Part shown: piece after piece, positions 1 to 64,000 of the stretch
Numbering within the stretch: the stretch's first letter is position 1
Layout of the letters: the number at the start of each line of letters is the position of its first letter
Origin: an uncultured Pseudomonadota bacterium
GTDB lineage: Bacteria > Myxococcota_A > Polyangia > Polyangiales > Sandaracinaceae
Length of the DNA stretch: 64,000 bases
Direction: 5' to 3'
Assembly: GCA_963832725.1 (NCBI GenBank)
Contig: CAWHVG010000001.1
Span: 1,389,928-1,453,927, forward strand
Program-made: the position numbers and the translations under genes
The notes under the pieces: model-generated
What the model was told of the DNA's origin: nothing
What the model saw: the letters and a program-made list of their open reading frames with translations, nothing else
The model's database searches: none

Positions 1-7
1 GGGGAGC

Positions 8-943
8 ATGGCGCCGCCGAGCATGCCCAAGCCCAGCGACCCGCCTCGGCCGGACGGCGGTTTCATCGACAAGAAGAAGCTGGCCCAGTTCGCGGCCCAG
101 CTCGATCAGGCGGTGAAGACCATCCACGCGCAGCGCGGCGAGGTCTTGGAGCTGCGCGAGGCGCTCGATCGACGGGTCGGCGAGCTGACGGCCCGGCTCG
201 AGGGTCTCGACGCGCCGAGCGAAGCCGATCCCCGGCTCGACGCGCTCGAGGAGAGGCTGGCGGCGATCGAGGCTCGACCGGCGTCGGCGCCGAGCTTCCA
301 CGCGCTCGGCGAGGCCGACACGTTGAACGAGCGGATCGACGGGATGGACACCCGCCTGCACGTGCTCGAAGAGCGGACCGGCGAGGTACGCATCCGCATG
401 CGGCTCGAGCGCACGGGCCATCGGGTGGAGGAGCTGGAGCGCCGGCTCGCCTTGGTGGACGAGAGCCAGCGCGCGGCGACGGAGGGCGTCGAGCAGGCGC
501 GCGCGGCGAGCGCCGATCACGGCGAGCGCCTGACCCGGATCGAGTCGCTCTTCGAGGAGCTCGCGGAGGAGCTGCGCCACGAGCGGGAGGCGGTCGACCT
601 CGACGGCGTCCGCGCGCGCCTCGACGATCTGGAGACGTTGGTCCTGCAGACCGGCACCGACGAGGAGACCCTCCGCAAGAAGCTGGTCGAGCAAGAGCGC
701 GCGCTCGCGACGCTGCGCGAGAGCATGGTTCCGGGCGCATCGCAGGGCGACGACCTGACGCGGATCAAGGGCATCGGTCCCAAGTACGCGCGGCTGCTCG
801 CGGACATGGGCGTGACCTCCTTCGCGCAGATGGCGGCCTGGACGGGAGAGGACCTCGAGCGCGCGGCCGCGCACCTCGGGATCCCGGCGTCGCGGATCGA
901 GAAGGCCGGCTGGATCGCCGCGGCGGCCAAGCTCGCCACGTAG
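8..943 (+). CDS. coiled-coil protein with C-terminal helix-hairpin-helix domain
   Basis: 311-aa ORF with GGGGAG upstream of the ATG. Long E/R/L-rich heptad-like region. C-terminal IKGIGPKYARLLADMGVTSFAQMAAW...GIPASRIEKAGWI is a typical HhH module. Confidence 0.7.
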   Translation: MAPPSMPKPSDPPRPDGGFIDKKKLAQFAAQLDQAVKTIHAQRGEVLELREALDRRVGELTARLEGLDAPSEADPRLDALEERLAAIEARPASAPSFHALGEADTLNERIDGMDTRLHVLEERTGEVRIRMRLERTGHRVEELERRLALVDESQRAATEGVEQARAASADHGERLTRIESLFEELAEELRHEREAVDLDGVRARLDDLETLVLQTGTDEETLRKKLVEQERALATLRESMVPGASQGDDLTRIKGIGPKYARLLADMGVTSFAQMAAWTGEDLERAAAHLGIPASRIEKAGWIAAAAKLAT

Positions 944-1134
944 GAAATCCCGGAACACCGCGGATCTACACCGACGATCTCCGAAGCGGGGCTCCGGCCC
1001 GCGACCGCCCTCGGAGAGAGCGCGCTCCCATTCGATCCCAGGGTGGCGTTCGGGGCCAGCGCCGGCTCGGTGTACCGGTGCGCGCGCTGCTGGCATCGCG
1101 AATGCAGCTCCACGATGGAGCGCGGGAGGCAGCG

Positions 1135-1950
1135 ATGGTTCAGGAGCGTATGCAGAAGGTCCGCGACGCGGTCGTACGCCGCATCGCGCGGCCCATCTAT
1201 CACGCGATTCTCGCCACGACCGGGCGGCGGCTCGCCACGGCGGTGCACTTCCGCTCGCTCGAAGCCTTCGGCGGGCAGTTCGACGCCGACGCGGAAGCGG
1301 CGCGCCGCGTGCTGGCGCGCCCCGAGCTGGACGTCGTCGAGCACGAGCCCGGCCGGACCTCCGTCCGCGTGATGGCGCTCGACTACCACGACGTCGATCT
1401 CCTCGCGCCCTACCGCGAGGTCGCGATCGCGCTCCCGGTCCGCTACCGCGACGCGGACCACGACGACGAGGAGGGCTCGTTCGTGCTCCAGATGCCGGTC
1501 ACGAGCGAAGAGGCCCGCTGGGGCGGCGTCGAGGTCTACGGCTTCCCGAAGTTCGTGGCCGCCATCGAGCTCGCCCGGGATGGTCGTACCCGCGTCGCCA
1601 CGGTCCGCGCCGGCGGAGCGCATGTGCTCACGCTCCGCGTGGACTCCCTCGAGAGCGCGCAGGGCCAGGCCTCCTTCCACAACTACACGGTGCGGGGCGA
1701 CCACCAACTCGTGGAGAGCCGCTTCGAGATCGACGGCGAGCTCGCGCTCGGCGAGGGCCACGCGACGCTGGAGCTCGGCGCGCACGCGATCGCCGACGAG
1801 CTTCGTCGGATGGGGATCGAGACCCGCGCTCGCACCGCGTTCTCCGTGCCGTGTGCGAGCGCCGTGCTGAGCCGGGGTCGCGCGGTCGGCCACGTGGCGC
1901 ACGGCGAGCCGGAGATGCCTCCGCGATCGATGGAGGCCGAGCCCGCGTGA
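1135..1950 (+). CDS. acetoacetate decarboxylase (ADC) family protein
   Basis: ORF 1078..1950. Preferred start is ATG 1135, preceded by GGGAGG. The beta-rich sequence (VRVMALDYHDVDLLAPYREVAIALPV, GFPKFVAAIEL) resembles the ADC-like fold family. Family call is from memory only. Confidence 0.55.
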   Translation: MVQERMQKVRDAVVRRIARPIYHAILATTGRRLATAVHFRSLEAFGGQFDADAEAARRVLARPELDVVEHEPGRTSVRVMALDYHDVDLLAPYREVAIALPVRYRDADHDDEEGSFVLQMPVTSEEARWGGVEVYGFPKFVAAIELARDGRTRVATVRAGGAHVLTLRVDSLESAQGQASFHNYTVRGDHQLVESRFEIDGELALGEGHATLELGAHAIADELRRMGIETRARTAFSVPCASAVLSRGRAVGHVAHGEPEMPPRSMEAEPA

Positions 1951-2101
1951 GGGCGTCCCCAGGCCCCGCTCCGTCGTGCTCACCGCGACACGGGACGGGC
2001 CCGAGGTCGTCGCCCACCGACTCCCCCTCCACGCACAGTCCGCGGCCGAGCTTTCGTCACCGGTTGATCGGTGCGTCCGCCGCAGGACAGACTCGCGCCG
2101 C

Positions 2102-2482
2102 ATGCACGAGCATCCCGTCCAGATCTACTACGAGGACACCGACCACTCGGGCCTCGTCTACCACGCGAACTACCTCAAGTACTTCGAGCGAGCGCGCGAG
2201 CACATGCTCGGCGTCGAGGAGCTGCGCCGCCTGCTGGTGGAGGACGGGATCGGGTTCGTCGTCTACGAGGCCAAGCTGCAATACAAGCAAGGCGCCGTCT
2301 TCGGCGACACGGTCGTGATTCGGAGTACGGTCGAAGCGGCCAGCCCCTATCGCGCGGTCTTCCAGCAGGACGCGACCCGCGACGGCGAGCTCCTGGTCCG
2401 CGGCGTGCTCACCCTCGTCTGCGTCGACGCGCAGAAGCAGCTCGTGCCGCTCCCCGAGAGCGTGCGCTCGAAGATGGGCTGA
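2102..2482 (+). CDS. acyl-CoA thioesterase, 4HBT/YbgC family
   Basis: MHEHPVQIYYEDTDHSGLVYHANYLKYFERARE... is the canonical hot-dog YbgC/FcoT N-terminal motif. ATG at 2102 lies inside ORF 1976..2482. Confidence 0.8.
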   Translation: MHEHPVQIYYEDTDHSGLVYHANYLKYFERAREHMLGVEELRRLLVEDGIGFVVYEAKLQYKQGAVFGDTVVIRSTVEAASPYRAVFQQDATRDGELLVRGVLTLVCVDAQKQLVPLPESVRSKMG

Positions 2483-2638
2483 CGCGCGCCATCCCATCGG
2501 CGGCAGGTCGGCCGGGCCGAGCCCACCGACCCGAGAGGCGCTTCGCTCGCACAGCCGAGCAGCAGGACCGCCGTCCACGGCCAAGATCGCATCGCGCCCT
2601 CCGACCGGGCGAGGGTACGCCATCCGAGGGATCGCGGC

Positions 2639-3121
2639 CTATCGCCGGGCCAGCCAGTCGCGGACGGCCAGCCCCGTGCCGAAGTCCCAGGGGCGCAGCT
2701 TCGCGACCGGCACCGGCTTGAACGCGCGCAGCTCGTCGCCGAGCGTGACCTCGCCTTCGGCCCGCACGTGGTAGGCGACGATGACCTCGTTGCGCTGCGG
2801 AAAGGCGTAGACGCCCACCAGCGAGACCACCTCGCCCTCGAGGCCCAGCTCCTCGCGCAGCTCGCGGAGCACGCCCTCTTCCGGCGTCTCGCCGCGCTCG
2901 AGGAAGCCCGTGACCAGCCCGAACCATTTCTCGGGCCACCCATGCTGCGCCACGAGGAGCACGTCGCCGCCGTGTTCGACGATGGCGGCCACCACCGGCG
3001 TCGGGTTGTCGTAGAAGACGAAGCCGCAGCTCTCGTCGGGGCAGGCCAGTCGCGAGCCGTCGGGGGTGGGCTTTTTCACCAGGATCGCGCCGCAGCGCAG
3101 GCAATGACGGGCTTCCGACAT
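2639..3121 (-). CDS. NUDIX hydrolase with N-terminal zinc ribbon (NudC-like)
   Basis: 160-aa ORF. CLRCG...CPDESCG zinc ribbon followed by a Nudix box GFLERGETPEEGVLRELREELGL. Confidence 0.8.
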   Translation of the reverse strand: MSEARHCLRCGAILVKKPTPDGSRLACPDESCGFVFYDNPTPVVAAIVEHGGDVLLVAQHGWPEKWFGLVTGFLERGETPEEGVLRELREELGLEGEVVSLVGVYAFPQRNEVIVAYHVRAEGEVTLGDELRAFKPVPVAKLRPWDFGTGLAVRDWLARR

Positions 3122-3206
3122 ACCCCGCGCTTACCAGCCGACCCGCCCTCGCGCACGCCCACTTGACGCGGGGGCCCCCCTGCGCTCCGCTTCGGTGCTT
3201 TCCGTC

Positions 3207-4224
3207 ATGCGATTCTCCGACGTCGTCATCGCCGCGCTGGCCAAGGCCGAGGCGCCGCACCGCGTGAGCACCGCCGCGCTCGAAGCGCGCTTGAACGGTC
3301 ATCTCGCGCGGCTCGGCCTCCTGCCGGGCACGCTGGCGGCCCTCAGCGGCATCGAGGCGAGGCACTTCTGGGACGAGGACACGCCCCCGAGCGCCGGCGC
3401 CACGCTGGCCGCCGAGAAGGCGCTGGCGGCGGCGCGCGTGGACCGGGCGCGCATCGGTGTCCTGATCAACACGTCGGTCTCCCGCGACTACGTCGAGCCC
3501 TCCACCGCCTGTCTGGTCCACGGCAACCTCGGCCTCGCGCCCGAGTGCCTGAACTTCGACCTGAGCAACGCCTGCCTCGGGTTCCTGAACGGGATGGAGC
3601 TGGTCGCGCAGATGATTCGAGCGCGGTCAGGTCGACTACGGCCTGGTGGTGGACGGCGAGAGCTCGCGCTTCGTGGTCGACAAGACCCTGGAGCGCCTCT
3701 CCCAGCCGGACGCCACGCCCCAGACGCTGCGGGAGAACATCGCCACCCTCACCCTCGGCTCCGGCGCCGCGGCCGCCGTGCTCACCCGCGCCGACCTGGC
3801 GCCCGAGGGCGCGCGCTTCGTCGGCTCGGTCATGCTCGCGGCCAGCGAGCACAACCACCTCTGCCGCGGGCAGGCGGATTGGATGCGCACCGACACCACC
3901 GGCCTGCTCACGGCCGGGCTGGCGCTGGCCGGCCGCACCTTCGAGAAGGCCCGGGTCGAGCTCGGCTGGTCGATCGAGCGGCTCGATCACGTGGTGATGC
4001 ACCAGGTCAGCCGCGTACACACGGAGCAGCTCGCGAAGGCGCTGGGCGTGCCGCTCGAGAGGGTGCCGGTGATCTACCCGGAGCACGGCAACGTCGGGCC
4101 GGCGTCGGTGCCGATGACCCTGGCCCGCGCGGCCGAGATCGGGCGGGTGCGACGAGGCGATCGCGTCGCGCTGATGGGCATCGGCAGCGGCCTCAACTGC
4201 GCGATGGCGGAGGTGGTGTTTTGA
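3207..4224 (+). CDS. oleA: OleA, FabH-like thiolase for head-to-head acyl condensation; frame broken at 3614-3618
   Basis: The N-part (frame of ORF 3195..) and C-part (ORF 3646..4224) together give a full-length OleA-type protein with INTSVSRDYVEPSTA, FDLSNACLGFLNGM, LCRG, HQVS, GNVGPASVP and GIGSGLNCAMAEVVF. Removing one base from GATTC at 3614-3618 restores MIERGQVDYGLVVDGE. Confidence 0.85.
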
Positions 4225-5120
4225 AGGCGGTCCCGCACGAGCTCTACCCCTTCGCGCCGCATCACTTCGACGTCGGCGGCGCTCGGATGCACTACCTCGA
4301 CGAGGGGCAGGGCGAGCCCGTCGTGATGGTGCACGGGAACCCGACCTGGTCGTTCTACTACCGGAACCTGGTGAAGGCGCTCCGCTCCGATCACCGCTGC
4401 ATCGTCCCCGACCACGTGGGGATGGGGCTGAGCGACAAGCCGGACGACGACCGCTACGACTACACCATCGAGCGGCGGGTGGCGGACTTCGGCGCCCTGC
4501 TCGAGGAGCTCGGCGTCACGCGCGACGTGACCCTCGTCGTCCACGACTGGGGCGGCATGATCGGGATGGCGTGGGCGGCGCAGCATCCCGAGCGGGTGGC
4601 CCGGCTCGTCATCATGAACACCGCCGCCTTCCCCCTGCCGAGCGACAAGCCCTTCCCCTGGCCGCTCTGGCTGACCCGGACACCGCTCGGCGCGCTCTTG
4701 GTGCGGCGCTTCAACGCGTTCAGCGCCGTCGCCTCGCGGGTGTGCGTGACGCGGACGCCGATGCCACGCGAGGTGCGGCGGGCCTACACCGCGCCCTATG
4801 ACAGCTACCGAGATCGCATCGCCACCTTGCGCTTCGTGCAGGACATCCCGCTCGCGCCGGGCGACCGCGGCTGGAGTCTGCTGGAGCGCACGGCCGAGGG
4901 ACTGTCGAAGCTGGCCCACCTGCCCGCGCTGATCTGCTGGGGCGACCGCGACTTCGTCTTCGACCACGCGTTCTTGCGCGAGTGGCGCCACTACCTGCCC
5001 GAGGCGCGGGTCGTACGCTTCCCGGACTGCGGCCACTACGTGCTCGAGGACGCGGCGGACGAGATCGTGCCCATGATCCGCCGCTTCCTCGACGAGCACC
5101 CGCTTCCGCCGCGGGCCTGA
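4221..5120 (+). CDS. oleB: OleB, alpha/beta-hydrolase (beta-lactone decarboxylase, haloalkane-dehalogenase-like)
   Basis: C-terminal 300 aa of fused ORF 3195..5120. Motifs HGNPTWSFYYR, VVHDWGGMIG and a C-terminal GHYVLED. TTG start at 4221 overlaps the oleA TGA (TTGA). Confidence 0.8.
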   Translation: MKAVPHELYPFAPHHFDVGGARMHYLDEGQGEPVVMVHGNPTWSFYYRNLVKALRSDHRCIVPDHVGMGLSDKPDDDRYDYTIERRVADFGALLEELGVTRDVTLVVHDWGGMIGMAWAAQHPERVARLVIMNTAAFPLPSDKPFPWPLWLTRTPLGALLVRRFNAFSAVASRVCVTRTPMPREVRRAYTAPYDSYRDRIATLRFVQDIPLAPGDRGWSLLERTAEGLSKLAHLPALICWGDRDFVFDHAFLREWRHYLPEARVVRFPDCGHYVLEDAADEIVPMIRRFLDEHPLPPRA

Positions 5121-5192
5121 CGGGTCAACCCGGATCGTTCACCAGAACCTCCGCTGGTTCCGAAGGGATCGGTTTTCACGAGCCTTCCCGAC

Positions 5193-5217
5193 GCCCGGAG
5201 GAATCCGGGCTGTATTT
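5193..5217 (+). terminator. rho-independent terminator candidate after oleB
   Basis: Perfect 7-bp stem GCCCGGA / TCCGGGC with loop GGAA, followed by TGTATTT. Lies between the convergent oleB and M48 genes. Confidence 0.55.
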
Positions 5218-5265
5218 CGGAAGCGGACGATGCGGGAGGGCGGGCGAGAGGGTGAATGATCCGGA

Positions 5266-8200
5266 TTACCGGAAGAAGGGCCGCTCCGGCACGAAGAGGA
5301 GCGCGCGGACCGTCCGGCGCCATTGCTCGGGCGCGCTGGCGCCGTTCAGGACGATCCCCATCACCAACGCTTCGCCCCGCAGGACCGGCACGAGCTGGTC
5401 GAGGACGCCCTCGATGGCGCTGGGGTCGGTGATCGCGCCGCGCTCGATCAAGTCCAGCAGCGGCTCCGCGTCGTCGTCGTAGATCGTCCGAGCCTGCTCG
5501 ATGAAGGGCGAAGGATCGCGGCCCTCGCGCATCGCCAGCGCGATGGTCGGCCACACCGTTCCGCCGTCGGTGCCGGCCTCGACGGGCAGGCTCCACGCGC
5601 GCTCGGTGATCGCTTCGGTCGCCCCCTCCGACGCGGCGGCCAGCCGCAGCAGCACGGCGGAGGCGGGCCCCTGGCTCGCGTCGACGGCTTCGGACAGCGC
5701 CCCGCGCGCGAGCAACCGCCAAGGCCACATCTCCGAATCGAGGCCCTCGCCCGGCTCGCCGATCCCCTCGGTGAAGAGGAGCAGAGTCAGCGGCGTGGAC
5801 TCCTCGGTGAGGTCGACGAGCGGGACCGCCCGCGGGTCGGGCGCCCGCACCCGGCGGATGCGAGCCACGTCGACATCGAGGTGCGCGCGAAGCGGCGCCA
5901 AGGCCGGTGCGCGGCTCGCCTCGAACGCCCGCAGCGCGTCGTCCCAGAGGCCGCGCGACGCCAGCTCGTAGCCGGCGGCCATCGCGATCCACGGCTGTCG
6001 CGGGTGCGCCTCGTGCGCCTCCAGGAACGCTCGACCGCGCGCGGCCCGATCGTCGATGCAGCGTGTGGTCAGGTATGCGAGGTCGAGGTCGCCGGGCGCC
6101 GCCTCGGCCAGAGCGCGTTGACGCGCGCACGCGGCGTCGTGATCGAGCCGGTCCTGCTCGAGCCGCAGCCAGATCACCGCGCGGGGCTCGGCCTGCAGGC
6201 GGGCCTCGATCAGCGCCCGCGGATCGTCCACGTCCTCGACCCATCCGAGCACGTTCGGATCGTGGCTGGGATCGAAGCGGGCGTGCGCCTCGATCATGGC
6301 CCTTCGCTCGCCGGGATCGGTGACGAACGAGAGCTGCGCACCCACCGAGGCTTCGACGGCCGTGAGGACGTCGCGGGTGGTCCCGCCCGAGCTCGAAGTG
6401 GAGACCGAGCGCGGAGGCTCCCGGAAGAGGACGTCGGCGTGCGAGATGCCGAAACGCGGCGCGCCGAGCGGGCGCTGCGGCACCTCGCGCGCCGAACCGT
6501 AGGAGGCGGTCCACTCCACCAGCGGGGCCGCGCTGGCCACGTCGTACACGTACTTCGACCACGTGCTGCCGACGTCGGCGTGAAAGCGCTCGATCGAGCG
6601 TCCGTCCGAGGTGCGCGTCTCGATGACGGCGTCGTCGTTGGCGGTGGGCTCGACCACGGAGCTCGCGTGACCCATGACCGTCTGCTCTTCGCCGTCGATG
6701 GAGACGACCACCGGCACCGCGAGGCCGTTGTAGACGGTGACGGTCGCCGCACCCGCGCCACCGGAGAGCACCAGCGCCGGGACCAGGAGCGCGGTGGCGA
6801 CCGTGAAGCGTGCCGCACCCGGCAAGAAGCCGTCGGCGACCTGGAACCGGTCCCACCAGCCGAGCCGCTTCTGCCGCTCCCGCTCTTCGCCGAGCACCAA
6901 GGTGGCGTAGCGACCCGGGACGCGGCCCGGGGCCGGCGCCTCTCCCGCCTCGAGCTCGCCGCGGAGCGCGCGCGCGATGTGGTCCTCCGTCGCCAGGAGC
7001 ACCTCGAGCGTGGCGCCGGCCAGCCGCCCGATGGCACCTCCGACGGCGTCGGCCCACGAGCCCACCACGTTGAGCCAGTCGCCGATGTTCGCGTGGGTCG
7101 GCCGCCCGAGACGGAGCTCCTCGCCGAGCAGCGCGCGCACGCTCTCGCAGCCGAGCTTCTCCCGGACCGCGGCCGGCAGGTCGACGTCGTCGCGCTGCGC
7201 GAACACCGAGTCGAGCGCCGACCAGACCGACTCGCAGGCCTGGACCAGGCGCGAGCGCTCGCTGCTGCTCACGTGACCGTCGGCGGTCACGATGCGGAGC
7301 ACGTGCTGCATGAAGCCGTATGCGTCGCCCAGCTCCGCCGACGCGTGGTCCGCGTAGTGCAGGAGCGCGCCGAGGCTGACCAGGTAGCGCTCCCAATCCT
7401 CCCCGAGGAGCCGGGCCGCAGCGCGATGAGCCGTCCGGACCCGCCGGTCGTGGGTCAGGACCCGCTCCTCGGCCTCCGTGCACTCGGCCTTGGTGTTCGC
7501 GACCACGCGCGCCAGATCCTTGCGCGCGATCTCCTGCCCTCGGTGACGGATCACCCCGCCCGGCGCGGTCAACACGCCGTCCTGCAACGCGACCAGCTGC
7601 GCGTGCTCCGCGCGGAGCTCCTGCCAGCGCTCCAGATCGTCCGAGAGCGACTCGGGGTAGAGCGCGTCGATCATCGCCAGCGCCTCGGCGGGCTCGAGAT
7701 CGCCCGTCGGGTCGTAGAGCTCGTCCACGCTGCGCGCGGCGCCGACCACCGAGCGGCCGAGATACGCCCCTCGATAGCGGCGATCGAGCACATCGGCCGT
7801 GAAGCGCTCGTCCAAGCGCTCGAGGGATTCCTCGAGCGGCGGCGGCTCCGGGACCGCCTTCTTCGAGACGATCTCCAGAAAACGTCGAGTGACGCTCTGG
7901 CGCGTGCGCGGCGAATCGGAGAAGAGCGACCACGCCGGCCGCGCATCCAGCGACGACGGCAAGTAGCGTTTCTTGACGTTGTCCTCCCGCTCGCGGTTCG
8001 GCGGGTGGGTCGACCACATGTGCGGCGGCTGGGCGAGCGCCGTCTCGAAGACGCGGTGGGCGGCGGGATCGACCACGCCCGTCGAGGGCGTTCGACCGAG
8101 GTCCTCTTCGTCGAAGATCCGCCGCAGGTGCTCGAGCACGCGGCCCTGAAGCGCGAAGAGATCCGCGACCGAGCGCTCGTGGTCGAGCTCCGAGCCGACG

Positions 8201-9099
8201 AACGACACGGCGCGATCCCAGGCGTCGTCCGCCGGCCCGAGACGGTGCAGCGCGTGGACGAGGCTGTCGCTCCCGCTGACGGAGACGGAGACCAGATCCG
8301 CCTGCAGCTCCATCTCGCGAGAGAGCGCGCGGTGGGTCAGGACGATGACGCGGAAGAAGGTGTCGAGGACCGCCCGGATCGCCCACACGAAGAGACGCAT
8401 GATCCAGCCGATCCACGCGATGCGGAGATCGATCCTGGAGAGCCCCTGAAGGAAGCGATCGAAGGCGCTGCGCGAGACGATGACATGCCCGGCGATCTGC
8501 TGCGCCACGTAGACCCATCGACCGACGGCCATGGTGCGCTGGGCGAAGTGCCCGAATTCGTGACCGATGACCGCTTTGAGCTCGTCCAGGCTGAGCGCGT
8601 TCACCAGACCGAGGCCGATCTCCAGGTTCTTCTTGGTCGGGAAGAGGAGATTGAGCAGCGAGAGATCGTAGAAGACCGCCGCGTTCACGCGCGCCGAGAG
8701 GTAGATGCGGTGGGGCCGCGGGGCGCCCACCTCGTCGGCGATGCGGTGGACGAAGGCCACCAGCTGCGGCTCGTCCTCCTCGCGAACCTCCACCAGGCTC
8801 TCGTCCTTCTTGTGCTTCACGACGAAGAGCCCGCGGACCAGGAAGGCGAAGAAGAACGCGGGCGCGAGGCTCAAGACCGCGGCCCCGAAGTTGCCGTCCA
8901 CCGCGGCCCGGACGAGCTCGTAGGTCACCCTGCCGAGATGGAACGTCAGGCCGAGGTAGAAGCCCACGAACGCGATCAGTCCCGCGAACGCCAGCCACGC
9001 GCTCCTCTTGTACGAACGCGTCGGTGTCGTGAGGTCGGCCGGGACGTCCCCCGGTCTCGGCGGACAGAGCGTAGCGGTGTCTTCGGATCCGTCGTTCAT
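5266..9099 (-). CDS. large membrane M48-family zinc peptidase (HtpX-like N-terminal domain plus about 900-aa extension)
   Basis: Uninterrupted 1277-aa ORF. N-terminal TM helices, a HEFGHF (HExxH) motif followed by further TM segments as in M48/HtpX, then a long helical region of unknown function. Confidence 0.8.
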   Translation of the reverse strand: MNDGSEDTATLCPPRPGDVPADLTTPTRSYKRSAWLAFAGLIAFVGFYLGLTFHLGRVTYELVRAAVDGNFGAAVLSLAPAFFFAFLVRGLFVVKHKKDESLVEVREEDEPQLVAFVHRIADEVGAPRPHRIYLSARVNAAVFYDLSLLNLLFPTKKNLEIGLGLVNALSLDELKAVIGHEFGHFAQRTMAVGRWVYVAQQIAGHVIVSRSAFDRFLQGLSRIDLRIAWIGWIMRLFVWAIRAVLDTFFRVIVLTHRALSREMELQADLVSVSVSGSDSLVHALHRLGPADDAWDRAVSFVGSELDHERSVADLFALQGRVLEHLRRIFDEEDLGRTPSTGVVDPAAHRVFETALAQPPHMWSTHPPNREREDNVKKRYLPSSLDARPAWSLFSDSPRTRQSVTRRFLEIVSKKAVPEPPPLEESLERLDERFTADVLDRRYRGAYLGRSVVGAARSVDELYDPTGDLEPAEALAMIDALYPESLSDDLERWQELRAEHAQLVALQDGVLTAPGGVIRHRGQEIARKDLARVVANTKAECTEAEERVLTHDRRVRTAHRAAARLLGEDWERYLVSLGALLHYADHASAELGDAYGFMQHVLRIVTADGHVSSSERSRLVQACESVWSALDSVFAQRDDVDLPAAVREKLGCESVRALLGEELRLGRPTHANIGDWLNVVGSWADAVGGAIGRLAGATLEVLLATEDHIARALRGELEAGEAPAPGRVPGRYATLVLGEERERQKRLGWWDRFQVADGFLPGAARFTVATALLVPALVLSGGAGAATVTVYNGLAVPVVVSIDGEEQTVMGHASSVVEPTANDDAVIETRTSDGRSIERFHADVGSTWSKYVYDVASAAPLVEWTASYGSAREVPQRPLGAPRFGISHADVLFREPPRSVSTSSSGGTTRDVLTAVEASVGAQLSFVTDPGERRAMIEAHARFDPSHDPNVLGWVEDVDDPRALIEARLQAEPRAVIWLRLEQDRLDHDAACARQRALAEAAPGDLDLAYLTTRCIDDRAARGRAFLEAHEAHPRQPWIAMAAGYELASRGLWDDALRAFEASRAPALAPLRAHLDVDVARIRRVRAPDPRAVPLVDLTEESTPLTLLLFTEGIGEPGEGLDSEMWPWRLLARGALSEAVDASQGPASAVLLRLAAASEGATEAITERAWSLPVEAGTDGGTVWPTIALAMREGRDPSPFIEQARTIYDDDAEPLLDLIERGAITDPSAIEGVLDQLVPVLRGEALVMGIVLNGASAPEQWRRTVRALLFVPERPFFR

Positions 9100-9360
9100 T
9101 GGACGGAAAAGGGAATATCAGAAAGGGCCGCCCGCCAGAAGCACCGAACGCGGGCGAGAGACTCGACAGGCGTAAAGGGCTCGGCCGCCCTATCGCAAAC
9201 CACCGAACGCAGCACAGGCGACCCCGCGTCATCTCCGGGCCATCCTGCCCGCGGGCCGACGCACACGCGAGACGCGCATCGCCTCGGACGACTCGCGCCG
9301 GTCGGCGAGACCGCGCGACGTCGGCCGAGGCCCCACCGCGCGCCGTCCGAGGCCCGCGCA

Positions 9361-9840
9361 TCACCAGGTGACGTGGACGTACGCGAGCCAGGCGACGAGC
9401 GGCGCCGCGACGGCGGCGGCGACCAAGGTCGGCCAGCTCGCGCGGCGCCGCGCGAGGCGCACCGCGTGAGGGATCCAGAGCCAGCCCAGCTGCGCGGCGC
9501 CGACGGTGGCGGCCAGCTCGACGGTGCGGATCTCGGGCGAATGGCCCAACACGGCGGCGGGCAGCGCGGCGGCCGCTCCCCACAGCGCGCCGAGCCCGAC
9601 GCCGGCGGGCGCCAGGAGCAGCAGCGGGAAGCGCCTCACGTGCCGGTGCAAGAGCCGCGGCACCAGCGCGCCCAGAAGCGCCCCGCCGAGCGCCGAGAAC
9701 GCCGCCGCGAGCAGGGCGGTCTTCCACGACACGGTGACGGCGAGCGGGAGCATGGTGACGGCGCCCACGAGCGCGAGGTCCCGTGCCCATACCCGCCGGC
9801 GGTGCAGTCGTTCTTCGATGAAAGCGGTGTCTTCGTGCAT
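9361..9840 (-). CDS. small polytopic membrane protein
   Basis: C-terminal 159 aa of ORF 9361..10647. ATG 9840 is preceded by GGAGGA. Four hydrophobic segments. The upstream part of the ORF is R/A-rich GC artefact. Confidence 0.6.
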   Translation of the reverse strand: MHEDTAFIEERLHRRRVWARDLALVGAVTMLPLAVTVSWKTALLAAAFSALGGALLGALVPRLLHRHVRRFPLLLLAPAGVGLGALWGAAAALPAAVLGHSPEIRTVELAATVGAAQLGWLWIPHAVRLARRRASWPTLVAAAVAAPLVAWLAYVHVTW

Positions 9841-9972
9841 GTCGATCCTCCTCGGCCCGACCGTTCCGCAATCGACGTGCCGGCGCCGAGCGCGGGGCCC
9901 GTGGCGTCGTCGGCCGCGGCCCACCGACATGTTGTCGAGCCCTCCCCGCGGGACGTGACGAAACGGCGGGGG

Positions 9973-10633
9973 ATGGTGCGCCGGAGAGCGCTCCGGCATC
10001 CTCGGGCGATGCGGATACACCTCCGGCTCTTCGACCTGGCGAGCGGCGACCTGATCACGGAGGGGACCTTCGAGTCGCCCTCGCTGACCATCTCGTCGGA
10101 CACCCGGATGGCGGACTTCACCCACCCTCGGCTGCGCCACACGCCCACCTACGAGATCACGAGCGACGGCTACCACGCGACGATCCGCAACCAGTCCGCG
10201 AGCGAGCGCCTGCGGCGCAAGAACACCCTCCAGATCGACGACGACCTCGTGCTGAAGGTGGACCTCTACCCGCGCCCGGACGCCGTGCCACCGGTGCGCG
10301 GCGCGTGCCCGAGCTGCGGAGGACCGCTCAGCCGCTCGCAGGTCGGCGGCGCGTATCGCTCGGTGGCGCGCGAGGAGCATCGTTGCGGCGAGTGCGGCAC
10401 GGCGGTGCTGGCGCTCCGCGACGCGAGCTCCGCGCTCGGCCAGTTCGTCGATCAGAGCGCGAGCGACTGGGTCACGGTCACGGTGGCGTTCCGCTGCCCG
10501 CAGTGCACCGAGAGCATGCTCCGCTCGAATCTTCCGCAGCGCGCACGGCGAGGCGCAGGTCGAGCGATGCGCGGGCTGCCAGCTCGTGGTGGTCGAGCCG
10601 GAGGACGAGGCCCGCCTCCGCGGCGAGCGCTGA
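9973..10633 (+). CDS. hypothetical protein with two CxxC...CxxC zinc ribbons; frame broken at 10527-10531
   Basis: MRIHLRLFDL... carries CPSCGG...CGECG and then CPQCTESM. The next frame supplies AHGEAQVERCAGCQLVVVEPEDE and a stop at 10631-10633, completing the second ribbon. Deleting one A of GAATC joins the frames. Confidence 0.6.
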
Positions 10634-10818
10634 GGCGGCTGCACCACCTCCGACGCGACACCGACGAGCCCCGGACGAGCACGGGCCTCGGAACATGGTC
10701 CGCGGTCACCTGACGCGAGTCCCGGCAGCCCGCGCGACCGACGAGCGCCGAGCCGCCATCGACGTTCACCGCCCGGTGCAGCCGATCCTCGCCGCCCGCG
10801 CGGGCGTGGCCGACGAGC

Positions 10819-11538
10819 TCAGAGCGGGATCGGCACCACGCGCCCGCTCGGCCCCCCCGATGGCTCCCGGGGGGCCGAGCAGCTGTCGCGCAGGCGCGCG
10901 GCCCCGCGCCGGCGGAGCGTGGCGATGTCCGGGAACCTCACCCCGCTCGGTGCCGGCGGATGCGCCTCGCCGGTGCGCAGCGCATCGCGCACCAGGTGGA
11001 AGAGGTGGCCGCGCACCGGGACACGCTCGAGGTCGAGGCTGGGCACGAGCGGGGGACCCGCGAGGCATTGGGGAGGGTCGTGCGCGACCACCGCGACGTA
11101 GTGGTAGAAGCCGCGCGCGAGCTCGAGGTCCATGATGCCGACCCGGTGCAGGGCGGGGGGCGCGTCACCGTTCAGGTCGGACGGGACGACGAAGAGCCGA
11201 TGCCACCCGGGCGGACGCCTGAGCGCGGTCCAAGAGCCCGGTGAGAGGCGCGCGAGCAGCTCGCCATCCGAGTCGACCACGTCGACCCAGGAGTGCACCC
11301 ACGTCAGCCGGTGCCGCCAGCGCTCGGGGGGACACGGGCGGGGGAGGTAACTGTAGCAAGGCCCACGTCTCGACACGGGTCGGTGCCACGACGTCTGCGG
11401 GTAGACCAGCACCAGCACTGCCGCGTCCTCGCGGGAGAGGGCGCGGAGCGAGATGGGGGTGGTTCCCACTCGCCGGACGGGCATACACGCCACCAGCAAG
11501 CAGGCCGCGATCGCCAGCGCCGCCCGGATCGAACGCAC
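10819..11538 (-). CDS. lipoprotein, unknown function
   Basis: ORF 10819..11577. Signal and lipobox VRSIRAALAIAACLLVAC. Only TTG/GTG starts are available, so the start is uncertain. Confidence 0.55.
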   Translation of the reverse strand: MRSIRAALAIAACLLVACMPVRRVGTTPISLRALSREDAAVLVLVYPQTSWHRPVSRRGPCYSYLPRPCPPERWRHRLTWVHSWVDVVDSDGELLARLSPGSWTALRRPPGWHRLFVVPSDLNGDAPPALHRVGIMDLELARGFYHYVAVVAHDPPQCLAGPPLVPSLDLERVPVRGHLFHLVRDALRTGEAHPPAPSGVRFPDIATLRRRGAARLRDSCSAPREPSGGPSGRVVPIPL

Positions 11539-11696
11539 TTCGCCGTTGAATCTGACACGGGAGACATCGCCCACCAAGGCAGGCGCTCGGAACCTCCGGG
11601 CCCGCTCGAACCGTCGTGTACGAGGGCACCATGGCGTTCGGTGGCGGCGACTGCGATCCTCATCACGTGAGGCTCGGGCTCGGAGCAGAGGGTGGG

Positions 11697-12887
11697 ATGG
11701 ACGTCACGCGTCCGCTCGTGCTCGCGGGCTGCTCGACCGGAGCCGCCGCCGCGCTCCCGCCCTTGATCGCTCTCGCGCTCGCCTGGGCCACGCCCAGCTT
11801 CGCGGCAGCTCAGCGCGTCCCGCCCCCGCCGGCGCGGCTCGGCAGTTGCGCCACCGTCGATGAGGTGCACGCCTGCCTCGACCTCGATAGCGACATCGAC
11901 CCGGCGGCGCTCGCGTCCGCGATTCAGTCCACGCTCGGGCCCGACGTTCATCACCTGACGTTCACCCTGCAGGGCATCGACGAGGTCGTCGTGGACGCGC
12001 GCGCTCGAGCGGGGATGGCCCCCCTGCGCATGCACATGTTCCTCGACCGGTCGATCGACCGCGTTCGAGTCATCGCGCTCGCGTTCGCTCGAGCCCGCAC
12101 ACGACGACAGGCGGACGCCGAGCCCTTCGTCGACGAGCGGCCCCACGTCACCCCGAACGATGCACCGACGTGGTTCCCGATGCGCTCGCGACGCGCCCCA
12201 CCGGCGGGGCTCTTCATGCTCACCGCGCGGCTGCGCGGGATGGCCGCGGTCGATCGGGTGGGCATGGCGCTCGGCGGGGACGCGACGCTCGAGTACGCCC
12301 CGGTCGACCACCTCGTGCTCGGCGTCACCGCGCTGGTTCCCTACGTCTCGTTGGGCACGAACATCGCGAACGGCCGCGTCGGTCTGGGCGCGCTCGGGGA
12401 AGCGCGCCTCGAGTCGGACGTCGGCGCGCTCGGTGTCTACGGCGGTGTCATCACGCTCGCTCGGACCGGGGCCCCGGCCGCGGGCGTGATCGGCTTTCGC
12501 GCCCGGTACGGCCCCTACGACTTCATCCACTTCGAGCTCCACGGGTCGTTGCTGCTCAGCCCCCAGTACGGCGTGTTGCTCGGCCAGGCGGGCGGAGAAG
12601 TCCTGCTCGAGGTCGGAGCGCAATGGGAGCTGATGGCCCTCCGCGTCGACGTGGCGCCCGAGCTCGGCTGGGTGCGCGCGGAGGCCGGCGTCCGCTTCTT
12701 CCCGGACGGGCTGGCGGGGCGCGAGGCCGGTCACTTCGGGATCGAGATCACCGCCGGCGCACAGGCGCTCGATTTCCAGGAGAGCTGCGGCTTCTCGCCG
12801 TGCACACGCCCGGGCGCGAGCGCTCCCCAACGCGATTGGATGTACGGGCCCGTCGTCGGCATCGGCCTGCTGGAACGCTTCCGCTGA
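11697..12887 (+). CDS. secreted beta-strand-rich protein (possible outer-membrane beta-barrel)
   Basis: ORF 11616..12887. MDVTRPLVLAG...ALALAWATPSFAAAQ looks like a signal peptide. The C-terminal half has alternating hydrophobic/G-rich strands. No recognisable family. Confidence 0.5.
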   Translation: MDVTRPLVLAGCSTGAAAALPPLIALALAWATPSFAAAQRVPPPPARLGSCATVDEVHACLDLDSDIDPAALASAIQSTLGPDVHHLTFTLQGIDEVVVDARARAGMAPLRMHMFLDRSIDRVRVIALAFARARTRRQADAEPFVDERPHVTPNDAPTWFPMRSRRAPPAGLFMLTARLRGMAAVDRVGMALGGDATLEYAPVDHLVLGVTALVPYVSLGTNIANGRVGLGALGEARLESDVGALGVYGGVITLARTGAPAAGVIGFRARYGPYDFIHFELHGSLLLSPQYGVLLGQAGGEVLLEVGAQWELMALRVDVAPELGWVRAEAGVRFFPDGLAGREAGHFGIEITAGAQALDFQESCGFSPCTRPGASAPQRDWMYGPVVGIGLLERFR

Positions 12888-13515
12888 AGCGAAGCGCAGA
12901 CGCGTAGAACCTCTCGAACCGAGGCTCTTCGGCTCGCGCGAGAGCGCCCCACGCGATGGACGCCGGCGGCGGCCAATCGGCCGCGCGACGACCCGGCGGC
13001 GGTCGAGCTCCCTCCGGCCGACGCGCGCTGCGCCAGCGACGGGTCGCGAACGCTCCCCGCGCCGTCCGCCGGTTCAACCGAGCGTTCCGAGCGCTTCGGA
13101 CCACGTCCCGCGGGTCGAGCCAATCTCCAGAAGGGTTCGCGCGTGGGGGCTGGAGCCCGAGGCAGGACGCGCGCGCTTCGCCGGCACCTGCCGGCGCGTC
13201 GGAAGGCCAGCGAGCGCTTCCGAAGGGCCACTTCCGTTCCAGCTCGGGCCGCGAAGGGGTCGCGAGCCTCACTCGAAGCGCAGAACGAGCCGCGAAGGCT
13301 TCGCCGGTGCCGGTCGACCCGCCGGACGGGTCGCGAAGGCCTCTCTCACCGGTTTCGTTCCGAAGGGGCGCGTCGAGCACTTCCGGACCCGCACTTCAGC
13401 GTGAAGTGACACGACCGAAGCGCTGTCTATCCCCGTTTGGTGACACGCAAACTGGGGCTATTCTCGCGCGCCGATCGATGGTGCCATGGTGAGCACACGA
13501 AAGGAGCGCTCTGCG

Positions 13516-14491
13516 ATGGCGAATGTGTCGGCGTTGGTGGTGAGTTGGACGATGGTGATCCGGACGGTGGTGACATCCATCCGGCACAACTCGGACGTGG
13601 TCGCGTCCGGTGCCGAGGCGGTCTTCTACCCCGACGGCCCTCCGGAGAGCGGGCGCTTACGCGCGCTCCTCATCGCGATGGCCGATACGTTGGAACGCCT
13701 CCTCGAGGAGCTCGCCACGCGTGAGAAGGAGCTCGAGATGGAGCGCGGCGACGACCCTGCCGTCCGCGAGGACGACCGAAGCGCCTACTCCGCGCTCCGC
13801 GCGCGGATCATTCGCACCCGCTCGATCATCGATGGCGCGTTCGGTCCCGCCATCGCCGCCAAGCTCGGCTTCACGGGCGAGACGCCCGAGAACGAAGACG
13901 CGCTCGCGCAGTACGCCGGCACGGCGATCGAGGCGCTCCGCGCGGGTGTGCTTCCGGAGCCCGGCGACGACGGCGTCACGATCGACGCCGGCCGCTTGGC
14001 CGATCAGAATCGAGGCGGACTCGACGGCCCTGAAGAACGCACAGCGCGCGGTGGCCGAAGAGGTGCGTCAGGCGCAGACGGCCATCACGGCGCGAGACGA
14101 CGCGGAAGCCACGCTGCGCGGCGCCTACGTCGGCATCGCCGACACGTTCACCGCGTGGGCCCTCCTCGCGGGCCGCCCGGACATCGCCGATCGGGTCCGG
14201 CCCACCGCGCGCCGTCGCGCGGGGCTGCCCGAGGCGACCGACTCCGAGTCCTCCGGCGCCACCCAACCCACCGCCACCCCGGGCACGGGGCCCAAGACAC
14301 CGGAGGCCAGAGCACCGGAGGCCAGAGCACCGGAGCCCAGAGCACCGGAGCCCAGGGCGGGAGCGCTCCGTCCGGCGCCGAGAAGAAGCTCGTCGACGGA
14401 TCCACCGGCGGCTGACCCGCAGGGGCCAGAGGCCCCGAACGATGGGCGTGCCGCCCGATCCGCGGCACGCCCATCATCCGTCTCCACCTGA
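13516..14491 (+). CDS. hypothetical protein with P/E/A/R repeat tail; frame broken at 14007-14011
   Basis: AAGGAG sits 10 nt upstream of ATG 13516. The N-part is in the frame of ORF 13486.. and the C-part in ORF 13610..14491 (IEADSTALKNAQRAVAEEV...). Removing one A of GAATC gives GRLADQIEADST. Confidence 0.55.
14300..14359. repeat. 15-bp x4 in-frame tandem repeat (PEARA/PEPRA)
   Basis: ccggaggccagagca x2, then ccggagcccagagca and ccggagcccagggcg. Confidence 0.85.
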
Positions 14492-14654
14492 GCGGCGGCC
14501 TCGACGCTCGCCTGCGGTGGGTGGACTCTCGCGAGGTCGATCGCCACGAGGACGACGAGACGCGCGTCCGCGTCGAACGCGAGCTCCGTGCGCGAGGCGG
14601 GCCGGACGCGAGCCGGGGCTTTTCGGAGGGGCGCCCGCGCGGTAAGCCTGGCCG

Positions 14655-16338
14655 ATGCTCGAGGAGCCCTCTGTGCCCGATCCGGCGGCGCCCATCGTCA
14701 ACGTGGCCGCGCACCTCCCGCGCGTGGCGGCCGCGCAGCCCTATGCGCCGGCCATCTTCGCGCCCGACGGGCACGACCGCCGCGGCCGCACGCGCTACAC
14801 GCACCTCACCTACCGGCAGCTCGACGAGGCCAGCGATCGCATCGCCCGCGGGCTGCACGCCGTCGGCATCGAGCGAGGCACCCGGGTGGCGCTGATGGTG
14901 CGCCCCTCGCTCGAGCTCTTCAGCCTGACCTTCGGCCTCTTCAAAGCGGGCGCGGTGCCGGTGCTGATCGACCCGGGCATCGGCCTCGGCAACATGAAGT
15001 CCTGCCTGGCCCGGGCCCGTCCCGAGGCGTTCATCGGCATCCCCGCCGCCCAGCTCGCGCGTTTGGTGCTGCGCTGGGGTAAGGGCACCATCCGCACCGT
15101 CATCACCGTCGGCCCGCGCGGCCCCTGGCTGAGCCTCGACGAGGTGGAGCGGCGCGGTCGAAGCACCGGCGACGCGCTCGCGCCGACCGCCCCCGACGAT
15201 CTCGCCGCCATCCTCTTCACCAGCGGGAGCACCGGCGCGCCCAAGGGCGCCGTCTACACCCACGGCAACTTCGCCGCCCAGGTCGACGCCATCCGGCGCA
15301 TGTACGACATCCGGCCCGGCGAGGTGGATCTCCCGACCTTCCCCCTCTTCGCGCTCTTCGATCCGGCGCTCGGGATGACGACGGTGATCCCGGACATGGA
15401 TCCGACGCGCCCCGCCCAGGCCGATCCGGAAAAGATCGCGCGCGCCATCGACGACTTCGGCGTGACCAACATGTTCGGCTCGCCCGCGCTCTTGAACACG
15501 CTCTCCCGCTGGGGCGAGGCCGAGGGCGTCCGCCTGCGCTCGCTGCGGCGGGTGATCAGCGCCGGCGCGCCCGTCCCGGCCCGGGTCATGGCCCGCGTGC
15601 GCGGCATGCTCTCGTCCGACGCCGCGGTCGTGACCCCCTACGGCGCGACCGAGTGCCTGCCGGTGGCCAGCATCGAGAGCCGCGAGGTGCTGGGCGAGAC
15701 GGCGGCGCGCACCGACGAAGGCGCCGGCGTCTGCGTCGGCCGGCCGGTGCCCGAGGCCGAGGTGTCGATCATCTCGATCACCGACGCGCCCATCGTGCGC
15801 TGGAGCGACGCACGGGTGCTCGGGCCCGGCGAGATCGGCGAGATCACCGTCCGCGGGCCGATGGCGACGCGGCGCTACTTCGAGGACGCGCACCACACGG
15901 CGCTGGCGAAGATCGAGGGCGACGAAGGCGAAGGGTTTCGCCACCGCATGGGCGACCTCGGCTACCTCGACGACCAAGGCCGCCTCTGGTTCTGCGGCCG
16001 GAAGAGCCAGCGGGTCGAGCTCGCGGACCGCACGCTCTTCACCATCCCCTGCGAGGCCGTGTTCAACGCGCACCCCGACGTCTTCCGGAGCGCGCTGGTC
16101 GCCGTCGAGCGAGCGGGCCGGCGCCAACCGGTCGTCTGCGTCGAGCTCGAGCGGCAGGCGACGCGGCAGAGAAGCGAAAGTGCTGAGCGAGCTGCGCGAG
16201 CGCGCCAGAGCCCACGACCACACGCGCGAGCTCGACACCTTCCTGGTCCACCCGGGCTTCCCGGTCGACATCCGCCACAACGCGAAGATCCGGCGCGAGG
16301 CGCTGGCGCGCTGGGCGAGCGAGCAGCGCGCGCGATGA
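14655..16338 (+). CDS. oleC: OleC, AMP-dependent ligase family (beta-lactone synthetase); frame broken near 16145-16175
   Basis: FTSGSTGAPKG and YGATE adenylation motifs. The true C-terminus KVLSELRERARAHDHTRELDTFLVHPGFPVDIRHNAKIRREALARWAS is in the +1 frame and ends at TGA 16336-16338. The long ORF 14655..17327 is a frame-shift fusion with oleD. Confidence 0.85.
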
Positions 16339-17327
16339 AGGTCTTGGTGACCGGCGGCGGCGGCTTCCTCGGCGGCGCGGTCGTGGAGCGATTGATCGCG
16401 CGCGGCCACGAGGTGCGGAGCTTCAGCCGCGGCCGCTACCCTGCGCTCGACGCGCTCGGCGTCGAGCACGCGCGCGGCGATCTGGCCGACGCGGGCACGG
16501 TGCGGGAGGCGGCCAGCGGCTGCGACGCCGTCGTGCACACGGCGGCCAAGGCGGGCGTGTGGGGCGAGGACGAGGACTACCGGCGCGCCAACGTAGTCGG
16601 GACGGAGAACGTGCTGGCGGCCTGCCGCGCGGCGGGCGTCTCGAAGCTCGTGTACACCAGCACACCGAGCGTCGTGCACCAGGGCGGCGATCTCGAGGGC
16701 GGCGACGAGTCGCTCCCCTACACGACGCACCCGTCGACGGCGTACCAGGCCACCAAGACCGAGGCCGAGAAGGCCGTGCTGGCGGCGAAGAGCCCGTCGC
16801 TGTCCGTGGTGGCGCTGCGGCCGCATCTCGTCTGGGGGCCGGGCGATCCGCATCTGGTTCCGCGCATCATCGCGCGCGGTCGTCGTGGCCTCATCGCGCT
16901 CCCCGGCGGCGGCCGAGCCCGCATCGATACCATCTACGTCGACAACGCCGCCGACGCGCACCTGGCCGCGCTCGACCGCCTCGAGCCCGGCGCCGCCTGC
17001 GACGGGAAGGCCTACTTCATCACCAACGGCGACCCGCGGCCGACCCGCGAGATCGTGCTCGGCATCCTCCGCGCGGCCGGCATCGACGCCCGCGTGGTCC
17101 CGGTCTCACGCCGCCTCGCCCACGCGGCAGGCGCCGCCATGGAGACGGCGTTCCGGCTCGCCGCCATCGAGCACGAACCGCCCCTGACCCGCTTCGTGGC
17201 CGAGCAGCTCTCGACCTCGCACCACTTCCGCATCGACGCCGCGCGTCGCGATCTGGGCTGGACGCCGGTCGTCTCCATCGACGAGGGCCTCGAGCGCCTC
17301 GCCGCGTGGTTCGAGAGCCGCCGCTGA
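16335..17327 (+). CDS. oleD: OleD, NAD(P)-dependent 3-beta-HSD/epimerase family reductase
   Basis: MKVLVTGGGGFLGG Rossmann motif and YxxxK (YQATK). The ATG overlaps the oleC stop (ATGA). Confidence 0.85.
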   Translation: MKVLVTGGGGFLGGAVVERLIARGHEVRSFSRGRYPALDALGVEHARGDLADAGTVREAASGCDAVVHTAAKAGVWGEDEDYRRANVVGTENVLAACRAAGVSKLVYTSTPSVVHQGGDLEGGDESLPYTTHPSTAYQATKTEAEKAVLAAKSPSLSVVALRPHLVWGPGDPHLVPRIIARGRRGLIALPGGGRARIDTIYVDNAADAHLAALDRLEPGAACDGKAYFITNGDPRPTREIVLGILRAAGIDARVVPVSRRLAHAAGAAMETAFRLAAIEHEPPLTRFVAEQLSTSHHFRIDAARRDLGWTPVVSIDEGLERLAAWFESRR

Positions 17328-17395
17328 CGAGAGCTTCGGTCCGCCTCCCTCAGGGACCCCGAATCGGGGGAGGGAGCTCATGCGCCCTCCACCGA

Positions 17396-17682
17396 TCAGG
17401 CCTCGCGGGCGGTCATGTCCTCGAGCTGGTGCTGGAGCTCGTCGAGGTTCTGCTGGTTCTCGGAGCGGCGCACGCCCAGGAGATAGGCAGCGGTACCGAC
17501 CAGGCAGGGCGTGCAGAGGAGCGCGTAATCGCCGCCGTCTGCCCCCACCCGTAGTAGGCGGGGACGGCGGTCAGCGCGAAGACCGAGAGCCAGGGCATGC
17601 GGCGCCAGTCCCGCTCGAGGATCTTCGCCTCACCGTGCAGGCGCTCAATCTCGCGCTCCACCAGCTCGCGTCGGCTCGCCAC
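17396..17682 (-). CDS. small two-TM protein with coiled-coil ends; frame broken in a C5 run at 17542-17546
   Basis: ORF 17413..17682 gives MASRRELVEREIERLHGEAKILERDWRRMPWLSVFALTAVPAYYGWG. The adjacent frame continues DGGDYALLCTPCLVGTAAYLLGVRRSENQQNLDELQHQLEDMTAREA and stops at 17396. Confidence 0.5.
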
Positions 17683-17763
17683 GGCGTGGGGTTTAGGTCA
17701 ACCGGCGACCGGGTCAAGCCAGCCGTTTACCCGGCGCGGGTTCTCGCGCATGATGCTCGGGCC

Positions 17764-18075
17764 ATGGAGCCGCAGGACCGCATCCTCTACGTCCAGATCC
17801 TCGCCCAGATGCTCATCGCCGACGGCGTGCTCGCCGACGACGAGCGCGCCCACCTCGACCGCGTGATGGACGGCCTCGGGATGCCGCCCGAGGAGCGGCA
17901 GCAAGCCCTGCGCGGGGTGAGCATCGACAGCCCGGTCGAGGACCGCGTGCGCGCCCTCGGCGACGGCGCCAAGAAGGATCTGCTGGCCGAGGTCGAGAAG
18001 GCCCTCCACATCGACGGCCAGCTGACGCGCTCGGAGGCGTACTTCCTCGAGCGCGTGCAGAAGCTCCTGAGCTGA
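17764..18075 (+). CDS. TerB-like (tellurite-resistance TerB family) domain protein
   Basis: MEPQDRILYVQILAQMLIADGVLADDERAHLDRVMDGLGMPPEE... matches the TerB-type helical motif. ATG 17764 lies inside ORF 17380..18075. Confidence 0.6.
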   Translation: MEPQDRILYVQILAQMLIADGVLADDERAHLDRVMDGLGMPPEERQQALRGVSIDSPVEDRVRALGDGAKKDLLAEVEKALHIDGQLTRSEAYFLERVQKLLS

Positions 18076-18084
18076 GCCACGGCC

Positions 18085-20104
18085 TTGCGCCGCGTCCCCG
18101 TCCTCGCGTTCGTCTTCCTCGGCGCGGTCCTCCTCTTCACCCTCGAGCCGCTGGTCGGCCGCCTCCTGCTGCCGCGCTTCGGCGGCGCGTTCCACGTCTG
18201 GACGACGGCCCTGATGTTCTTTCAGGGCGCGCTCTTCGTGGGCTACCTCTACGCGCACCTGATCGCGCCGCGGATCGGCCGCTGGCACCTGCTGGTCATC
18301 GCCCTGCCCGCGCTCCTCTTGCCGCCGTCGATCGGCGACGGAGCCGCCGGCGTGGCGAGCGTGCCGGCCATCCTCGCGCTGCTCCTCCGCTACATCGCCC
18401 TCCCCTTCGTGGTCCTGTCCACGACGGCGGTGGTGGCCCAGCGCTGGTGGGCGCGGATGGGACGCGAGCCCTACGCGCTCTACGCCGTCAGCAACGCCGG
18501 CTCGTTGGGCGCGCTCTTCCTCTACGCGCTGGCGGTGGAGCCCTTCGTCGGGCTGCACGTGCAGCGGCTCGCCTGGACCGGCGCTCTACGCCGTCTTCGC
18601 CGTCCTCGCCGTGCTGGCTTGGCGCACGACCCACGGCGCGGGCACCCAGGACGCAGAGGAGGACGCGACCGCCCCGGCCGAGCCCGTCCGCGCCGGCACC
18701 CTGGCCTACTGGGCGCTCCTGAGCGCCGCGCCCTCGGCGTTCTCGATGGCGGTCACCAACCTGATCGCGCTCGAGGCCGGGAGCATCCCGCTGGTCTGGG
18801 TCGTGCCGCTGGCGATCTACCTCGGCAGCTTCGTGGTCGCGTTCGCGAGCCCGAAAAAGGGCGATCCCGCCGGCACGCGCGTTCCCGGACTGGTCCGTCG
18901 CCTGTGGCCGCACGTCGCCGCCGTCGGCATCTTCTTCTTCAGCGGCGGGGACGCCGGCGGTGGCTGGATCGACGTCGCCGTCCACCTGGTCACGCTGGCG
19001 TTCGTGTCGCTGGCGGCGCACGGCGAGCTCTACCGGGCCCGCCCGGAGCCCGCGCGCCTGACCCTCTACTACCTGGTCATCGCGCTCGGCGGCTGGGCCG
19101 GCGGCGCGTTCGTGGCGCTCTTGGCGCCGTGGCTCTTCCGCGGGCTCTACGAGTACCCGATCGCGCTGGCCGTCCTGGCGCTGACCATGATGGTCGGCCG
19201 CCGGCGCGAGCTCCGCGCCTGGCTGAAGACCTCGCCCGTCGGCGGGCTCGTGGCGTCGGCCGCGCTGGTCGCGGTCATCGTCCTGAAGATCGGCCAGGCC
19301 TCGATGGACAGCGACCCCAGCGAGACCCTGGAGGTGCGCCGCAGCTTCTACGGCCTCTACCGGGTCACCCGCACGCCGCGGGGCGACGGCGCCATCCGCG
19401 ATCTGGTCAGCGGCACCACCCGCCACGGCCGCCAGCGCGAGGGCGATCTCACGCCGCTGAGCTACTACCACCCGCGCGGCCCGCTCGGCGACGCGATGCG
19501 GATGGTGCAGCCCGAACGGGTCGGCGTGGTCGGCCTCGGCGTGGGTGCGACGGCGGCGCACCTCGAGCGGGGCGAGCGCATCCGCTACTTCGAGATCGAT
19601 CCGGCGGTGGTCGAGCTGGCGCGGCGCCACTTCACGTATTTGAGCGGGACGACGGCCGAGGTGGACGTGGTGATCGGCGACGCGCGCGTCTCGCTCGAGC
19701 ACGAGACCCGGCGCGGCGCCCCGGAGTACGACCTGCTCCTGGTGGACGCCTTCGCGGGCGACGCCATCCCGACCCACCTGGTCACGGTGGAGGCGATGCG
19801 CGTGTACCTCTCGCGCCTGCGGGACGGCGGCCTGCTCCTGCTCCACACCTCGAACCGCTACTACGATCTGCGCGGGGTCCTCGCCGCCAACGCCCGCGTG
19901 CTGGGGCTTCAGGGGATGGTCGTCTCACGCGCCGATCACCTGGCGCGGGATCAGGACGGCGCCCAGTACGTCGCGCTGGCCCGCCGTGCGGAGACGCTGG
20001 CGCCGCTGCGCGAGGACGGCTGGAGCCCCCTGATGCGAACGCCCGCGGCCGGCGCCTGGACCGACGACCGGATCAACGTGCTCGAAGCCCTCTTCGCGCC
20101 CTGA
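18085..20104 (+). CDS. polytopic membrane protein fused to spermidine-synthase-like methyltransferase fold; frame broken near 18578-18586
   Basis: The N-terminal TM region (ORF 18085.., TTG start) continues in ORF 18611..20104 as LYAVFAVLAVLAW. The C-terminus has VGVVGLGVGATAAHL, DLLLVDAFAGDAIPTHL and a spermidine-synthase-like core. Confidence 0.7.
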
Positions 20105-20312
20105 CGACCACAGGAGGCGCGCGAAGCCCTCCGCGTGCCGCGGCGCCGACGAGGCCACGGGCGCGAACCCTCCACGTCATTCCCCCGGGGCCACACGCGC
20201 GCCGAGCCCTCCGAGCGACCCGACGACGACCGCGCCCAGGCGTGCGAAGCCCTCCGCGTGCGTCGAACCGGGACCGTTGCACCGCGCGACAGCGGTGGCT
20301 ATGTGCCACGGC

Positions 20313-20849
20313 ATGGCGAAAGACGGACTCAAGCGGACGCTCGACACCACCTTCGAGGACGCGCGCGATCGCGTGACGGCCAGCCTGGCGGACCAGGGCT
20401 TCGGCGTGCTCACCCGGATCGACGTCAAGGAGACGCTGAAGAAGAAGCTCGGCGAGGACTTCCGTCGCTACGAGATCCTGGGCGCGTGCAACCCGAAGCT
20501 CGCCCACGAGGCGCTCTCGGAGAGCCTCGAGGTGGGCACGCTGCTGCCGTGCAACGTCATCGTCTACGAGGAGGACGAAGGCCACAGCGTCATCTGGGCC
20601 GTGGACCCGGACGCGATGATGCCGGGCGACGCGCCAGCGCTGCGCAAGGTGGCGGACGAAGCACGGGACCGGCTCACCAAGGCCATCGCCGCTGCCGATG
20701 CGCCGCCTGATCGGCGCCCGCGCCGCCAGCACGCGAAAGCCCGCGAGGACGAGAGGTCCCGCGGGCTCGGCGCAGCGCGATCCGACCTTCAGCCGAGGGA
20801 GCGCGCGGCCTGGTTCGCGATGCTGACCTGCTCGTTCAGCGTCAGGTAG
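20313..20849 (+). CDS. DUF302 domain protein (3' end uncertain)
   Basis: GFGVLTRIDVKETLKKKLGEDFRRYEILGACNP is the DUF302 core. The R-rich 50-aa tail overlaps the convergent TM2 gene by about 60 nt, which suggests a missed stop or an indel. Confidence 0.6.
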   Translation: MAKDGLKRTLDTTFEDARDRVTASLADQGFGVLTRIDVKETLKKKLGEDFRRYEILGACNPKLAHEALSESLEVGTLLPCNVIVYEEDEGHSVIWAVDPDAMMPGDAPALRKVADEARDRLTKAIAAADAPPDRRPRRQHAKAREDERSRGLGAARSDLQPRERAAWFAMLTCSFSVR

Positions 20850-21208
20850 TCGTACACGTAGCCGACGCCGAGCAGGCCGCCGCTGAACATCCAGATCAAC
20901 CCGCTCGCCCACTTGCCGAGGTAGAGCCGGTGTAGGCCGAGCACGCCGAAGTAGGTCTGCAGCAGCCAGGCGACGTCGTAGCTGTACGGCCCGTCGTAGT
21001 AGCGGCGCTGCGCCGAGCGCGCGAGCACGGGCATCCACACGAGATCGAAGAGCCAACCAATCCCGAGCAGGCCCAGCGTGCACAGGTAGACGACGCCGCT
21101 GACTTTCTTGCCGTAGTAGAAGCGGTGCGCGCCGAGGAACCCGAAGAGCCAGAGCAGGTACCCCACCAGCACCGAGTGACTGTCGTTGCGCTCGTTCGTC
21201 TCGCTCAT
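20789..21208 (-). CDS. TM2 domain-containing membrane protein
   Basis: MSETNERND... carries two copies of the GxLGxHRFYxGK TM2 motif (GFLGAHRFYYGK, GVLGLHRLYLGK). GGAGG lies upstream of ATG 21208. Confidence 0.75.
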   Translation of the reverse strand: MSETNERNDSHSVLVGYLLWLFGFLGAHRFYYGKKVSGVVYLCTLGLLGIGWLFDLVWMPVLARSAQRRYYDGPYSYDVAWLLQTYFGVLGLHRLYLGKWASGLIWMFSGGLLGVGYVYDYLTLNEQVSIANQAARSLG

Positions 21209-21432
21209 CTCGCCTCCACGCTTCCATACGCACGAGCGGGGCGAAACATTTCTCGGCGCCCGGCGGATGAACAAAGGCACTCCGCCGGGCGTCGGATTGA
21301 CGTGGCTCGAGGCCGCGCACCCGAGCGAGCCGGATCCGACGAAGCAGGGTGAAATGGCCTCGAGCCGAGCAGCCACGACCTCGACGGCTCCACCGGACCG
21401 GAGCCGTGTCGGGCCGGGCGTGGAGGTCTGCC

Positions 21433-22542
21433 ATGAGCACCCGATGCGAACGATGTGGCGAGCCCGCGAGCCCCCTCGAGGGCGCGAGCCACGTCTTCTG
21501 CGAGCGCTGCGCGTCCATCGCGTCGACCGGCGCCCGCGACTCGAGCGAGCTCCTCTTCACGGCGCCGCCGATGAACCGCGAGAGCCGTGAGGATCTGAGC
21601 GCGCTGGCCAGCCCGAGCGCGCCGACCGACGAGCCGCTCGACCTGAGCCCGCTCCTTTCCGTCGCCAAGCCGGCGATGGCACCGCCACCCCGGCGACGCG
21701 GCCACTTCGCCGGTGCGCTGGCGGTGGGGATCGCCGCCATGCTCGTCGCCGGCTCGGGCGCGCTCGCCTGGCACGCTGTGCGGCCGGTCCGCAGCGCCGT
21801 CGCCGTCCGGCAGGCCGGGGCCCTCGCCACCGCATCCGCTCCCGAGCGCGCCCGAGCTCATGCGCTGCACGCTCCCGCGCTCGGAACGTCCGCCCGCGAA
21901 CAGACGCCGACCGAGCCCCGCGAGAGCCTCGCACCTCCGCCCCCCAGCGCGCCGGCGACCCGCGCCGCTGCGACGTCCGCCGGCTCGATCTCCGCCGGCT
22001 CGATCTCCGCCGGCTCGACCTCCGCCGGCTCGACCTCCGCCGGCTCGATCTCCGCCGGCTCGACCTCCGCCGGCTCGACCTCCGCCGGCTCGACCTCCGC
22101 CGGCTCGATCTCCGCCGGCTCGACCTCCGCCGGCTCGACCTCCGCCGGCTCGACCTCCGCGACCCGCGCCGTCACAGCCCGCTCCCCCGCTCCGCGACGA
22201 GCCCGCGCCCAGACGGCGCGAGAGCCTCTCATCGCCGCGCTGGCGCCGATCACCACCGCGCAGACGCCGCGTCCCGCCCTCGATCCGCTGCCGGGCCGGA
22301 GCGCCGTCCGCGACGCGATGGATGCGGTCGCCGAACCGATCGCGCAGTGCGCCGAGGGCAGCCACGGCCTGGTCCACGCCCGCGTGACCTTCCTCGGGAG
22401 CGGCCGCGCCGTGCACGCCGAAGTAGTCGACGCCAGCTTCCCCCCTGCCGTCCGCTCGTGCATGGCCAGAGCGTTGCGAAGCGCGCATCTGCCCGCCTTC
22501 GGCCGCGACCGCTTCACCATCGCCTATCCCTATCGCCTCTGA
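21433..22542 (+). CDS. zinc-ribbon / single-TM protein with SAGS[IT] repeat linker and TonB-C/AgmX-like C-terminal domain
   Basis: GGAGG sits 5 nt before ATG 21433. CERCG...CERC ribbon, then TM FAGALAVGIAAMLVAGSGALAW, 12 SAGSx repeats, and a C-terminal ...HARVTFLGSGRAVHAEVVDASF...RFTIAYPYRL domain. Confidence 0.65.
   Translation: MSTRCERCGEPASPLEGASHVFCERCASIASTGARDSSELLFTAPPMNRESREDLSALASPSAPTDEPLDLSPLLSVAKPAMAPPPRRRGHFAGALAVGIAAMLVAGSGALAWHAVRPVRSAVAVRQAGALATASAPERARAHALHAPALGTSAREQTPTEPRESLAPPPPSAPATRAAATSAGSISAGSISAGSTSAGSTSAGSISAGSTSAGSTSAGSTSAGSISAGSTSAGSTSAGSTSATRAVTARSPAPRRARAQTAREPLIAALAPITTAQTPRPALDPLPGRSAVRDAMDAVAEPIAQCAEGSHGLVHARVTFLGSGRAVHAEVVDASFPPAVRSCMARALRSAHLPAFGRDRFTIAYPYRL
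21976..22155. repeat. 15-bp x12 perfect-register tandem repeat (tccgccggctcgaYc) encoding SAGSI/SAGST
   Basis: Read directly. The unit order by variant is I I T T I T T T I T T T. Confidence 0.9.
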
Positions 22543-23115
22543 GCGCGAGGCATCCTCGGCGTCCCGTCTCGAGAGACGTCCACAGAACGGATCCTCGGCC
22601 CAGCTCGAGCCACGTTGGCGCGGGCACACGAGACCAGAGAAGCGAACACGGTTCACTTTCAAAACATATCGACATGAGGACACGGAACAATCCACGACAC
22701 GACGAACCCACCATCCGTGAACCGCCGCCGAAATCGGCCACTCGAGGTCAGCTCGTCCCGTTCCAGACGGAGCGACGCGCCACCCGAGTCGAAACCGGCG
22801 ACGCGCCTCGGGGCCGCTGTGCTCAGGAGGGTGGGTCCGAGCGTCCCCGCGTCTTGCACTGTCCAGCCTGCCACGCGCGCCTCGCCGTGCGCGTCTTCCC
22901 GACTCGCGCTCGATTGCGGCGTTTGAACACCAACTCCCCCGGGCCCTCGCGCGGATGGCGGATGCCACCGAGCGTGTTCCGCGCCCGTCTCGCCTCGCTG
23001 GTACCACCGCCGCCACCCAACACGACTCTCCACTGGCGGCCCACTCGCGCGAACGCGGCCATGTGATCCCATGCGCTCGGCTTGGGGGTTGACGCCGGGC
23101 GCGGCTGGGGGCGCA

Positions 23116-24103
23116 ATGGATCTCGTGCCATCGCTCCGCACCCTCGCGCCCCTCCTCCTCGCCAGCCTCGCGCTCGGCGGCTGTTTCCTCGACCGCAGGC
23201 CTCGACTCGAGCCGGGCGACGCGGGCGGGTCGGACGCCGGCCCCCAGCTTTCCGGGAGCGATGGCGGAGCGCGCGACGCGAGCGGGCCCCCGCCGCCCCG
23301 TGACGCCGGGGCGACGGCGGACGCCACCACGCCGCGACCGGACGCCGGGCAGCACGTCGACGCCGGCCCCTGTGGCTCGGGGCCGGACAGCGACGGCGAC
23401 GGAGTGGTCGACGCCTGCGACGTGTGCCCAGGCGGTGACGACACGGCGGACGCCGACGGCGACGGCGTCCCCGACCACTGCGACATCTGCCCCGGCGGCG
23501 ACGACACGGCGGACGCCGACGGCGACGGCGTCCCCGACCACTGCGACATCTGCCCCGGCGGCGACGACACGGCAGACGCCGACAGCGACGGCGTCCCCGA
23601 CCACTGCGACATCTGCCCCGGCGGCGACGACACGGCAGACGCCGACAGCGACGGCGTCCCCGACCACTGCGACTCGTGGCCCTGCGGGACCCTCCCGACG
23701 GTGCCGGCGACCGTCTCGCAGGATCACATCGACGTCTCCAACGTGCTCCTCGGGGGAGGCGGCGGCGCGGGCAACACCGTCGTCGCAGCAGCCGGCTCGA
23801 GCCTGCGGCTCCGCTTCGACTGGGCCATCGACGACACGGGGTGCGCGGGCTGCGTCGACCAGATTCGAGATCGGCACCGCGCCCGGCGACCGCCTCTTCT
23901 GTTCCTATGACGGCAACCCGCCCGGCTCGGGCGCGAGCGGCTCGGAGGACCGCACCATCACGGTCCCCGACGCATCGGGCCCCGTCGAGCTCCGCTTCAA
24001 CCTCGGCCAGAACTACGGCTGCACCTACCGCGGCGCGAGCACCTGGTGGGACGCCCCACCCGATGCCGCCAGCACCTTCGGGGTGATCTGCGTCACCCCC
24101 TGA
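23116..24103 (+). CDS. lipoprotein with thrombospondin type-3-like Ca-binding repeats; frame broken at 23862-23866
   Basis: MDLVPSLRTLAPLLLASLALGGC lipobox. Four DxCPGGDDTADADxDGVPDHC repeats. The C-part continues in ORF 23261..24103 (EIGTAPGDRLFCSYDG...). Removing one T of GATTC gives CVDQIEIGTAPGD. Confidence 0.7.
23419..23670. repeat. 63-bp x4 near-identical tandem repeat (TSP3-like units)
   Basis: The gacatctgcccc unit recurs at 23482, 23545 and 23608. The first unit (gacgtgtgccca) starts at 23419. Confidence 0.85.
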
Positions 24104-24266
24104 CCGCGCGCTTCGACCTTCCGCTGGGCGAGGCACCGGGAGGGCTCGCGGCGGGCTGCGCGGGCTTCGAGAGTGCGACGGCTGCGGCCTGAGGCGGGTG
24201 ACCGACCTCTCGCGCAACGGGCGCGGCTCGACTGCGGGCCCCTTCGGCGTGCGTCGCCTCGGTGGA

Positions 24267-24395
24267 ATGCTCGACCTCCCCCGAGCGCAAGGCCGCATCG
24301 GCACCGCGGTCACGCACGGCTCGGTCCGACGGCCGCCATCAGGTCGCCGCCGACCTGTTCAGGACGCGTCACGAGACCCTCGGGCACCCCAGTGG
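24267..24395. repeat. left copy of an imperfect direct repeat of about 130 bp
   Basis: atgctcgacctcccc..cgcaaggccgcatcggc ... caggacgcgtcacgagaccctcgggcaccccag matches 25142-25270. Confidence 0.7.
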
Positions 24396-24541
24396 CCCTT
24401 CGCCCAGCCCCACCTCGGCCACAGCGATCCCGTCCCCATGGACCCGTGCAGTCGTGGGCGTCCCCGGCCCGCTTCCAAAACCCGCTTCGACGCCAAGAAG
24501 AGGACGACCCAAACTGCGGAGGAGACCTGTGGCTTCATTCG

Positions 24542-25072
24542 TCAGCTTCCATGCCCGAAGACACTCCACGCCACGCCCGCGGCAATCGCCGCGGCAATCA
24601 GACCGAGCTTCATCCACCGCTTCTTCGCCTGCGATGCACGGATGGATGCCACTGATTCGGAGAGATTGAATTTCGCGGCGACCGCCTCCAACAGTCGCTC
24701 CTGAGTCGGAAACGACTTGTTGGACAGCTGAAGCTGGAGCGGCAGCGTCTCCACATCCGACTCGATCAAGAAGATGTCCGCATCGAGCGTCACCTTGCGA
24801 ACCTTCGATAGGGGGATGACCACGACGCCCTTGTTCTCCAGGAGCGGGGTCGAAGTAGCCGGCGCGCGAGTCTTGACGACCAAGAGATTGTCGTTGGTGA
24901 GGGCCAAGAAATGGCCCATCGCCTTCGCAGCATCCACGAAGACCGAGAGGTCTCTCGCCCCCGACCGATCCCGAATGAACGTTCGGAAGTAGCCGCTCGC
25001 GATCACGTCGTCGGCGTCCGTTGTGTGAGGAGCGATTTGCTCCAGGAAGTACTGTTCGGCTCGGGTGGTCAT
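24542..25072 (-). CDS. bacterial PH-like (bPH/YokE-type) domain protein with C-terminal TM anchor; atypically low GC
   Basis: 176-aa ORF. HFLALTNDNLLVVKTR...VVVIPLSKVRKVTLDADIFLIESD resembles the bPH pattern. C-terminal LGLIAAAIAAGVAWSVF helix. Third codon positions are visibly not GC-saturated, unlike the neighbouring genes. Confidence 0.65.
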   Translation of the reverse strand: MTTRAEQYFLEQIAPHTTDADDVIASGYFRTFIRDRSGARDLSVFVDAAKAMGHFLALTNDNLLVVKTRAPATSTPLLENKGVVVIPLSKVRKVTLDADIFLIESDVETLPLQLQLSNKSFPTQERLLEAVAAKFNLSESVASIRASQAKKRWMKLGLIAAAIAAGVAWSVFGHGS

Positions 25073-25141
25073 TTTGCCGGCATCCTACAGGGGCCCTCGT
25101 GTCCTCGTCCACGAATCACGAGGCCCGCCCGAGCACCAGGA

Positions 25142-25270
25142 GATGCTCGACTTCCCCTGACCGCAAGGCCGCATCGGCCGGTGCCGGCGACGCGCCGCTC
25201 CGTCCGCTGTGCGCCCTCAGGTACCGCCCACCTCGTCAGGACGCGTCACGAGACCTCGTGCACCCCAGAG
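25142..25270. repeat. right copy of an imperfect direct repeat of about 130 bp
   Basis: Offset 875 bp from the left copy. The ends are well conserved and the middle has diverged. Confidence 0.7.
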
Positions 25271-25520
25271 GCACGGCGCTGGATCGAGGCGGGCGCCACG
25301 CTGCTCCACGTGCGCACCGGCGACGAGCTGGCGGACCGCCATCTTCAACGGGGCGACCTGCGCACTGGTCCAGGAGCTCGCACATCGGATCGGCGAGATC
25401 CCGATGGGCGAGAGCGTGGTCGTCTACCGCCGCAGCGGCGGGCGCAGCGCCAGCGCCGGGCGCCTGCTCCAGTCGGCGGGCTTCGAGGTTCTCGGCCGGG
25501 GCGCTGTGTCGCACCGGTGA
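25240..25520 (+). pseudogene. single-domain rhodanese relic (frame-shifted, active-site Cys replaced, no clear start)
   Basis: TPEARRWIEAGATLLHVRTGDE is in one frame, then IFNGATCALVQELAHRIGEIPMGESVVVYRRSGGRSASAGRLLQSAGFEVL is in +1. The expected CRSGxR loop reads RRSGGRS. No ATG or GTG sits at a sensible position. Confidence 0.6.
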
Positions 25521-25559
25521 GGCTGTGTCGCACCGGTAAGGCCGTGCCGCACGACCGGG
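25503..25559. repeat. 19-bp x3 tandem repeat at the rhodanese 3' end
   Basis: gctgtgtcgcaccggtgag / gctgtgtcgcaccggtaag / gccgtgccgcacgaccggg. Confidence 0.8.
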
Positions 25560-25781
25560 CCCGGAGTCCCTCGCGCCGGCTGCTTCCCCTGCCCGCGCAG
25601 GGCTCTAGAGCCCTAGATGTGCTCGGCGGAGACCGCAACACGGTCTGACCGGCTCTCGACGCCGATCTGGGGCGCGAGCCTCCTCGAAAACGCTCTGCAT
25701 TTCCTGCGGGGGCGCGCACCCCATCTCGACGCCGATCGCTCGGCCATTCCGGTCACGACTCCCGCCTCGGACATCTAGTGC

Positions 25782-28259
25782 ATGCCTGCCGCCACTCCCG
25801 CGCCGACGACCCTGTCCGCGTTCTTGCGCGAGCGGAAGCCCGAGATCCTGGAGAGCTGGGAACGGAGCGTCCGCACCATCGAGGTGGCGCGCGCCATGGC
25901 GAGGCCAATCCTCCTCGACCATGTGCCCCACGTGGTGGACCGGATCGCCGACCTCGCCGAGGCGCTCGCGCAAGGCCAGCCCCCGCCACCCCCGAGCGGC
26001 GCGGTGAAGGCACATGCCAACGCGCGGTTCGGGTTGGGGTTCGATCTCGTGGAGATCGTCAACGAGCTCGCGATCCTGCGGGACGAGATGGTTCGACTCT
26101 GGCTCGGCGAACGGTTGTCGCCCGAGCGCTGCGCCGAGATCCGTCCTCTCAACCAAGCGATCGACCGCGCGACCGCCGACTCCATCGAGCAATTCACCCG
26201 CGCCCACGACCGCACGCTCGCCTCGCTGGATCGCGTCTCGGCCGCAGCGCTGCAGACGCGCGATGTCGACACGCTCCTTCAACACATCCTCTCGGTGTTC
26301 GTGGAGGCCGCCGAGCCGGTCGACGCTGCCGTCATCCTCCTGCACGAGCGAGGCGCCCTGCGCGTGCTGGCCGCCAAGGGCTTGGACCACGTGGCCGATC
26401 GCCACCTCACCATCGCCGTCGGAGAGGGGCTCGCAGGGCGCGCCGCCGCAGAGGGACGGCCCATCGAGGCGTCCGGAGACGAGCTGCGCGCCATCATCCT
26501 TCCGGACCTGGTCGCGCCCGGGACCCGGGTCGCCTATGCCGTCCCCCTCACGGACGGCCGTGACGTCATCGGGGTCGCCGAGATGTCGTCACGGACGGCG
26601 CTCCGGTTCTCGGAACAGGAGAAACGGCTCCTGCACGCCTTGGCCGAGCGCGCCACCGCGGGGATGACGCAGCACATGCTGCGGGACCAGGCCGAGGAGG
26701 CGCGCCGACGCGCCGAGCTGGAGCAGGAGCGACTGCGGCAGGTCTTGGATGCGTTGCCCGTCGGCGTATGGATCGCGGACGAGTCCGGCCAGATCGTGAC
26801 CGGCAACCCCGCCAGCCGCGCGATATGGGGCGGCGCGCGATTCGTGCCTTGGGAGCGCTTCGAGCAATACGAAGGCCGATGGGCGGCGACCGGCAAGCGG
26901 ATCGCGGCGGACGAATGGGCACTGACGCGTGCGATTCGACGAGGCGAGACCTCGCTCGACGAGGAGGTCGAGATCCGCACCTTCGACGGGCGCACGCGAT
27001 TCATCCGCAACTCTGCCTTCCCGCTGCGCGCGCAGGGTCGGATCGTGGGCGCGATCGCCGTGAACGAAGACGTGACGGAGCGCCGCAGGCTCGAGCGCGA
27101 GGGCGAGCTGCTGCTCCGGCGCGTCGAGTTCGAGCGCTCGAGGCTCAGCCGCGTGATCGAGCACATCCCCGCCGGCGTCCTCATCGCCGACGCGAAGACC
27201 GGTCGCCTCAGCTCGTACAACGCCGAGGCCGAGCGGATATGGCGAGACCGCTTCGACACGAACAGGCCGGTCGAGATGCAGCGACGGGGGCGCTTGTTCC
27301 ATCCCGACGGCCGCCCCTACGAATCGGGCAGCAACCCGCTCGCCCGAGCGCTGCGCGCCGGCGAGGTCATCCATGGCGAGGAGCTGCAGATCGCGCGAGG
27401 CGACGGCACGAGGGGCACCGTCGTCGTCAACGCGATCCCGCTCCGCGACGAGGACGGCACGATCGTCGCTGCGCTCCTCGCGCTGATGGACATCAGCGAG
27501 CGCAAGGAATACGAGCGTGAGCTCGCGGCCGACGCCGAGTTCGGAGAACGGCTGCTCGGCGTGCTCGCGCACGACCTGCGCAATCCCCTGCAGGCGATCA
27601 TGCTGACCGCGCAGGCGTTCGTACACCGGACGGACATGCCCGACGCCCACCTGCGGGCGGTCACGCGCATCTTGTCGAGCGCGCATCGGATCGACCGCAT
27701 GATCGCCGACATCGCGGACTTCACCCGCGGGCGCTTGGGCGGCGGAATCCCCATCGTTCCGAAGCCGACGGAGCTCGGTGAAGTATGCCGGTTGGTGATC
27801 GACGAGCTCGAGGTCACTCACCCGGATCAACCGATCCAGCTCGACTGCGCACGCGACGCACGTGGGACGTGGGATCCGGACCGTTTGGCGCAGGTCATCT
27901 CGAACCTGACGGCGAACGCGCTGCATCACGGCGACCCGAAGCGCCCCGTGCGCATCACGCTCGATGGCGACAGCCACCTGCTCCGACTCGCGATCCACAA
28001 CGACGGAACCCCGATCCCACCGGACACCGTGGCGCACATCTTCGACCCCTTCCGCCGCGCGACCGAAGAGGCCGGTCGGGGGGCGAGCGGCTTGGGGCTG
28101 GGCCTCTACATCGTCCGCGAGATCGTGGACGCGCACGGCGGTGCGATCGACGTGCGCTCGTCGGCAGAAGAAGGAACGACGTTCACCGTGACCCTGCCCC
28201 GCACCGCGGCGCGATTGACGTGCGCTCGTCCGCAGAAGAAGGAACGACGTTCACCGTGA
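25782..28259 (+). CDS. sensor histidine kinase (RsbRD-N-like, GAF, 2x PAS, HisKA, HATPase_c)
   Basis: 825-aa ORF. H-box GVLAHDLRNPL, N-box NLTANALHHG, G-boxes DPFRRA..GLGLGLYIVREIV. Two PAS-like blocks each followed by a coiled E/R linker. The C-terminal tail is altered by a 68-bp duplication. Confidence 0.85.
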   Translation: MPAATPAPTTLSAFLRERKPEILESWERSVRTIEVARAMARPILLDHVPHVVDRIADLAEALAQGQPPPPPSGAVKAHANARFGLGFDLVEIVNELAILRDEMVRLWLGERLSPERCAEIRPLNQAIDRATADSIEQFTRAHDRTLASLDRVSAAALQTRDVDTLLQHILSVFVEAAEPVDAAVILLHERGALRVLAAKGLDHVADRHLTIAVGEGLAGRAAAEGRPIEASGDELRAIILPDLVAPGTRVAYAVPLTDGRDVIGVAEMSSRTALRFSEQEKRLLHALAERATAGMTQHMLRDQAEEARRRAELEQERLRQVLDALPVGVWIADESGQIVTGNPASRAIWGGARFVPWERFEQYEGRWAATGKRIAADEWALTRAIRRGETSLDEEVEIRTFDGRTRFIRNSAFPLRAQGRIVGAIAVNEDVTERRRLEREGELLLRRVEFERSRLSRVIEHIPAGVLIADAKTGRLSSYNAEAERIWRDRFDTNRPVEMQRRGRLFHPDGRPYESGSNPLARALRAGEVIHGEELQIARGDGTRGTVVVNAIPLRDEDGTIVAALLALMDISERKEYERELAADAEFGERLLGVLAHDLRNPLQAIMLTAQAFVHRTDMPDAHLRAVTRILSSAHRIDRMIADIADFTRGRLGGGIPIVPKPTELGEVCRLVIDELEVTHPDQPIQLDCARDARGTWDPDRLAQVISNLTANALHHGDPKRPVRITLDGDSHLLRLAIHNDGTPIPPDTVAHIFDPFRRATEEAGRGASGLGLGLYIVREIVDAHGGAIDVRSSAEEGTTFTVTLPRTAARLTCARPQKKERRSP

Positions 28260-28281
28260 CCCTGCCCCGCACCGCGAAACC
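28146..28281. repeat. 68-bp x2 tandem duplication spanning the kinase stop
   Basis: atcgacgtgcgctcgtcggcagaagaaggaacgacgttcaccgtgaccctgccccgcaccgcg is repeated from 28214 with 2 substitutions in the first 63 nt. The period is not a multiple of 3. Confidence 0.9.
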
Positions 28282-28410
28282 GACGATCCGCGCGACCGGT
28301 GTGACCGCGCCCAAACCGCAAGTAATTTAGTCACACGGAACGAGGGACGCTCAGCGAGGGCGGGGCCGACCGTGGCCCACGGAAGTGTCGGGAGAGCCAA
28401 GAGGAGAAGC

Positions 28411-29652
28411 TCAGAACGCCATCGTCCGCGACGCCCGCTCTGTCCAGCTCGCCTCCACGCCCGCGAACGAGAGCTCCTCGGCCTGCGACTCGTACACCGT
28501 CGCCGTCGCCCGGAGCGTCCCCGTCGAAGGCAGCGAGACCATGGAGGGCGGCTCGATCGAGCTCCGCGCATCGAGCAGGTAACCGCTCCAGGCGACGTCG
28601 CCGCTCGCGTCGGCGACCGACACCTCCCAGAGCTCGCCCGCTCGAGCGCCGCCCGTCGTCATGACCCCGCCCTCGAACGCCAGCGCCGAGGGCGGCTCCC
28701 GCCAGGCGTCGAGCGTGATCGCGTCGCCGTCGCCGAAGCGGCGACCGCGGGCGATCGTCCGCGAGCGCGCCTCGGCTCCCTGCGCATCGCCGATCGCCCA
28801 ATGCGTCGACGCGTCCGCGGCGATCGCGGGCACCAGCCCAGCGCCCGAGAACGGCCACACGATGACGCCGTCCTCGGTAGAGGCGCCCGGCACGCCCACC
28901 ACCGCCGAGAGATCGCTCGGCACACCTTCCGTGCTCACGTCGACCTGCACCAGCGCGCCCCGGTCCAGCATCGACACCGGCACGTCCATTCCCTCGACGG
29001 GCACGAACGCGTCGCTCAGCGCCAGCCCGACCGGCTCCAGCGTGTCGTCGCTCTCGTCGTCGGGCGTGCCCGGATCGGTGCCCCGCACGATGGCGACGGC
29101 GATCCGCGCGGACGACGCGGGCATCGCGAGCCGCAGCGCGCACGCGTCACCCGCCTCGGTCCGGGTACACTCGGTCATGGCATCCCCCGGCTGCGCCGGC
29201 GCGGCCAGCGTCATGTCGAGCAGCACGCCGGCCCTCGCGCGCAGGTAATCCGCCCCCGCGAGCGGCACGTCAGCCCACCCCGGAAGCGACACGTTCACCA
29301 CCCGCGTCGCCACGTAGCGCGGCGCCAACGCCAGCGTGACCACCGCCGCATCGGCACCCGCCACGCTGACCGCGTGGCGCCCCAGCGCGGTGGCGGTGAC
29401 GACATCGATCGCATCCGCGACCTCGAGCGTTCCGTTCGCGTCGGTGTGACCGAGCACGCGCGCCGCGTCGCCTTCACCGCCGAGGATCGTCGCGCCCGCG
29501 AGCGGCGCACCGTGCTCGTCCACGACGATCACCGTCGTCGTGCCGGCGAACGCGCCTCGCGTCCCGCCACCGTCCACCGGGGCCGTAGACGAGCAGGCGG
29601 CCAGCACCACCAGGGAGAGCGCGACGAGCTTCACATGGGCCTCGGATGACAT
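28411..29652 (-). CDS. lipoprotein, unknown function
   Basis: MSSEAHVKLVALSLVVLAACSS lipobox at ATG 29652 inside ORF 28411..29685. Beta-rich with no recognisable motif. Confidence 0.65.
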   Translation of the reverse strand: MSSEAHVKLVALSLVVLAACSSTAPVDGGGTRGAFAGTTTVIVVDEHGAPLAGATILGGEGDAARVLGHTDANGTLEVADAIDVVTATALGRHAVSVAGADAAVVTLALAPRYVATRVVNVSLPGWADVPLAGADYLRARAGVLLDMTLAAPAQPGDAMTECTRTEAGDACALRLAMPASSARIAVAIVRGTDPGTPDDESDDTLEPVGLALSDAFVPVEGMDVPVSMLDRGALVQVDVSTEGVPSDLSAVVGVPGASTEDGVIVWPFSGAGLVPAIAADASTHWAIGDAQGAEARSRTIARGRRFGDGDAITLDAWREPPSALAFEGGVMTTGGARAGELWEVSVADASGDVAWSGYLLDARSSIEPPSMVSLPSTGTLRATATVYESQAEELSFAGVEASWTERASRTMAF

Positions 29653-29830
29653 GACAGAGCGATCGTAGCAGTCCGAGCGGTCCATTGAAGTACGGAACCC
29701 GAAGGAAATCGGCGCGAGGGCCCGCCTGGCTGTTCGGGTCGACTCGCGAGGACGAACGGCGGGGCTTTCCGCCCGAAAGCCGACGAGCGAGGTTCTTCAC
29801 GCGACTGGGGGGCCGCGGTGGCTCGTGAGC

Positions 29831-32473
29831 ATGTCGACGCCGTATCATCCACCGCCCATGCACGTGGTCGAAGACGACGCCTTCGTAGGTCGTGAGCGGG
29901 AGCTCGCGCGGATCGATGCGCTCTTCGCGTCGGGCGAGCGGCTGGTCTCGATCGTCGGCGGCCCCGGGGTCGGCAAGACCCGGCTGGCCGCGCGTCACGC
30001 ACAATCGGTGGCGCAGAAGCGAACGGTGGTGGCGCGGGTGGACCTCGCCGACACCCGCAGCGAGGAGGAGATCGCCCTCGCATTCGCGAACGCGCTCGGA
30101 CTGCGGGACTCCTCGCCCGCGCTCGGCCACGTCGAGGCCGGCGAGCTGATCGAGCGCGTGGACGCGGCGCTGGAGACCGGCGAGGTCGACCTGGTGCTGG
30201 TGGACGACGCCGAGAGCGCCGCTTCGTCACTCGCGACCTGCGTCGCCCGCTGGCTCGCAGAGGCCCCGCGCGTTCGCTTCCTGGTGGCCAGCCGGCAGGC
30301 GCTCTCGCTGCGCGCCGAGCAGCTCATCGAGCTCGGGCCGCTCTCGATCCCCGACGACGACTCGCTGGAGGCGCTCGAGCGCTCGGAAGCCGCACAGCTC
30401 CTCTTCGTGCGCTCCGATCGCGTCCGCCTCGACGCGCAGACGGCGCCGGTGGTCGGCCGGCTGGTCCGCAGCCTCGACGGAAACCCGCTGGCCATCGAGC
30501 TCGCGGCGGCGCGGCTGCGCTCGCTCGGCTTGCGCGACGTCACCGAGCGCATCGCCTCGGGGATCGACTTGCTCGACCGCGCCCCGCGCGACGCGAGGTG
30601 GCGACACGCCAGCCTGCGCCGGGCGATCGGCGTCTCGTGGGATCTCTCCACCGATGAAGAGCGCGCGCTCTTGGCCCGCTGCGCGGTGTTTCGCGGCTGG
30701 TTCGACGTCGGCGCGGTCGAGGCGGTCGCCGGCGACGCGATGGAGAGCCCGCTCGACGCGCTGCACGGCGCGCGGGAGCGCTCGCTGGTCTCGATGCGGG
30801 AGGTCGGCGGACGCTCGCGCTACGCGCTCTCGGCGCCGGTGCGCGCGTTCGCGGAGGAGATGCTCGAGGCGAGCGGCGCGGCGGAGGACGCTCGCGCGCG
30901 CCACGCCTCGTGGCTGGCCGAGCGCGCCCGCGAGGCGGCCGAGCGCTGGCGACTCTCGGCCCACGAAGACGATCTCGCTTTTCTGCGGGAGCATCAGGCG
31001 GACCTCGCCGCCGCGCTGGCGATCGCCGACGCCCACCTGAGGGCGCGCCTGCTCCTCGCGTTCGACGTGGTGCTGGCGCACAGAGAGAAGCCGGCCGCCC
31101 ACGTCGCCCTCCTGCGCGAGCCCCTCTTTGCGATCGAGCCTTCGGCGCTGCAGGTGCGCCTCGCGATCGCGCTGGCGCTGGCGCTGGAGCGGGCGGGCGA
31201 CGCGCGGGCCGGGCTCGACACGCTGGACGCGGCGCGCGCCATCGCGGTGGCCGAGCCGCTCGCAGCCGAGCTGGAGGTCACCGCCGCGCAGCTCTCGCAG
31301 ACCTCTGGCGCGCTCGACGCGGCGCGCGCCTCGTTCGAGCGGGCCATCGCGCTGGCCGGCGAAGGCGCGCTCCTGGTGCGGGCGCTCCGAGGGCTGGGGT
31401 TGGTGGCGCACGCGCGCGGCGACTTGGACGAAGCCGAGCGGCGCTATCGAGAGGCGCTCCACCGCGCGAGCGAGCTGCCCTTGCTGGAGGCGCGGCTCTT
31501 CTCCGACATGGGCAGCGTCCGACTGGCCCAGCATCGCCTGGAAGAGGCCCGCGAGCGCTTCGAGCGGGCGCTGGAGCGCTCGGCGAGCGCGCCCAATCCG
31601 GTGACCATCGGGCTCACCGAGGGCAACCTCGCCATCCTGGCCCAGGAGGAAGGTCGCTTGGACGACGCCGCGGCCGCGTTCGCCCGCGCGATCGACGAGC
31701 TCTCGCGCTCCGGCCACCGCCTCTACGAAGCGCACCTCGCACTCTACGCCGGGTTCGTCGAGCACGAACGGGGCGAGCTGGCGCGCGCGGTGTCGCTCTA
31801 CGAGCGGGCGCTGGGCGCGCTGCTGACGATGGGCGACGCGCGGATGGCGGGGCTCGGGCTGGCGGGCCTCGGCGCGGCGGAAGCTCAGCGCGGTCGGACG
31901 CGCGCCGCCGAGGACGCGTTCGCGCGCGCCGAGAAGCAGCTCGAAGGGATTGGGGATGCCGGCCTGAGCCTCGCGCTCGCGCTGCACCGCGGGCATCTCT
32001 CGCTGAGCGAGGCGGAGGCGGACCCGGACCGCTCGGTCGCGCTGCGCGAGGAGGTGTCGCGGGTGATCGCCAGCGCCGATCCGGACGTGCTCGGTCGCTC
32101 CGACGACGCGCGCATCGGCTTGCGGATCCTGCGCCAGCGCCTGGAGGCCCGCACGCTGAGCGTCGCTCGCGACGGCGGCCTCATCCGGCTGCCCGACGGC
32201 GAGGTCATCGATCTCTCGCGCCGGGACGTGCTCAAGCGCATCGTGCTCGCACTGGCTCGCGCGCGCATCGAGCGGCCGGGCCAAGCGGTGAGCGTCGAGA
32301 CGCTCGTCGCCGAGGGATGGCCCGACGAGCGCATCCTCTGGGGGCCGGCGCTCAACCGGCTCAAGGTCGCGCTGTCGACGCTGCGCAAGCTCGGCCTGCG
32401 CGACGCGCTCGAGCGTCACGAGCAGGGCTACCTATTGGATCCGGGGGTCTCGGCGACCTGGATGGACGGCTGA
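29831..32473 (+). CDS. STAND/AAA ATPase - TPR - C-terminal winged-helix (OmpR/BTAD-like) regulator
   Basis: Walker A GGPGVGKT and Walker B LVLVDDAE. NB-ARC-like GNPLAIELAA. Long TPR-like A/L/R-rich repeats. The C-terminus VLKRIVLALARAR...VSVETLVAEGWPDE...LNRLKVALSTLRKLGL is like a trans_reg_C winged helix. Confidence 0.75.
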   Translation: MSTPYHPPPMHVVEDDAFVGRERELARIDALFASGERLVSIVGGPGVGKTRLAARHAQSVAQKRTVVARVDLADTRSEEEIALAFANALGLRDSSPALGHVEAGELIERVDAALETGEVDLVLVDDAESAASSLATCVARWLAEAPRVRFLVASRQALSLRAEQLIELGPLSIPDDDSLEALERSEAAQLLFVRSDRVRLDAQTAPVVGRLVRSLDGNPLAIELAAARLRSLGLRDVTERIASGIDLLDRAPRDARWRHASLRRAIGVSWDLSTDEERALLARCAVFRGWFDVGAVEAVAGDAMESPLDALHGARERSLVSMREVGGRSRYALSAPVRAFAEEMLEASGAAEDARARHASWLAERAREAAERWRLSAHEDDLAFLREHQADLAAALAIADAHLRARLLLAFDVVLAHREKPAAHVALLREPLFAIEPSALQVRLAIALALALERAGDARAGLDTLDAARAIAVAEPLAAELEVTAAQLSQTSGALDAARASFERAIALAGEGALLVRALRGLGLVAHARGDLDEAERRYREALHRASELPLLEARLFSDMGSVRLAQHRLEEARERFERALERSASAPNPVTIGLTEGNLAILAQEEGRLDDAAAAFARAIDELSRSGHRLYEAHLALYAGFVEHERGELARAVSLYERALGALLTMGDARMAGLGLAGLGAAEAQRGRTRAAEDAFARAEKQLEGIGDAGLSLALALHRGHLSLSEAEADPDRSVALREEVSRVIASADPDVLGRSDDARIGLRILRQRLEARTLSVARDGGLIRLPDGEVIDLSRRDVLKRIVLALARARIERPGQAVSVETLVAEGWPDERILWGPALNRLKVALSTLRKLGLRDALERHEQGYLLDPGVSATWMDG

Positions 32474-32706
32474 TTCACCGGGTGAGCGCGTCTTTGGGGT
32501 CCCTCGTGGCGGGATCGGCATCCGTGAAGCTTCTTTCGGGTCGCCGCCGTCCACTCGATCTCGCTCGAATTCTACCGCCCAACGGGATCCGTTGCGTCTT
32601 GGACGACGAAGTCGCTCGGCGCGCCGAAGACCGAGGCGCGCGCGCCGTCCCGACCCGCTTCCCGAGCTGGTTGCCGGCGCTCGACCGGCATCGAGCCGGG
32701 TGCGCT

Positions 32707-32895
32707 TCAGGGTTTCACCCACTTTCCGACCACGTAGTGCACGGGGCAGAAGCCCGTGAACACACTGGAGATCATCACCAGGCCCGTGAGACCCGCGAGC
32801 GCGAGCCACCGCGGATCGACGAGCTGCGCCATCACCGCGCTGCAGAGCACGATCAGGCCTACGATTCCGTCGTGCACCTTGGTTCGCTTGGACAT
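32707..32895 (-). CDS. DUF2892 (YgaP-like) small membrane protein
   Basis: MSKRTKVHDGIVGLIVLCSAV...GLTGLVMISSVFTGFCPVHYVVGK is the characteristic DUF2892 pattern. ATG at 32895. Confidence 0.7.
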   Translation of the reverse strand: MSKRTKVHDGIVGLIVLCSAVMAQLVDPRWLALAGLTGLVMISSVFTGFCPVHYVVGKWVKP

Positions 32896-32999
32896 GAGGG
32901 ACGAAGCTAGCAACGGGCGGGGCGCTGCGCCGTTCCTGTTCTCGCGAAACTGGTTCGCATGGTTGCGAGGGCGCACGCGGCGGAGGATGCTCCCACCCT

Positions 33000-33845
33000 A
33001 TGGCGATCCTGTGGGACGATGTGCGCTACCTCGACGCCATCCACACCGAAGGCGCGGTCGGCGGCGCCGCGCGGGCGCTCGGGGTCTCGGTCTCGACGGT
33101 GTATCGGCGCGTCGCCGCGCTCGAGGAAGCGCTCGGCACGCCGTGTCTGGCGCGGGCCGGAGGGACGGAGCTCCTCACGCCCGCCGGTCGAACCCTGGCC
33201 GCCGCGGGTCGATCGTCCCGCCGCGCCATCACGCGTGCGATCGGGGAGATCGAGGAGCGGGAAGGGGCACGCGACGGCGTGGTCAGCGTGACCACGGTCG
33301 AGGGGCTCTTCCCACTGCTCGTGGATCCGATCGCGGAGGTGCAACGCGAGCACGGGCTCCGCGTGACGCTCTACCTGGGCGACAGCGGGCCCAGCGTGCG
33401 CGATCGCGAGGTCGACGTGGCCGTCGGCGTGATGAAGAGGCCGCCGCCCGGCTGCTGGGGACGCCGGCTCGCTCGCCTCCCCTACGCGGTCTTCGGGACG
33501 CCCGAGGCGATCGCCCGCGAGCCGGAGCCGGCGTGGATCACCCGCTCGTTCGACGCGAGCTACGCGCCGGAGGCCGCCTGGGAGCGCGACCACGTACCGC
33601 GCTCGGCGGCGAGCGCACCCTTCGCCGCGCTCGTGGCCCTCGTGGCCAAGGGGCTCGGGGTCGGCCTGATGCCTCGCGCGATCGCGGCGCAGCACCCGAA
33701 CCTGGTCGAGTGGACGGGGCACGGCGCGAGCACGGCGAAGCTCCAGCGGAGCACATGGCTGCTCACGCACCCCGATCTGCGCAAGTCGCCTCGCGTCGTC
33801 ACGCTGATGCGCGCGCTGAGCCGCCACTTCCGTCGCGTCCTGTGA
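33000..33845 (+). CDS. LysR-family transcriptional regulator
   Basis: N-terminal HTH AVGGAARALGVSVSTVYRRVAALEEALG and a substrate-binding-type C-terminal domain. Divergent from the DUF2892 gene. Confidence 0.85.
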   Translation: MAILWDDVRYLDAIHTEGAVGGAARALGVSVSTVYRRVAALEEALGTPCLARAGGTELLTPAGRTLAAAGRSSRRAITRAIGEIEEREGARDGVVSVTTVEGLFPLLVDPIAEVQREHGLRVTLYLGDSGPSVRDREVDVAVGVMKRPPPGCWGRRLARLPYAVFGTPEAIAREPEPAWITRSFDASYAPEAAWERDHVPRSAASAPFAALVALVAKGLGVGLMPRAIAAQHPNLVEWTGHGASTAKLQRSTWLLTHPDLRKSPRVVTLMRALSRHFRRVL

Positions 33846-33976
33846 GCCCGGTCGAGGTGCCCGAGACGCGCGACGGCGCCGCACTCCGCACGACGGGTCG
33901 AGCGCGGAGGGCGGCGCCTGGCATCGGCGGTGCACGCTCGGGATCGCTGCCCGAGCGTGCACCCTTCACACGAGGG

Positions 33977-36477
33977 TCAGGGGAAGGTCGCCGGGCAGCC
34001 GTCGAAGGTCGAGGGGACGTCCTGCGTGTCGGTGTCGGCGTCGATCGAGAGCAAGAACTGAACGAGATCGCTCCGCTGTTGATCCGCGTCGCCGGTGGTG
34101 AGGAAGACGGGGTTGGCCGCCGTCAGGTGTGCCCGCCACGCGGGGTCGGAGAGGAGCGCGTCGAGCGTGCTCGCTTGGCCGTGGTGGAGGTAAGGCGCGC
34201 CGATGGAGAGCCCGTAGAGCGAGGGGACGTTGTAGCCGCCCGCGCCCTGGGCTCGGGCGCCGTTGGCACGCTGCTCCAGCCCGGTCGTGCCCGCGTCGTC
34301 GCCGGGAAGCCCGAACGTGCCCACGCCGCGCAGCACGCAGGCCACCTGCGCCGGCGCGGAAGCCGCCGCGCTGTCGACGGAGGCCGGCTGCGGCTCGATT
34401 CTGGAGCCCGTGTGCGTTCCAGCCCGAAGGCCACGCGCTCGGCGGCGTGAACGACGCCGTCGTCAGGGCCGTGTTGGTCGCGGACGAGGGGACGTAGAAG
34501 CGGCGCGACGCGGTCCAGCCGGGCCCGCCGTGACAGGCCACGCAGCCGCCGTTGTTGGCGCTGGCGTCCGGCATCCCGAAGAGAGCCGCGCCGCGCGCCA
34601 CCGCTGCCTCGTCGAGGAAGCGCAGACGGCGCGGCGGCCGAACGGTGCGGATCCACGCTTCGATCGCATCCCACGCGCCGGGCGCGCAGACGTCGCTCGC
34701 GTCCGCGAGCTCCTTCACCGGCTGCCCGAGCCCGCCGCCGAGCGCGATCGGGCTCTCGGTGTCGAGCCCGCTGCAGTCACCGTTGGTCACCGCGCCGAGC
34801 CCGCCTTGGACGCCGCGGGTGTTGCGCTCGAAGTCGTGTACCTCGTCGAAGATCGCGGTCCAGTTGAAGACGCGCTGCACCTGGGTGCCGCCGCCGTGCG
34901 AGAAGGAGCCGTCGAGCGAGGTCGCCTGGCGCGGCCCGGCCGCGAACGACCAGGTGACGTTGTCGGTGTAACCGCCCGGGTGGCAGGAGCTGCAGCTCGA
35001 CCAGCCGTTGTTCGACCAGCGCGCGCGGCCGGTGAAGAAGAGGCGGCGGCCCTTGTCGACCTCGATCTCGGCGGGATCACTCGGCGGGCTGGTGGACTCC
35101 ACCGTCGTCAACAAACGCTGCTCGGCCAGGTTCACCACGCCGAGGCGGCGGCTCCCCTGACAGCTCAGGTACGCGCGCGGCGCGGCGTGCGCGGTGGCGA
35201 TGCCCGTGGGCATCACGCAGCCCGTGTCGGCGCCGGAGGGCGCGGCGTGCACGTCGATCTGCAGGTTGAACGAGGAGCCCACGCTGACCGCGCCCGGCGA
35301 CTCGTCCCCGAAGACCACGCGCTGCACCATGTCGGCGCCGCGCGACGCCGAGTAGGCGATGCCGGAGGTGCCGATGAACGCGATCTCGACCGTGTCTGCG
35401 AGGAAGAGCGGGTGCGCGCCGTCCGGCGCCGCGTCGTGTACGGCCTTGGCGAGGTTCACCGAGCCGACGCCGCTCCGATCCTCGGTGCGCGACTCGAGGT
35501 CGGCCACGTAGACGACCGGGTGCACGTTGAGATTGAACGCGACCGGCGCACCGGCCGAGACCGAGGTGCTGGTGACGTAGATCTTGCCCTCCTGCACCCA
35601 CACCGAGGAGAGCTGGTTGGGCGAGGTCATCACCGACGCGCCACCGCCCGAGGGGCCGAAGCCGCTGTCGATGGGCGCGAAGGTGATCGGCGCCGTCGGC
35701 GAGAGGTCCGAGAGCTGGTAGATCCGCACCAGCCCGCTCCGGCTCTGGTCGGTGGCCTCCTGACCGTCGATCGGCACGCCGAAGAATTTCGGGCGCGATC
35801 AAGAGCTCGTCCGCGTCGGAGGTGTCGCCGTCGTTGGTGACCGCCAGCGCGTAGGGGTTGTTCGGCGCGGTGATGCTGCTCGTGCGAGCCATCGACGCCG
35901 TGTCGATCACGCCGATGCTGCCCTCGGCGTGCTCCGCGACGAAGAGGGTCGCGCCGCTCGGCGAGAGCGCCAGGCCGGTCGGCTCAGACCCGACCTCGAT
36001 TGTGGCCGTCACCTCGGGCGCGGGCCCGTCGATGCCCTCCACGCGCACCACCGTCGCGTCCGCGCGGTTGGCGACGAACGCCGTGTGTCCGTCCGGGTGG
36101 AGGACGACCGAGGAGGGCGCGGCGCCGACGCTCACGCGGGCCAGCCGCTGGTTGTCGGCCGTGGTGAACGACGAGATCGAGCCGTCCTGGGGGTTGACGA
36201 TCACCACGATGGCGTCGTCGTCGCTGACGACGATGGTGCTCGAGCGGGACGAGCGGGCCAGCACCGCGTTCGTCGTCTGTCCGCCGTCGGTGGACGCGTC
36301 CTCGCCGCCGCCACCCGCATCCTCTCCTCCGCCCGCGTCGGGCCGGACGACCTGCGCGTCCTCCCCGCCGCCGGCGTCCAGCGTGCCACCGCCGCCGTCA
36401 CATCCACCGAGCGCGGCCAGCGCCCATCCGAGCGCGCCGACCCGCGCCGTCAAGAAAGCCATCGAATTGCGTCGCAT
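33977..36477 (-). CDS. lipoprotein: YVTN-type beta-propeller fused to di-haem cytochrome c peroxidase-like domain; two frame breaks (34397-34401 and about 35784-35794)
   Basis: GGAGGA lies before ATG 36477 (MRRNSMAFLTARVGALGWALAALGGC). Propeller repeats (HPDGHTAFVANRADATV, SPSGATLFVAEHAEGSI). Haem motifs CSSCH and CVACH. Three ORF pieces (35077..36495, 33966..35777, 33977..34345) join when single bases are removed. Confidence 0.75.
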
Positions 36478-36833
36478 CCAGTCCTCCGAGTCCACCAGTT
36501 GTGCGACTCCACGGGTACGGCGCGAGGCCCGCGAGCACGAGTTAACCCCGGTTAAACGGGGCGGGCGGGGACCCCTGCCATTCGAGAGGGCAGCTCCGCC
36601 GCCGGCGAGCCTGCCCCGCGAATCGGCAGCGCCGGATGGGTTCGCGACGGTCGACCCTCGAGCCGCTCCGAGCCCGCGGGGCCACGGTCGCGAAGGCGTT
36701 TAACCCCGCTTTACTCGCGACCCGACACGAGAGGACGAATCGTGGTCCCCACCCGGAGCGCTGACCCGGCCCGCTCGCCGACAGTTCATCGGCGGGGCTC
36801 GCTCGGCGCCCTCCCCCCGGCAAGGAGCTCGAG

Positions 36834-38918
36834 ATGACCGCTCAACTTCCCCTTCGCCTTCCTCTGCTCGCGACGCTGATCTCGGTCGCGACGGCGTGCG
36901 GCAACCCTCAAAACGCCTGCGTCGAAGACGATAGTGGCGGTTGCTTGGCCAGCGTTCGGCTGACCTACTTGAAGGTCGACTACGACCTGAGCCAGCCCGT
37001 CTTCGTGAACAACCGCGTCGCGGTCGAGTACGGCATCACCTCGACCAGCCCCGACCCGAGCGCGCCCGCGACCCGGAACGTCGCGGTCAGCTTCAGCTTC
37101 GTCGAGGCGAACCCGGCCAATCCCTCGGCGCCCATCGAGTGCGCGTCCAACGCGTTCGACCTCGAGCTGACGGGCGACGGGCAAGAGCAGGTGTTCAACG
37201 GCTTCGTCTGGCCGACCACCCTCTGCCAAGAGCTGGTCGGAAAGGCCGTGAACCTCCGGGTCAGCTTCGACGGCGGCGAAGGGGTGGCGGACACCGGCAT
37301 CGACTACCCGTCGGTGTCTTTCACGGAGGCCGCAGCGAGCGCCGACATCAACCAGGCCTGCCGCACGGCCACCAATCCGACGGCGACCGACCTCGGCCTC
37401 GGCTGCGTGTACGACTTCGACATCGAGCCCACGCCGACCGACGGGAGCGACACCCTGATCGACGTGCGCTACGGCGGCCTCACGCCGGCCTCGTCGGTGG
37501 CGATCCTGCCCTACGTCGACCCGAGCGCGACCGGCGCCGATCTCGCCCCGAGCCTCGTCGTGCAGTCCACGCTCGTCGTCGACGGACGTGACCCCTACAT
37601 CGCCGGATTGGCGCCCGAGGACGTGCCGGCGGGTCTCGAGGCCGAGGCGCCCGGTATCACCCAGGATCTCCAGTTCGGCGTCGATCCCTCGAACCTCGAC
37701 AGCATCACCGCGATGCCGGGACACGCCGCGCTGACCTACGAGATCGCGCCCGCGAACGACGAGATGGGCTGGCTGCCGCTGACCATCGGCGACCCGAGCT
37801 CGGAGGTCAGCGCCGATCACGTCAGCGAGTACGTGATCGATTCGCTCCAGCCCGGCACCCCGAACATGTTCGCCCACGAGCTCTTCGCCGAGGGCGACAC
37901 CCGCGCCGCGCTCGACGCGGGCGGCCAGTGGGCCGACGTCAGCGACTTCTCGGTGCGCGGCTGCTTCGCGGCCGACTTCACCCAGGCCGGCAACGAGGGT
38001 GAGGACACCAGCGACTGCCGCACCATCCCCGTCGTGCTGGTCCGAGAGGCGCCGAGCCCCTCCGCCGCCACCTCCATCACCTTCGACCAGGAGCTCGAAC
38101 GCCACGTCGGAAACCCGGGCCGCCTCGCGCTCGGCGCGGATCTGGTCACCGAGAACCGGCTCGATCAGGGCGGCGTCTTCAGCCGTGTCCAGGGCGACGT
38201 GACCATCCGCGGCCGGCTCGGGCACTCGTTCTCGATCACCGTGGCCCACGCCGAGGGGCGCGCCAGCCTCGACGTGAGCGCCGCGCAGGCCAGCTACGAG
38301 ATCGGCGTCGACGCGTTCGGGCACAACATCTACGGCGTCTCGGAGAGCAGTCCCACCCTCACCCACGAGGACGACTTCTCGGCGGCGAAGTCCTTCACCT
38401 TCGCCCGCCTCGGCTACGGGTTCGGGCCGATCCGCATCGGGTTCGAGTTCAAGCTCGGCGGCGAGGTCGGCTTCAGCACCGCGGACAGCCTCGAGCTCTC
38501 CACCGACGCCGCACACTGCGCCGCGCTGCTCCGCACCTCGGACGCGGTCGGCGCGTGCGGCTCGATCTCCCGGACGGCCACCCCCCACTTCGCGTTCACC
38601 GCGTCGGTCGAGGGCGGCATCCACCTGCGCCACATCAGGGCGGGCGTGCGGGCCGACCTGCACCTGGTCGACACCCAGTTCCCGTTGACCGCCTCGCTCA
38701 ACTGGGGCCTCGGCGCCGACGGAAGCCCGCGGGTGCTCGGCAGCGCCAACTGGCAGCTCTCGATGCAGCTCATCCGCGGAGACGTCTCGATCGTGGGCCG
38801 CATCGGGTTCCGTCGCTTCGCCCGCACGCTCCACGTCCACCTCTTCAGCTTCCACTCGCGCCGCTTCACCCGGACGCTCCTCGACCAGTCGATGGACGCC
38901 TTCGAGGTGCTCCAGTGA
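36834..38918 (+). CDS. large lipoprotein, unknown function (first gene of a 3-gene envelope operon)
   Basis: 694-aa ORF. LLATLISVATACG lipobox. The acidic N-terminal half is followed by a strand-rich C-terminal half. AAGGAG lies upstream of the ATG. Confidence 0.7.
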   Translation: MTAQLPLRLPLLATLISVATACGNPQNACVEDDSGGCLASVRLTYLKVDYDLSQPVFVNNRVAVEYGITSTSPDPSAPATRNVAVSFSFVEANPANPSAPIECASNAFDLELTGDGQEQVFNGFVWPTTLCQELVGKAVNLRVSFDGGEGVADTGIDYPSVSFTEAAASADINQACRTATNPTATDLGLGCVYDFDIEPTPTDGSDTLIDVRYGGLTPASSVAILPYVDPSATGADLAPSLVVQSTLVVDGRDPYIAGLAPEDVPAGLEAEAPGITQDLQFGVDPSNLDSITAMPGHAALTYEIAPANDEMGWLPLTIGDPSSEVSADHVSEYVIDSLQPGTPNMFAHELFAEGDTRAALDAGGQWADVSDFSVRGCFAADFTQAGNEGEDTSDCRTIPVVLVREAPSPSAATSITFDQELERHVGNPGRLALGADLVTENRLDQGGVFSRVQGDVTIRGRLGHSFSITVAHAEGRASLDVSAAQASYEIGVDAFGHNIYGVSESSPTLTHEDDFSAAKSFTFARLGYGFGPIRIGFEFKLGGEVGFSTADSLELSTDAAHCAALLRTSDAVGACGSISRTATPHFAFTASVEGGIHLRHIRAGVRADLHLVDTQFPLTASLNWGLGADGSPRVLGSANWQLSMQLIRGDVSIVGRIGFRRFARTLHVHLFSFHSRRFTRTLLDQSMDAFEVLQ

Positions 38919-40754
38919 GCGCGCTGCACAAAGCGGGCATCGGGGTCGGGATCGGGCTCGCGGCGCTGGCGCTGGTCGGTCTCGGCCGGGGCGACGAGGA
39001 TGCGCCGGAGCCCCGAGCCGTCGAGAACGCACCGGAGCTGCCCTTGCGCTGCGAGCTCACCCGAGGCGACACCGCCGCCTTCACGTTCGAGTCGCGGGCC
39101 GCGCTCGACGGAGAGGCGGAGCCGACCGAGGACCTCTTCGGCGGCGAGCTGAGCTGGGTCGTCGACGACGTGACCGGTGAGTCGGCGCTCCTGCGCGCCC
39201 AGCTCCGCTCGGTGAGGCTCGAGCAGACGCTCTCGCGCGAGCAGGCCAGCGCCGACGAGCTCGAGGGAAGCCCCTTCTACGTGCGGATTGACTCGCGCTG
39301 CCGCTTCACCGGACTCGGGTTCGCGCCGGGCTGGAGCGCGTCGAGCCGCCGCTTGGTCACCGCGCTGCTGGACGGGTTCGAGATCGTGCTCCCGAGCGAC
39401 GACGCGACGCGCTGGGAGGTCGAACAGCAGGACGGGGTGGGCGCCTTCGCGGCGCACTACCGCGTGCACGAGAGCGGGGGCGAACAGACGGTCGTGCGGT
39501 CCAAGCCCGGCTACCGACTGGACGAGGACACACAGCAGGCCGGGATCCGCGTTCAGCTCCTCGGCGCACGGGCCGAGGCGCGCTTCGACCCCGCGCGTCC
39601 CGGCTGGATGCGCAGCGTCGAGGGCCAGGAGCGCGTCCGCTTCCTCTTGCCCGGTGAGGAGCCGCAGGGCTTCCTGCACCGCTTCCACATCGCGCGAGAC
39701 GACGCGCGCTACCTCGCGGTCCGTGACGGGCTCTCGCTCGGCGACGCCGACTTCACCGACGCGCTGGCGCTCGAGGACGCCTCCCAGCCGGCGGTGGATC
39801 CGGCGATGGCCGCACTGGATCACGAGACCGTACGCTCGCGCTTCCTCGCCCTCTTCCAGGAGAGCGGGCGGAGCGCCGTGTACCCCGCCGCGCGTCTGCT
39901 CGCAGCGTGGCTGCAGGCGCACCCGGACGAGAGCGGGCTCCTTCTTTCGGACTTGCGCGAGGGCGCCATCGATCCCGAGGCACACTCGGCGCTCTTCCTG
40001 GCGCTGGAGCTCGCGGGCACCGACGCGTCGCGCGGTGTGCTGGCCGAGGCGCTGGTCGACCCCGCGCTGACCGAGGTGGATTCGGGCGCGGGCCGCGACC
40101 GCGTTGGCCGACCACGGCACACCCTCTCGAGAGGCGGCGGAGCTGCTCCTGGCGCAGGCGCGAGGCGACGAGTCGCCGATGGTCTCGAACGTGAGCTTGC
40201 TCGGCGTCGGGAGCATGGCTTCGCGCACGCGGCCGGGCGAGCCTCTGCACGAGGAGCTGCACCAGGCGCTGGCGGACGAGCTCTCGCACTCGACCGACGG
40301 CGCCGAGATCGCCGTGGTCGACGCCGTCGGCAACAGCGGTGACGACGCCTTCGGTCCCGCGCTCGAGGAGCGCCTCGCCGGCGAGCAGCCCACCCTGCGC
40401 GCGCACGCCGCGGAGGCGCTCGGCCACCTCTCGCCCGAGGTCGCGCGGCCTGCGTTGGTGGCGCGCCTGGAGGACGAGGAGAGCCCGCGGGTGAGCGCCG
40501 CGATCCTGCGCAGCCTGAGCCGCATGCAAGGGAGCGCGGAGCTCTCGGAGGCGGAGCGCGCGCTCGCGGCGAACAAGCTCGCGAGCTCGACCAGCACCGA
40601 GGAGCGCGCGGCCCTGATCGAGTGGTTGGGTCACGCGCGGGATCAGGCCGAGGCGCGCCGGATCCTGGCGGAGCACTTCCCGATCGAGTCGAACGTGCGC
40701 CTCCAGCAGCGCATCGGCGCCTTCGTCTCGGCCGAGGAGCTGCGGGGTCTCTGA
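38915..40754 (+). CDS. single-TM protein with beta-rich N-domain and HEAT-like repeats; frame broken at 40079-40083
   Basis: GTG 38915 overlaps the upstream TGA (GTGA). TM GIGVGIGLAALALVGL. The C-part is ORF 40104..40754, with repeats of type P.L...L.DE.P.VR.AA. Removing one T of GATTC gives LTEVDRARAATALADHG. Confidence 0.65.
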
Positions 40755-41851
40755 TGCGGCGCGCCCTCTCGACGTCGAGCCTCGCCCTGATGCTGGCCGC
40801 TTGCGGCACGGCGCCGGTGGATCCGCTCGGCGGCGGAGGGCGCGCGATCACCGCTGAGCCCGTCCCTTTCGACGCGGACGGGCTCACGCCACCCCTCTCC
40901 GTGCCCGCGTTCGACGGCGAGTCGGTGACGTTGTGGGCGCGGAGCGAGCCGGGCACCTGCTTCGCGCTCGCCTCGCTCGAGGACGCCGCGGGGCGTGCCT
41001 GGGTGAGCGCACGCGATGCGGGCCCCTACTGCAAGCGCTGCGACCTGCGGACCTCGGTCGCGGTCGACGAAGCGCTCTTCGTGCTGCCGGCCGGCGACGA
41101 CTTCGCGCCCGCCGGAGGGCTGACGGCGCGCTTCGGGCGGATGCGCTGCGACACGCTGACGCCCTTGCGGGAGGCGAGCCAGGCCGGGATCGAGCTCTCC
41201 TTCGCGCCGCGCGCCACGATCCCGGCGCGAGGAAGCGTGAGGCTGCGCTTCTTGGTCTCCGAACACTCGATGCTCTTCCAGCACGCCGACGTGCAGCGCG
41301 AGCTGATCGACCACCTGAACGACGAGCTGGCGGCGGCGGGCCTCGAGGCGAGCTTGGCCGCATCTTCGCCACTGCCGGACGTTCCCGCGGAGAGCGTCTT
41401 CTCGACCACGGATTTCACCGCGCTGACCGCCCTGCTCGAGCAGGCGCCGCCGCCGCACGACCAAACGGTCGACGTCGTCTTCGCGGGCTGCCTCCGCTAC
41501 GACGATCCCTTCTTCGGCCCGCCGACGTCGGTCGACGGCTACACCCCGCGCGTCGTGGGAGGCGGCGGCCCGGCGAGCGCCGTGTTCATGCCCGGCCTGC
41601 GCTGCGACGCGCCGTCGGATCAGCCCGCGAGCTGGCGGCTCGATGTCTACGCCCATCTGCTCGCGCACGAGCTGGGCCACTTCCTCGGCCTCTATCACAG
41701 CGTCGAGCGCGACGGCACGACCGACCAGCTGAGCGACACGAGCGAAGCCAACATCATGTACTACGACCCGAACCTCGCCTCCGCGAGCGGCTTCAGCGCG
41801 AGCCAAGCCCACCTCATGCGGAGCCACCCCTTCGTCCGCGAAGCGCCGTAG
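40754..41851 (+). CDS. metzincin-type zinc metalloprotease lipoprotein (M43/pappalysin-like)
   Basis: The ATG overlaps the upstream TGA (TGATG). LALMLAACG lipobox. HELGHFLGLYH matches HExxHxxGxxH, with a downstream Met-turn-like NIMYY. Confidence 0.75.
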   Translation: MRRALSTSSLALMLAACGTAPVDPLGGGGRAITAEPVPFDADGLTPPLSVPAFDGESVTLWARSEPGTCFALASLEDAAGRAWVSARDAGPYCKRCDLRTSVAVDEALFVLPAGDDFAPAGGLTARFGRMRCDTLTPLREASQAGIELSFAPRATIPARGSVRLRFLVSEHSMLFQHADVQRELIDHLNDELAAAGLEASLAASSPLPDVPAESVFSTTDFTALTALLEQAPPPHDQTVDVVFAGCLRYDDPFFGPPTSVDGYTPRVVGGGGPASAVFMPGLRCDAPSDQPASWRLDVYAHLLAHELGHFLGLYHSVERDGTTDQLSDTSEANIMYYDPNLASASGFSASQAHLMRSHPFVREAP

Positions 41852-42060
41852 TCGGCAGCACCCAGCGACACACGGGATCGACGGAGCGAGTCGAGCCCCG
41901 ACGGCCCTTCGAGCGAAGCTCCTCGAACGCGACGTGGCGCGACGACCGGCGGAAGGTTCGCCGATCGTCCGCCGCCTTCGCCGAGTCCCAGCCGCGCGCG
42001 CACGTCGGACGGATCCCCCGCTACGAAACGGCGGGGAAAGCGAGTATCGTGGCGGGTTCG

Positions 42061-42340
42061 ATGAATGCCGGGGACACGCTCGTGGGTCGGTTCGAGCTCC
42101 ATGAAACCGTCGGCCAGGGCGGCATGGGCCAGGTGTTCCGGGCCACGGACCTGACGACCGGGCGCACCGTGGCCGTGAAGCGCATGACCTCGACCGATGC
42201 CTCGCTCGCCCAGCGCTTCCTGCGCGAGGCGCGGCTGCTCTCGTCGCTCTCGCACCCCCCGCCTACGAGATGCTCACCGACGAGGACCGAACGAGCGCGC
42301 ACCGCGCGGCCGCGCAGTGGCTCTCGAAGCGCACGCTCCC
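42061..42340 (+). pseudogene. Ser/Thr protein kinase remnant (N-lobe only, joined out of frame to a distal fragment)
   Basis: LVGRFELHETVGQGGMGQVFRATDLTTGRTVAVKRM...FLREARLLSSLSHP stops being kinase-like after subdomain III. The next frame reads AYEMLTDEDRTSAHRAAAQWL, typical of the far C-terminal part of large kinase/ATPase proteins. No catalytic loop or DFG motif is present. Confidence 0.65.
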
Positions 42341-42384
42341 CGAAGCCCCACTGGGCGCCCGACAGGCGCCGAATTGGCCACCCC

Positions 42385-42735
42385 GAGACCCGCGATACGC
42401 GTTGCACGCGATGCAAAGCCATCCGGGAACACCCGGAATACGCTTTACATCCATTGCAAAGCCATCCGCGGGCCCTGTGATACGCGTTACATCCGGTGCA
42501 AAGCCATTCCGGAACACCCGAGATACGCTTTACATCCATTGCAAAGCCATCCGCGGGTCCCGCGATGCGCGTTACATCCGGTGCAAAGCCGTCCGAGAAC
42601 ACCCGGGATACGCTTTACATCCGTTGCAAGGCGCTCCCGGGGAACCCCGATACCGCTTTGCAACCGTTGCAAGGTGGTCCCCCGGAACCGTCGGAGGCCA
42701 ATACAGCCGCTGCAAGGCGCATCGCGGGTCGCCCC
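42385..42735. repeat. tandem array of about 8 units with alternating 43/42-bp period (85-bp dimer), lower GC than surroundings
   Basis: The ATACGC anchor recurs at 42395, 42438, 42480, 42523, 42565 (atgcgc), 42608 and 42650, with a degenerate copy at 42701. Unit core is GATACGCKTTACATCCRKTGCAAAGCCRTCCG. Confidence 0.85.
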
Positions 42736-43250
42736 AGCGCGCGACGAGCCGACGCGAACAATCCGTGAGAACGACGATGACCTCACCAGCGATCGATGGC
42801 TTCCAAACGAGGCTCGAGACGACCGTGGACCGTCGCCTCGAAGCGCTCCACCGCGACAGCTCCGTCCCCTCGCCCCCCTCGAGCAACGCGACCGGCGGCA
42901 GCTCCGACCGCTCGAGCGAAGCGAGCGAGTCGCGGCCGGCGTCAGCAGTCATGCCGTCTGCGCCGCAGGCACGGGCGGCGTGACCCGTACCAGCATGAAA
43001 CCCGTGACAGACCCCCACCACCGTAGGCGGGTCGTGGGGGCTCTCGCCCCCGACGCCTTGGGGTGCCTCAAACAAGCGCTGGGCGCCTGACGGTCCGCAG
43101 TTCGACCGTCAGGTGCACGGCGCTCGGGGCGGGGCCCTGCGAAGGAGGGGGCGAGCCACCGCGACCCGCCGGACAATCATCCGCGGCAGCCCCGGCCCTG
43201 CACTGCAGAGCAACCGAGCACAGCGACCGAGCACAGCAACCGAGCCGAGC

Positions 43251-44947
43251 TCACCGAGAAGGCGACGACGAAGCGCGCACGAAGACGACCGCGACCTCGT
43301 CCCGAAAGACCTCGCGCCAGCCAGGATCGCCCGACAAGCGCACCACGAGCGAACGCGCGCGAGCCGAATCAGCCGGCATCAGCACCGTGTCGACCTCGTA
43401 GCGCTCCGCGAGCTGCTCGAACATCGCCGCGCTCCCGTACGCCGCCGCGAAGCGCAGCAAGAAGCCCTCCGGGTAGAGCGTGATGGCGCGCCCGTCCACG
43501 AACACCGGCACACCCTCGTAGATCAAATAGCCGCCGAAGTTGAACGCGTTGTAGACGCGCGTCGTCGCGCCGGTAGCGCGCATCGCGCGGACGGCGGCGA
43601 CAGGGAAGCGCGTCTCGTCGAGCCCGAAGCCGGGCCGCAGGATCGGCCGCCCTCCCGCGCGCCACGCCACGACGGCGACCATCACCGCGAGCGCTGCCGC
43701 GGAGAGCGCGCGAGGGGACAGGCGCGACGCGAGCCTCGAAAGCGGCCGTACCGCGCTCGGGAGCCAGAGCGGCATCCCGGCGATCACGAAGAGCGACAGC
43801 CCGCGGTACGACATCGACAGCGCCGCCACCACACCGATCAGCACGAAGACCGCCTCGACCCGCTCGTACGCGCGGGCGCTCGAGCCCCGTTCCTCGCATC
43901 CATCCGCACCGACGCGTCCGCCGTCCCCGGCGACGCCGGACGCGTCGGTGCGCCGAACGTCGCCCGGGACGCTGGCGTCGTCGACGTCATCGGGACGCCC
44001 GTCATCGCGCGCACCGGCTCGAAGCTCGCTGTGGGGCCGCGCCGACGCGGCGGCCGCGGACTCGCGAGCCTCCGAGGAGCCCGGGAGCTCCCCGTTCGCG
44101 ACGGCGCCCGAGGAGACGGCGCCGGGCCGGAAGCACAGGACGGCGCCCACGACGGCGAGGAGCAGCAACGCGCTCACAATCCATCCGTCCGCGCTCGCGA
44201 CGAGCCCCGCGAGCGAGACCGGCGCCCACTCCGCGATCGCGCCCTGCATGAACCCGCCCGCGTGCGCGCCGATCAGCGCCGCCGCGTTCCGCCCGAACGC
44301 CGCGAACATCAGCACGATCAGCGCCGTCGGTGCCATCAGCCGCCGCGCCCGCCGGCGATCGCCGCGCACCATCCACGCGACGAGGAGCGCCGTCGCGACG
44401 ACGGGCACCAGCGCGTGCGTCGCGTGCGTCGGCAGCAGGAGCGCGTAGAGGGGCGGGACACATCCACACACGCCGGCTCCCCGGGTCGCGCCCCGACGTC
44501 GAGCAGCGCGTCGAGGGCGAACACGATCAGGAGCGAAGCCAGCAGGCTCGGGCGCGGCGCCAGCGCCGCCGTCTCGGCCACCAGCGCGAGGAGCGCGAGC
44601 GACGCCGCGATCTCCACACGCGCGCCTCGTCGCACCGCGCTGGCGACACCGGCGAGCGCCAAGGCGGCCGTCAGCACGACCTGCCAGGCGACGACGCCGG
44701 CCCAGCCCGCCGCGCCATGGGCGAGCGCCAGCGTGACCTGCGCCAGCGGCGAATGATCGCGCCAGGGGGCGCCGTGAAACGTGAACGAGAAGGGATCGCG
44801 CGACGGCACTGCGGCGTGCGCCAAGATCCAGCGCCCCGCCGCGACCTGCCAGGGCGTGTCGACGTCGCGGACGAGCGACGCGACGCACGCGCCGGCGGCC
44901 AGCGCCACCAGCGCGAGCCAGAGCCGCCGCCGGCCCGCCTCGCTCAT
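43251..44947 (-). CDS. polytopic membrane protein (possible lipid-linked glycosyltransferase-like); frame broken near 44465-44500
   Basis: The N-part is ORF 44336..44947 (MSEAGRRRLWLALVALAAGAC...). The C-part is ORF 43251..44888 from VPPLYALLLPTHATHALVPVV. More than 8 hydrophobic helices plus a soluble C-terminal domain. The shift is -1 here. Confidence 0.55.
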
Positions 44948-45254
44948 CCGACGCCCGCTCCGAGCGGGGTGGCGCCAGGCCTCGTGCCGAGCGTTCGCAA
45001 CGCCCTCGCGACCTTCGCTCGCCGGCGCGTCACGCCAGGCCCCGTTCCGAGCGCGCGCCGCGGCGCGGTCCCGGTGCTCGCTCCGGGTCGCATTGCGCGA
45101 GGCCTCGTCTGGAGCGCTCGCCGCGTCGTTCCGACGTTGGCTCCGGACCCTGCGCGAAGGCGGATGGAGCGCTCGGTCATCGGTCGCGAGGCGGCGTCAC
45201 GCGACGCGCGCGCCCTCCCCCGAACACGGAGGAGGACACGCTCGCCGAACACGA

Positions 45255-46601
<1,347 letters not shown>

Positions 46602-46603
46602 CG

Positions 46604-47650
46604 CTACTCTCCGGTTCTTCGCACGCGCCGCGCGCGGCTCACGTGCTTCTCGTTGTCGAGATCGTTTCCACGACCCGGGACCCGGGCCGCGAGGACTTGC
46701 CAATCGAGGTGTCCGTCCGGGCCGTCGCCACAGCGCGAGGCCGGAATCCGCGTCACCGTCGCTTCGACGAGGCCGGCGCGCGAGGCCATGTCGGCGAGCT
46801 CGCCTCCGCCGAAGCCGAGCCAGAGGTCGGCCTGCTGCTCGCGCAGCCGCTCGTCCTGATGGCTGGCGTAGTCGATGACAATCAGCGCGCCGCCCGGCCG
46901 CGCCAACGCCGCCAACGCGCTCAGCGCGGCCGCCGGTCTCGGCGCGTGGTGCACGACGCGCGAGGCGAAGACGGCGTCCGCCCCGCCGAGCTCGGCCACC
47001 CGCGCGCCGAGCGCCTCGTCGTCGAGCTCGCCCGCGAGCAGCTCCACGTTCCGATAGCCGCGCGCGCTCACCCGCCGGCGGGCCCGCTCGAGCTGCGGCG
47101 CCGCGCGGTCGATGCCGATCACCCGCTCGAAGATCGGCGCCAGCACGTCGAGGAGGCTCCCGTCGCCCGTCCCGGCGTCGACCGCCAGCCGGCGCGGCGT
47201 GATCAGCGGCGCCAGCGCGCTCAGGTAGGCGGGCAGCTCGCTCGGCAGCGAGAGCGAGCCCTCGGCCTCGCCGGGCCAATCGAAGAACTCGCGCGCCGGT
47301 GCCTCCCGCTGGGCCACAATCGCCGGCACCCGCGCCAGGCTGCCGTCCTCCTCCGAGAGGGCGCGGCCCGCGTCGAGCGCGTCGCCCACCACCGGATCGG
47401 ACGCCACTCCGTCGTTGAGCCGCAGAAACGCCCAGCGGCCATGCTTGCGGACCGCCAAGAGGCCCGCCTCGCGCAGCGCCTTCGCGTGCCGCGACACGCT
47501 CGGCTGCCCCTCGCCGAGGAGCTCCGCCAGCTCGCCAATCGCCAGCTCCTCGGCGCTGGCGAGCGCGAGGAGACGCAAGCGCACCGGCTCGCTCAAGAGC
47601 CGGTAGAGCTCCCACCGGCGAGCGCTCGGAGCATGGGCGACGGTCTCCAC
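46604..47650 (-). CDS. ArsR-family HTH fused to class I SAM-dependent methyltransferase
   Basis: The N-terminus [48 protein letters not shown] is an ArsR winged helix. The C-terminus [12 protein letters not shown] is SAM motif I. The stop is 2 nt before the ahcY start. Confidence 0.8.
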
Positions 47651-47671
47651 GCGGACCCATATATGCCTTCA

Positions 47672-47685
47672 TGCACATACGTGCA
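47672..47685. promoter_or_regulatory. inverted repeat TGCAC-N4-GTGCA in an AT-enriched patch upstream of the ArsR-methyltransferase gene (candidate operator)
   Basis: Sequence catatatgccttcaTGCACatacGTGCAagtg lies 22-35 nt upstream of the GTG start at 47650. ArsR/SmtB repressors bind dyads overlapping their own promoters. Confidence 0.4.
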
Positions 47686-47696
47686 AGTGACAAAAC

Positions 47697-47912
47697 GTGG
47701 CATCCTTCGAAGCGATGAGCGACGAGCCCCACGGCGAGGAACCCAGCGAGGACGAGCTGGAAGCGATGGGCGCGCGCAAGGCGTCGCCGAAGACGCTGGT
47801 GATGGTGGCGGTCGCGGGCGCCTTGGTCGCGGTCCTCTTCGCGCTCGCCTCGTACTACGCGTCGCAGCGAGATCGGGCACGCGAGAGCTCCGAGACGACC
47901 GAGCAGCGCTGA
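47697..47912 (+). CDS. small single-TM protein
   Basis: 71-aa ORF with an acidic N-terminus, then [21 protein letters not shown]. No homology recognised. Confidence 0.4.
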
Positions 47913-48109
47913 CGGCGGCGGGAGCGCGCGCATCGGTCGCGATCCTGCTGGCGCCGACGTCGCACTGCGAGGCGCAGCACGACCGCTCCGAGACGACCCG
48001 GCAACGAGCCCCGACGACTCGAGGTTCGCGTCGCCGGCGTTGACCAGCGCGCGCATCGGCGAAAAGCTGTCTCCCCTTCGTCACCCTTCACTCGACCGGG
48101 AGCGCGCCC

Positions 48110-49231
48110 ATGCGCCGCAAATCGACTTTGCTTCTCCTCCTCTTCGCCGGCTGCGGCCCCGTGGCCACGTTCGACGACGCCGGCGCCCCGGACGGCGGGA
48201 TGGACGCGGCCACGCAGGACGCCGGCCCTCCGGACGCCGGACACGACGCGGGACCGCCCGACTCGGGAACCGACGCGGGCACGGACGCCGGCCCCACGTG
48301 CCCCGACGGGACCACCCCCGGCACGGCGAACGGCATGTTCGTGTGCTGGACCGCGAACGGCATCCCGCGCTTCACCAACGTCTTCGTCATCGTGATGGAG
48401 AACACCTCGCTCTCCACGCTGACCGGCGCCACGAACACGCCCTACGTCACCTCGCTCTTCTCGACGTGGGCGACCGCCTCCGACTACCACGGCGTCGCGC
48501 ACCCGAGCCTGCCGAACTACATCGCCATGACCTCGGGCATCGACGTCAGCGGCATCGAGTGCGACTGCGATCCGATCGGAAGCAGCTGCACCAGCCTCAA
48601 CTGCAACAGCCTGCTCCACAGCTGCGGCTGCCCGCAGAGCACGACGCACCTCGGAGACCAGCTCGAGACGGCGGGCCTCGATTGGAGGGCGTACGGCGAG
48701 GGCATGGGCTCGCCCTGCAACGCCTCCGCTGCGGGCGACTACGTGCCGCGCCACGTGCCCTTCGTCTACTACCAGAACATTCAGATGAGCGCGCCGCGCT
48801 GCGTGGACCACGTCGTCCCCTACTCGCAGTTCGCGACCGACCTCGGCAGCGGCCCCCGAGCGCTCTCGTTCATCGCGCCGAGCCTCGTGCACGACATGCA
48901 CGACCCCGTCCTCAGCCACTCGACCGCCATCGGCAACGGCGACTCCTGGCTCTCGGACAACGTGCCCGCGATCCTCGCCTCCAGCGCGTTCACCGACGGC
49001 GGCGTGCTCTTCATCGTCTGGGACGAGGACGATCTCTCGGGCACGCTCGCGGCCGACAATCCGATCCCGCTCATCGTCCTCTCGCCCTACGCGAAGCAGG
49101 GCGGCTTCGTGAGCTCGGTCCACGCCGACCACAGCTCGCTCCTGGCGACCATCGAGGACGGCCTCGGCCTCGCCCGCCTCGGCTCCGCCGCCGGCGCGAC
49201 GCCGCTGAGCGACTTCTTCCCCAGCGAGTGA
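48110..49231 (+). CDS. phosphoesterase-family (AcpA/PlcN-like) lipoprotein
   Basis: LLLLLFAGCG lipobox and a DAG-rich linker. NVFVIVMENTSLSTL, HPSLPNYIAMTSG and DMHD are typical of the phosphoesterase family. Confidence 0.75.
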   Translation: MRRKSTLLLLLFAGCGPVATFDDAGAPDGGMDAATQDAGPPDAGHDAGPPDSGTDAGTDAGPTCPDGTTPGTANGMFVCWTANGIPRFTNVFVIVMENTSLSTLTGATNTPYVTSLFSTWATASDYHGVAHPSLPNYIAMTSGIDVSGIECDCDPIGSSCTSLNCNSLLHSCGCPQSTTHLGDQLETAGLDWRAYGEGMGSPCNASAAGDYVPRHVPFVYYQNIQMSAPRCVDHVVPYSQFATDLGSGPRALSFIAPSLVHDMHDPVLSHSTAIGNGDSWLSDNVPAILASSAFTDGGVLFIVWDEDDLSGTLAADNPIPLIVLSPYAKQGGFVSSVHADHSSLLATIEDGLGLARLGSAAGATPLSDFFPSE

Positions 49232-49326
49232 GCGGCGAGGCGAAGTCACGCCGCGTGATTTGCCTTCGCGAGAACAATTCGGGAGGATGAGCTCGAGCAC
49301 GCGCCCTGGTAGCGCGATCGAGAAAC

Positions 49327-51038
49327 GTGATCAAAGCGCTCATCGTCCCATTCCTCTGTGCTTCGTGCGTGCTCGGCGCGAGCGGCTGCTGTTGCGGATT
49401 GCCCGGTGGCGTCGTCATCGGGCACGACGCGGGGTACGAACCCCCGACGTCCGACGCCGGGCGCCGCCCGCCGACGCCGCGCGATGCCGGCGCGCCGCGC
49501 GACGCCGGCACCCTGGTCCCAACCTGCATGCAGACAGGCCAGGCAGCCGGGCGGTGCATCGACGGCACCTTCTGCACCGACCTCTCGTGCACCGGCGAGG
49601 TCACCCATGCCGACGGGGCCCCGTACACCCTCTCTAATCTCGGCTACACCTGCCGTGCGCCCGACCCGGCGAATCCCGACGCGTACGTCTCCATCGACTG
49701 CGACGTCCCGCTGCCCTTCGCGCCGGGCGGCCTGTGCGCCGGAGGCTGCGCACCGACGACATCGGTGCGCGACGAGACGTGCCCGCCCTGCGCCACCTGC
49801 AGCGCGAGCCTCGGCGACGGGAGAGGGCTGACCTCGACTCCCCTGACCGTGCGAGCGCTCGCCTCTCCCACCAGCGACGCGCAGCCCGGGATCTGTCGCG
49901 CGAACTGCGTCTTCGAGCCGACCACCTCCGGCTGCCAGGCGGGCTACACCTGCTCGGTCGCCGAGAACGTCTGCCTCGAGGCGTGCGTCTCCGACGCGCT
50001 GTGCAACGTGCGCTGGAAGCTGACCTCGCGCCACGACGGCCTCGCGGCCGTGGTGGACGGGAGCGCGAGCTGCAATCTGGACACCGGTCGCTGCCAGTGG
50101 ACGCCGCCGGCGGGCGCGAGCTTCGGCTCGCCCTGCCACTCCGACACCGACTGCCCGGCCGACGTGGGCGTGTGCCTCGGCGGCTGGTGCACGACCTACC
50201 AGTGCAACGCGACCGACCGCATCGGAAACCCGCTCTACCCCTGCCCGAGCAGCCACGTCTGCGTCGGGTTCGGCGGCAACATGGGCGCGTTCTGCCTGGC
50301 CCTCTGCAACTCGGCGGACGACTGCCTGCCCGGCCTCGCCTGCACGCCGCAAGCGGGGCTGCCCGGCGGGACGACCGGCCTCTGCTACCCGGGCTGCGAG
50401 AGCGACGACGCGTGCCGGAGCACCGAGGCCTGCAACCTCGGCGCCCTGTCGGTGGACCTCCCGGGCGCCCCCCCCTCGGCGGGCCTCCGGGGCGCCTGCG
50501 AGCCGCGATGCACGCCGGGCGGCACCGACTGCCCGAATCGGCGCGCGCTGCGTCCAGGTCACGGGGCAAACCTACGGCTTCTGCCATCCGCTCCAGCAGC
50601 TCTGCCTGACCGACCGCGCGTGCGGCGACGGCTTCGCCTGCGAAGTGCTCGCCGACGACGGCGCGCGGGATCTGCGTGACCGGGTGCGCGAGCGACGCCG
50701 ACTGCGACGCCGGCGAGCGCTGCGGCACGAGGCCGGGAGGCGAGCCGTGCGTACGCGGCGCCGACTGCCCGAGCGGCATCTGCGAAGGATCGATCTGCGC
50801 GCCGAGCGCGGTCGGCGTGTGCCGCGCGCCAGGGGGTTCATGCGCGCCGTCGCCGGACCGGAACGGCGACGAAAAGCCCGACATGCCTCTCCGAGGCGAT
50901 GCGCAATGCGTCGGCGATCAGCGATGCGATGCGAGCGCGCCCGGTGCGCTCGGCCGTTGCGCGTCGCCGATCGACGGTGGCGTGCCCGACGGCGGCTGGC
51001 CCGACGGTGGCGCCGACGCCGGCGCGGACGCCGGCTGA
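49327..51038 (+). CDS. cysteine-rich secreted lipoprotein; two frame breaks (50535-50539 and 50667-50672)
   Basis: GTG start and a signal peptide with a Cys cluster. Three frames join as ...TDCPIGARCVQVTGQTYGFCHP...ADDGARICVTGCASDADCDAGERC... and end at 51038. Repeated C-x-D-x-D-C-type modules. Confidence 0.65.
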
Positions 51039-51116
51039 TCGCGGGTCAGTCCCAGCCGTGGCGAGCGAGGAACGCGAGGAGCGTCGACGTATCGAGGCGG
51101 TTGGGTCCTCGGTGCG

Positions 51117-52445
51117 TCAACAGCTGCCACCACTCGCCAAGCGGCACGCGCTGCCGACCCCGGACTCTCCGGACGTGGCCGCGGACCCGACGCAGCGCGC
51201 CTTCGCCCAAAAGCGGATCCCATAGCCGGTCGTGGGCTGCACCATGTAGGCGCTCGGCCCCATCCAACCCGTCCAACCGTAGACCGTGCTCGTGCCCGTG
51301 TACTGCGCTTGGAACGCGTATTGGACCGTCGTACCGGTGGGGCAGTTGGAGGTGGCCTGGACCTCGGCGTAATACCAGTTGCCCGCTCCCGACGGGTTCA
51401 CCCACCCACCCGCGGATCCCGAACGGACTGCGCCGGGAATGGTCACCATGACGCTCGGGGTCGACGGCGCGTCCAGGGGGGTGACCACCTCCACCGTCTC
51501 CGACCACGCGCTCTCCCGTCCGTCCGCCGCGGAGGCACGAACCCGGACGTAGTACCGAGTGCCGGCGACGAGCCCCGACACCGTCGTGGCCGTACCGGAG
51601 ACGACCGTGTCGGCGGGGGATCCGAAGTCCGAGCTGGCCGCGATCTCCACGGTGTAGCTCTCCGCATCGGGCACACCGGTCCACGCGACGTCGACGTCGT
51701 TCGGGTCCGTGGGGTTCGCCGTGACGCCCGTGGGCGCCTGGAGCGGCCCGGCATCCGGTGGCCCCGAGTCCGACCGTCCGGCATCCGGCACACCCGCATC
51801 GCTGCCGGGCAGAGAGCGGCACATTCCGTCACTGGGATCACAGTACTGTTCGGACGCACAGCGGTCGGCGTAAGGCAACCAGAGGCACACACCTTGGTCG
51901 CACGCAGGCGAGACACAGGGGCCGGTCGCAGGACAATCTGCCGACGTGACACACTGATCCTGCACGCACATGCCGAGGCTCGATCCGTCGTCGGTCTCGA
52001 CACCGCAAGTCGGGTCGACGCAGGCGCCCCCCAAGCAGCTGGTGGCGTTCTCCGGATCGCCTGTCCGAGGGCAATCGATGCCGAGGCAGCGGCGAGTGAT
52101 GATCACACGAACCGCGAGACGCCCGCGAAGCAAGACGGAGACATCGCGGGACAGGACCTCACGATCCTCCTTCCTCAGCGCGACGTGCAGGAGGCGATCT
52201 CCGCGCGCCAGCGAGTCGTACTCCGCCACCCGTACGCCGCGGGCGAAGTCGGCATCCGCGGAGACCGGTATCCGCTGCGCGTCGGCCGAATCGACCGTGA
52301 CCAGGACCTCGTCGAACTCCACTGCGGGCGCGAGATCCGTACGCACGTCCACGAAGAGCCCGCTTCCGCCGGTGCACCCCGACACCAGGAGACCCCAGAA
52401 CGATGCCGCCACCCACAGCCCGGACGCTGACGTACCGGAGCTCAT
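51117..52445 (-). CDS. lipoprotein with Cys-rich module and fibronectin type III domain
   Basis: LWVAASFWGLLVSGC lipobox. APTGVTANPTDPNDVDVAWTGVPDAESYTVEIAASSDF...GTRYYVRVRA is FN3-like. Confidence 0.7.
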   Translation of the reverse strand: MSSGTSASGLWVAASFWGLLVSGCTGGSGLFVDVRTDLAPAVEFDEVLVTVDSADAQRIPVSADADFARGVRVAEYDSLARGDRLLHVALRKEDREVLSRDVSVLLRGRLAVRVIITRRCLGIDCPRTGDPENATSCLGGACVDPTCGVETDDGSSLGMCVQDQCVTSADCPATGPCVSPACDQGVCLWLPYADRCASEQYCDPSDGMCRSLPGSDAGVPDAGRSDSGPPDAGPLQAPTGVTANPTDPNDVDVAWTGVPDAESYTVEIAASSDFGSPADTVVSGTATTVSGLVAGTRYYVRVRASAADGRESAWSETVEVVTPLDAPSTPSVMVTIPGAVRSGSAGGWVNPSGAGNWYYAEVQATSNCPTGTTVQYAFQAQYTGTSTVYGWTGWMGPSAYMVQPTTGYGIRFWAKARCVGSAATSGESGVGSACRLASGGSC

Positions 52446-52467
52446 ATCGACTACCATCGACCCTGAA

Positions 52468-53688
52468 TCATAGAGTGTTCAGGTAGCGGGCGATACCGCG
52501 GTAGCTGTTGGGACCCAGCACACCATCGACGGGGCCCGTGTAGCCGTGCGCGGCGGCGAGCCGCTGCATCGCCGCGTACGTGTGCACGCCGGGAACGCCA
52601 TCGTCGGGGCCGGTATAGCCGTAATCGCGCATGCCGCGCTGCACCCCCGCCCAGCTCTGCACCCCGAGGACGCCATCGATGGGGCCCGTGTAGCCGTTGA
52701 GCGCCGCGTACATCTGCAAGCGCATCCAGAACCACGCGTCCGGCGACCCGCTCGTCGCGGTGTTGCTGCTCGGGACCGGGCAGCCTTCGGGGAGGGTCGG
52801 CGTCGTGCAGGCGGCGCCTCCACCGCCGGGCTGGTGCTGGCCGATGTAGTCCGTCGACCAGCCCAGGTAGCGCGCACCGCTCGCGGCGTTGTATCCGGGC
52901 ACGCTGTTGACACCGATGGCCGTGCCCCACGAGTCCGCCAGGTGGCTCGATGCCATGAAGACGGTCGTGCCGCCGCCCAGCAGATCGATGCCGACGTGCC
53001 CGTAGCGGCCGATATCCCACCAATGGTACGCGCCGACGGGTGCCGCGGAGGGGTCGTGCCCGACGATGCTCGACATCCCGTACGCGGAGATCGCGCTCGG
53101 GGCGTAGCGGCTGTAGCCTCCGAATCGCACCATGAGCGCCGCACACCAGCCGCTCCACGAGCCACCGTCGCGGGTGGGGTTTGCGGCCGCGTACGAGCGC
53201 GCGTCGTCGTAGACGCGGCGGTCACAGACCGGCGCCGTCGGGGTGCAATCGACGGCGACGTGCACCGTGACCTCCCAGCTCGCGCTCGACCCGTCCTCGG
53301 CGCTGACGGTGTAGGTGACCGGTGCCTCGAAGCTCGTGGGCTCCCCGCTCGCCGGCGACACGCTCGCGCCATCGATGGTCAGCGTCGGGACGAGGGCGGT
53401 CACGTCGGTTCCCGCCGGCACGTCGAGCTCCACCGTCCCGTCGCCCACGACGCCGGTGACGTCTCCGTCGAGGCCGGCGTTGTCGGCAGCGAGGAGCTCG
53501 ACCCCGATGAGCTCGTGGGTCGACGACGGCACGTAGGCGTCCACCGTCCCCGCGTCGGCCGAGGAGCGCACGTCCCCCGCGCTCCCGGCGTCTGCGGCGG
53601 GAGGCGCGTCGTACGTGCTCGACGCGCTCAGCGTTCCGTCGCAACCGCCGAGAAGAAAGACTGCGACGAGGATGGCATTTCGGGTCAT
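52468..53688 (-). CDS. lipoprotein with CHAP/NlpC-P60-like Cys-His hydrolase domain and three peptidoglycan-binding repeats
   Basis: ILVAVFLLGGC lipobox. SGWCAALM (nucleophile Cys) ... YGHVGI (His). Three C-terminal copies of GYTGP.DGV.G, a PG_binding-like motif. Confidence 0.7.
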   Translation of the reverse strand: MTRNAILVAVFLLGGCDGTLSASSTYDAPPAADAGSAGDVRSSADAGTVDAYVPSSTHELIGVELLAADNAGLDGDVTGVVGDGTVELDVPAGTDVTALVPTLTIDGASVSPASGEPTSFEAPVTYTVSAEDGSSASWEVTVHVAVDCTPTAPVCDRRVYDDARSYAAANPTRDGGSWSGWCAALMVRFGGYSRYAPSAISAYGMSSIVGHDPSAAPVGAYHWWDIGRYGHVGIDLLGGGTTVFMASSHLADSWGTAIGVNSVPGYNAASGARYLGWSTDYIGQHQPGGGGAACTTPTLPEGCPVPSSNTATSGSPDAWFWMRLQMYAALNGYTGPIDGVLGVQSWAGVQRGMRDYGYTGPDDGVPGVHTYAAMQRLAAAHGYTGPVDGVLGPNSYRGIARYLNTL

Positions 53689-53862
53689 GGGCCCGACGCT
53701 CCGCAAGCCACGTGCCGCCTTCGGACACGCGCCCCCGGTCGTGCGGGGAGACTCGGAGTCTGCACCTGCACGCTCGGTTCGCGACTCGCTGTCGCGTTGG
53801 TTCCGCTCGCACCGTCCAGATTCTGGTCGTCCGGCTCACGAGCGAGCACGCGGCGCCGCGGG

Positions 53863-55389
53863 TCAGTCCCAGCCGTGACGGGCGAGGAACGCGCGCAGGG
53901 CAGGATCGTCCTTCGAGAGCGGCCGCAGGTAGTCGCCCAGGCGCTCGCGGCGCCACCAGCCGGGCTCGCCGGCGCCGGTCATGCGGTAGCGGTAGAAGCT
54001 CGCCCGCACGAAACGCGGCGGGGCGTCGGGAAAGGGGTCCTTCGAAAAGAGCGCGAGCACGCTCGGCTCGCCGCGCAGGAGCGCGTCGACGAGGTGCACG
54101 ATCCACGGCTGCCGCTCGTAGTCGCTGAGCGAGGCGAACCACATCTGCCAGTCGAGCCGATCCTGGTAGGGCGCGTGGATGCAGGGCATGCGCGCCGGAT
54201 CGCCCGGATTGCAGGGCAGCTCGTAGGCCTGCCAGCGCGCGCTCGGATCGCTCGGGTCGTCGTTGGTGCCCTCGAGCACGACCTGATGGCGCACGCGCTC
54301 TACGCTGCCGAACGCGCCGTAGCTGTTGACCAGATCGAGCCGGTCGTAGGCGGCGTTCATCGATTGATGGCGGGAGAGCAAGTTCATCGCCGGGTCCACG
54401 CTCAGCACCAGCACGACGGCGAAGAAGGTCCACGCGACGACGCTGCGAATCCGCGAAGGCGGCGGATCGGGCAGCGCGCGAAAGCGGCGGGGAAAGAGCC
54501 TCGCCAGCGCCCGATCGTCGAACGCGGCGAGCGTGGGGACGATGGTCAGCCAGTTCAGGAACGAGAGGTTGCCGCTGACGATCAGCGCGAGCTGAAAGCC
54601 GATGATCGAGACGCCGGCGGCGTAGCGGAAGCGGCGCGGACCGAAGAGGAAGAAGGGCGCCACCAGCTCGACGAGATGGTTGACGAGCACGCCCGTCGCG
54701 TGGACCCAGCCGGGCGCGAAGTGGAAGAGCCAGCTCAGCGGGTTGGGCAGCGGCTGCGTCTCGAAGTGGGTGTCGAGGCAGGTCAGCGCCTGCCAGCAGG
54801 GATCGCCGCGCACCTTGATCAGCCCGGCGCCGAACATCACCCGGAAGCTCAGCCAGCGCAGAAGCCAAATCACGGCGCGCGGCGTCTCGTCGGCGGGGAA
54901 CGGCCGCCAGGAACGGAGCGGGCAGAGGAAGATGGCGACGAAGCCGGTCTCACAGAGCAAGAGCTCCCAGCCGTAGCCGTAGAAGGTCTGACCGACCTGC
55001 ACGATGGAGAGGTAGAGCGCCCACAGGATGGCCATCACCGCCGCGTTGGTGACGCCGGCGGTGACCGCGAGCGCGAGGGCGAGGCCGAGGTAGGAGACGA
55101 GGCGGAGCGCCGCGTCCGAGCCGTCGAAGAAGAAGAGCGTCGGCTGGGCCAGGAACGCCGCGCCGGTCGAGCCGAAGTGGTCGCGGAGCGCGTCGAGGTA
55201 GCGAGCGGCGGGCATCAGGCCGCGGGCGCCGACCAACCCGACGAGCTGCCGGCTCGCCCCGAGGAACGCGAAGACGTAGACGAGCCCGAGCAGGCGCAGC
55301 ACGGCGAAGCGCACCAGCGCGTAGCGCGGGCGGTCCTTCTCGCCGGTGATGCGCTCGACCGCCTCGTCGAGCTCCGGATCGTCGCTCAC
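53863..55389 (-). CDS. lipase maturation factor (LMF1/DUF1222) family membrane protein
   Basis: 508-aa ORF. FGYGWELLLCETGFVAIFLCP, GAGLIKVRGDPCW and SYGAFGSV are the conserved LMF family blocks as I recall them. Confidence 0.7.
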   Translation of the reverse strand: MSDDPELDEAVERITGEKDRPRYALVRFAVLRLLGLVYVFAFLGASRQLVGLVGARGLMPAARYLDALRDHFGSTGAAFLAQPTLFFFDGSDAALRLVSYLGLALALAVTAGVTNAAVMAILWALYLSIVQVGQTFYGYGWELLLCETGFVAIFLCPLRSWRPFPADETPRAVIWLLRWLSFRVMFGAGLIKVRGDPCWQALTCLDTHFETQPLPNPLSWLFHFAPGWVHATGVLVNHLVELVAPFFLFGPRRFRYAAGVSIIGFQLALIVSGNLSFLNWLTIVPTLAAFDDRALARLFPRRFRALPDPPPSRIRSVVAWTFFAVVLVLSVDPAMNLLSRHQSMNAAYDRLDLVNSYGAFGSVERVRHQVVLEGTNDDPSDPSARWQAYELPCNPGDPARMPCIHAPYQDRLDWQMWFASLSDYERQPWIVHLVDALLRGEPSVLALFSKDPFPDAPPRFVRASFYRYRMTGAGEPGWWRRERLGDYLRPLSKDDPALRAFLARHGWD

Positions 55390-55558
55390 GGCCGTGGAGA
55401 GTACGACGGCTCACGGCGAGGGCGACCTCCGGCGCGAGCGCCCGCTGGTGCCACACGATCCGGTAGCAAAAGGCGCCCACCGCGCGCATCGCCGGTGAGC
55501 CCCTTCTGGGATGCACCCGGGGGACGACATGCCATGATGGGGCCGCCCCGGAGGTTCG

Positions 55559-56380
55559 GTGTCGATGCGACGATGGCCCGCACTGCTGCTCGTGTGTCTC
55601 GCCGGGTGGGCGTGGCCGGCCGCCGCGTCCGCCGCCACGGCCGTGATCCTGCCCGTCGTGGGCGGCGACGCGGCCGTCAGCGAGGGCGCGCGGGAGCGGG
55701 CGCGGACCATCGGGGCGGACGTGCTGCGAGGCGAAGGCTGGCGCGTGTTCGACGCCGACGAGGTGACCGATTGTTTGCCGGAAGCGCTCCAACGCTGTGC
55801 GCCCGGCGACGCGTGCGCGTTCGAGCTGCGCGCCATCCTGAACGCAGACGCCGCGGTCGGTCTCTCGCTCTTCGGGGAGGGCGACGACGTGCGGCGGGTC
55901 GAGATCGTCATCACGGGTAGCCGCGGCGTCGCCCACCGCACCGAGGCCACCGTCGATCCGGAGGCCGGCCTGCCCTTCGCCGTCGCCGAGCCGCTCCGCG
56001 CCGCCCTCGCGGCGTGGACGAGCGGCCGCGTGACGGGGCCCGCGCCACAAGCGCCGGCGTCGGTGGTGGAGACCGGCACGCCGGCCATTCAGATCGGGCA
56101 CTCGCCGCTCAACTACTTCCTGGGCGCCCTCTTCGTGCTCGGCTCGGCCCCGATGCTCGGCTACGGCATCAACAGCGCCGTGCGCGACGGCGAGTGCATC
56201 AACGAGACGGCCGGCGGCTGCGTCCAGCGCATCCGCTTCAAGGAGGGCGCCGGGCTCTTCACGGGCCTGGGCGCCGCCACCTTCCTCGCGGGCGCGCTCT
56301 TCTTGATCCTTCGACCCATCCCGCTGCTCGTGAGCGCGACGCCGCAGTCGGCCTGGCTCGAAGTGCGGGGGACCTTCTGA
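55559..56380 (+). CDS. secreted/membrane protein, unknown function
   Basis: GGAGG lies before GTG 55559 and ATG 55565. Signal peptide WPALLLVCLAGWAWPAAASA. Two C-terminal hydrophobic helices. Confidence 0.55.
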   Translation: MSMRRWPALLLVCLAGWAWPAAASAATAVILPVVGGDAAVSEGARERARTIGADVLRGEGWRVFDADEVTDCLPEALQRCAPGDACAFELRAILNADAAVGLSLFGEGDDVRRVEIVITGSRGVAHRTEATVDPEAGLPFAVAEPLRAALAAWTSGRVTGPAPQAPASVVETGTPAIQIGHSPLNYFLGALFVLGSAPMLGYGINSAVRDGECINETAGGCVQRIRFKEGAGLFTGLGAATFLAGALFLILRPIPLLVSATPQSAWLEVRGTF

Positions 56381-56751
56381 TGCGGGCCGCGACCCTCAGC
56401 GCGCTGGCGGCGCTCCTCCTCGTCGCGGCGAGCGGCTGCAAGAACTACGCGGAGACCGTTCGCTGCGGCAACGGGCTCGTGCTCGACGACTCCGACCGTT
56501 GCGTTCCGCCCATGCCGGACGGCAGCGTGGACGGTAGCGCGAGCATCATGACGTGCATGGACCTCTGCAACGTCATCCCCGACTGGACCGACGCCCAGCG
56601 CACGTGCCTGACGAACCAGTTCTCGATGCTCGGCACGCTGCCGATGTCCTGCACCAATCTGACCACGACCGACAACTGCCTCACCTGCGCGAGCGACACG
56701 GGCGCGACCGACGCCCAGTGCGCGGCGGCCCCGCCGCTCTGCCCGCCATGA
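56380..56751 (+). CDS. small Cys-rich lipoprotein
   Basis: The ATG overlaps the upstream TGA (TGATG). LAALLLVAASGC lipobox. 123 aa. Confidence 0.55.
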   Translation: MRAATLSALAALLLVAASGCKNYAETVRCGNGLVLDDSDRCVPPMPDGSVDGSASIMTCMDLCNVIPDWTDAQRTCLTNQFSMLGTLPMSCTNLTTTDNCLTCASDTGATDAQCAAAPPLCPP

Positions 56752-56985
56752 GGCCGGCGGCGAGCCTCGCATTCAGCGGTCTCGTCGAGATGCCGCTCTG
56801 CTGATTCGCGGCGTCGTGCCGTGGAGGCGCTCTGACCGCCGGCCCCAACGGAGCTGCCGAGACCTCCCGGAGCCGCGCCAGAGCCAGGCCGCCGCCGGCG
56901 ATGGCGCCCGCCGGCCCGCGAGACGGAGCGAGGCCGCGCGGGACAACGCGATCCCACGCGGCCTCGTGAACGAAACGGGGCTCGA

Positions 56986-58743
56986 TCAGAGCGGACAGCT
57001 CCCGGCGTCGACGCAGACGACGTCGGTGGTGCCCGGGTAGTCGCAGCACTGGGAGAAGTCGCCGACGCAGCGTGTCGGGCACGGGCACATGGTGCAGCCG
57101 ACGGCCGCGCGGAAGGAGCGGCAGTTGCCGGCCACGCAGACGCGGTCGCTCGAGCAGCGGTTTCCGCAGTCGCCGCAGTTCAGCGGATCGCTCTGGAAGT
57201 CGACGCAGGCGTCGCCGCAGCGGTTGAGCCCACCGCAGCCGGTGGTGCAGGACCCGCCGGAGCAGTAGGGCATGCCGCCGCTGCACATCGCGCCCGCGCT
57301 GCCGCAGTAGGTCGGGCTGCTGGTGGGGTCGACGCAGGTGCCGCCGACGTCGACGAGGCCGGGCCGGCACTGGCAGCTGCCCGCCACGCAGTATTGGTTG
57401 CGCGAGCACCGGTTGCCGACGGTTCCGCAGTTGTTCGGGTCGCGGGTGAGATCGACGCAACGCGTGCCGGCGGAAGCGAGCGGCGGCGGGCAGTCGCAGA
57501 CCCCCGACACGCAGCTCGCCGAGGGATCGCAGCTGCGACGGCACGCACCGCAGTTGTTCGGGTCGCTGGTGAGGTCGAGGCAGGCGCCGCCGCAGATCGA
57601 GAGCCCCGGATCGCAGTGGCACGCGCCGCCGCCGCAGGTCGCGGAGGCCGGGCAGGTGTTGCCGCAGGTCCCGCAGTTCGCCGCGTCGGTCCCCGGATCC
57701 ACGCAGCGGCCACCGCAGACGATCTGCCCCGCCGGGCAGCTGCACGCGCCGCTGACGCAGGAAGCGCCGACCGCGCAGACGGTCCCGCACGCGCCGCAGT
57801 TGTTGGTGTCGGAGGAGAGGTCGGCGCAGGTGTCGGTGCAGGCGACTTCGCCGGTCGGGCAGACGCAGGCTCCGGCGCTACAGGTCGCACCGCTCGGGCA
57901 GACGTTGCCGCATGCGCCGCAGTTGTTGGGGTCGGTGCCGGTGGTCCCGCTGACGCAACCGGCGATGGCGCCGCTCGCGTCGGTGCAGGCGGCCGTGCCC
58001 GAAGGGCAGGCGCAAGAGCCGCTGGTGCAGGCCGCGCCGGGGACGCAGGCGGTGCCGCACGCGCCGCAGTGGTTGGGATCGCTGGAAGGATCGACGCAGG
58101 CGGTGCCGCAGCTCAGGAGGCCGGCCGCGCACGCGCAGACGGAGCTCGTGCAGACCTGGACGGAGCTGCACGCGCGGTCGCAGGTCCCGCAGTGGGCGTC
58201 GGTGCTGGTCAGGTCGTAGCAACCGTCACCGCAGAAGGTGGTCCCGGCCGGGCACTCGCACACACCGGCGTTGCAGCTCTGGCCCGCGCCGCACGCGTTG
58301 TCGCAGCGGCCGCAGTTGGACGGATCGGAGGAGAGGTCGACGCAGGCGCCGCCGCACTCCACCGTGCCGCCGCCGCAGACGCAGGCCGCGCCCATGCACA
58401 TCTGATCGGTACGGCAGGCGACGCCGCACGCGCCGCAGTTGGCCGGATCGGTGGCGACGTCGGCGCAGTACGCGCCGCAGTTGGTCTCGCCGACCGCGCA
58501 GCCGGTCGGTCCACCGTCGGTCCCCGTCGCCGCGTCCGCGGTGGGCCCGCCATCGCTGGGGCTGCCCGCGTCGGGGCTCGCGCCGGCGTCGGTCCCGCCA
58601 GCGTCGGCCGTGCCACCGCCGCCGTCCATCGAGCCGCCACCGTCACCCTGAACCGAGCCGTCGCGGCTCGTGTCGTTCGCTCCGCCGCACGCGGCCACGA
58701 GAGCGCTACACATCACTGACAAAGCAAAGCGTCGTACGTCCAT
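56986..58743 (-). CDS. myxobacterial-type cysteine-rich repeat lipoprotein (CGxCGxxC repeats)
   Basis: GGAGGA lies before ATG 58743 (MDVRRFALSVMCSALVAACGG). More than 12 repeats of ...C.D...D..NCG.CG..C..G..C..G.C.C. Confidence 0.8.
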   Translation of the reverse strand: MDVRRFALSVMCSALVAACGGANDTSRDGSVQGDGGGSMDGGGGTADAGGTDAGASPDAGSPSDGGPTADAATGTDGGPTGCAVGETNCGAYCADVATDPANCGACGVACRTDQMCMGAACVCGGGTVECGGACVDLSSDPSNCGRCDNACGAGQSCNAGVCECPAGTTFCGDGCYDLTSTDAHCGTCDRACSSVQVCTSSVCACAAGLLSCGTACVDPSSDPNHCGACGTACVPGAACTSGSCACPSGTAACTDASGAIAGCVSGTTGTDPNNCGACGNVCPSGATCSAGACVCPTGEVACTDTCADLSSDTNNCGACGTVCAVGASCVSGACSCPAGQIVCGGRCVDPGTDAANCGTCGNTCPASATCGGGACHCDPGLSICGGACLDLTSDPNNCGACRRSCDPSASCVSGVCDCPPPLASAGTRCVDLTRDPNNCGTVGNRCSRNQYCVAGSCQCRPGLVDVGGTCVDPTSSPTYCGSAGAMCSGGMPYCSGGSCTTGCGGLNRCGDACVDFQSDPLNCGDCGNRCSSDRVCVAGNCRSFRAAVGCTMCPCPTRCVGDFSQCCDYPGTTDVVCVDAGSCPL

Positions 58744-59148
58744 TCCGGTCCTCCAGCGGGCACCGGATTGCAACCGACGTTCCTCTCCGCGCTGCACGGC
58801 TTGGGCCCTTCGGGCGCCGCGCCGAAGTCCAACATGCGTACAGGTGTACGGGGGACGTACGGTGTCGGACCGCGGCGGCCCCGCCGCTCTGCCCGCCTCG
58901 AGCGCGGCTGCGCAGAATCGGCCGCACGCCTCGCGTTTCGGCGGCCTCGCTCGCATGCCAGGGGCGGGTCGGCCCGCATCCGCTGCACCGTCAGCTCGGC
59001 TCCGACGACACTGCCGCCGCGTGGTCGCTCCCGAGCCACGCTCCGGTGCATCCCTCACGCACGCCGTCGACAGCGACGTCGTGAGCCGCCGTGGCGCACG
59101 CGCTGGCGGACGACACGCAGGAGGCGACCGAGACCGCCTCTTCCGCGC

Positions 59149-60883
59149 TCACATGCGCTCGGGCGCCTCGATGCCGAGCAGCGAGAGGCCGCGGGCGAGC
59201 TGACGGCGGGTGAGATCCACCAGCGCCAGCCGGCTCTCGCGGACCGCGCCTTCGCTCTTGAGCACGGGGCAGTGCTCGTAGAACGCGAAGAAGACGCGCG
59301 CGAGACCGTAGAGGTGCTCGGCCACGTAGTGCGGGTAGCACTGCTCGGCGGCGCTGTGGACGACGTCCGAGAGCTTCATCAGCCGCCGCGCCAGCGCGAG
59401 CTCGTAGGGGTCTTCGAGCCGCAACCGGTCGGCCGTGAGCGCCGCCGTGTCAATCTCGCCCTTGCCCAGGATGCTGCAGCAGCGGGCGTGCGCGTACTGG
59501 AGATAGGGCCCCGCGTTGCCGCTGAAGCTGATCAGCTTGTCCCAGTCGAACTTGTAGTCGCTGGTGCGGTTCTGACTGAGGTCCGCGTACTTCACCGCGC
59601 CGATGCCGACGGGCCGCGCGAGGTCGCCGGCCATCTCGGCGGAGAGCGAGAGCGGCTCCTGTTGCATCAGCGCCGCCGCGCGCTCCTCTGCCTCGTCGAG
59701 GAGGCTCGAGAGGGTGATGGCCGTGCCGTCCCGCGTCTTGATCGGCTTCGCATCCGTGCCCAGCACGGTCCCGAACCCGACGTGCTCGAGCCGCATGTCG
59801 ACGCCGAGCAGGCGCATCACCTCGAAGAGCTGCTCGAAGTGGCCCGCCTGCCGCTTGTCGACGACGTAGAATCGCCCGCTCGGTGCCCCAGCGCTCCTGC
59901 CGGTAGAGCACGGTGGCGATGTCGGTCGTCGAGTAGAGGAAGGCGCCGTCCTTCTTCTGGACGATGAAGGGCACCTTCTGCTTTTTGAGCTTCCCTTCGA
60001 CGGCCTCGAGCTCGTTGAAGAAGACGCAGAGCGCGCCCTGATCGTCGCGCGCGATGCCCTCGTCGCGGAGCTTCTGCACGACGCCGGACAGCATGTCGTT
60101 GTAGGCGCTCTCGCCGAGCCACTCGTCGAAGTGGACGTCGAGCCGCTCGTAGATCGTGTCGAGGCTCTTGCGCGTAGCCTCGACGAAGTGCTCCCAGAGC
60201 CGGTGGTTCTCGGCGTCGCCGGACTGCAGCTTGGCCAGCTCGGCGCGCGCCTTCTCGGCGAAGTCCTCGTCCTCCTTGGCCTTCGCCGACGCGAGCTTGT
60301 AGACGCGCTCGAGCTCGACAATCGGATTCCGCTCGAGCGCCTCTTCGGAGCCCCACTCGCGCATCCCCACGATGAGCAGGCCGAACTGGGTGCCCCAGTC
60401 GCCGAGGTGGTTGTCGCCGATGACCTCGTGACCGGCGAAGCGCAGGAGGCGCACCAGCGAGTCGCCGATGATGGTCGAGCGCAGGTGCCCGACGTGCATC
60501 TGCTTGGCGATGTTGGGGCTGGAGAAGTCGACGACGACCTTCTCCGGCGTCTCGACGCTCGGCACGCCCTCGCGCTCGCGGTCGACCAGCGCCTCGCCGA
60601 GGCGGGCCGCGATCCAGGCGTCGTCCAGGCGCAGGTTCACGAACCCGGGGCCGGCCACCTCGGCTTTGGCGATGGCCTCGTGCTCGGCCAGCTCGTCGGC
60701 CACCGGCTGGGCCAGCTCGCGCGGGTTCTTCTTCAGCCGCTTGGCGAGCGGGAGCACCCCGTTGACCTGGTAGTCGCCGTGCTTCTCGTCCTGCGTCGCG
60801 CGCACGATGGCCGGCGCGTCCACCGAGAGGACGTCGCGGATGGCCTCGGTCGCCAGGGAGTCCAGGAAAGGCTCGATGCGCAT
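59149..60883 (-). CDS. argS: arginine--tRNA ligase; frame broken at 59879-59883
   Basis: [21 protein letters not shown] (HIGH region), then [12 protein letters not shown] and the C-terminal anticodon-binding domain ending in M. ORFs 59450..61672 and 59149..60321 join as ERAIYVVDKRQ when one base of GAATC (GATTC on the coding strand) is removed. Confidence 0.9.
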
Positions 60884-61084
60884 GCGCGGGCTTCTACTAC
60901 ATGAGCCCCCACCGCGCCCGCGGACCTCGCCGTCGCGCCAGGGCGCACGTTCGCGCGCGCTTCGCACGGTGCGGGCTGCGACACGCGGAGGCCGGGAGCT
61001 GGCGCGAGCCCCCAGGATCGTTCCGAGCCGCGCGCGTGCTTCTCTGTTGCGCCCGCGGCCCAGGCGGACAAGATCGAGGCCCTC

Positions 61085-62202
61085 ATGGGCGGAAGCACCT
61101 TCGGCGTCCTCTTTCGCGTCACCACGGCCGGCGAGTCGCACGGGCCGGGCAACGTGGTCGTCGTCGACGGCTGCCCGCCGGGCCTGCCCCTCGAGGTCGA
61201 CGATCTCCGCCGCGACCTCGCGCGCCGCCGACCCGGCCAGAGCAAGATCGTCACGCAGCGCAAGGAAGCGGACGAGCCCGAGATCCTGAGCGGCGTGTTC
61301 GAGGGTCAGACCACCGGCACGCCGATCGCCATCCTGGTGCGCAACGCGGACCAGCGCTCCCGCGACTACGCGGAGATCCGCGAGCTCTACCGGCCCGGCC
61401 ACGCGGACTACACCTACGACGCGAAGTACGGCTTCCGCGACTACCGGGGCGGCGGCCGCGCCAGCGCGCGGGAGACGGTGGCGCGGGTGTGCGCGGGCGC
61501 CATCGCCAAGAAGCTCCTGGCCCGGGCCTTCGGCGGGAACGTGGTCGGCTACGTGACGCAGGTCGGCGACGTGGTGGCCGAGGTGCCCGACCCGGCGGCG
61601 GTCACGCTCGACGCAGGTGGAGACGCTGCCCGACGGCGCGCCCAACATCGTCCGCTGCCCCGACCCGGCCAAGGCGGCGGCAGATGGTCGAGCTCATCGA
61701 GCGCGTCCGGAAGGAGCAAGACTCGATCGGCGGCGTGGCCGAGCTCGTGGCCACGAACGTCCCCGCCGGCCTCGGCGAGCCGGTCTTCGACAAGCTCAAG
61801 GCGGATCTCGCGAAGGCGCTCTTCAGCCTGCCGGCCGTGCTCGGCGTCGAGTACGGCGCCGGCTTCCGGGCGGCGACGCTCCGCGGCAGCGAGAACAACG
61901 ACCTCTTCCGGCCCGCCGAAGGAGGCGAGGCGATCACCACCGCCACCAACCGTCACGGCGGGATGCTCGGCGGCATCTCCAGCGGCATGCCGATCGTGCT
62001 GCGGGCGGTGGTGAAGCCGACCAGCTCCCTGCCGCAGGAGCAGGCGACGGTGAACCGGCAGGGCGAGGCGGCGACCATCCGCACCAAGGGCCGCCACGAT
62101 CCCTGCCTGCTCCCGCGCTTCGTCCCGATGGCCGAGGCGATGGTGGCGATGGTGCTCGCCGACCACTGGCTCCGCTGGCGCGCCGCGGCGCCGCTCGGTT
62201 GA
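61085..62202 (+). CDS. aroC: chorismate synthase; two frame breaks (about 61609-61616 and 61672-61684)
   Basis: [27 protein letters not shown] and [10 protein letters not shown] are in the first frame. [21 protein letters not shown] is in the second. [18 protein letters not shown]...GRHDPC is in the third and ends at 62202. Confidence 0.9.
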
Positions 62203-62365
62203 TGGCGCTCGTGCTCAGCGGCGCGCTCCGTCGCGCTCGTGTCCTCGCTCCGACCTTTGCGTCGGGAGCCCGATCCGCTCACTCGGAGCCCGCTCCCCGG
62301 TCGGTGAGAGCTCGGGGCGAGGTTCGCCGCGGCGCCGCGCGCGCCATCCGCGGTGGAGCGAGAGC

Positions 62366-63645
62366 GTGCTGAGGCGAGCGCTGCCCTTGGTCGTGGTCGC
62401 GATGCTGGTCGGCGCGGCGAGCGCGGCGCTCTCCCTCGCGTTCGGGCCGCGGCACGCGCGGGAGAGGACGCTCCGCGCGCTCTCCGAGGCGTCGGGCGTG
62501 AGCGAGCCGCCTCTCGGCCATCCGATCTCCATCGAGGATCCGAGCGGGCACGCGCTCGACGCGCTCTACGCCGCGCTCCGCCGCGCCGAGCGCGGAGACG
62601 GGCAGGCGCACCTCGTCTTCTACGGCGGCAGCCACACGGCGGGCGACTCCTTCACCGGCCGCATGCGCGAGGAGCTGCAAGCGCGCTTCGGCGACGCCGG
62701 GCACGGGTTCGTCCCGCTGGTGCCGGTGGTCGTGAACCACTGGGCGTGGGGCATGGTGATCGACCCGGCGGAGGGCTGGGCGGTCACGCAGGTCGGCCGC
62801 AAGCACGCCACCGTGGCGCGCTACGGCATCGCCGGCGTCGAGTTCACCTCCGACGAGCCGGAGGCCTTCGCCGCCGTCTCGAGCGACTTCTGGGGCAGCG
62901 GCCGGGAGGCCTCGCGGCTTGACGCTCCTCTACGATCGCCGCCCCGGGCGGCGGGCACCTCGAGGTCTGGGTGGACGGCCGGCGGGTGGAGACGCTCGAC
63001 ACCGACTACCAGGTCGCGGCGGGCGCGATGCGCGTCTACCGGGTCAGCGACGGCCCCCACCGACTGGAAGTCCGCGTCGTCGGCGACGGCCCGGTGACCG
63101 TCTTCGGCGTCGTCTTCGAGCGCGACCGCCCGGGCGTCCTCGTCGACAACCTCGGCCTCGTCGGCGCCAAGGCGCGCCACCAGCTCTACTGGGATCCCGA
63201 TCTCTGGCGCGGGTTCTTCGCCTCGCGGCGCCCGGATTCGATCGCGCTCGCCTACGGCAACAACGAGGTCGACGACGATCACCTCACCCTCGCGCAGCAC
63301 GAGGCGCACCTGCGCGAAGTGCTCGCTCGCCTGAGGGCGGCCGCGCCGGGCGCGTCGTGCCTCCTCATCGGCCCCACCGACCGCCCCGCGCGCGGCGAGG
63401 ACGGCCGGCCGGTGGTGCAGCCCATCGTCCGCGACATCAGCGAGATGCACCGCCGCGTCGCGCTCGACGTCGGCTGCGGCTTCTTCGACACCCTCGCCTT
63501 CCAGGGCGGGCTCGGCGCCGGCATCCGCTGGCTCGAGCACGATCCGCCATGGATGCGCGACGACATGATGCACCTGACCCGCGACGGCTACCTCCGCTGG
63601 GGCGACGTCCTCACCGCCGCGCTGCTCGAGGGCTACCGCGACTGA
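62366..63645 (+). CDS. SGNH/GDSL-like hydrolase family protein; two frame breaks (about 62915-62921 and 62943-62952)
   Basis: Signal/TM LPLVVVAMLVGAASAAL. FYGGSHTAGD (block I-like) and a C-terminal DDMMHLTRDGY (block V DxxH). The frames read ASRLTLLYDRRPGGGHLEVWVDG when joined. Confidence 0.65.
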
Positions 63646-63761
63646 GGCTGACCGGCGAACCGCGATGGACCACTGGTCTCGCACACCGGGATCGGGCGAC
63701 GCATCACGCGCGGGGCCGCCTACACAGATTCGACGGGAGACATCGGCGCGACAGCACCACC

Positions 63762-64000
63762 GGAGCTCCGTTCGACGGGGAAGATCGTACGACGACGGGG
63801 CGCGCGCAGCTCTCCCACTCGACGGGATGGGCCAGGGGCCGACGGCGCGCGTTCGGAGTTCCTCCCGGCGCTCGACGGCGAGATTGTACGACGACGGGGC
63901 GCGCAGCTCCTCCCCCACTCGACGGGATAGACCAGGAGCCGACGGCTCGCGCTCGGAGCTCCCTCCCCTGCGTTCGACGGAGGAGTCGGAGCAGGCGGCT
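63762..64000. repeat. intergenic tandem repeat, unit about 93-100 bp, at least 2.4 copies (runs off the window)
   Basis: ggagctccgttcgacgg..tcgtacgacgacggggcgcgcgcagctc..ccactcgacgggat.g.ccagg.gccgacgg recurs from 63855 and again from 63955. Confidence 0.8.

Follow-up and report, generated by a model that had tools for sequence, protein, structure and literature searches.

In the 64-kb stretch of DNA analysed here (the window), eight genes are interrupted at a GAATC or GATTC pentamer, with the reading frame moving +1 at each. This pattern most probably reflects errors of sequencing or assembly that are specific to the motif, rather than the biology of the organism. With high confidence, the eight breaks are not mutations of the organism but errors of the deposited consensus, in each of which GATC has gained a central A or T. 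An artefact had already been proposed in the first-pass annotation, and this reading is well supported by the one-base indels in essential genes, by the intactness of the ORFs after repair and by the GATC present in relatives. GATC would have been called with an extra central A or T, giving GAATC or GATTC, and the gene-caller would then have split the gene; besides these eight errors at GATC, there would be about ten other insertions of one base at other places.

Frame breaks in the window

The genes of the window show a GC content at codon position 3 (GC3) of 0.93, the GC content quoted for the genome being 72%. Frame breaks were located with two independent frame HMMs, one based on GC by codon position and the other on codon usage, and both put +1 transitions at the eight places. 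Fine-mapping relied on the A/T phase, the register in which A and T fall on third codon positions, on either side of each break. This phase analysis replaced codon-likelihood profiles, which were dropped because they were too noisy: they put the breaks at 23862 and 34397 some 45–80 nt off the pentamer, and homology later placed the 34397 break at the pentamer itself.

The tally in the window was 15 break points, or about 18 single-base insertions if three net −1 transitions are taken as double +1 events, which is close to the count of about 19 given in the first-pass annotation. About 15 of roughly 55 genes (about a quarter) are broken, by one-base indels only. The error profile is indel-only, with insertions in all or nearly all breaks and no clear deletion found among those of the window. 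The codon and GC3 signals are intact on both flanks of every break, with no decay of codon bias, and no in-frame stop was found in the repaired ORFs, every one of which is otherwise intact. None of the 17 homopolymers of at least 6 nt in the window is broken. Essential genes are found among those affected (argS and aroC, each single-copy in the window), and both oleA and oleC, which belong to one pathway, are broken. An apparent break near 609xx was HMM noise upstream of the start of aroC at 61085.

These observations bear on the possibility that the insertions are real DNA, produced by a GATC-targeted +1 mutational process acting across a myxobacterial genome and leaving many fresh pseudogenes. 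A DpnI-like blunt cut (GA^TC), followed by non-homologous end joining with one untemplated A, would leave a GAATC or GATTC scar. Such a route would account for the insertion lying exactly at the palindrome centre and being always A or T, as an A added to the 3′ end of either strand gives just that, and the breaks are present in the sequence as deposited. However, argS and aroC are broken despite being single-copy in the window, about 15 of about 55 genes are broken without nonsense codons, larger deletions or codon-bias decay, and insertions of the same size co-occur at sites other than GATC. Moreover, if the genome measures about 10 Mb, the same rate would imply more than 1000 double-strand-break scars, beyond what a free-living cell could survive. 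We therefore hold real mutation to be very improbable.

The broken products P0241 and P0259 are found in public protein collections, on a 1,492,602-bp NCBI/ENA contig. Since products broken in this way were deposited from a contig of 1.49 Mb, the artefact is taken to lie in the consensus of the assembly as deposited, and the single contig of this size fits an assembly from single-molecule long reads.

The eight pentamers

Seven of the pentamers lie where the first-pass annotation had placed them (GATTC at 3614, 23862, 34397 and 40079; GAATC at 10527, 14007 and 50535). The eighth, a GAATC, is also present, but at 59869–59873, 10 bases to the left of the position 59879 given before. Deletion of the middle base restored GATC at every site, and the repaired translation yielded each of the peptides quoted earlier and an intact gene each time. 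GAATC and GATTC are split 4:4. At seven of the eight sites the A/T phase changes within the pentamer's own A/T triplet, the exception being 40079, where it only bounds the break to 40070–40105. At four sites, in oleA, the beta-propeller/cytochrome c lipoprotein gene, the HEAT-repeat protein gene and argS, the extra base is pinned to the pentamer by homologues, which require Ile or Asp-Arg there.

The oleA gene (3195–4224, + strand) carries GATTC at 3614–3618, with an extra T in ATG ATC GAG (Met-Ile-Glu). The Pfam domain ACP_syn_III continues across the junction, and the alignment with OleA of PDB entry 3ROW is gapless (...AQMIERGQVDY... in the window, ...ARMLERGEIDY... in the chain), so that a single residue (I/L) is placed between M and E.

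In the beta-propeller/cytochrome c lipoprotein gene (33977–36477, − strand), GATTC at 34397–34401 (sense GAATC) corresponds to an extra A in CAG ATC GAG (Gln-Ile-Glu), and the A/T phase flips at 34398–34400. In the alignment, Ile follows a conserved Gln in 37 of 40 homologues, and the DNA of the relative L021 reads CAT CAG ATC GAA GCG CAG CCG, versus CTC CAG AATC GAG CCG CAG CCG in the window.

The gene for the HEAT-repeat protein (38915–40754, + strand) contains GATTC at 40079–40083, with an extra T in GTG GAT CGG (Val-Asp-Arg). The pattern [DN][RQ]xRAAxAL is conserved in 39 homologues, and EVDRARAA is identical in P0243; P0241 (475 aa) and P0259 (146 aa) of the public protein library are the two pieces into which the product of this gene is broken.

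In argS (59149–60883, − strand), the GAATC (sense GATTC) corresponds to an extra T in GCG ATC TAC (Ala-Ile-Tyr). The Pfam domain tRNA-synt_1d is continuous over residues 98–447 of the repaired protein, RA[IVL]YVVD is found in 26 homologues, and the relative L001 has CGC GCG ATC TAC GTC GTC GAC AAG, versus CGG GCG ATTC TAC GTC GTC GAC AAG in the window. So, in both genes in which the DNA of the closest available relatives could be compared, argS and the beta-propeller gene, GATC stands at the exact spot. With respect to the distance of relatives, the 1277-aa M48 protein of the window found only relatives of at most 53% identity among species-representative genomes.

The same comparisons argue against programmed +1 ribosomal frameshifting, or recoding, at an A-W-T-C signal, by which the genes would be expressed intact as written. 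Although all the shifts go +1 and the same short motif recurs at them, as this explanation would have it, the homologues in relatives are single uninterrupted ORFs with GATC, 28 other coding GAWTC pentamers are read in frame, and a +1 skip at GAATC would yield Asn where homologues conserve Ile. The affected genes are unrelated and a shared flanking stimulator is absent. Programmed frameshifting is thus extremely improbable, even more so than real mutation. The need for Ile or Asp-Arg, encoded only with GATC, likewise ruled out GANTC (CcrM-type) as the true motif.

The other four sites were located by A/T phase and codon statistics alone. The gene of a double zinc-ribbon protein (10009–10633, + strand) has GAATC at 10527–10531; here the flip of the A/T phase falls between 10528 and 10530, with flanking bounds of 10525–10533, and repair gives ...CPQCTESMLRSIFRSAHGEAQVERCAGC, which completes the second CxxC pair of a product with weak zinc-ribbon Pfam matches. 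GAATC is also found at 14007–14011 in a gene of unknown function (13516–14491, + strand), where the phase flips at 14008–14010 (flanking bounds 13996–14013) and the repaired product reads ...RLADQIEADSTALK... The gene of a TSP3-repeat lipoprotein (23071–24103, + strand), whose product matches Pfam TSP_3, has GATTC at 23862–23866, with a phase flip at 23863–23865, flanking bounds of 23851–23868 and the repaired reading ...CAGCVDQIEIGTAPGD... Finally, the gene of a Cys-rich lipoprotein (49327–51038, + strand) has GAATC at 50535–50539, the phase flips at 50536–50538, and repair gives ...GGTDCPIGARCVQV... A C8 run 69 nt upstream of this pentamer was considered as the break point and was ruled out by the homopolymer check and the A/T phase. 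A chimeric query retrieved no homologues of these four lineage-specific proteins, a result that does not imply absence, because the word pre-filter was probably swamped; no match to the Cys-rich protein was found in metagenomes.

Breaks outside the eight pentamers

A ninth break was proposed earlier in the same Cys-rich gene, and it is real. It lies at 50663–50670 (+ strand), within A/T-phase bounds of 50639–50671, and is most simply explained by a G or C added to the CGGG that immediately precedes ATC (GGGATC); its three-frame reading is ...EVLADDGA(R/G)ICVTGCASDADC...

The beta-propeller gene has a second break, at 35784–35790 (− strand) and away from GATC. Here the sense strand has GAAATTC for GAATTC, with an extra A: the PE[FLY][FY]G of 40 aligned homologues, or PDFYG in P0143, requires PEFFG (GAA TTC) at this place, and the DNA of a relative is CCG GAG TTC TTC.

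Further +1 breaks without GATC were found in oleC (14655–16338, + strand), at 16150–16172 in the A/G-rich stretch CGGCAGAGAAGCGAAAG, and in a membrane protein gene, at 18577–18585 (+ strand), with an extra G or C in ACCGGCGCTC. In aroC (61085–62202, + strand), a net −1 transition clearly resolves into two +1 events, at 61604–61615 (CGCTCGACGC) and 61671–61682 (AGGCGGCGGC), neither of them at GATC. The net −1 transition at 44447–44496 (− strand), in a membrane protein gene, is probably composed of two +1 events in G/C-rich sequence, and that at 62913–62956 (+ strand), a region with CGATCG and C/G runs, is either one deletion or two +1 events.

Enrichment at GATC

Breaks coincide with GAWTC in 8 of 15–18 cases. 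The coincidence might be ascribed to chance, and GAWTC is indeed present in the window at close to the number expected from composition (44 observed, about 46 expected). Nevertheless, when only the flanking bounds from the A/T phase (8 to 35 nt) were used, the joint P was about 2e-17, which became about 1e-14 once the choice of 8 from 12 breaks was allowed for, while a conservative binomial calculation with 35-nt intervals gave 2.6e-9 for 8 or more of 19. Depending on how generous the intervals are, P is thus about 1e-9 to 1e-14; chance is rejected, its probability being negligible, and the enrichment asserted in the first-pass annotation is borne out.

A separate estimate starts from the share of GATC among all S-W-W-S tetramers, which is 14%, so that random insertion of A/T into such sites would give 0.143^8, or about 2e-7. 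Only a context-dependent subset of GATC is affected, namely 8 of about 427 sites in coding DNA (about 2%): 27 copies of GATCGAG and 29 of CTCGATC are intact, and the unbroken GATCGAG sites mentioned earlier were confirmed at 265, 538 and 895. GATC itself is neither depleted nor enriched in the window (452 observed versus 480 expected from a Markov model), and, being near expectation, its frequency has no bearing either way on methylation.

Cause of the errors

The motif specificity would arise if GATC gave a signal other than the one anticipated by the base-caller or polisher. The most likely cause is N6-methyladenine in GATC on both strands, with roughly an even chance within the artefact explanation. 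Duplication would affect the base called at the modified A or opposite it, giving GAATC or GATTC, and the 4:4 split fits a strand-symmetric effect on a palindrome. GATC methylation is plausible, judging from this sequence pattern, in this Sandaracinaceae-like organism. Nanopore consensus errors are known to cluster at methylated motifs, GATC included (PMC12392509, PMC8442456, PMC12903679), and those published are mainly substitutions, or else ambiguous calls or errors of unspecified type (PMC12392509, PMC8442456, PMC12903679). Searches of the accessible literature turned up no report of an insertion that changes GATC to GAWTC, and Pfam scans of all coding segments of the 64-kb window revealed no DNA methyltransferase gene, Dam-like included. 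The published genome of Sandaracinus amylolyticus, from which the window is not known to come, was obtained from 85x PacBio data polished with Quiver, and methylation motifs do not appear in the text of that paper.

A motif-specific bias of the base-caller or polisher without methylation would yield the same pattern. Sequence context may bias the base-calling, consensus or polishing model, for example towards over-calling A/T where a genome of 72% GC has short A/T islands; alternatively, a model trained on Dam-methylated DNA may misread unmethylated GATC. An artefact of this kind, to which we give somewhat less than an even chance, disputes only the cause, and its probability is contained in that of the consensus artefact. 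It agrees with the occurrence of insertions in all or nearly all breaks, those away from GATC included, with the A inserted in GAATTC to give GAAATTC, and with the small fraction of GATC sites hit, as expected if a wider k-mer context matters. Besides, there is a report of hundreds of errors being introduced into an assembly by a polisher (PMC12392509). Given the roughly ten insertions away from GATC, one of them the A in GAATTC, a general A/T-island bias could explain some of the signal. On the other hand, GATC takes 8 of about 9 A/T insertions, far above its share of S-W-W-S; a generic A/T-island bias should strike CATC, CTTC, GAAG and GATG too; and the palindromic, strand-symmetric outcome suits a property of the site itself.

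Implications for the assembly

The main value of the finding concerns data quality, as a public Sandaracinaceae-like assembly contains a systematic, recognisable error. The errors split about a quarter of the genes of the window, and the split products P0241 and P0259 have already entered protein databases; if the rate of about 2% of GATC holds genome-wide, the false pseudogenes would number from hundreds to over a thousand. Three marks make up the signature: the frame changes by +1, a rare AAT or ATT codon has C after it, and G stands in front. Together they provide a simple rule for flagging and repairing sites without reads. As for GATC modification in this little-studied myxobacterial family, the pattern is a cheap, testable hint, to be taken as a lead and not as a result.

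Comparison with known systems

The closest parallel is with nanopore errors at methylation motifs (Dcm CCWGG in Klebsiella, Dam GATC and strain-specific motifs), in which one short palindromic motif recurs, only a subset of its copies is affected, and the errors, being systematic, survive consensus and fragment genes (PMC8442456, PMC12392509, PMC12903679). Unlike the substitutions or ambiguous calls published for them, the change found here is a clean one-base A/T insertion at the centre of GATC, for which methylation is a putative cause. A Dam-type GATC methylation, by an orphan methyltransferase or a restriction-modification system, has the same target sequence and would supply a modified base that disturbs the single-molecule signal on both strands; unlike such a system, the window has no methyltransferase gene and its GATC frequency is unremarkable.

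The homopolymer indel errors of long reads are similar in being single-base, in creating artificial frameshifts and pseudogenes, and in their density of about one per 3–5 kb, but here the target is a non-homopolymer tetramer, insertions replace the usual deletions, and long runs are spared. Lastly, the large number of frameshifted genes resembles genuine pseudogene decay, as in Mycobacterium leprae or recent symbionts. Real decay, however, mixes nonsense mutations, deletions and lost codon bias and spares essential genes, whereas the window shows +1 events only, in otherwise perfect ORFs, with argS and aroC among those broken.

Frame breaks at GAATC and GATTC pentamers

Eight genes are broken by a +1 frame jump at a GAATC or GATTC pentamer (GAWTC), and these breaks are very probably a consensus artefact of the deposited sequence. 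The window has 71.9% G+C, rising to 0.93 at codon position 3, so that each A or T strongly marks the frame in use. Two frame-tracking HMMs, the first tracking G+C at each codon position and the second codon log-odds trained on the long ORFs of the window, both gave same-strand +1 transitions at 3614, 10527, 14007, 23862, 34397, 40079, 50535 and 59869. In the A/T-phase analysis, A/T bases falling on position 3 were compared between the left-hand and right-hand frames. At seven sites, right-hand-frame violations ended and left-hand-frame ones began within the A/T triplet of the pentamer; at 40079 the break was bounded to 40070–40105 only. Seven of the pentamer coordinates in the first-pass annotation stand as given, while the GAATC of argS lies at 59869–59873 and not at 59879. 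Deletion of the middle base of each pentamer recovered every peptide quoted there. GAATC and GATTC are split 4:4 on the plus strand and also relative to the gene strand. Protein searches found no homologues for 10527, 14007, 23862 and 50535, where the assignment is plausible on composition-phase evidence and peptide plausibility; at 10527, for example, repair completes the second CxxC...CxxC zinc ribbon.

Two affected sites have a second, intact GATC 4–8 nt away (13999–14011, GATCAGAATCGAG; 23862–23875, CAGATTCGAGATCGG). After repair and orientation, four of the eight read GATCGAG, too small a sample for an extended-motif call.

The window contains 452 GATC, 22 GAATC and 22 GATTC. When the break intervals were set by the flanking A/T-phase bounds only, ignoring the pentamer's own bases (8, 8, 17, 17, 23, 35, 23 and 17 nt), the probability that every one of them contains a GAWTC was ~2e-17. 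With all intervals at 35 nt, the probability of at least 8 in 19 breaks was 2.6e-9. If the frame tracker were merely drawn to A/T triplets, the value for 8/8 would be ~2e-7, as GAWTC makes up 44 of 300 S-WWW-S sites (GATC, 452 of 3164 S-WW-S sites). The enrichment beyond chance proposed earlier is thus real. With 452 copies observed and 480 predicted by GAT x ATC / AT, the abundance of GATC is uninformative on cause.

Homology at the break points

Repaired OleA aligned without gaps to Xanthomonas OleA (PDB 3ROW; window NGMELVAQMIERGQVDYGLVVDGE, chain NGMDIAARMLERGEIDYALVVDGE), so exactly one residue, with ATTC as codon source, lies between M and E. In repaired ArgRS the catalytic-domain match was unbroken, and alignment with 26 homologues gave RA[IVL]YVVD; its nearest proteins are at most 82% identical and come from metagenome-assembled genomes (MAGs) of Sandaracinaceae and Polyangiales. 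The beta-propeller/cytochrome c lipoprotein (break at 34397, minus strand) was compared after repair of both its breaks and has a homologue at 76% identity. In 37 of 40 aligned homologues Ile follows a conserved Gln at the junction, hence the surplus base must be one of the two A in AATC. Members of the HEAT protein family share a conserved [DN][RQ]xRAAxAL, and one homologue has an identical EVDRARAA, which makes the surplus base a T of GAT-T-CGG.

The nearest relative at the DNA level was the MAG GCA_046128665.1. In argS it reads CGC GCG ATC TAC GTC GTC GAC AAG (window, CGG GCG ATTC TAC GTC GTC GAC AAG), and in the beta-propeller gene CAT CAG ATC GAA GCG CAG CCG (window, CTC CAG AATC GAG CCG CAG CCG). 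The state to be expected at either site is thus GATC. Programmed +1 frameshifting at the eight sites is contradicted by the uninterrupted homologues, by the GATC of relatives and by 28 GAWTC pentamers elsewhere that are in frame; moreover, it would imply Asn for Ile at GAATC sites. Concerning the motif, GANTC (CcrM-type) was excluded, as the conserved residues are encoded by GATC only.

Other frame breaks and gene integrity

Reading the three frames at each same-strand frame change gave 15 break points, eight of them at GAWTC. The others were in oleC (~16150–16172, an A/G-rich stretch), a membrane protein gene (18577–18585, surplus G or C), the minus-strand beta-propeller gene (35784–35790) and the Cys-rich lipoprotein gene (~50663–50670, surplus G or C in CGGG adjoining ATC), plus net -1 transitions at three places, near 44450, 61675 and 62925. 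The one near 61675, in aroC, resolves cleanly to two +1 events (61604–61615 and 61671–61682), and the other two are probably alike. The total of ~18 single-base insertions nearly matches the count of about 19 breaks in the first-pass annotation, whose ninth break is the one in the Cys-rich gene. All resolvable breaks in the window were single-base insertions, with no clear deletion, and no gene had an in-frame stop codon.

At 35784–35790 the window reads GAAATTC where homologues, all with PE[FLY][FY]G or PDFYG, require PEFFG, which corresponds to a surplus A in GAATTC. This second A/T insertion is at another palindrome, intact just twice in the window (8554 and 32567). It may reflect the same error process or hint at one not strictly GATC-specific.

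About one quarter of the window genes are split, including the single-copy essential argS and aroC and, from one pathway, oleA and oleC. Each split is due to 1-base insertions alone; the ORFs show no other defect, and codon bias keeps its full strength before and after every break. This indicates consensus error and not gene decay and, together with GATC in the relative, strongly supports the artefact interpretation put forward earlier. Real GATC-centred insertion scars, e.g., from blunt GA^TC cleavage and end-joining, would result in the same pentamers, but neither the breakage of essential genes nor the extent of the damage can be reconciled with them, which makes them extremely improbable.

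Two products of the broken HEAT-repeat gene (38915–40754) came up when 1.84 billion representative proteins were searched in full with HMMER: P0241 (475 aa), read past the break into the wrong frame with an 84-residue out-of-frame tail, and P0259 (146 aa), the downstream fragment. The artefact has thus already spread to protein databases as separate proteins. Both are in NCBI and ENA on a single 1,492,602-bp contig, a size that suggests long-read assembly. The biological novelty of the eight breaks is nil; their practical value is a quality flag and repair rule for assembly GCA_963832725.1 and, possibly, for others from the same pipeline.

Gene content and repeats

Pfam annotation of all coding segments showed the ole (olefin biosynthesis) cluster in two pairs ~9.5 kb apart, oleA-oleB (3195–5120) and oleC-oleD (14655–17325), with insertion errors in both oleA and oleC. 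The pairs are separated by the gene of an M48-peptidase membrane protein and by several lineage-specific genes. A PAS/GAF histidine kinase, an NB-ARC/TPR protein, AdoHcy hydrolase, LMF1, STIG1-like Cys-rich proteins, argS and aroC were also annotated. No DNA methyltransferase gene was found among the coding segments of the 64 kb.

Of a Ser/Thr kinase domain at 41840–42238, apparently just the N-terminal ~65 residues are encoded before the coding signal is lost. Directly downstream, a non-coding tandem array (42388–42689) has ~7 copies of the 43-nt unit ACCCGGGATACGCGTTACATCCGTTGCAAAGCCATCCGCGAAC with 75–87% matches (alternative period, 85). A 68-nt direct repeat (28132–28276; 2.1 copies, 94% matches) at the 3' end of the histidine kinase gene extends beyond the stop and may have arisen by duplication or as a stutter in assembly. 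Two repeats are coding and in frame: a 15-nt unit x12.7 giving (EPAEV)n (21971–22160), in a gene of unassigned function, and a 63-nt unit x4.6 giving TSP3-like DADGDGVPDHCDICPGGDDTA (23384–23673), in the lipoprotein broken at 23862.

Possible origin of the insertions

A systematic signal disturbance at GATC, dependent on wider context, would fit the motif specificity, the 4:4 palindrome symmetry and the small affected fraction (~2% of GATC). N6-methyladenine (m6A) at GATC would be its obvious candidate source, with a roughly even chance of being the cause within the artefact explanation, and putative GATC methylation in this organism is plausible. The same pattern would be given by a methylation-independent model bias, or by a model expecting methylated GATC but meeting unmethylated DNA. 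A polymerase pause opposite m6A could also yield duplicated pulses in SMRT reads; no demonstration of this was found in the literature searched. Nanopore consensus errors at methylated motifs, including GATC, are documented (PMC12392509; PMC8442456; PMC12903679). The literature searched describes substitutions or unspecified errors, and the GATC to GAWTC insertion signature is absent from it.

The window has 17 homopolymers of at least 6 nt, among them the C8 run at 50468, 69 nt from the 50535 site; all are in frame and no break falls at any of them. Homopolymer deletions are typical of nanopore-type error, for which in-frame homopolymers and resolvable breaks that are all insertions make an unusual profile.

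Follow-up and report, generated by a model that had tools for sequence, protein, structure and literature searches.

REP sequences and BIMEs of enterobacteria and pseudomonads are imperfect palindromes of ~35–45 nt that form clusters at gene 3' ends, in many cases where two genes converge; within BIMEs, the REPs alternate in orientation, exist in hundreds of dispersed copies and show two alternating subtypes together with two kinds of linker. Mycobacterial MIRU loci are an example of intergenic minisatellites (VNTRs) and form a family present at tens of loci and shared within the genus. Plasmid iterons are repeats of ~17–22 bp that adjoin both a rep gene and an AT-rich unwinding element. Finally, sopC of the F plasmid is built from 12 directly repeated 43-bp units, and SopB binds the 16-bp inverted repeat present in each of them (PMC3177203).

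In a window of 64 kb, by which we mean the whole stretch of DNA analysed (64,000 nucleotides), from an uncultured Sandaracinaceae lineage, we characterized a tandem array that recalls each of these systems in part. With sopC it shares a 43-bp unit and a direct tandem layout without spacers, and each of its units has an inverted repeat, albeit an imperfect one. As in REP/BIME clusters, its imperfect palindromes are extragenic, lie in a convergent gap and fall into two alternating subtypes with two linkers. Like those of plasmid iterons, its repeats are direct and in helical phase. Its head-to-tail units of tens of bp in the non-coding DNA of a high-GC host correspond to bacterial minisatellites (VNTRs), as do its dimer structure and degenerate edge units, since slippage and unequal recombination are expected to yield both.

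Structure and composition of the array

Anchoring on the invariant TGCAA motif resolved, in the assembled sequence, eight head-to-tail units of 42 or 43 bp each at 42,387–42,731 (Table 1). The distances between successive anchors are 43, 42, 43, 42, 43, 43 and 43 bp, which places the eight units in register. For the region 42,388–42,672/42,689, Tandem Repeats Finder (TRF) returned a period of 43 bp (6.7 copies, 74% matches) and a period of 85 bp (2.8 copies, 87% matches, score 368). Searching the 64-kb window with a profile HMM of the units recovered all eight of them (nhmmer, E from 2e-11 to 1e-5) and gave no further match there, and the 27-nt core GATACGCKTTACATCCRKTGCAAAGCC gave five matches in the window at up to 3 mismatches versus 0 expected in shuffles. 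The preliminary description of this locus, made from the sequence alone, had proposed about eight spacerless 42/43-bp repeats arranged head to tail with an 85-bp dimer; TRF, the TGCAA anchors and the unit profile bear this out, and the array with its 85-bp dimer structure is confirmed as real.

The units exist in an A form (U1, U3 and U5) and a B form (U2, U4 and U6) that alternate across U1–U6, where the A+B dimer of 85 bp constitutes a higher-order repeat. U2 and U4 are 95% identical, whereas the A units are 79–81% identical to each other. The alternation and the decay toward the 3' end that had been described earlier both stand, the latter as a progressive decay in U6–U8, but decay is not a property of that end alone, as U1 at the other edge is divergent as well. 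Each unit comprises an AT-richer core of 27 bp and a GC-rich linker of 15–16 bp; consecutive units follow each other without a gap, and the linkers share homology. Between units of the same type, the core differs at 8% of positions versus 28% for the linker (Fisher p 0.0014, calculated on pairs that are not independent).

Table 1 Coordinates of the array, its units and the neighbouring features (positions in the 64-kb window)
Feature	Position	Strand	Evidence and characteristics
Whole tandem array	42387..42731	.	TRF, anchor spacing, unit alignment, nhmmer unit profile, lag-85 self-comparison
L1, left outermost half-unit GACCCGCGATACGCGTTGCA, putative keeper of the ancestral left arm	42387..42406	+	18/20 complementary to R8
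U1	42388-42430		
U2, B-type, whole-unit imperfect hairpin	42431-42472	-	-22.0 kcal/mol, z -3.69, 0/200 shuffles as good
U3	42473-42515		
U4, B-type, whole-unit imperfect hairpin	42516-42557	-	-22.0 kcal/mol, z -4.43; 95% identity to U2
U5	42558-42600		
U6, B-type, best-preserved palindrome among the regular units	42601-42643	.	+ strand -22.4 kcal/mol, z -3.88; - strand -24.0 kcal/mol, z -3.88
U7	42644-42686		
Near-perfect 19-bp palindrome CTTTGCAAC-C-GTTGCAAGG within edge unit U7	42656..42674	.	TTGCA in U1 and U7, TTACA in the central units
U8	42687-42731		
R8, right outermost half-unit TGCAAGGCGCATCGCGGGTC, putative keeper of the ancestral right arm	42711..42730	+	Complementarity to L1
N-terminal relic of a Ser/Thr protein kinase gene, upstream of the array	42061..42258	+	Pfam PF00069, E 1.7e-8, profile positions 1-58 of 263 only
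Orphan 68-codon ORF, 45 bp downstream of the array	42777..42983	+	GC3 0.85, no Pfam family

Could such regularity be a product of the assembly, that is, a spurious repeat expansion in long-read data? Two single-frame disruptions in neighbouring genes (see below) could represent long-read indel errors, and the source contig, of 1.49 Mb, may also be counted on this side. However, the divergence between the units is structured, which argues against a simple assembly artefact: ordered substitutions, visible as the A/B alternation, the graded decay of the edges and the complementary outer arms described below, are not produced by artefactual duplication. We consider an assembly origin extremely improbable.

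The GC content is 0.57–0.59 within the array versus ~0.72 in its surroundings, which agrees with the earlier remark that it lies below the local norm. Over the three codon phases, GC in the array is flat (0.55–0.63); therefore, the long ORFs that cross it are not coding, as had been suspected, and the array is non-coding. Nor is it a CRISPR array, a point on which the preliminary description was also right: it has no spacers, and no cas genes are present among the ~40 ORFs scanned in the window.

Palindromes within the units and at the array edges

Each unit is a decayed whole-unit palindrome. A 21-bp imperfect palindrome occurs in all eight units, with matches at 6–8 of the 10 arm positions (at least 7 in U1–U7), a level of 7/10 being reached by 1% of centres across the window. 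At the edges, U1 and U7 have the palindromic pentamer TTGCA in place of the TTACA of the central units, and the unit profile matches its own reverse strand weakly. The hairpin noted earlier in the B-type unit is real and larger than first described, as the whole B unit folds (Table 1); folding of the A units U3 and U5 is no better than that of shuffles. Palindromy is weakest in the units that were amplified last.

The strongest complementarity is found between the two ends of the array. When each left half-unit was compared with the reverse complement of each right half-unit (an 8x8 matrix), the top value belonged to the pair L1/R8, whose members lie ~285 bp apart and are complementary at 18 of 20 positions, while arm pairs within units match at only 8–13 of 20. 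Among 400,000 random pairs of 20-mers taken 200–400 bp apart in the window, none reached 18/20. The same relation is also seen as a 39-nt inverted repeat (72%), and joining L1 to R8 through a short loop gives a computed fold of -31.5 to -34.1 kcal/mol.

Complementary termini are also what a MITE-like element would have, in this case a non-autonomous mobile element of ~345 bp, bounded by 20-bp terminal inverted repeats and with tandem repeats inside, that would have entered a decaying locus. Besides the 18/20 match of the terminal arms, a GC content below that of the host genome and a position in a lineage-specific segment (see below) are compatible with this idea. However, no target-site duplication is visible by eye at the array ends, neither the window nor any collection searched contains a second copy, and the window has no transposase. 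Moreover, the interior is built of the same arms, so that the apparent terminal repeat is what any tandem array of palindromes would show at its ends. A mobile element of this kind is thus very unlikely.

Another question is whether the hairpins belong to a structured-RNA array, as suggested in the preliminary description. Within units, the two arms do not co-evolve: the complementarity sum is 85 versus 89.1 +/- 3.0 after re-pairing, and 92% of permutations equal or exceed the observed sum. The consensus fold of the eight units (RNAalifold) has a covariation term of just -0.11 kcal/mol, with 1 of 12 pairs compensatory. The lack of co-evolution and the negligible covariation therefore indicate hairpins that are inherited rather than maintained. 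Rfam yielded no match to the array at the gathering score or at E<=1, and the structured-RNA suggestion finds no support in these results.

A REP/BIME-like hairpin array would also act at the RNA level. In such an array, transcripts entering the convergent gap would fold and so stop read-through or shield the upstream mRNA from 3' exonucleases. The array does lie between convergent units, with plus-strand genes ending at 41,851 and 42,258 and minus-strand genes ending at 43,251; the hairpins of its B units have energies of -22 to -24 kcal/mol (z -3.7 to -4.4), the reconstructed ancestral hairpin would reach ~-32 kcal/mol, and a second hairpin is present in the same gap at 43,075–43,124 (21-nt arms, 86% complementary, 8-nt loop, no T-tract). 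Since REP families are species-specific, absence from other species is not decisive against this reading. More difficult to reconcile with it are the A units U3 and U5, which do not fold beyond shuffles, the lack of arm co-evolution or covariation within units, the direct rather than alternating orientation, the lack of an Rfam family and of any T-tract terminator found, and, REPs being dispersed, the lack of other copies in 64 kb with ~45 intergenic gaps. On balance, we regard a REP/BIME-like function as unlikely.

Some folding results were set aside. The transcribed strand was not deduced from the stabler minus-strand hairpins because these come down to three G-U pairs in two near-identical units, too few independent events. 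Strongly negative z-scores for the fold of the whole array were not taken as a signal, as tandem units containing palindromes give the same result regardless of function. A window-wide list of compact inverted repeats, dominated by weak palindromes inside genes, was of no use in judging whether the seed was a terminator.

Genomic context and distribution of the repeat

The array occupies a gap between two convergent gene groups. The plus-strand group encodes a 700-aa protein, a HEAT protein and an M43 protease and ends at 41,851, followed by the relic of a Ser/Thr kinase gene; the minus-strand group contains the ArsR-methyltransferase gene, AhcY and a membrane-protein gene and ends at 43,251. 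The kinase relic, which the preliminary description had correctly placed beside the array, corresponds to the N-terminal part of the Pfam Pkinase profile only (Table 1), and its GC3 coding signal extends to ~42,300. The fragment that follows it (42,264–42,389) was considered as a piece of a STAND/TPR domain, a reading that was rejected, as BLASTP against the STAND protein of the window was not significant and Pfam gave nothing. On the other side of the array, the 68-codon ORF had just one marginal match (E 5e-4) among 1.84 billion representatives and is probably not a conserved gene; no conserved gene was found downstream of the array with Pfam and the same 1.84 billion representatives.

To what extent is this arrangement shared with relatives? 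The closest non-self AhcY homologues are 87–90% identical, and several of the closest named ones are labelled Sandaracinaceae, which places the window in that family (Polyangiales, Myxococcota). The array locus is absent from the relatives that carry these closest AhcY proteins. The ArsR-methyltransferase/AhcY pair is kept in L012–L016, and the cassette of the 700-aa, HEAT and M43 genes is kept in L017–L020, from Sandaracinus to Archangium. The modules are conserved, but the array-side flank beyond each of them is different in every relative examined; therefore, the 3.4 kb between 41,851 and 45,255 are lineage-specific. Neither the unit nor any comparable array was found in the nine relatives' loci (L012–L020).

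The three-gene cassette (36,834–41,851) encodes a ~700-aa protein without a Pfam match, a ~620-aa HEAT_2 protein and a ~370-aa M43 metallopeptidase, its genes overlapping at their stop and start codons; in L017 and L020, a gene for an FHA-sigma-54 activator is located nearby. The gene for an ArsR-type HTH fused to a SAM-dependent methyltransferase (46,604–47,912 in the window) is immediately upstream of AhcY in all relatives examined, and the pair is accompanied by a small divergent ORF of 57–71 codons. Together, the ArsR-methyltransferase and AhcY may represent a conserved methyl-cycle regulatory module in Sandaracinaceae.

Two of the neighbouring genes appear interrupted. In the HEAT-repeat gene (38,936–40,751, plus strand), the reading frame shifts by one base at 40,082: the L017, L018 and L020 homologues align up to residue ~391–401 in frame 2, which ends at 40,081, and the next residue lies in frame 3 at 40,083. 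The site shows no obvious homopolymer, leaving a pseudogene or an assembly indel as explanations. The membrane-protein gene (43,251–44,947, minus strand) is split into a 203-codon ORF (44,947–44,336) and a 361-codon ORF (44,336–43,251; P0001). In its sole homologues, P0002 (557 aa) and P0003 (658 aa), the N-terminus corresponds to frame -1 and the C-terminus to frame -3, and this switch therefore points to a single frameshifted gene or a recent split; the family comprises 3 matches among 5.8 billion proteins. Directly past the stop codon of this gene, a 13-bp repeat (GCACAGCAACCGA) is present in 3.2 copies at 43,205–43,245. The frameshifts in the HEAT and membrane-protein genes may reflect real decay or assembly indels, and the array-bearing segment looks disrupted.

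The window looks like ordinary chromosome, with genes for arginyl-tRNA synthetase, AhcY, a histidine kinase, a LysR regulator, a STAND/TPR protein, LMF1, lipoproteins and peptidases. Scanning of ~40 ORFs in the 64-kb window detected no ParA/CbiA, ParB/ParBc, Rep, Cas, integrase, transposase or phage domain, and the search for associated DNA-binding or partition genes, which the preliminary description had proposed, found no cognate gene among these ORFs. No tRNA is present in the window, and a scan detected no sigma-70-like promoter and no intrinsic terminator or T-tract. Judged by eye, the array units presumably lack the sigma-54 signature (-24 GG, GG-N10-GC) and presumably do not fit the DnaA-box, parS or ECF-type consensus.

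Searches for further copies were made at several scales. In the 64-kb window, with its ~45 intergenic gaps, neither the unit profile nor the ancestral arm at up to 4 mismatches revealed a second copy of the array, and no single operator-like copy was found elsewhere in the window. Scans of 185,579 species-representative genomes (a set without the source genome), of the JGI metagenomes and of IMG/VR, all of which needed an exact core of 17–20 specified bases and would miss diverged relatives, yielded only single, non-tandem matches attributable to chance in unrelated, mostly low-GC contexts. No similarity to the array was found by blastn in 72,556 plasmids and 50,697 phage records. The array is apparently a one-off, with uniqueness in the source genome covering the 64-kb window. 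The preliminary description had named an array that is unique, untranscribed and absent from all relatives as the outcome that would speak for a neutral local expansion; as regards uniqueness and absence from relatives, this is the outcome obtained within the 64-kb window, the nine loci and the exact-core scans of the collections.

These searches bear on a second functional reading, in which the array would act as double-stranded DNA and bind protein in the manner of sopC: one dimeric protein per unit, all on the same DNA face, would make the array a cluster of operators or enhancers, or else a landing pad resembling a centromere. The 42/43-bp period amounts to about four helical turns and corresponds to the sopC unit length (PMC3177203). 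Each unit contains the 21-bp imperfect palindrome described above, with a degree of matching rare among the centres of the window, and the 27-bp core is about three times less variable than the linker and AT-richer than the genome. Taken together, the positive support for a sopC-like array comes down to the 43-bp period and the less variable core. Against this stand the missing ParA/ParB, Rep or other cognate gene among the ~40 ORFs scanned in the 64 kb, the lack of similarity to any plasmid or phage record searched and the lack of a lone operator-like copy in the window; there is no conserved downstream gene to regulate, no sigma-70-like promoter was found, and inspection by eye showed no sigma-54 GG-N10-GC element. 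In addition, the ancestral palindrome would span the whole unit with arms of 20 bp, which is more typical of a hairpin than of an operator, and the newest units are the least palindromic. We find a sopC-like role distinctly doubtful, and the iteron-like or partition-site-like function offered in the preliminary description is not supported either, given the same lack of ParA/ParB, Rep or mobile-element genes in the window and of relatives in the plasmid and phage collections.

The window contains other tandem repeats. At 28,132–28,276, a stretch of 68 bp is duplicated in tandem (2.1 copies, 94% identity) at the extreme 3' end of a PAS/GAF histidine kinase gene (25,782–28,259), so that the last part of the HATPase domain is doubled together with the stop region. 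At 63,772–63,980, an apparently non-coding repeat of 100 bp x2.1 (84%), whose period, like that of the 68-bp duplication, is not a multiple of three, has a sub-period of 48 bp x3.3 and a sequence unrelated to the 43-bp array. The 68-bp and 100-bp duplications indicate, therefore, that local tandem duplication is recurrent in this region. Two further repeats are found within ORFs. A 15-bp repeat (CGACCTCCGCCGGCT; 12.7 copies, 96% identity) at 21,971–22,160, in the ORF 21,858–22,520 on the minus strand, which has no Pfam match, would correspond to a five-residue coding repeat, and a 63-bp repeat (4.6 copies, 93% identity) at 23,384–23,673, in a gene with thrombospondin type 3 repeats (23,071–23,910), is a 21-residue coding repeat.

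Origin of the array and comparison with known systems

How could such an array have arisen? Of the roles offered in the preliminary description, the satellite is the one favoured by the evidence, and the explanation that we prefer, with modest confidence, is an orphan, lineage-specific, palindrome-derived minisatellite, probably without a dedicated sequence-specific function. The outermost arms are the most complementary of all, TTGCA is kept in U1 and U7, and the arms within units do not co-evolve; these three observations argue, therefore, for the amplification of a palindromic seed whose palindromy was inherited by the units. The decayed neighbours, the recurrence of tandem duplication and the lack of cognate binding, partition, replication or mobile-element genes in the window also support the minisatellite reading, as do the uniqueness of the array within the searches described above, its position in a segment that differs in every relative examined and the lack of a conserved downstream gene.

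The order of events that we infer is as follows. The seed would have been a near-perfect palindrome of ~43 bp with arms of ~20 bp (GACCCGCGATGCGCCTTGCA / TGCAAGGCGCATCGCGGGTC), located in the gap between convergent transcription units. Slipped-strand mispairing or unequal recombination, favoured by the palindromes, would then have copied it head to tail. Divergence of one unit would have produced the A and B forms, and later rounds of amplification or homogenisation would have acted on the 85-bp A+B dimer. The interior units may subsequently have lost palindromy in concert; the array edges, which take little part in homogenisation, would have retained the ancestral arms.

Some observations do not sit easily with a neutral minisatellite. 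Strict neutrality does not predict a divergence of 8% in the core versus 28% in the linker, although indel-prone GC palindromes of the linker could inflate the gap. Divergence is also uneven between the two forms (95% identity for U2/U4 versus 79–81% for the A units), and a sequence of 55% GC that persists in a genome of 72% GC would have to be either recent or under constraint. That the core is about threefold less variable than the linker is the sole positive hint for a more ambitious interpretation, in which the array would be a chromosomal landing pad of sopC geometry (43-bp phasing, one palindromic 27-bp core per unit) for a DNA-binding protein encoded elsewhere in this Sandaracinaceae genome, or else the tandem form of a new lineage-specific REP-like family. 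We think that either is decidedly unlikely. If a protein did bind the conserved core, or if the unit were dispersed genome-wide, the array would represent a new myxobacterial binding platform or repeat family.

As a palindrome-derived minisatellite, the array is a small case study rather than a discovery. Its instructive feature is that its origin appears to be readable from its own sequence: the arms at the two edges would preserve those of the seeding palindrome and so reveal that the seed was palindromic. In this sense, it would illustrate the amplification of gene-end hairpin sequences into higher-order tandem repeats in a high-GC genome. A further use of the array could lie in strain typing, as a VNTR marker for the uncultured Sandaracinaceae lineage from which it comes.

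Comparison with the described systems places the array as follows. It has the tandem, spacer-free repeats of ~43 bp seen in sopC, but the adjacent parAB genes that define such a site, be it on a plasmid or in a chromosomal origin region, are missing: unlike sopC, it lies in a chromosomal housekeeping context without neighbouring sopA/sopB (parA/parB) and without plasmid similarity, its palindrome covers the whole unit instead of 16 bp, and its units are far more diverged. Unlike plasmid iterons, it has a 43-bp unit and neither a rep gene nor a plasmid context. Its extragenic units are imperfect palindromes in the range of about 20–45 nt expected of REP/BIME elements, and dyad symmetry at the unit junctions arises because the palindromes are in tandem; unlike REP/BIME elements, however, the units are direct and do not alternate in orientation, a single cluster rather than dispersed copies was seen in the 64-kb window, and no RAYT transposase is found nearby. 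Unlike the MIRU family, the unit of the array was detected at a single locus and in none of the other genomes searched, and it is a decayed whole-unit palindrome. The head-to-tail arrangement of units within the range of about 10–100 bp in non-coding DNA is that of a minisatellite, and the array is thus a lineage-specific tandem repeat that fits the definition of a bacterial minisatellite.
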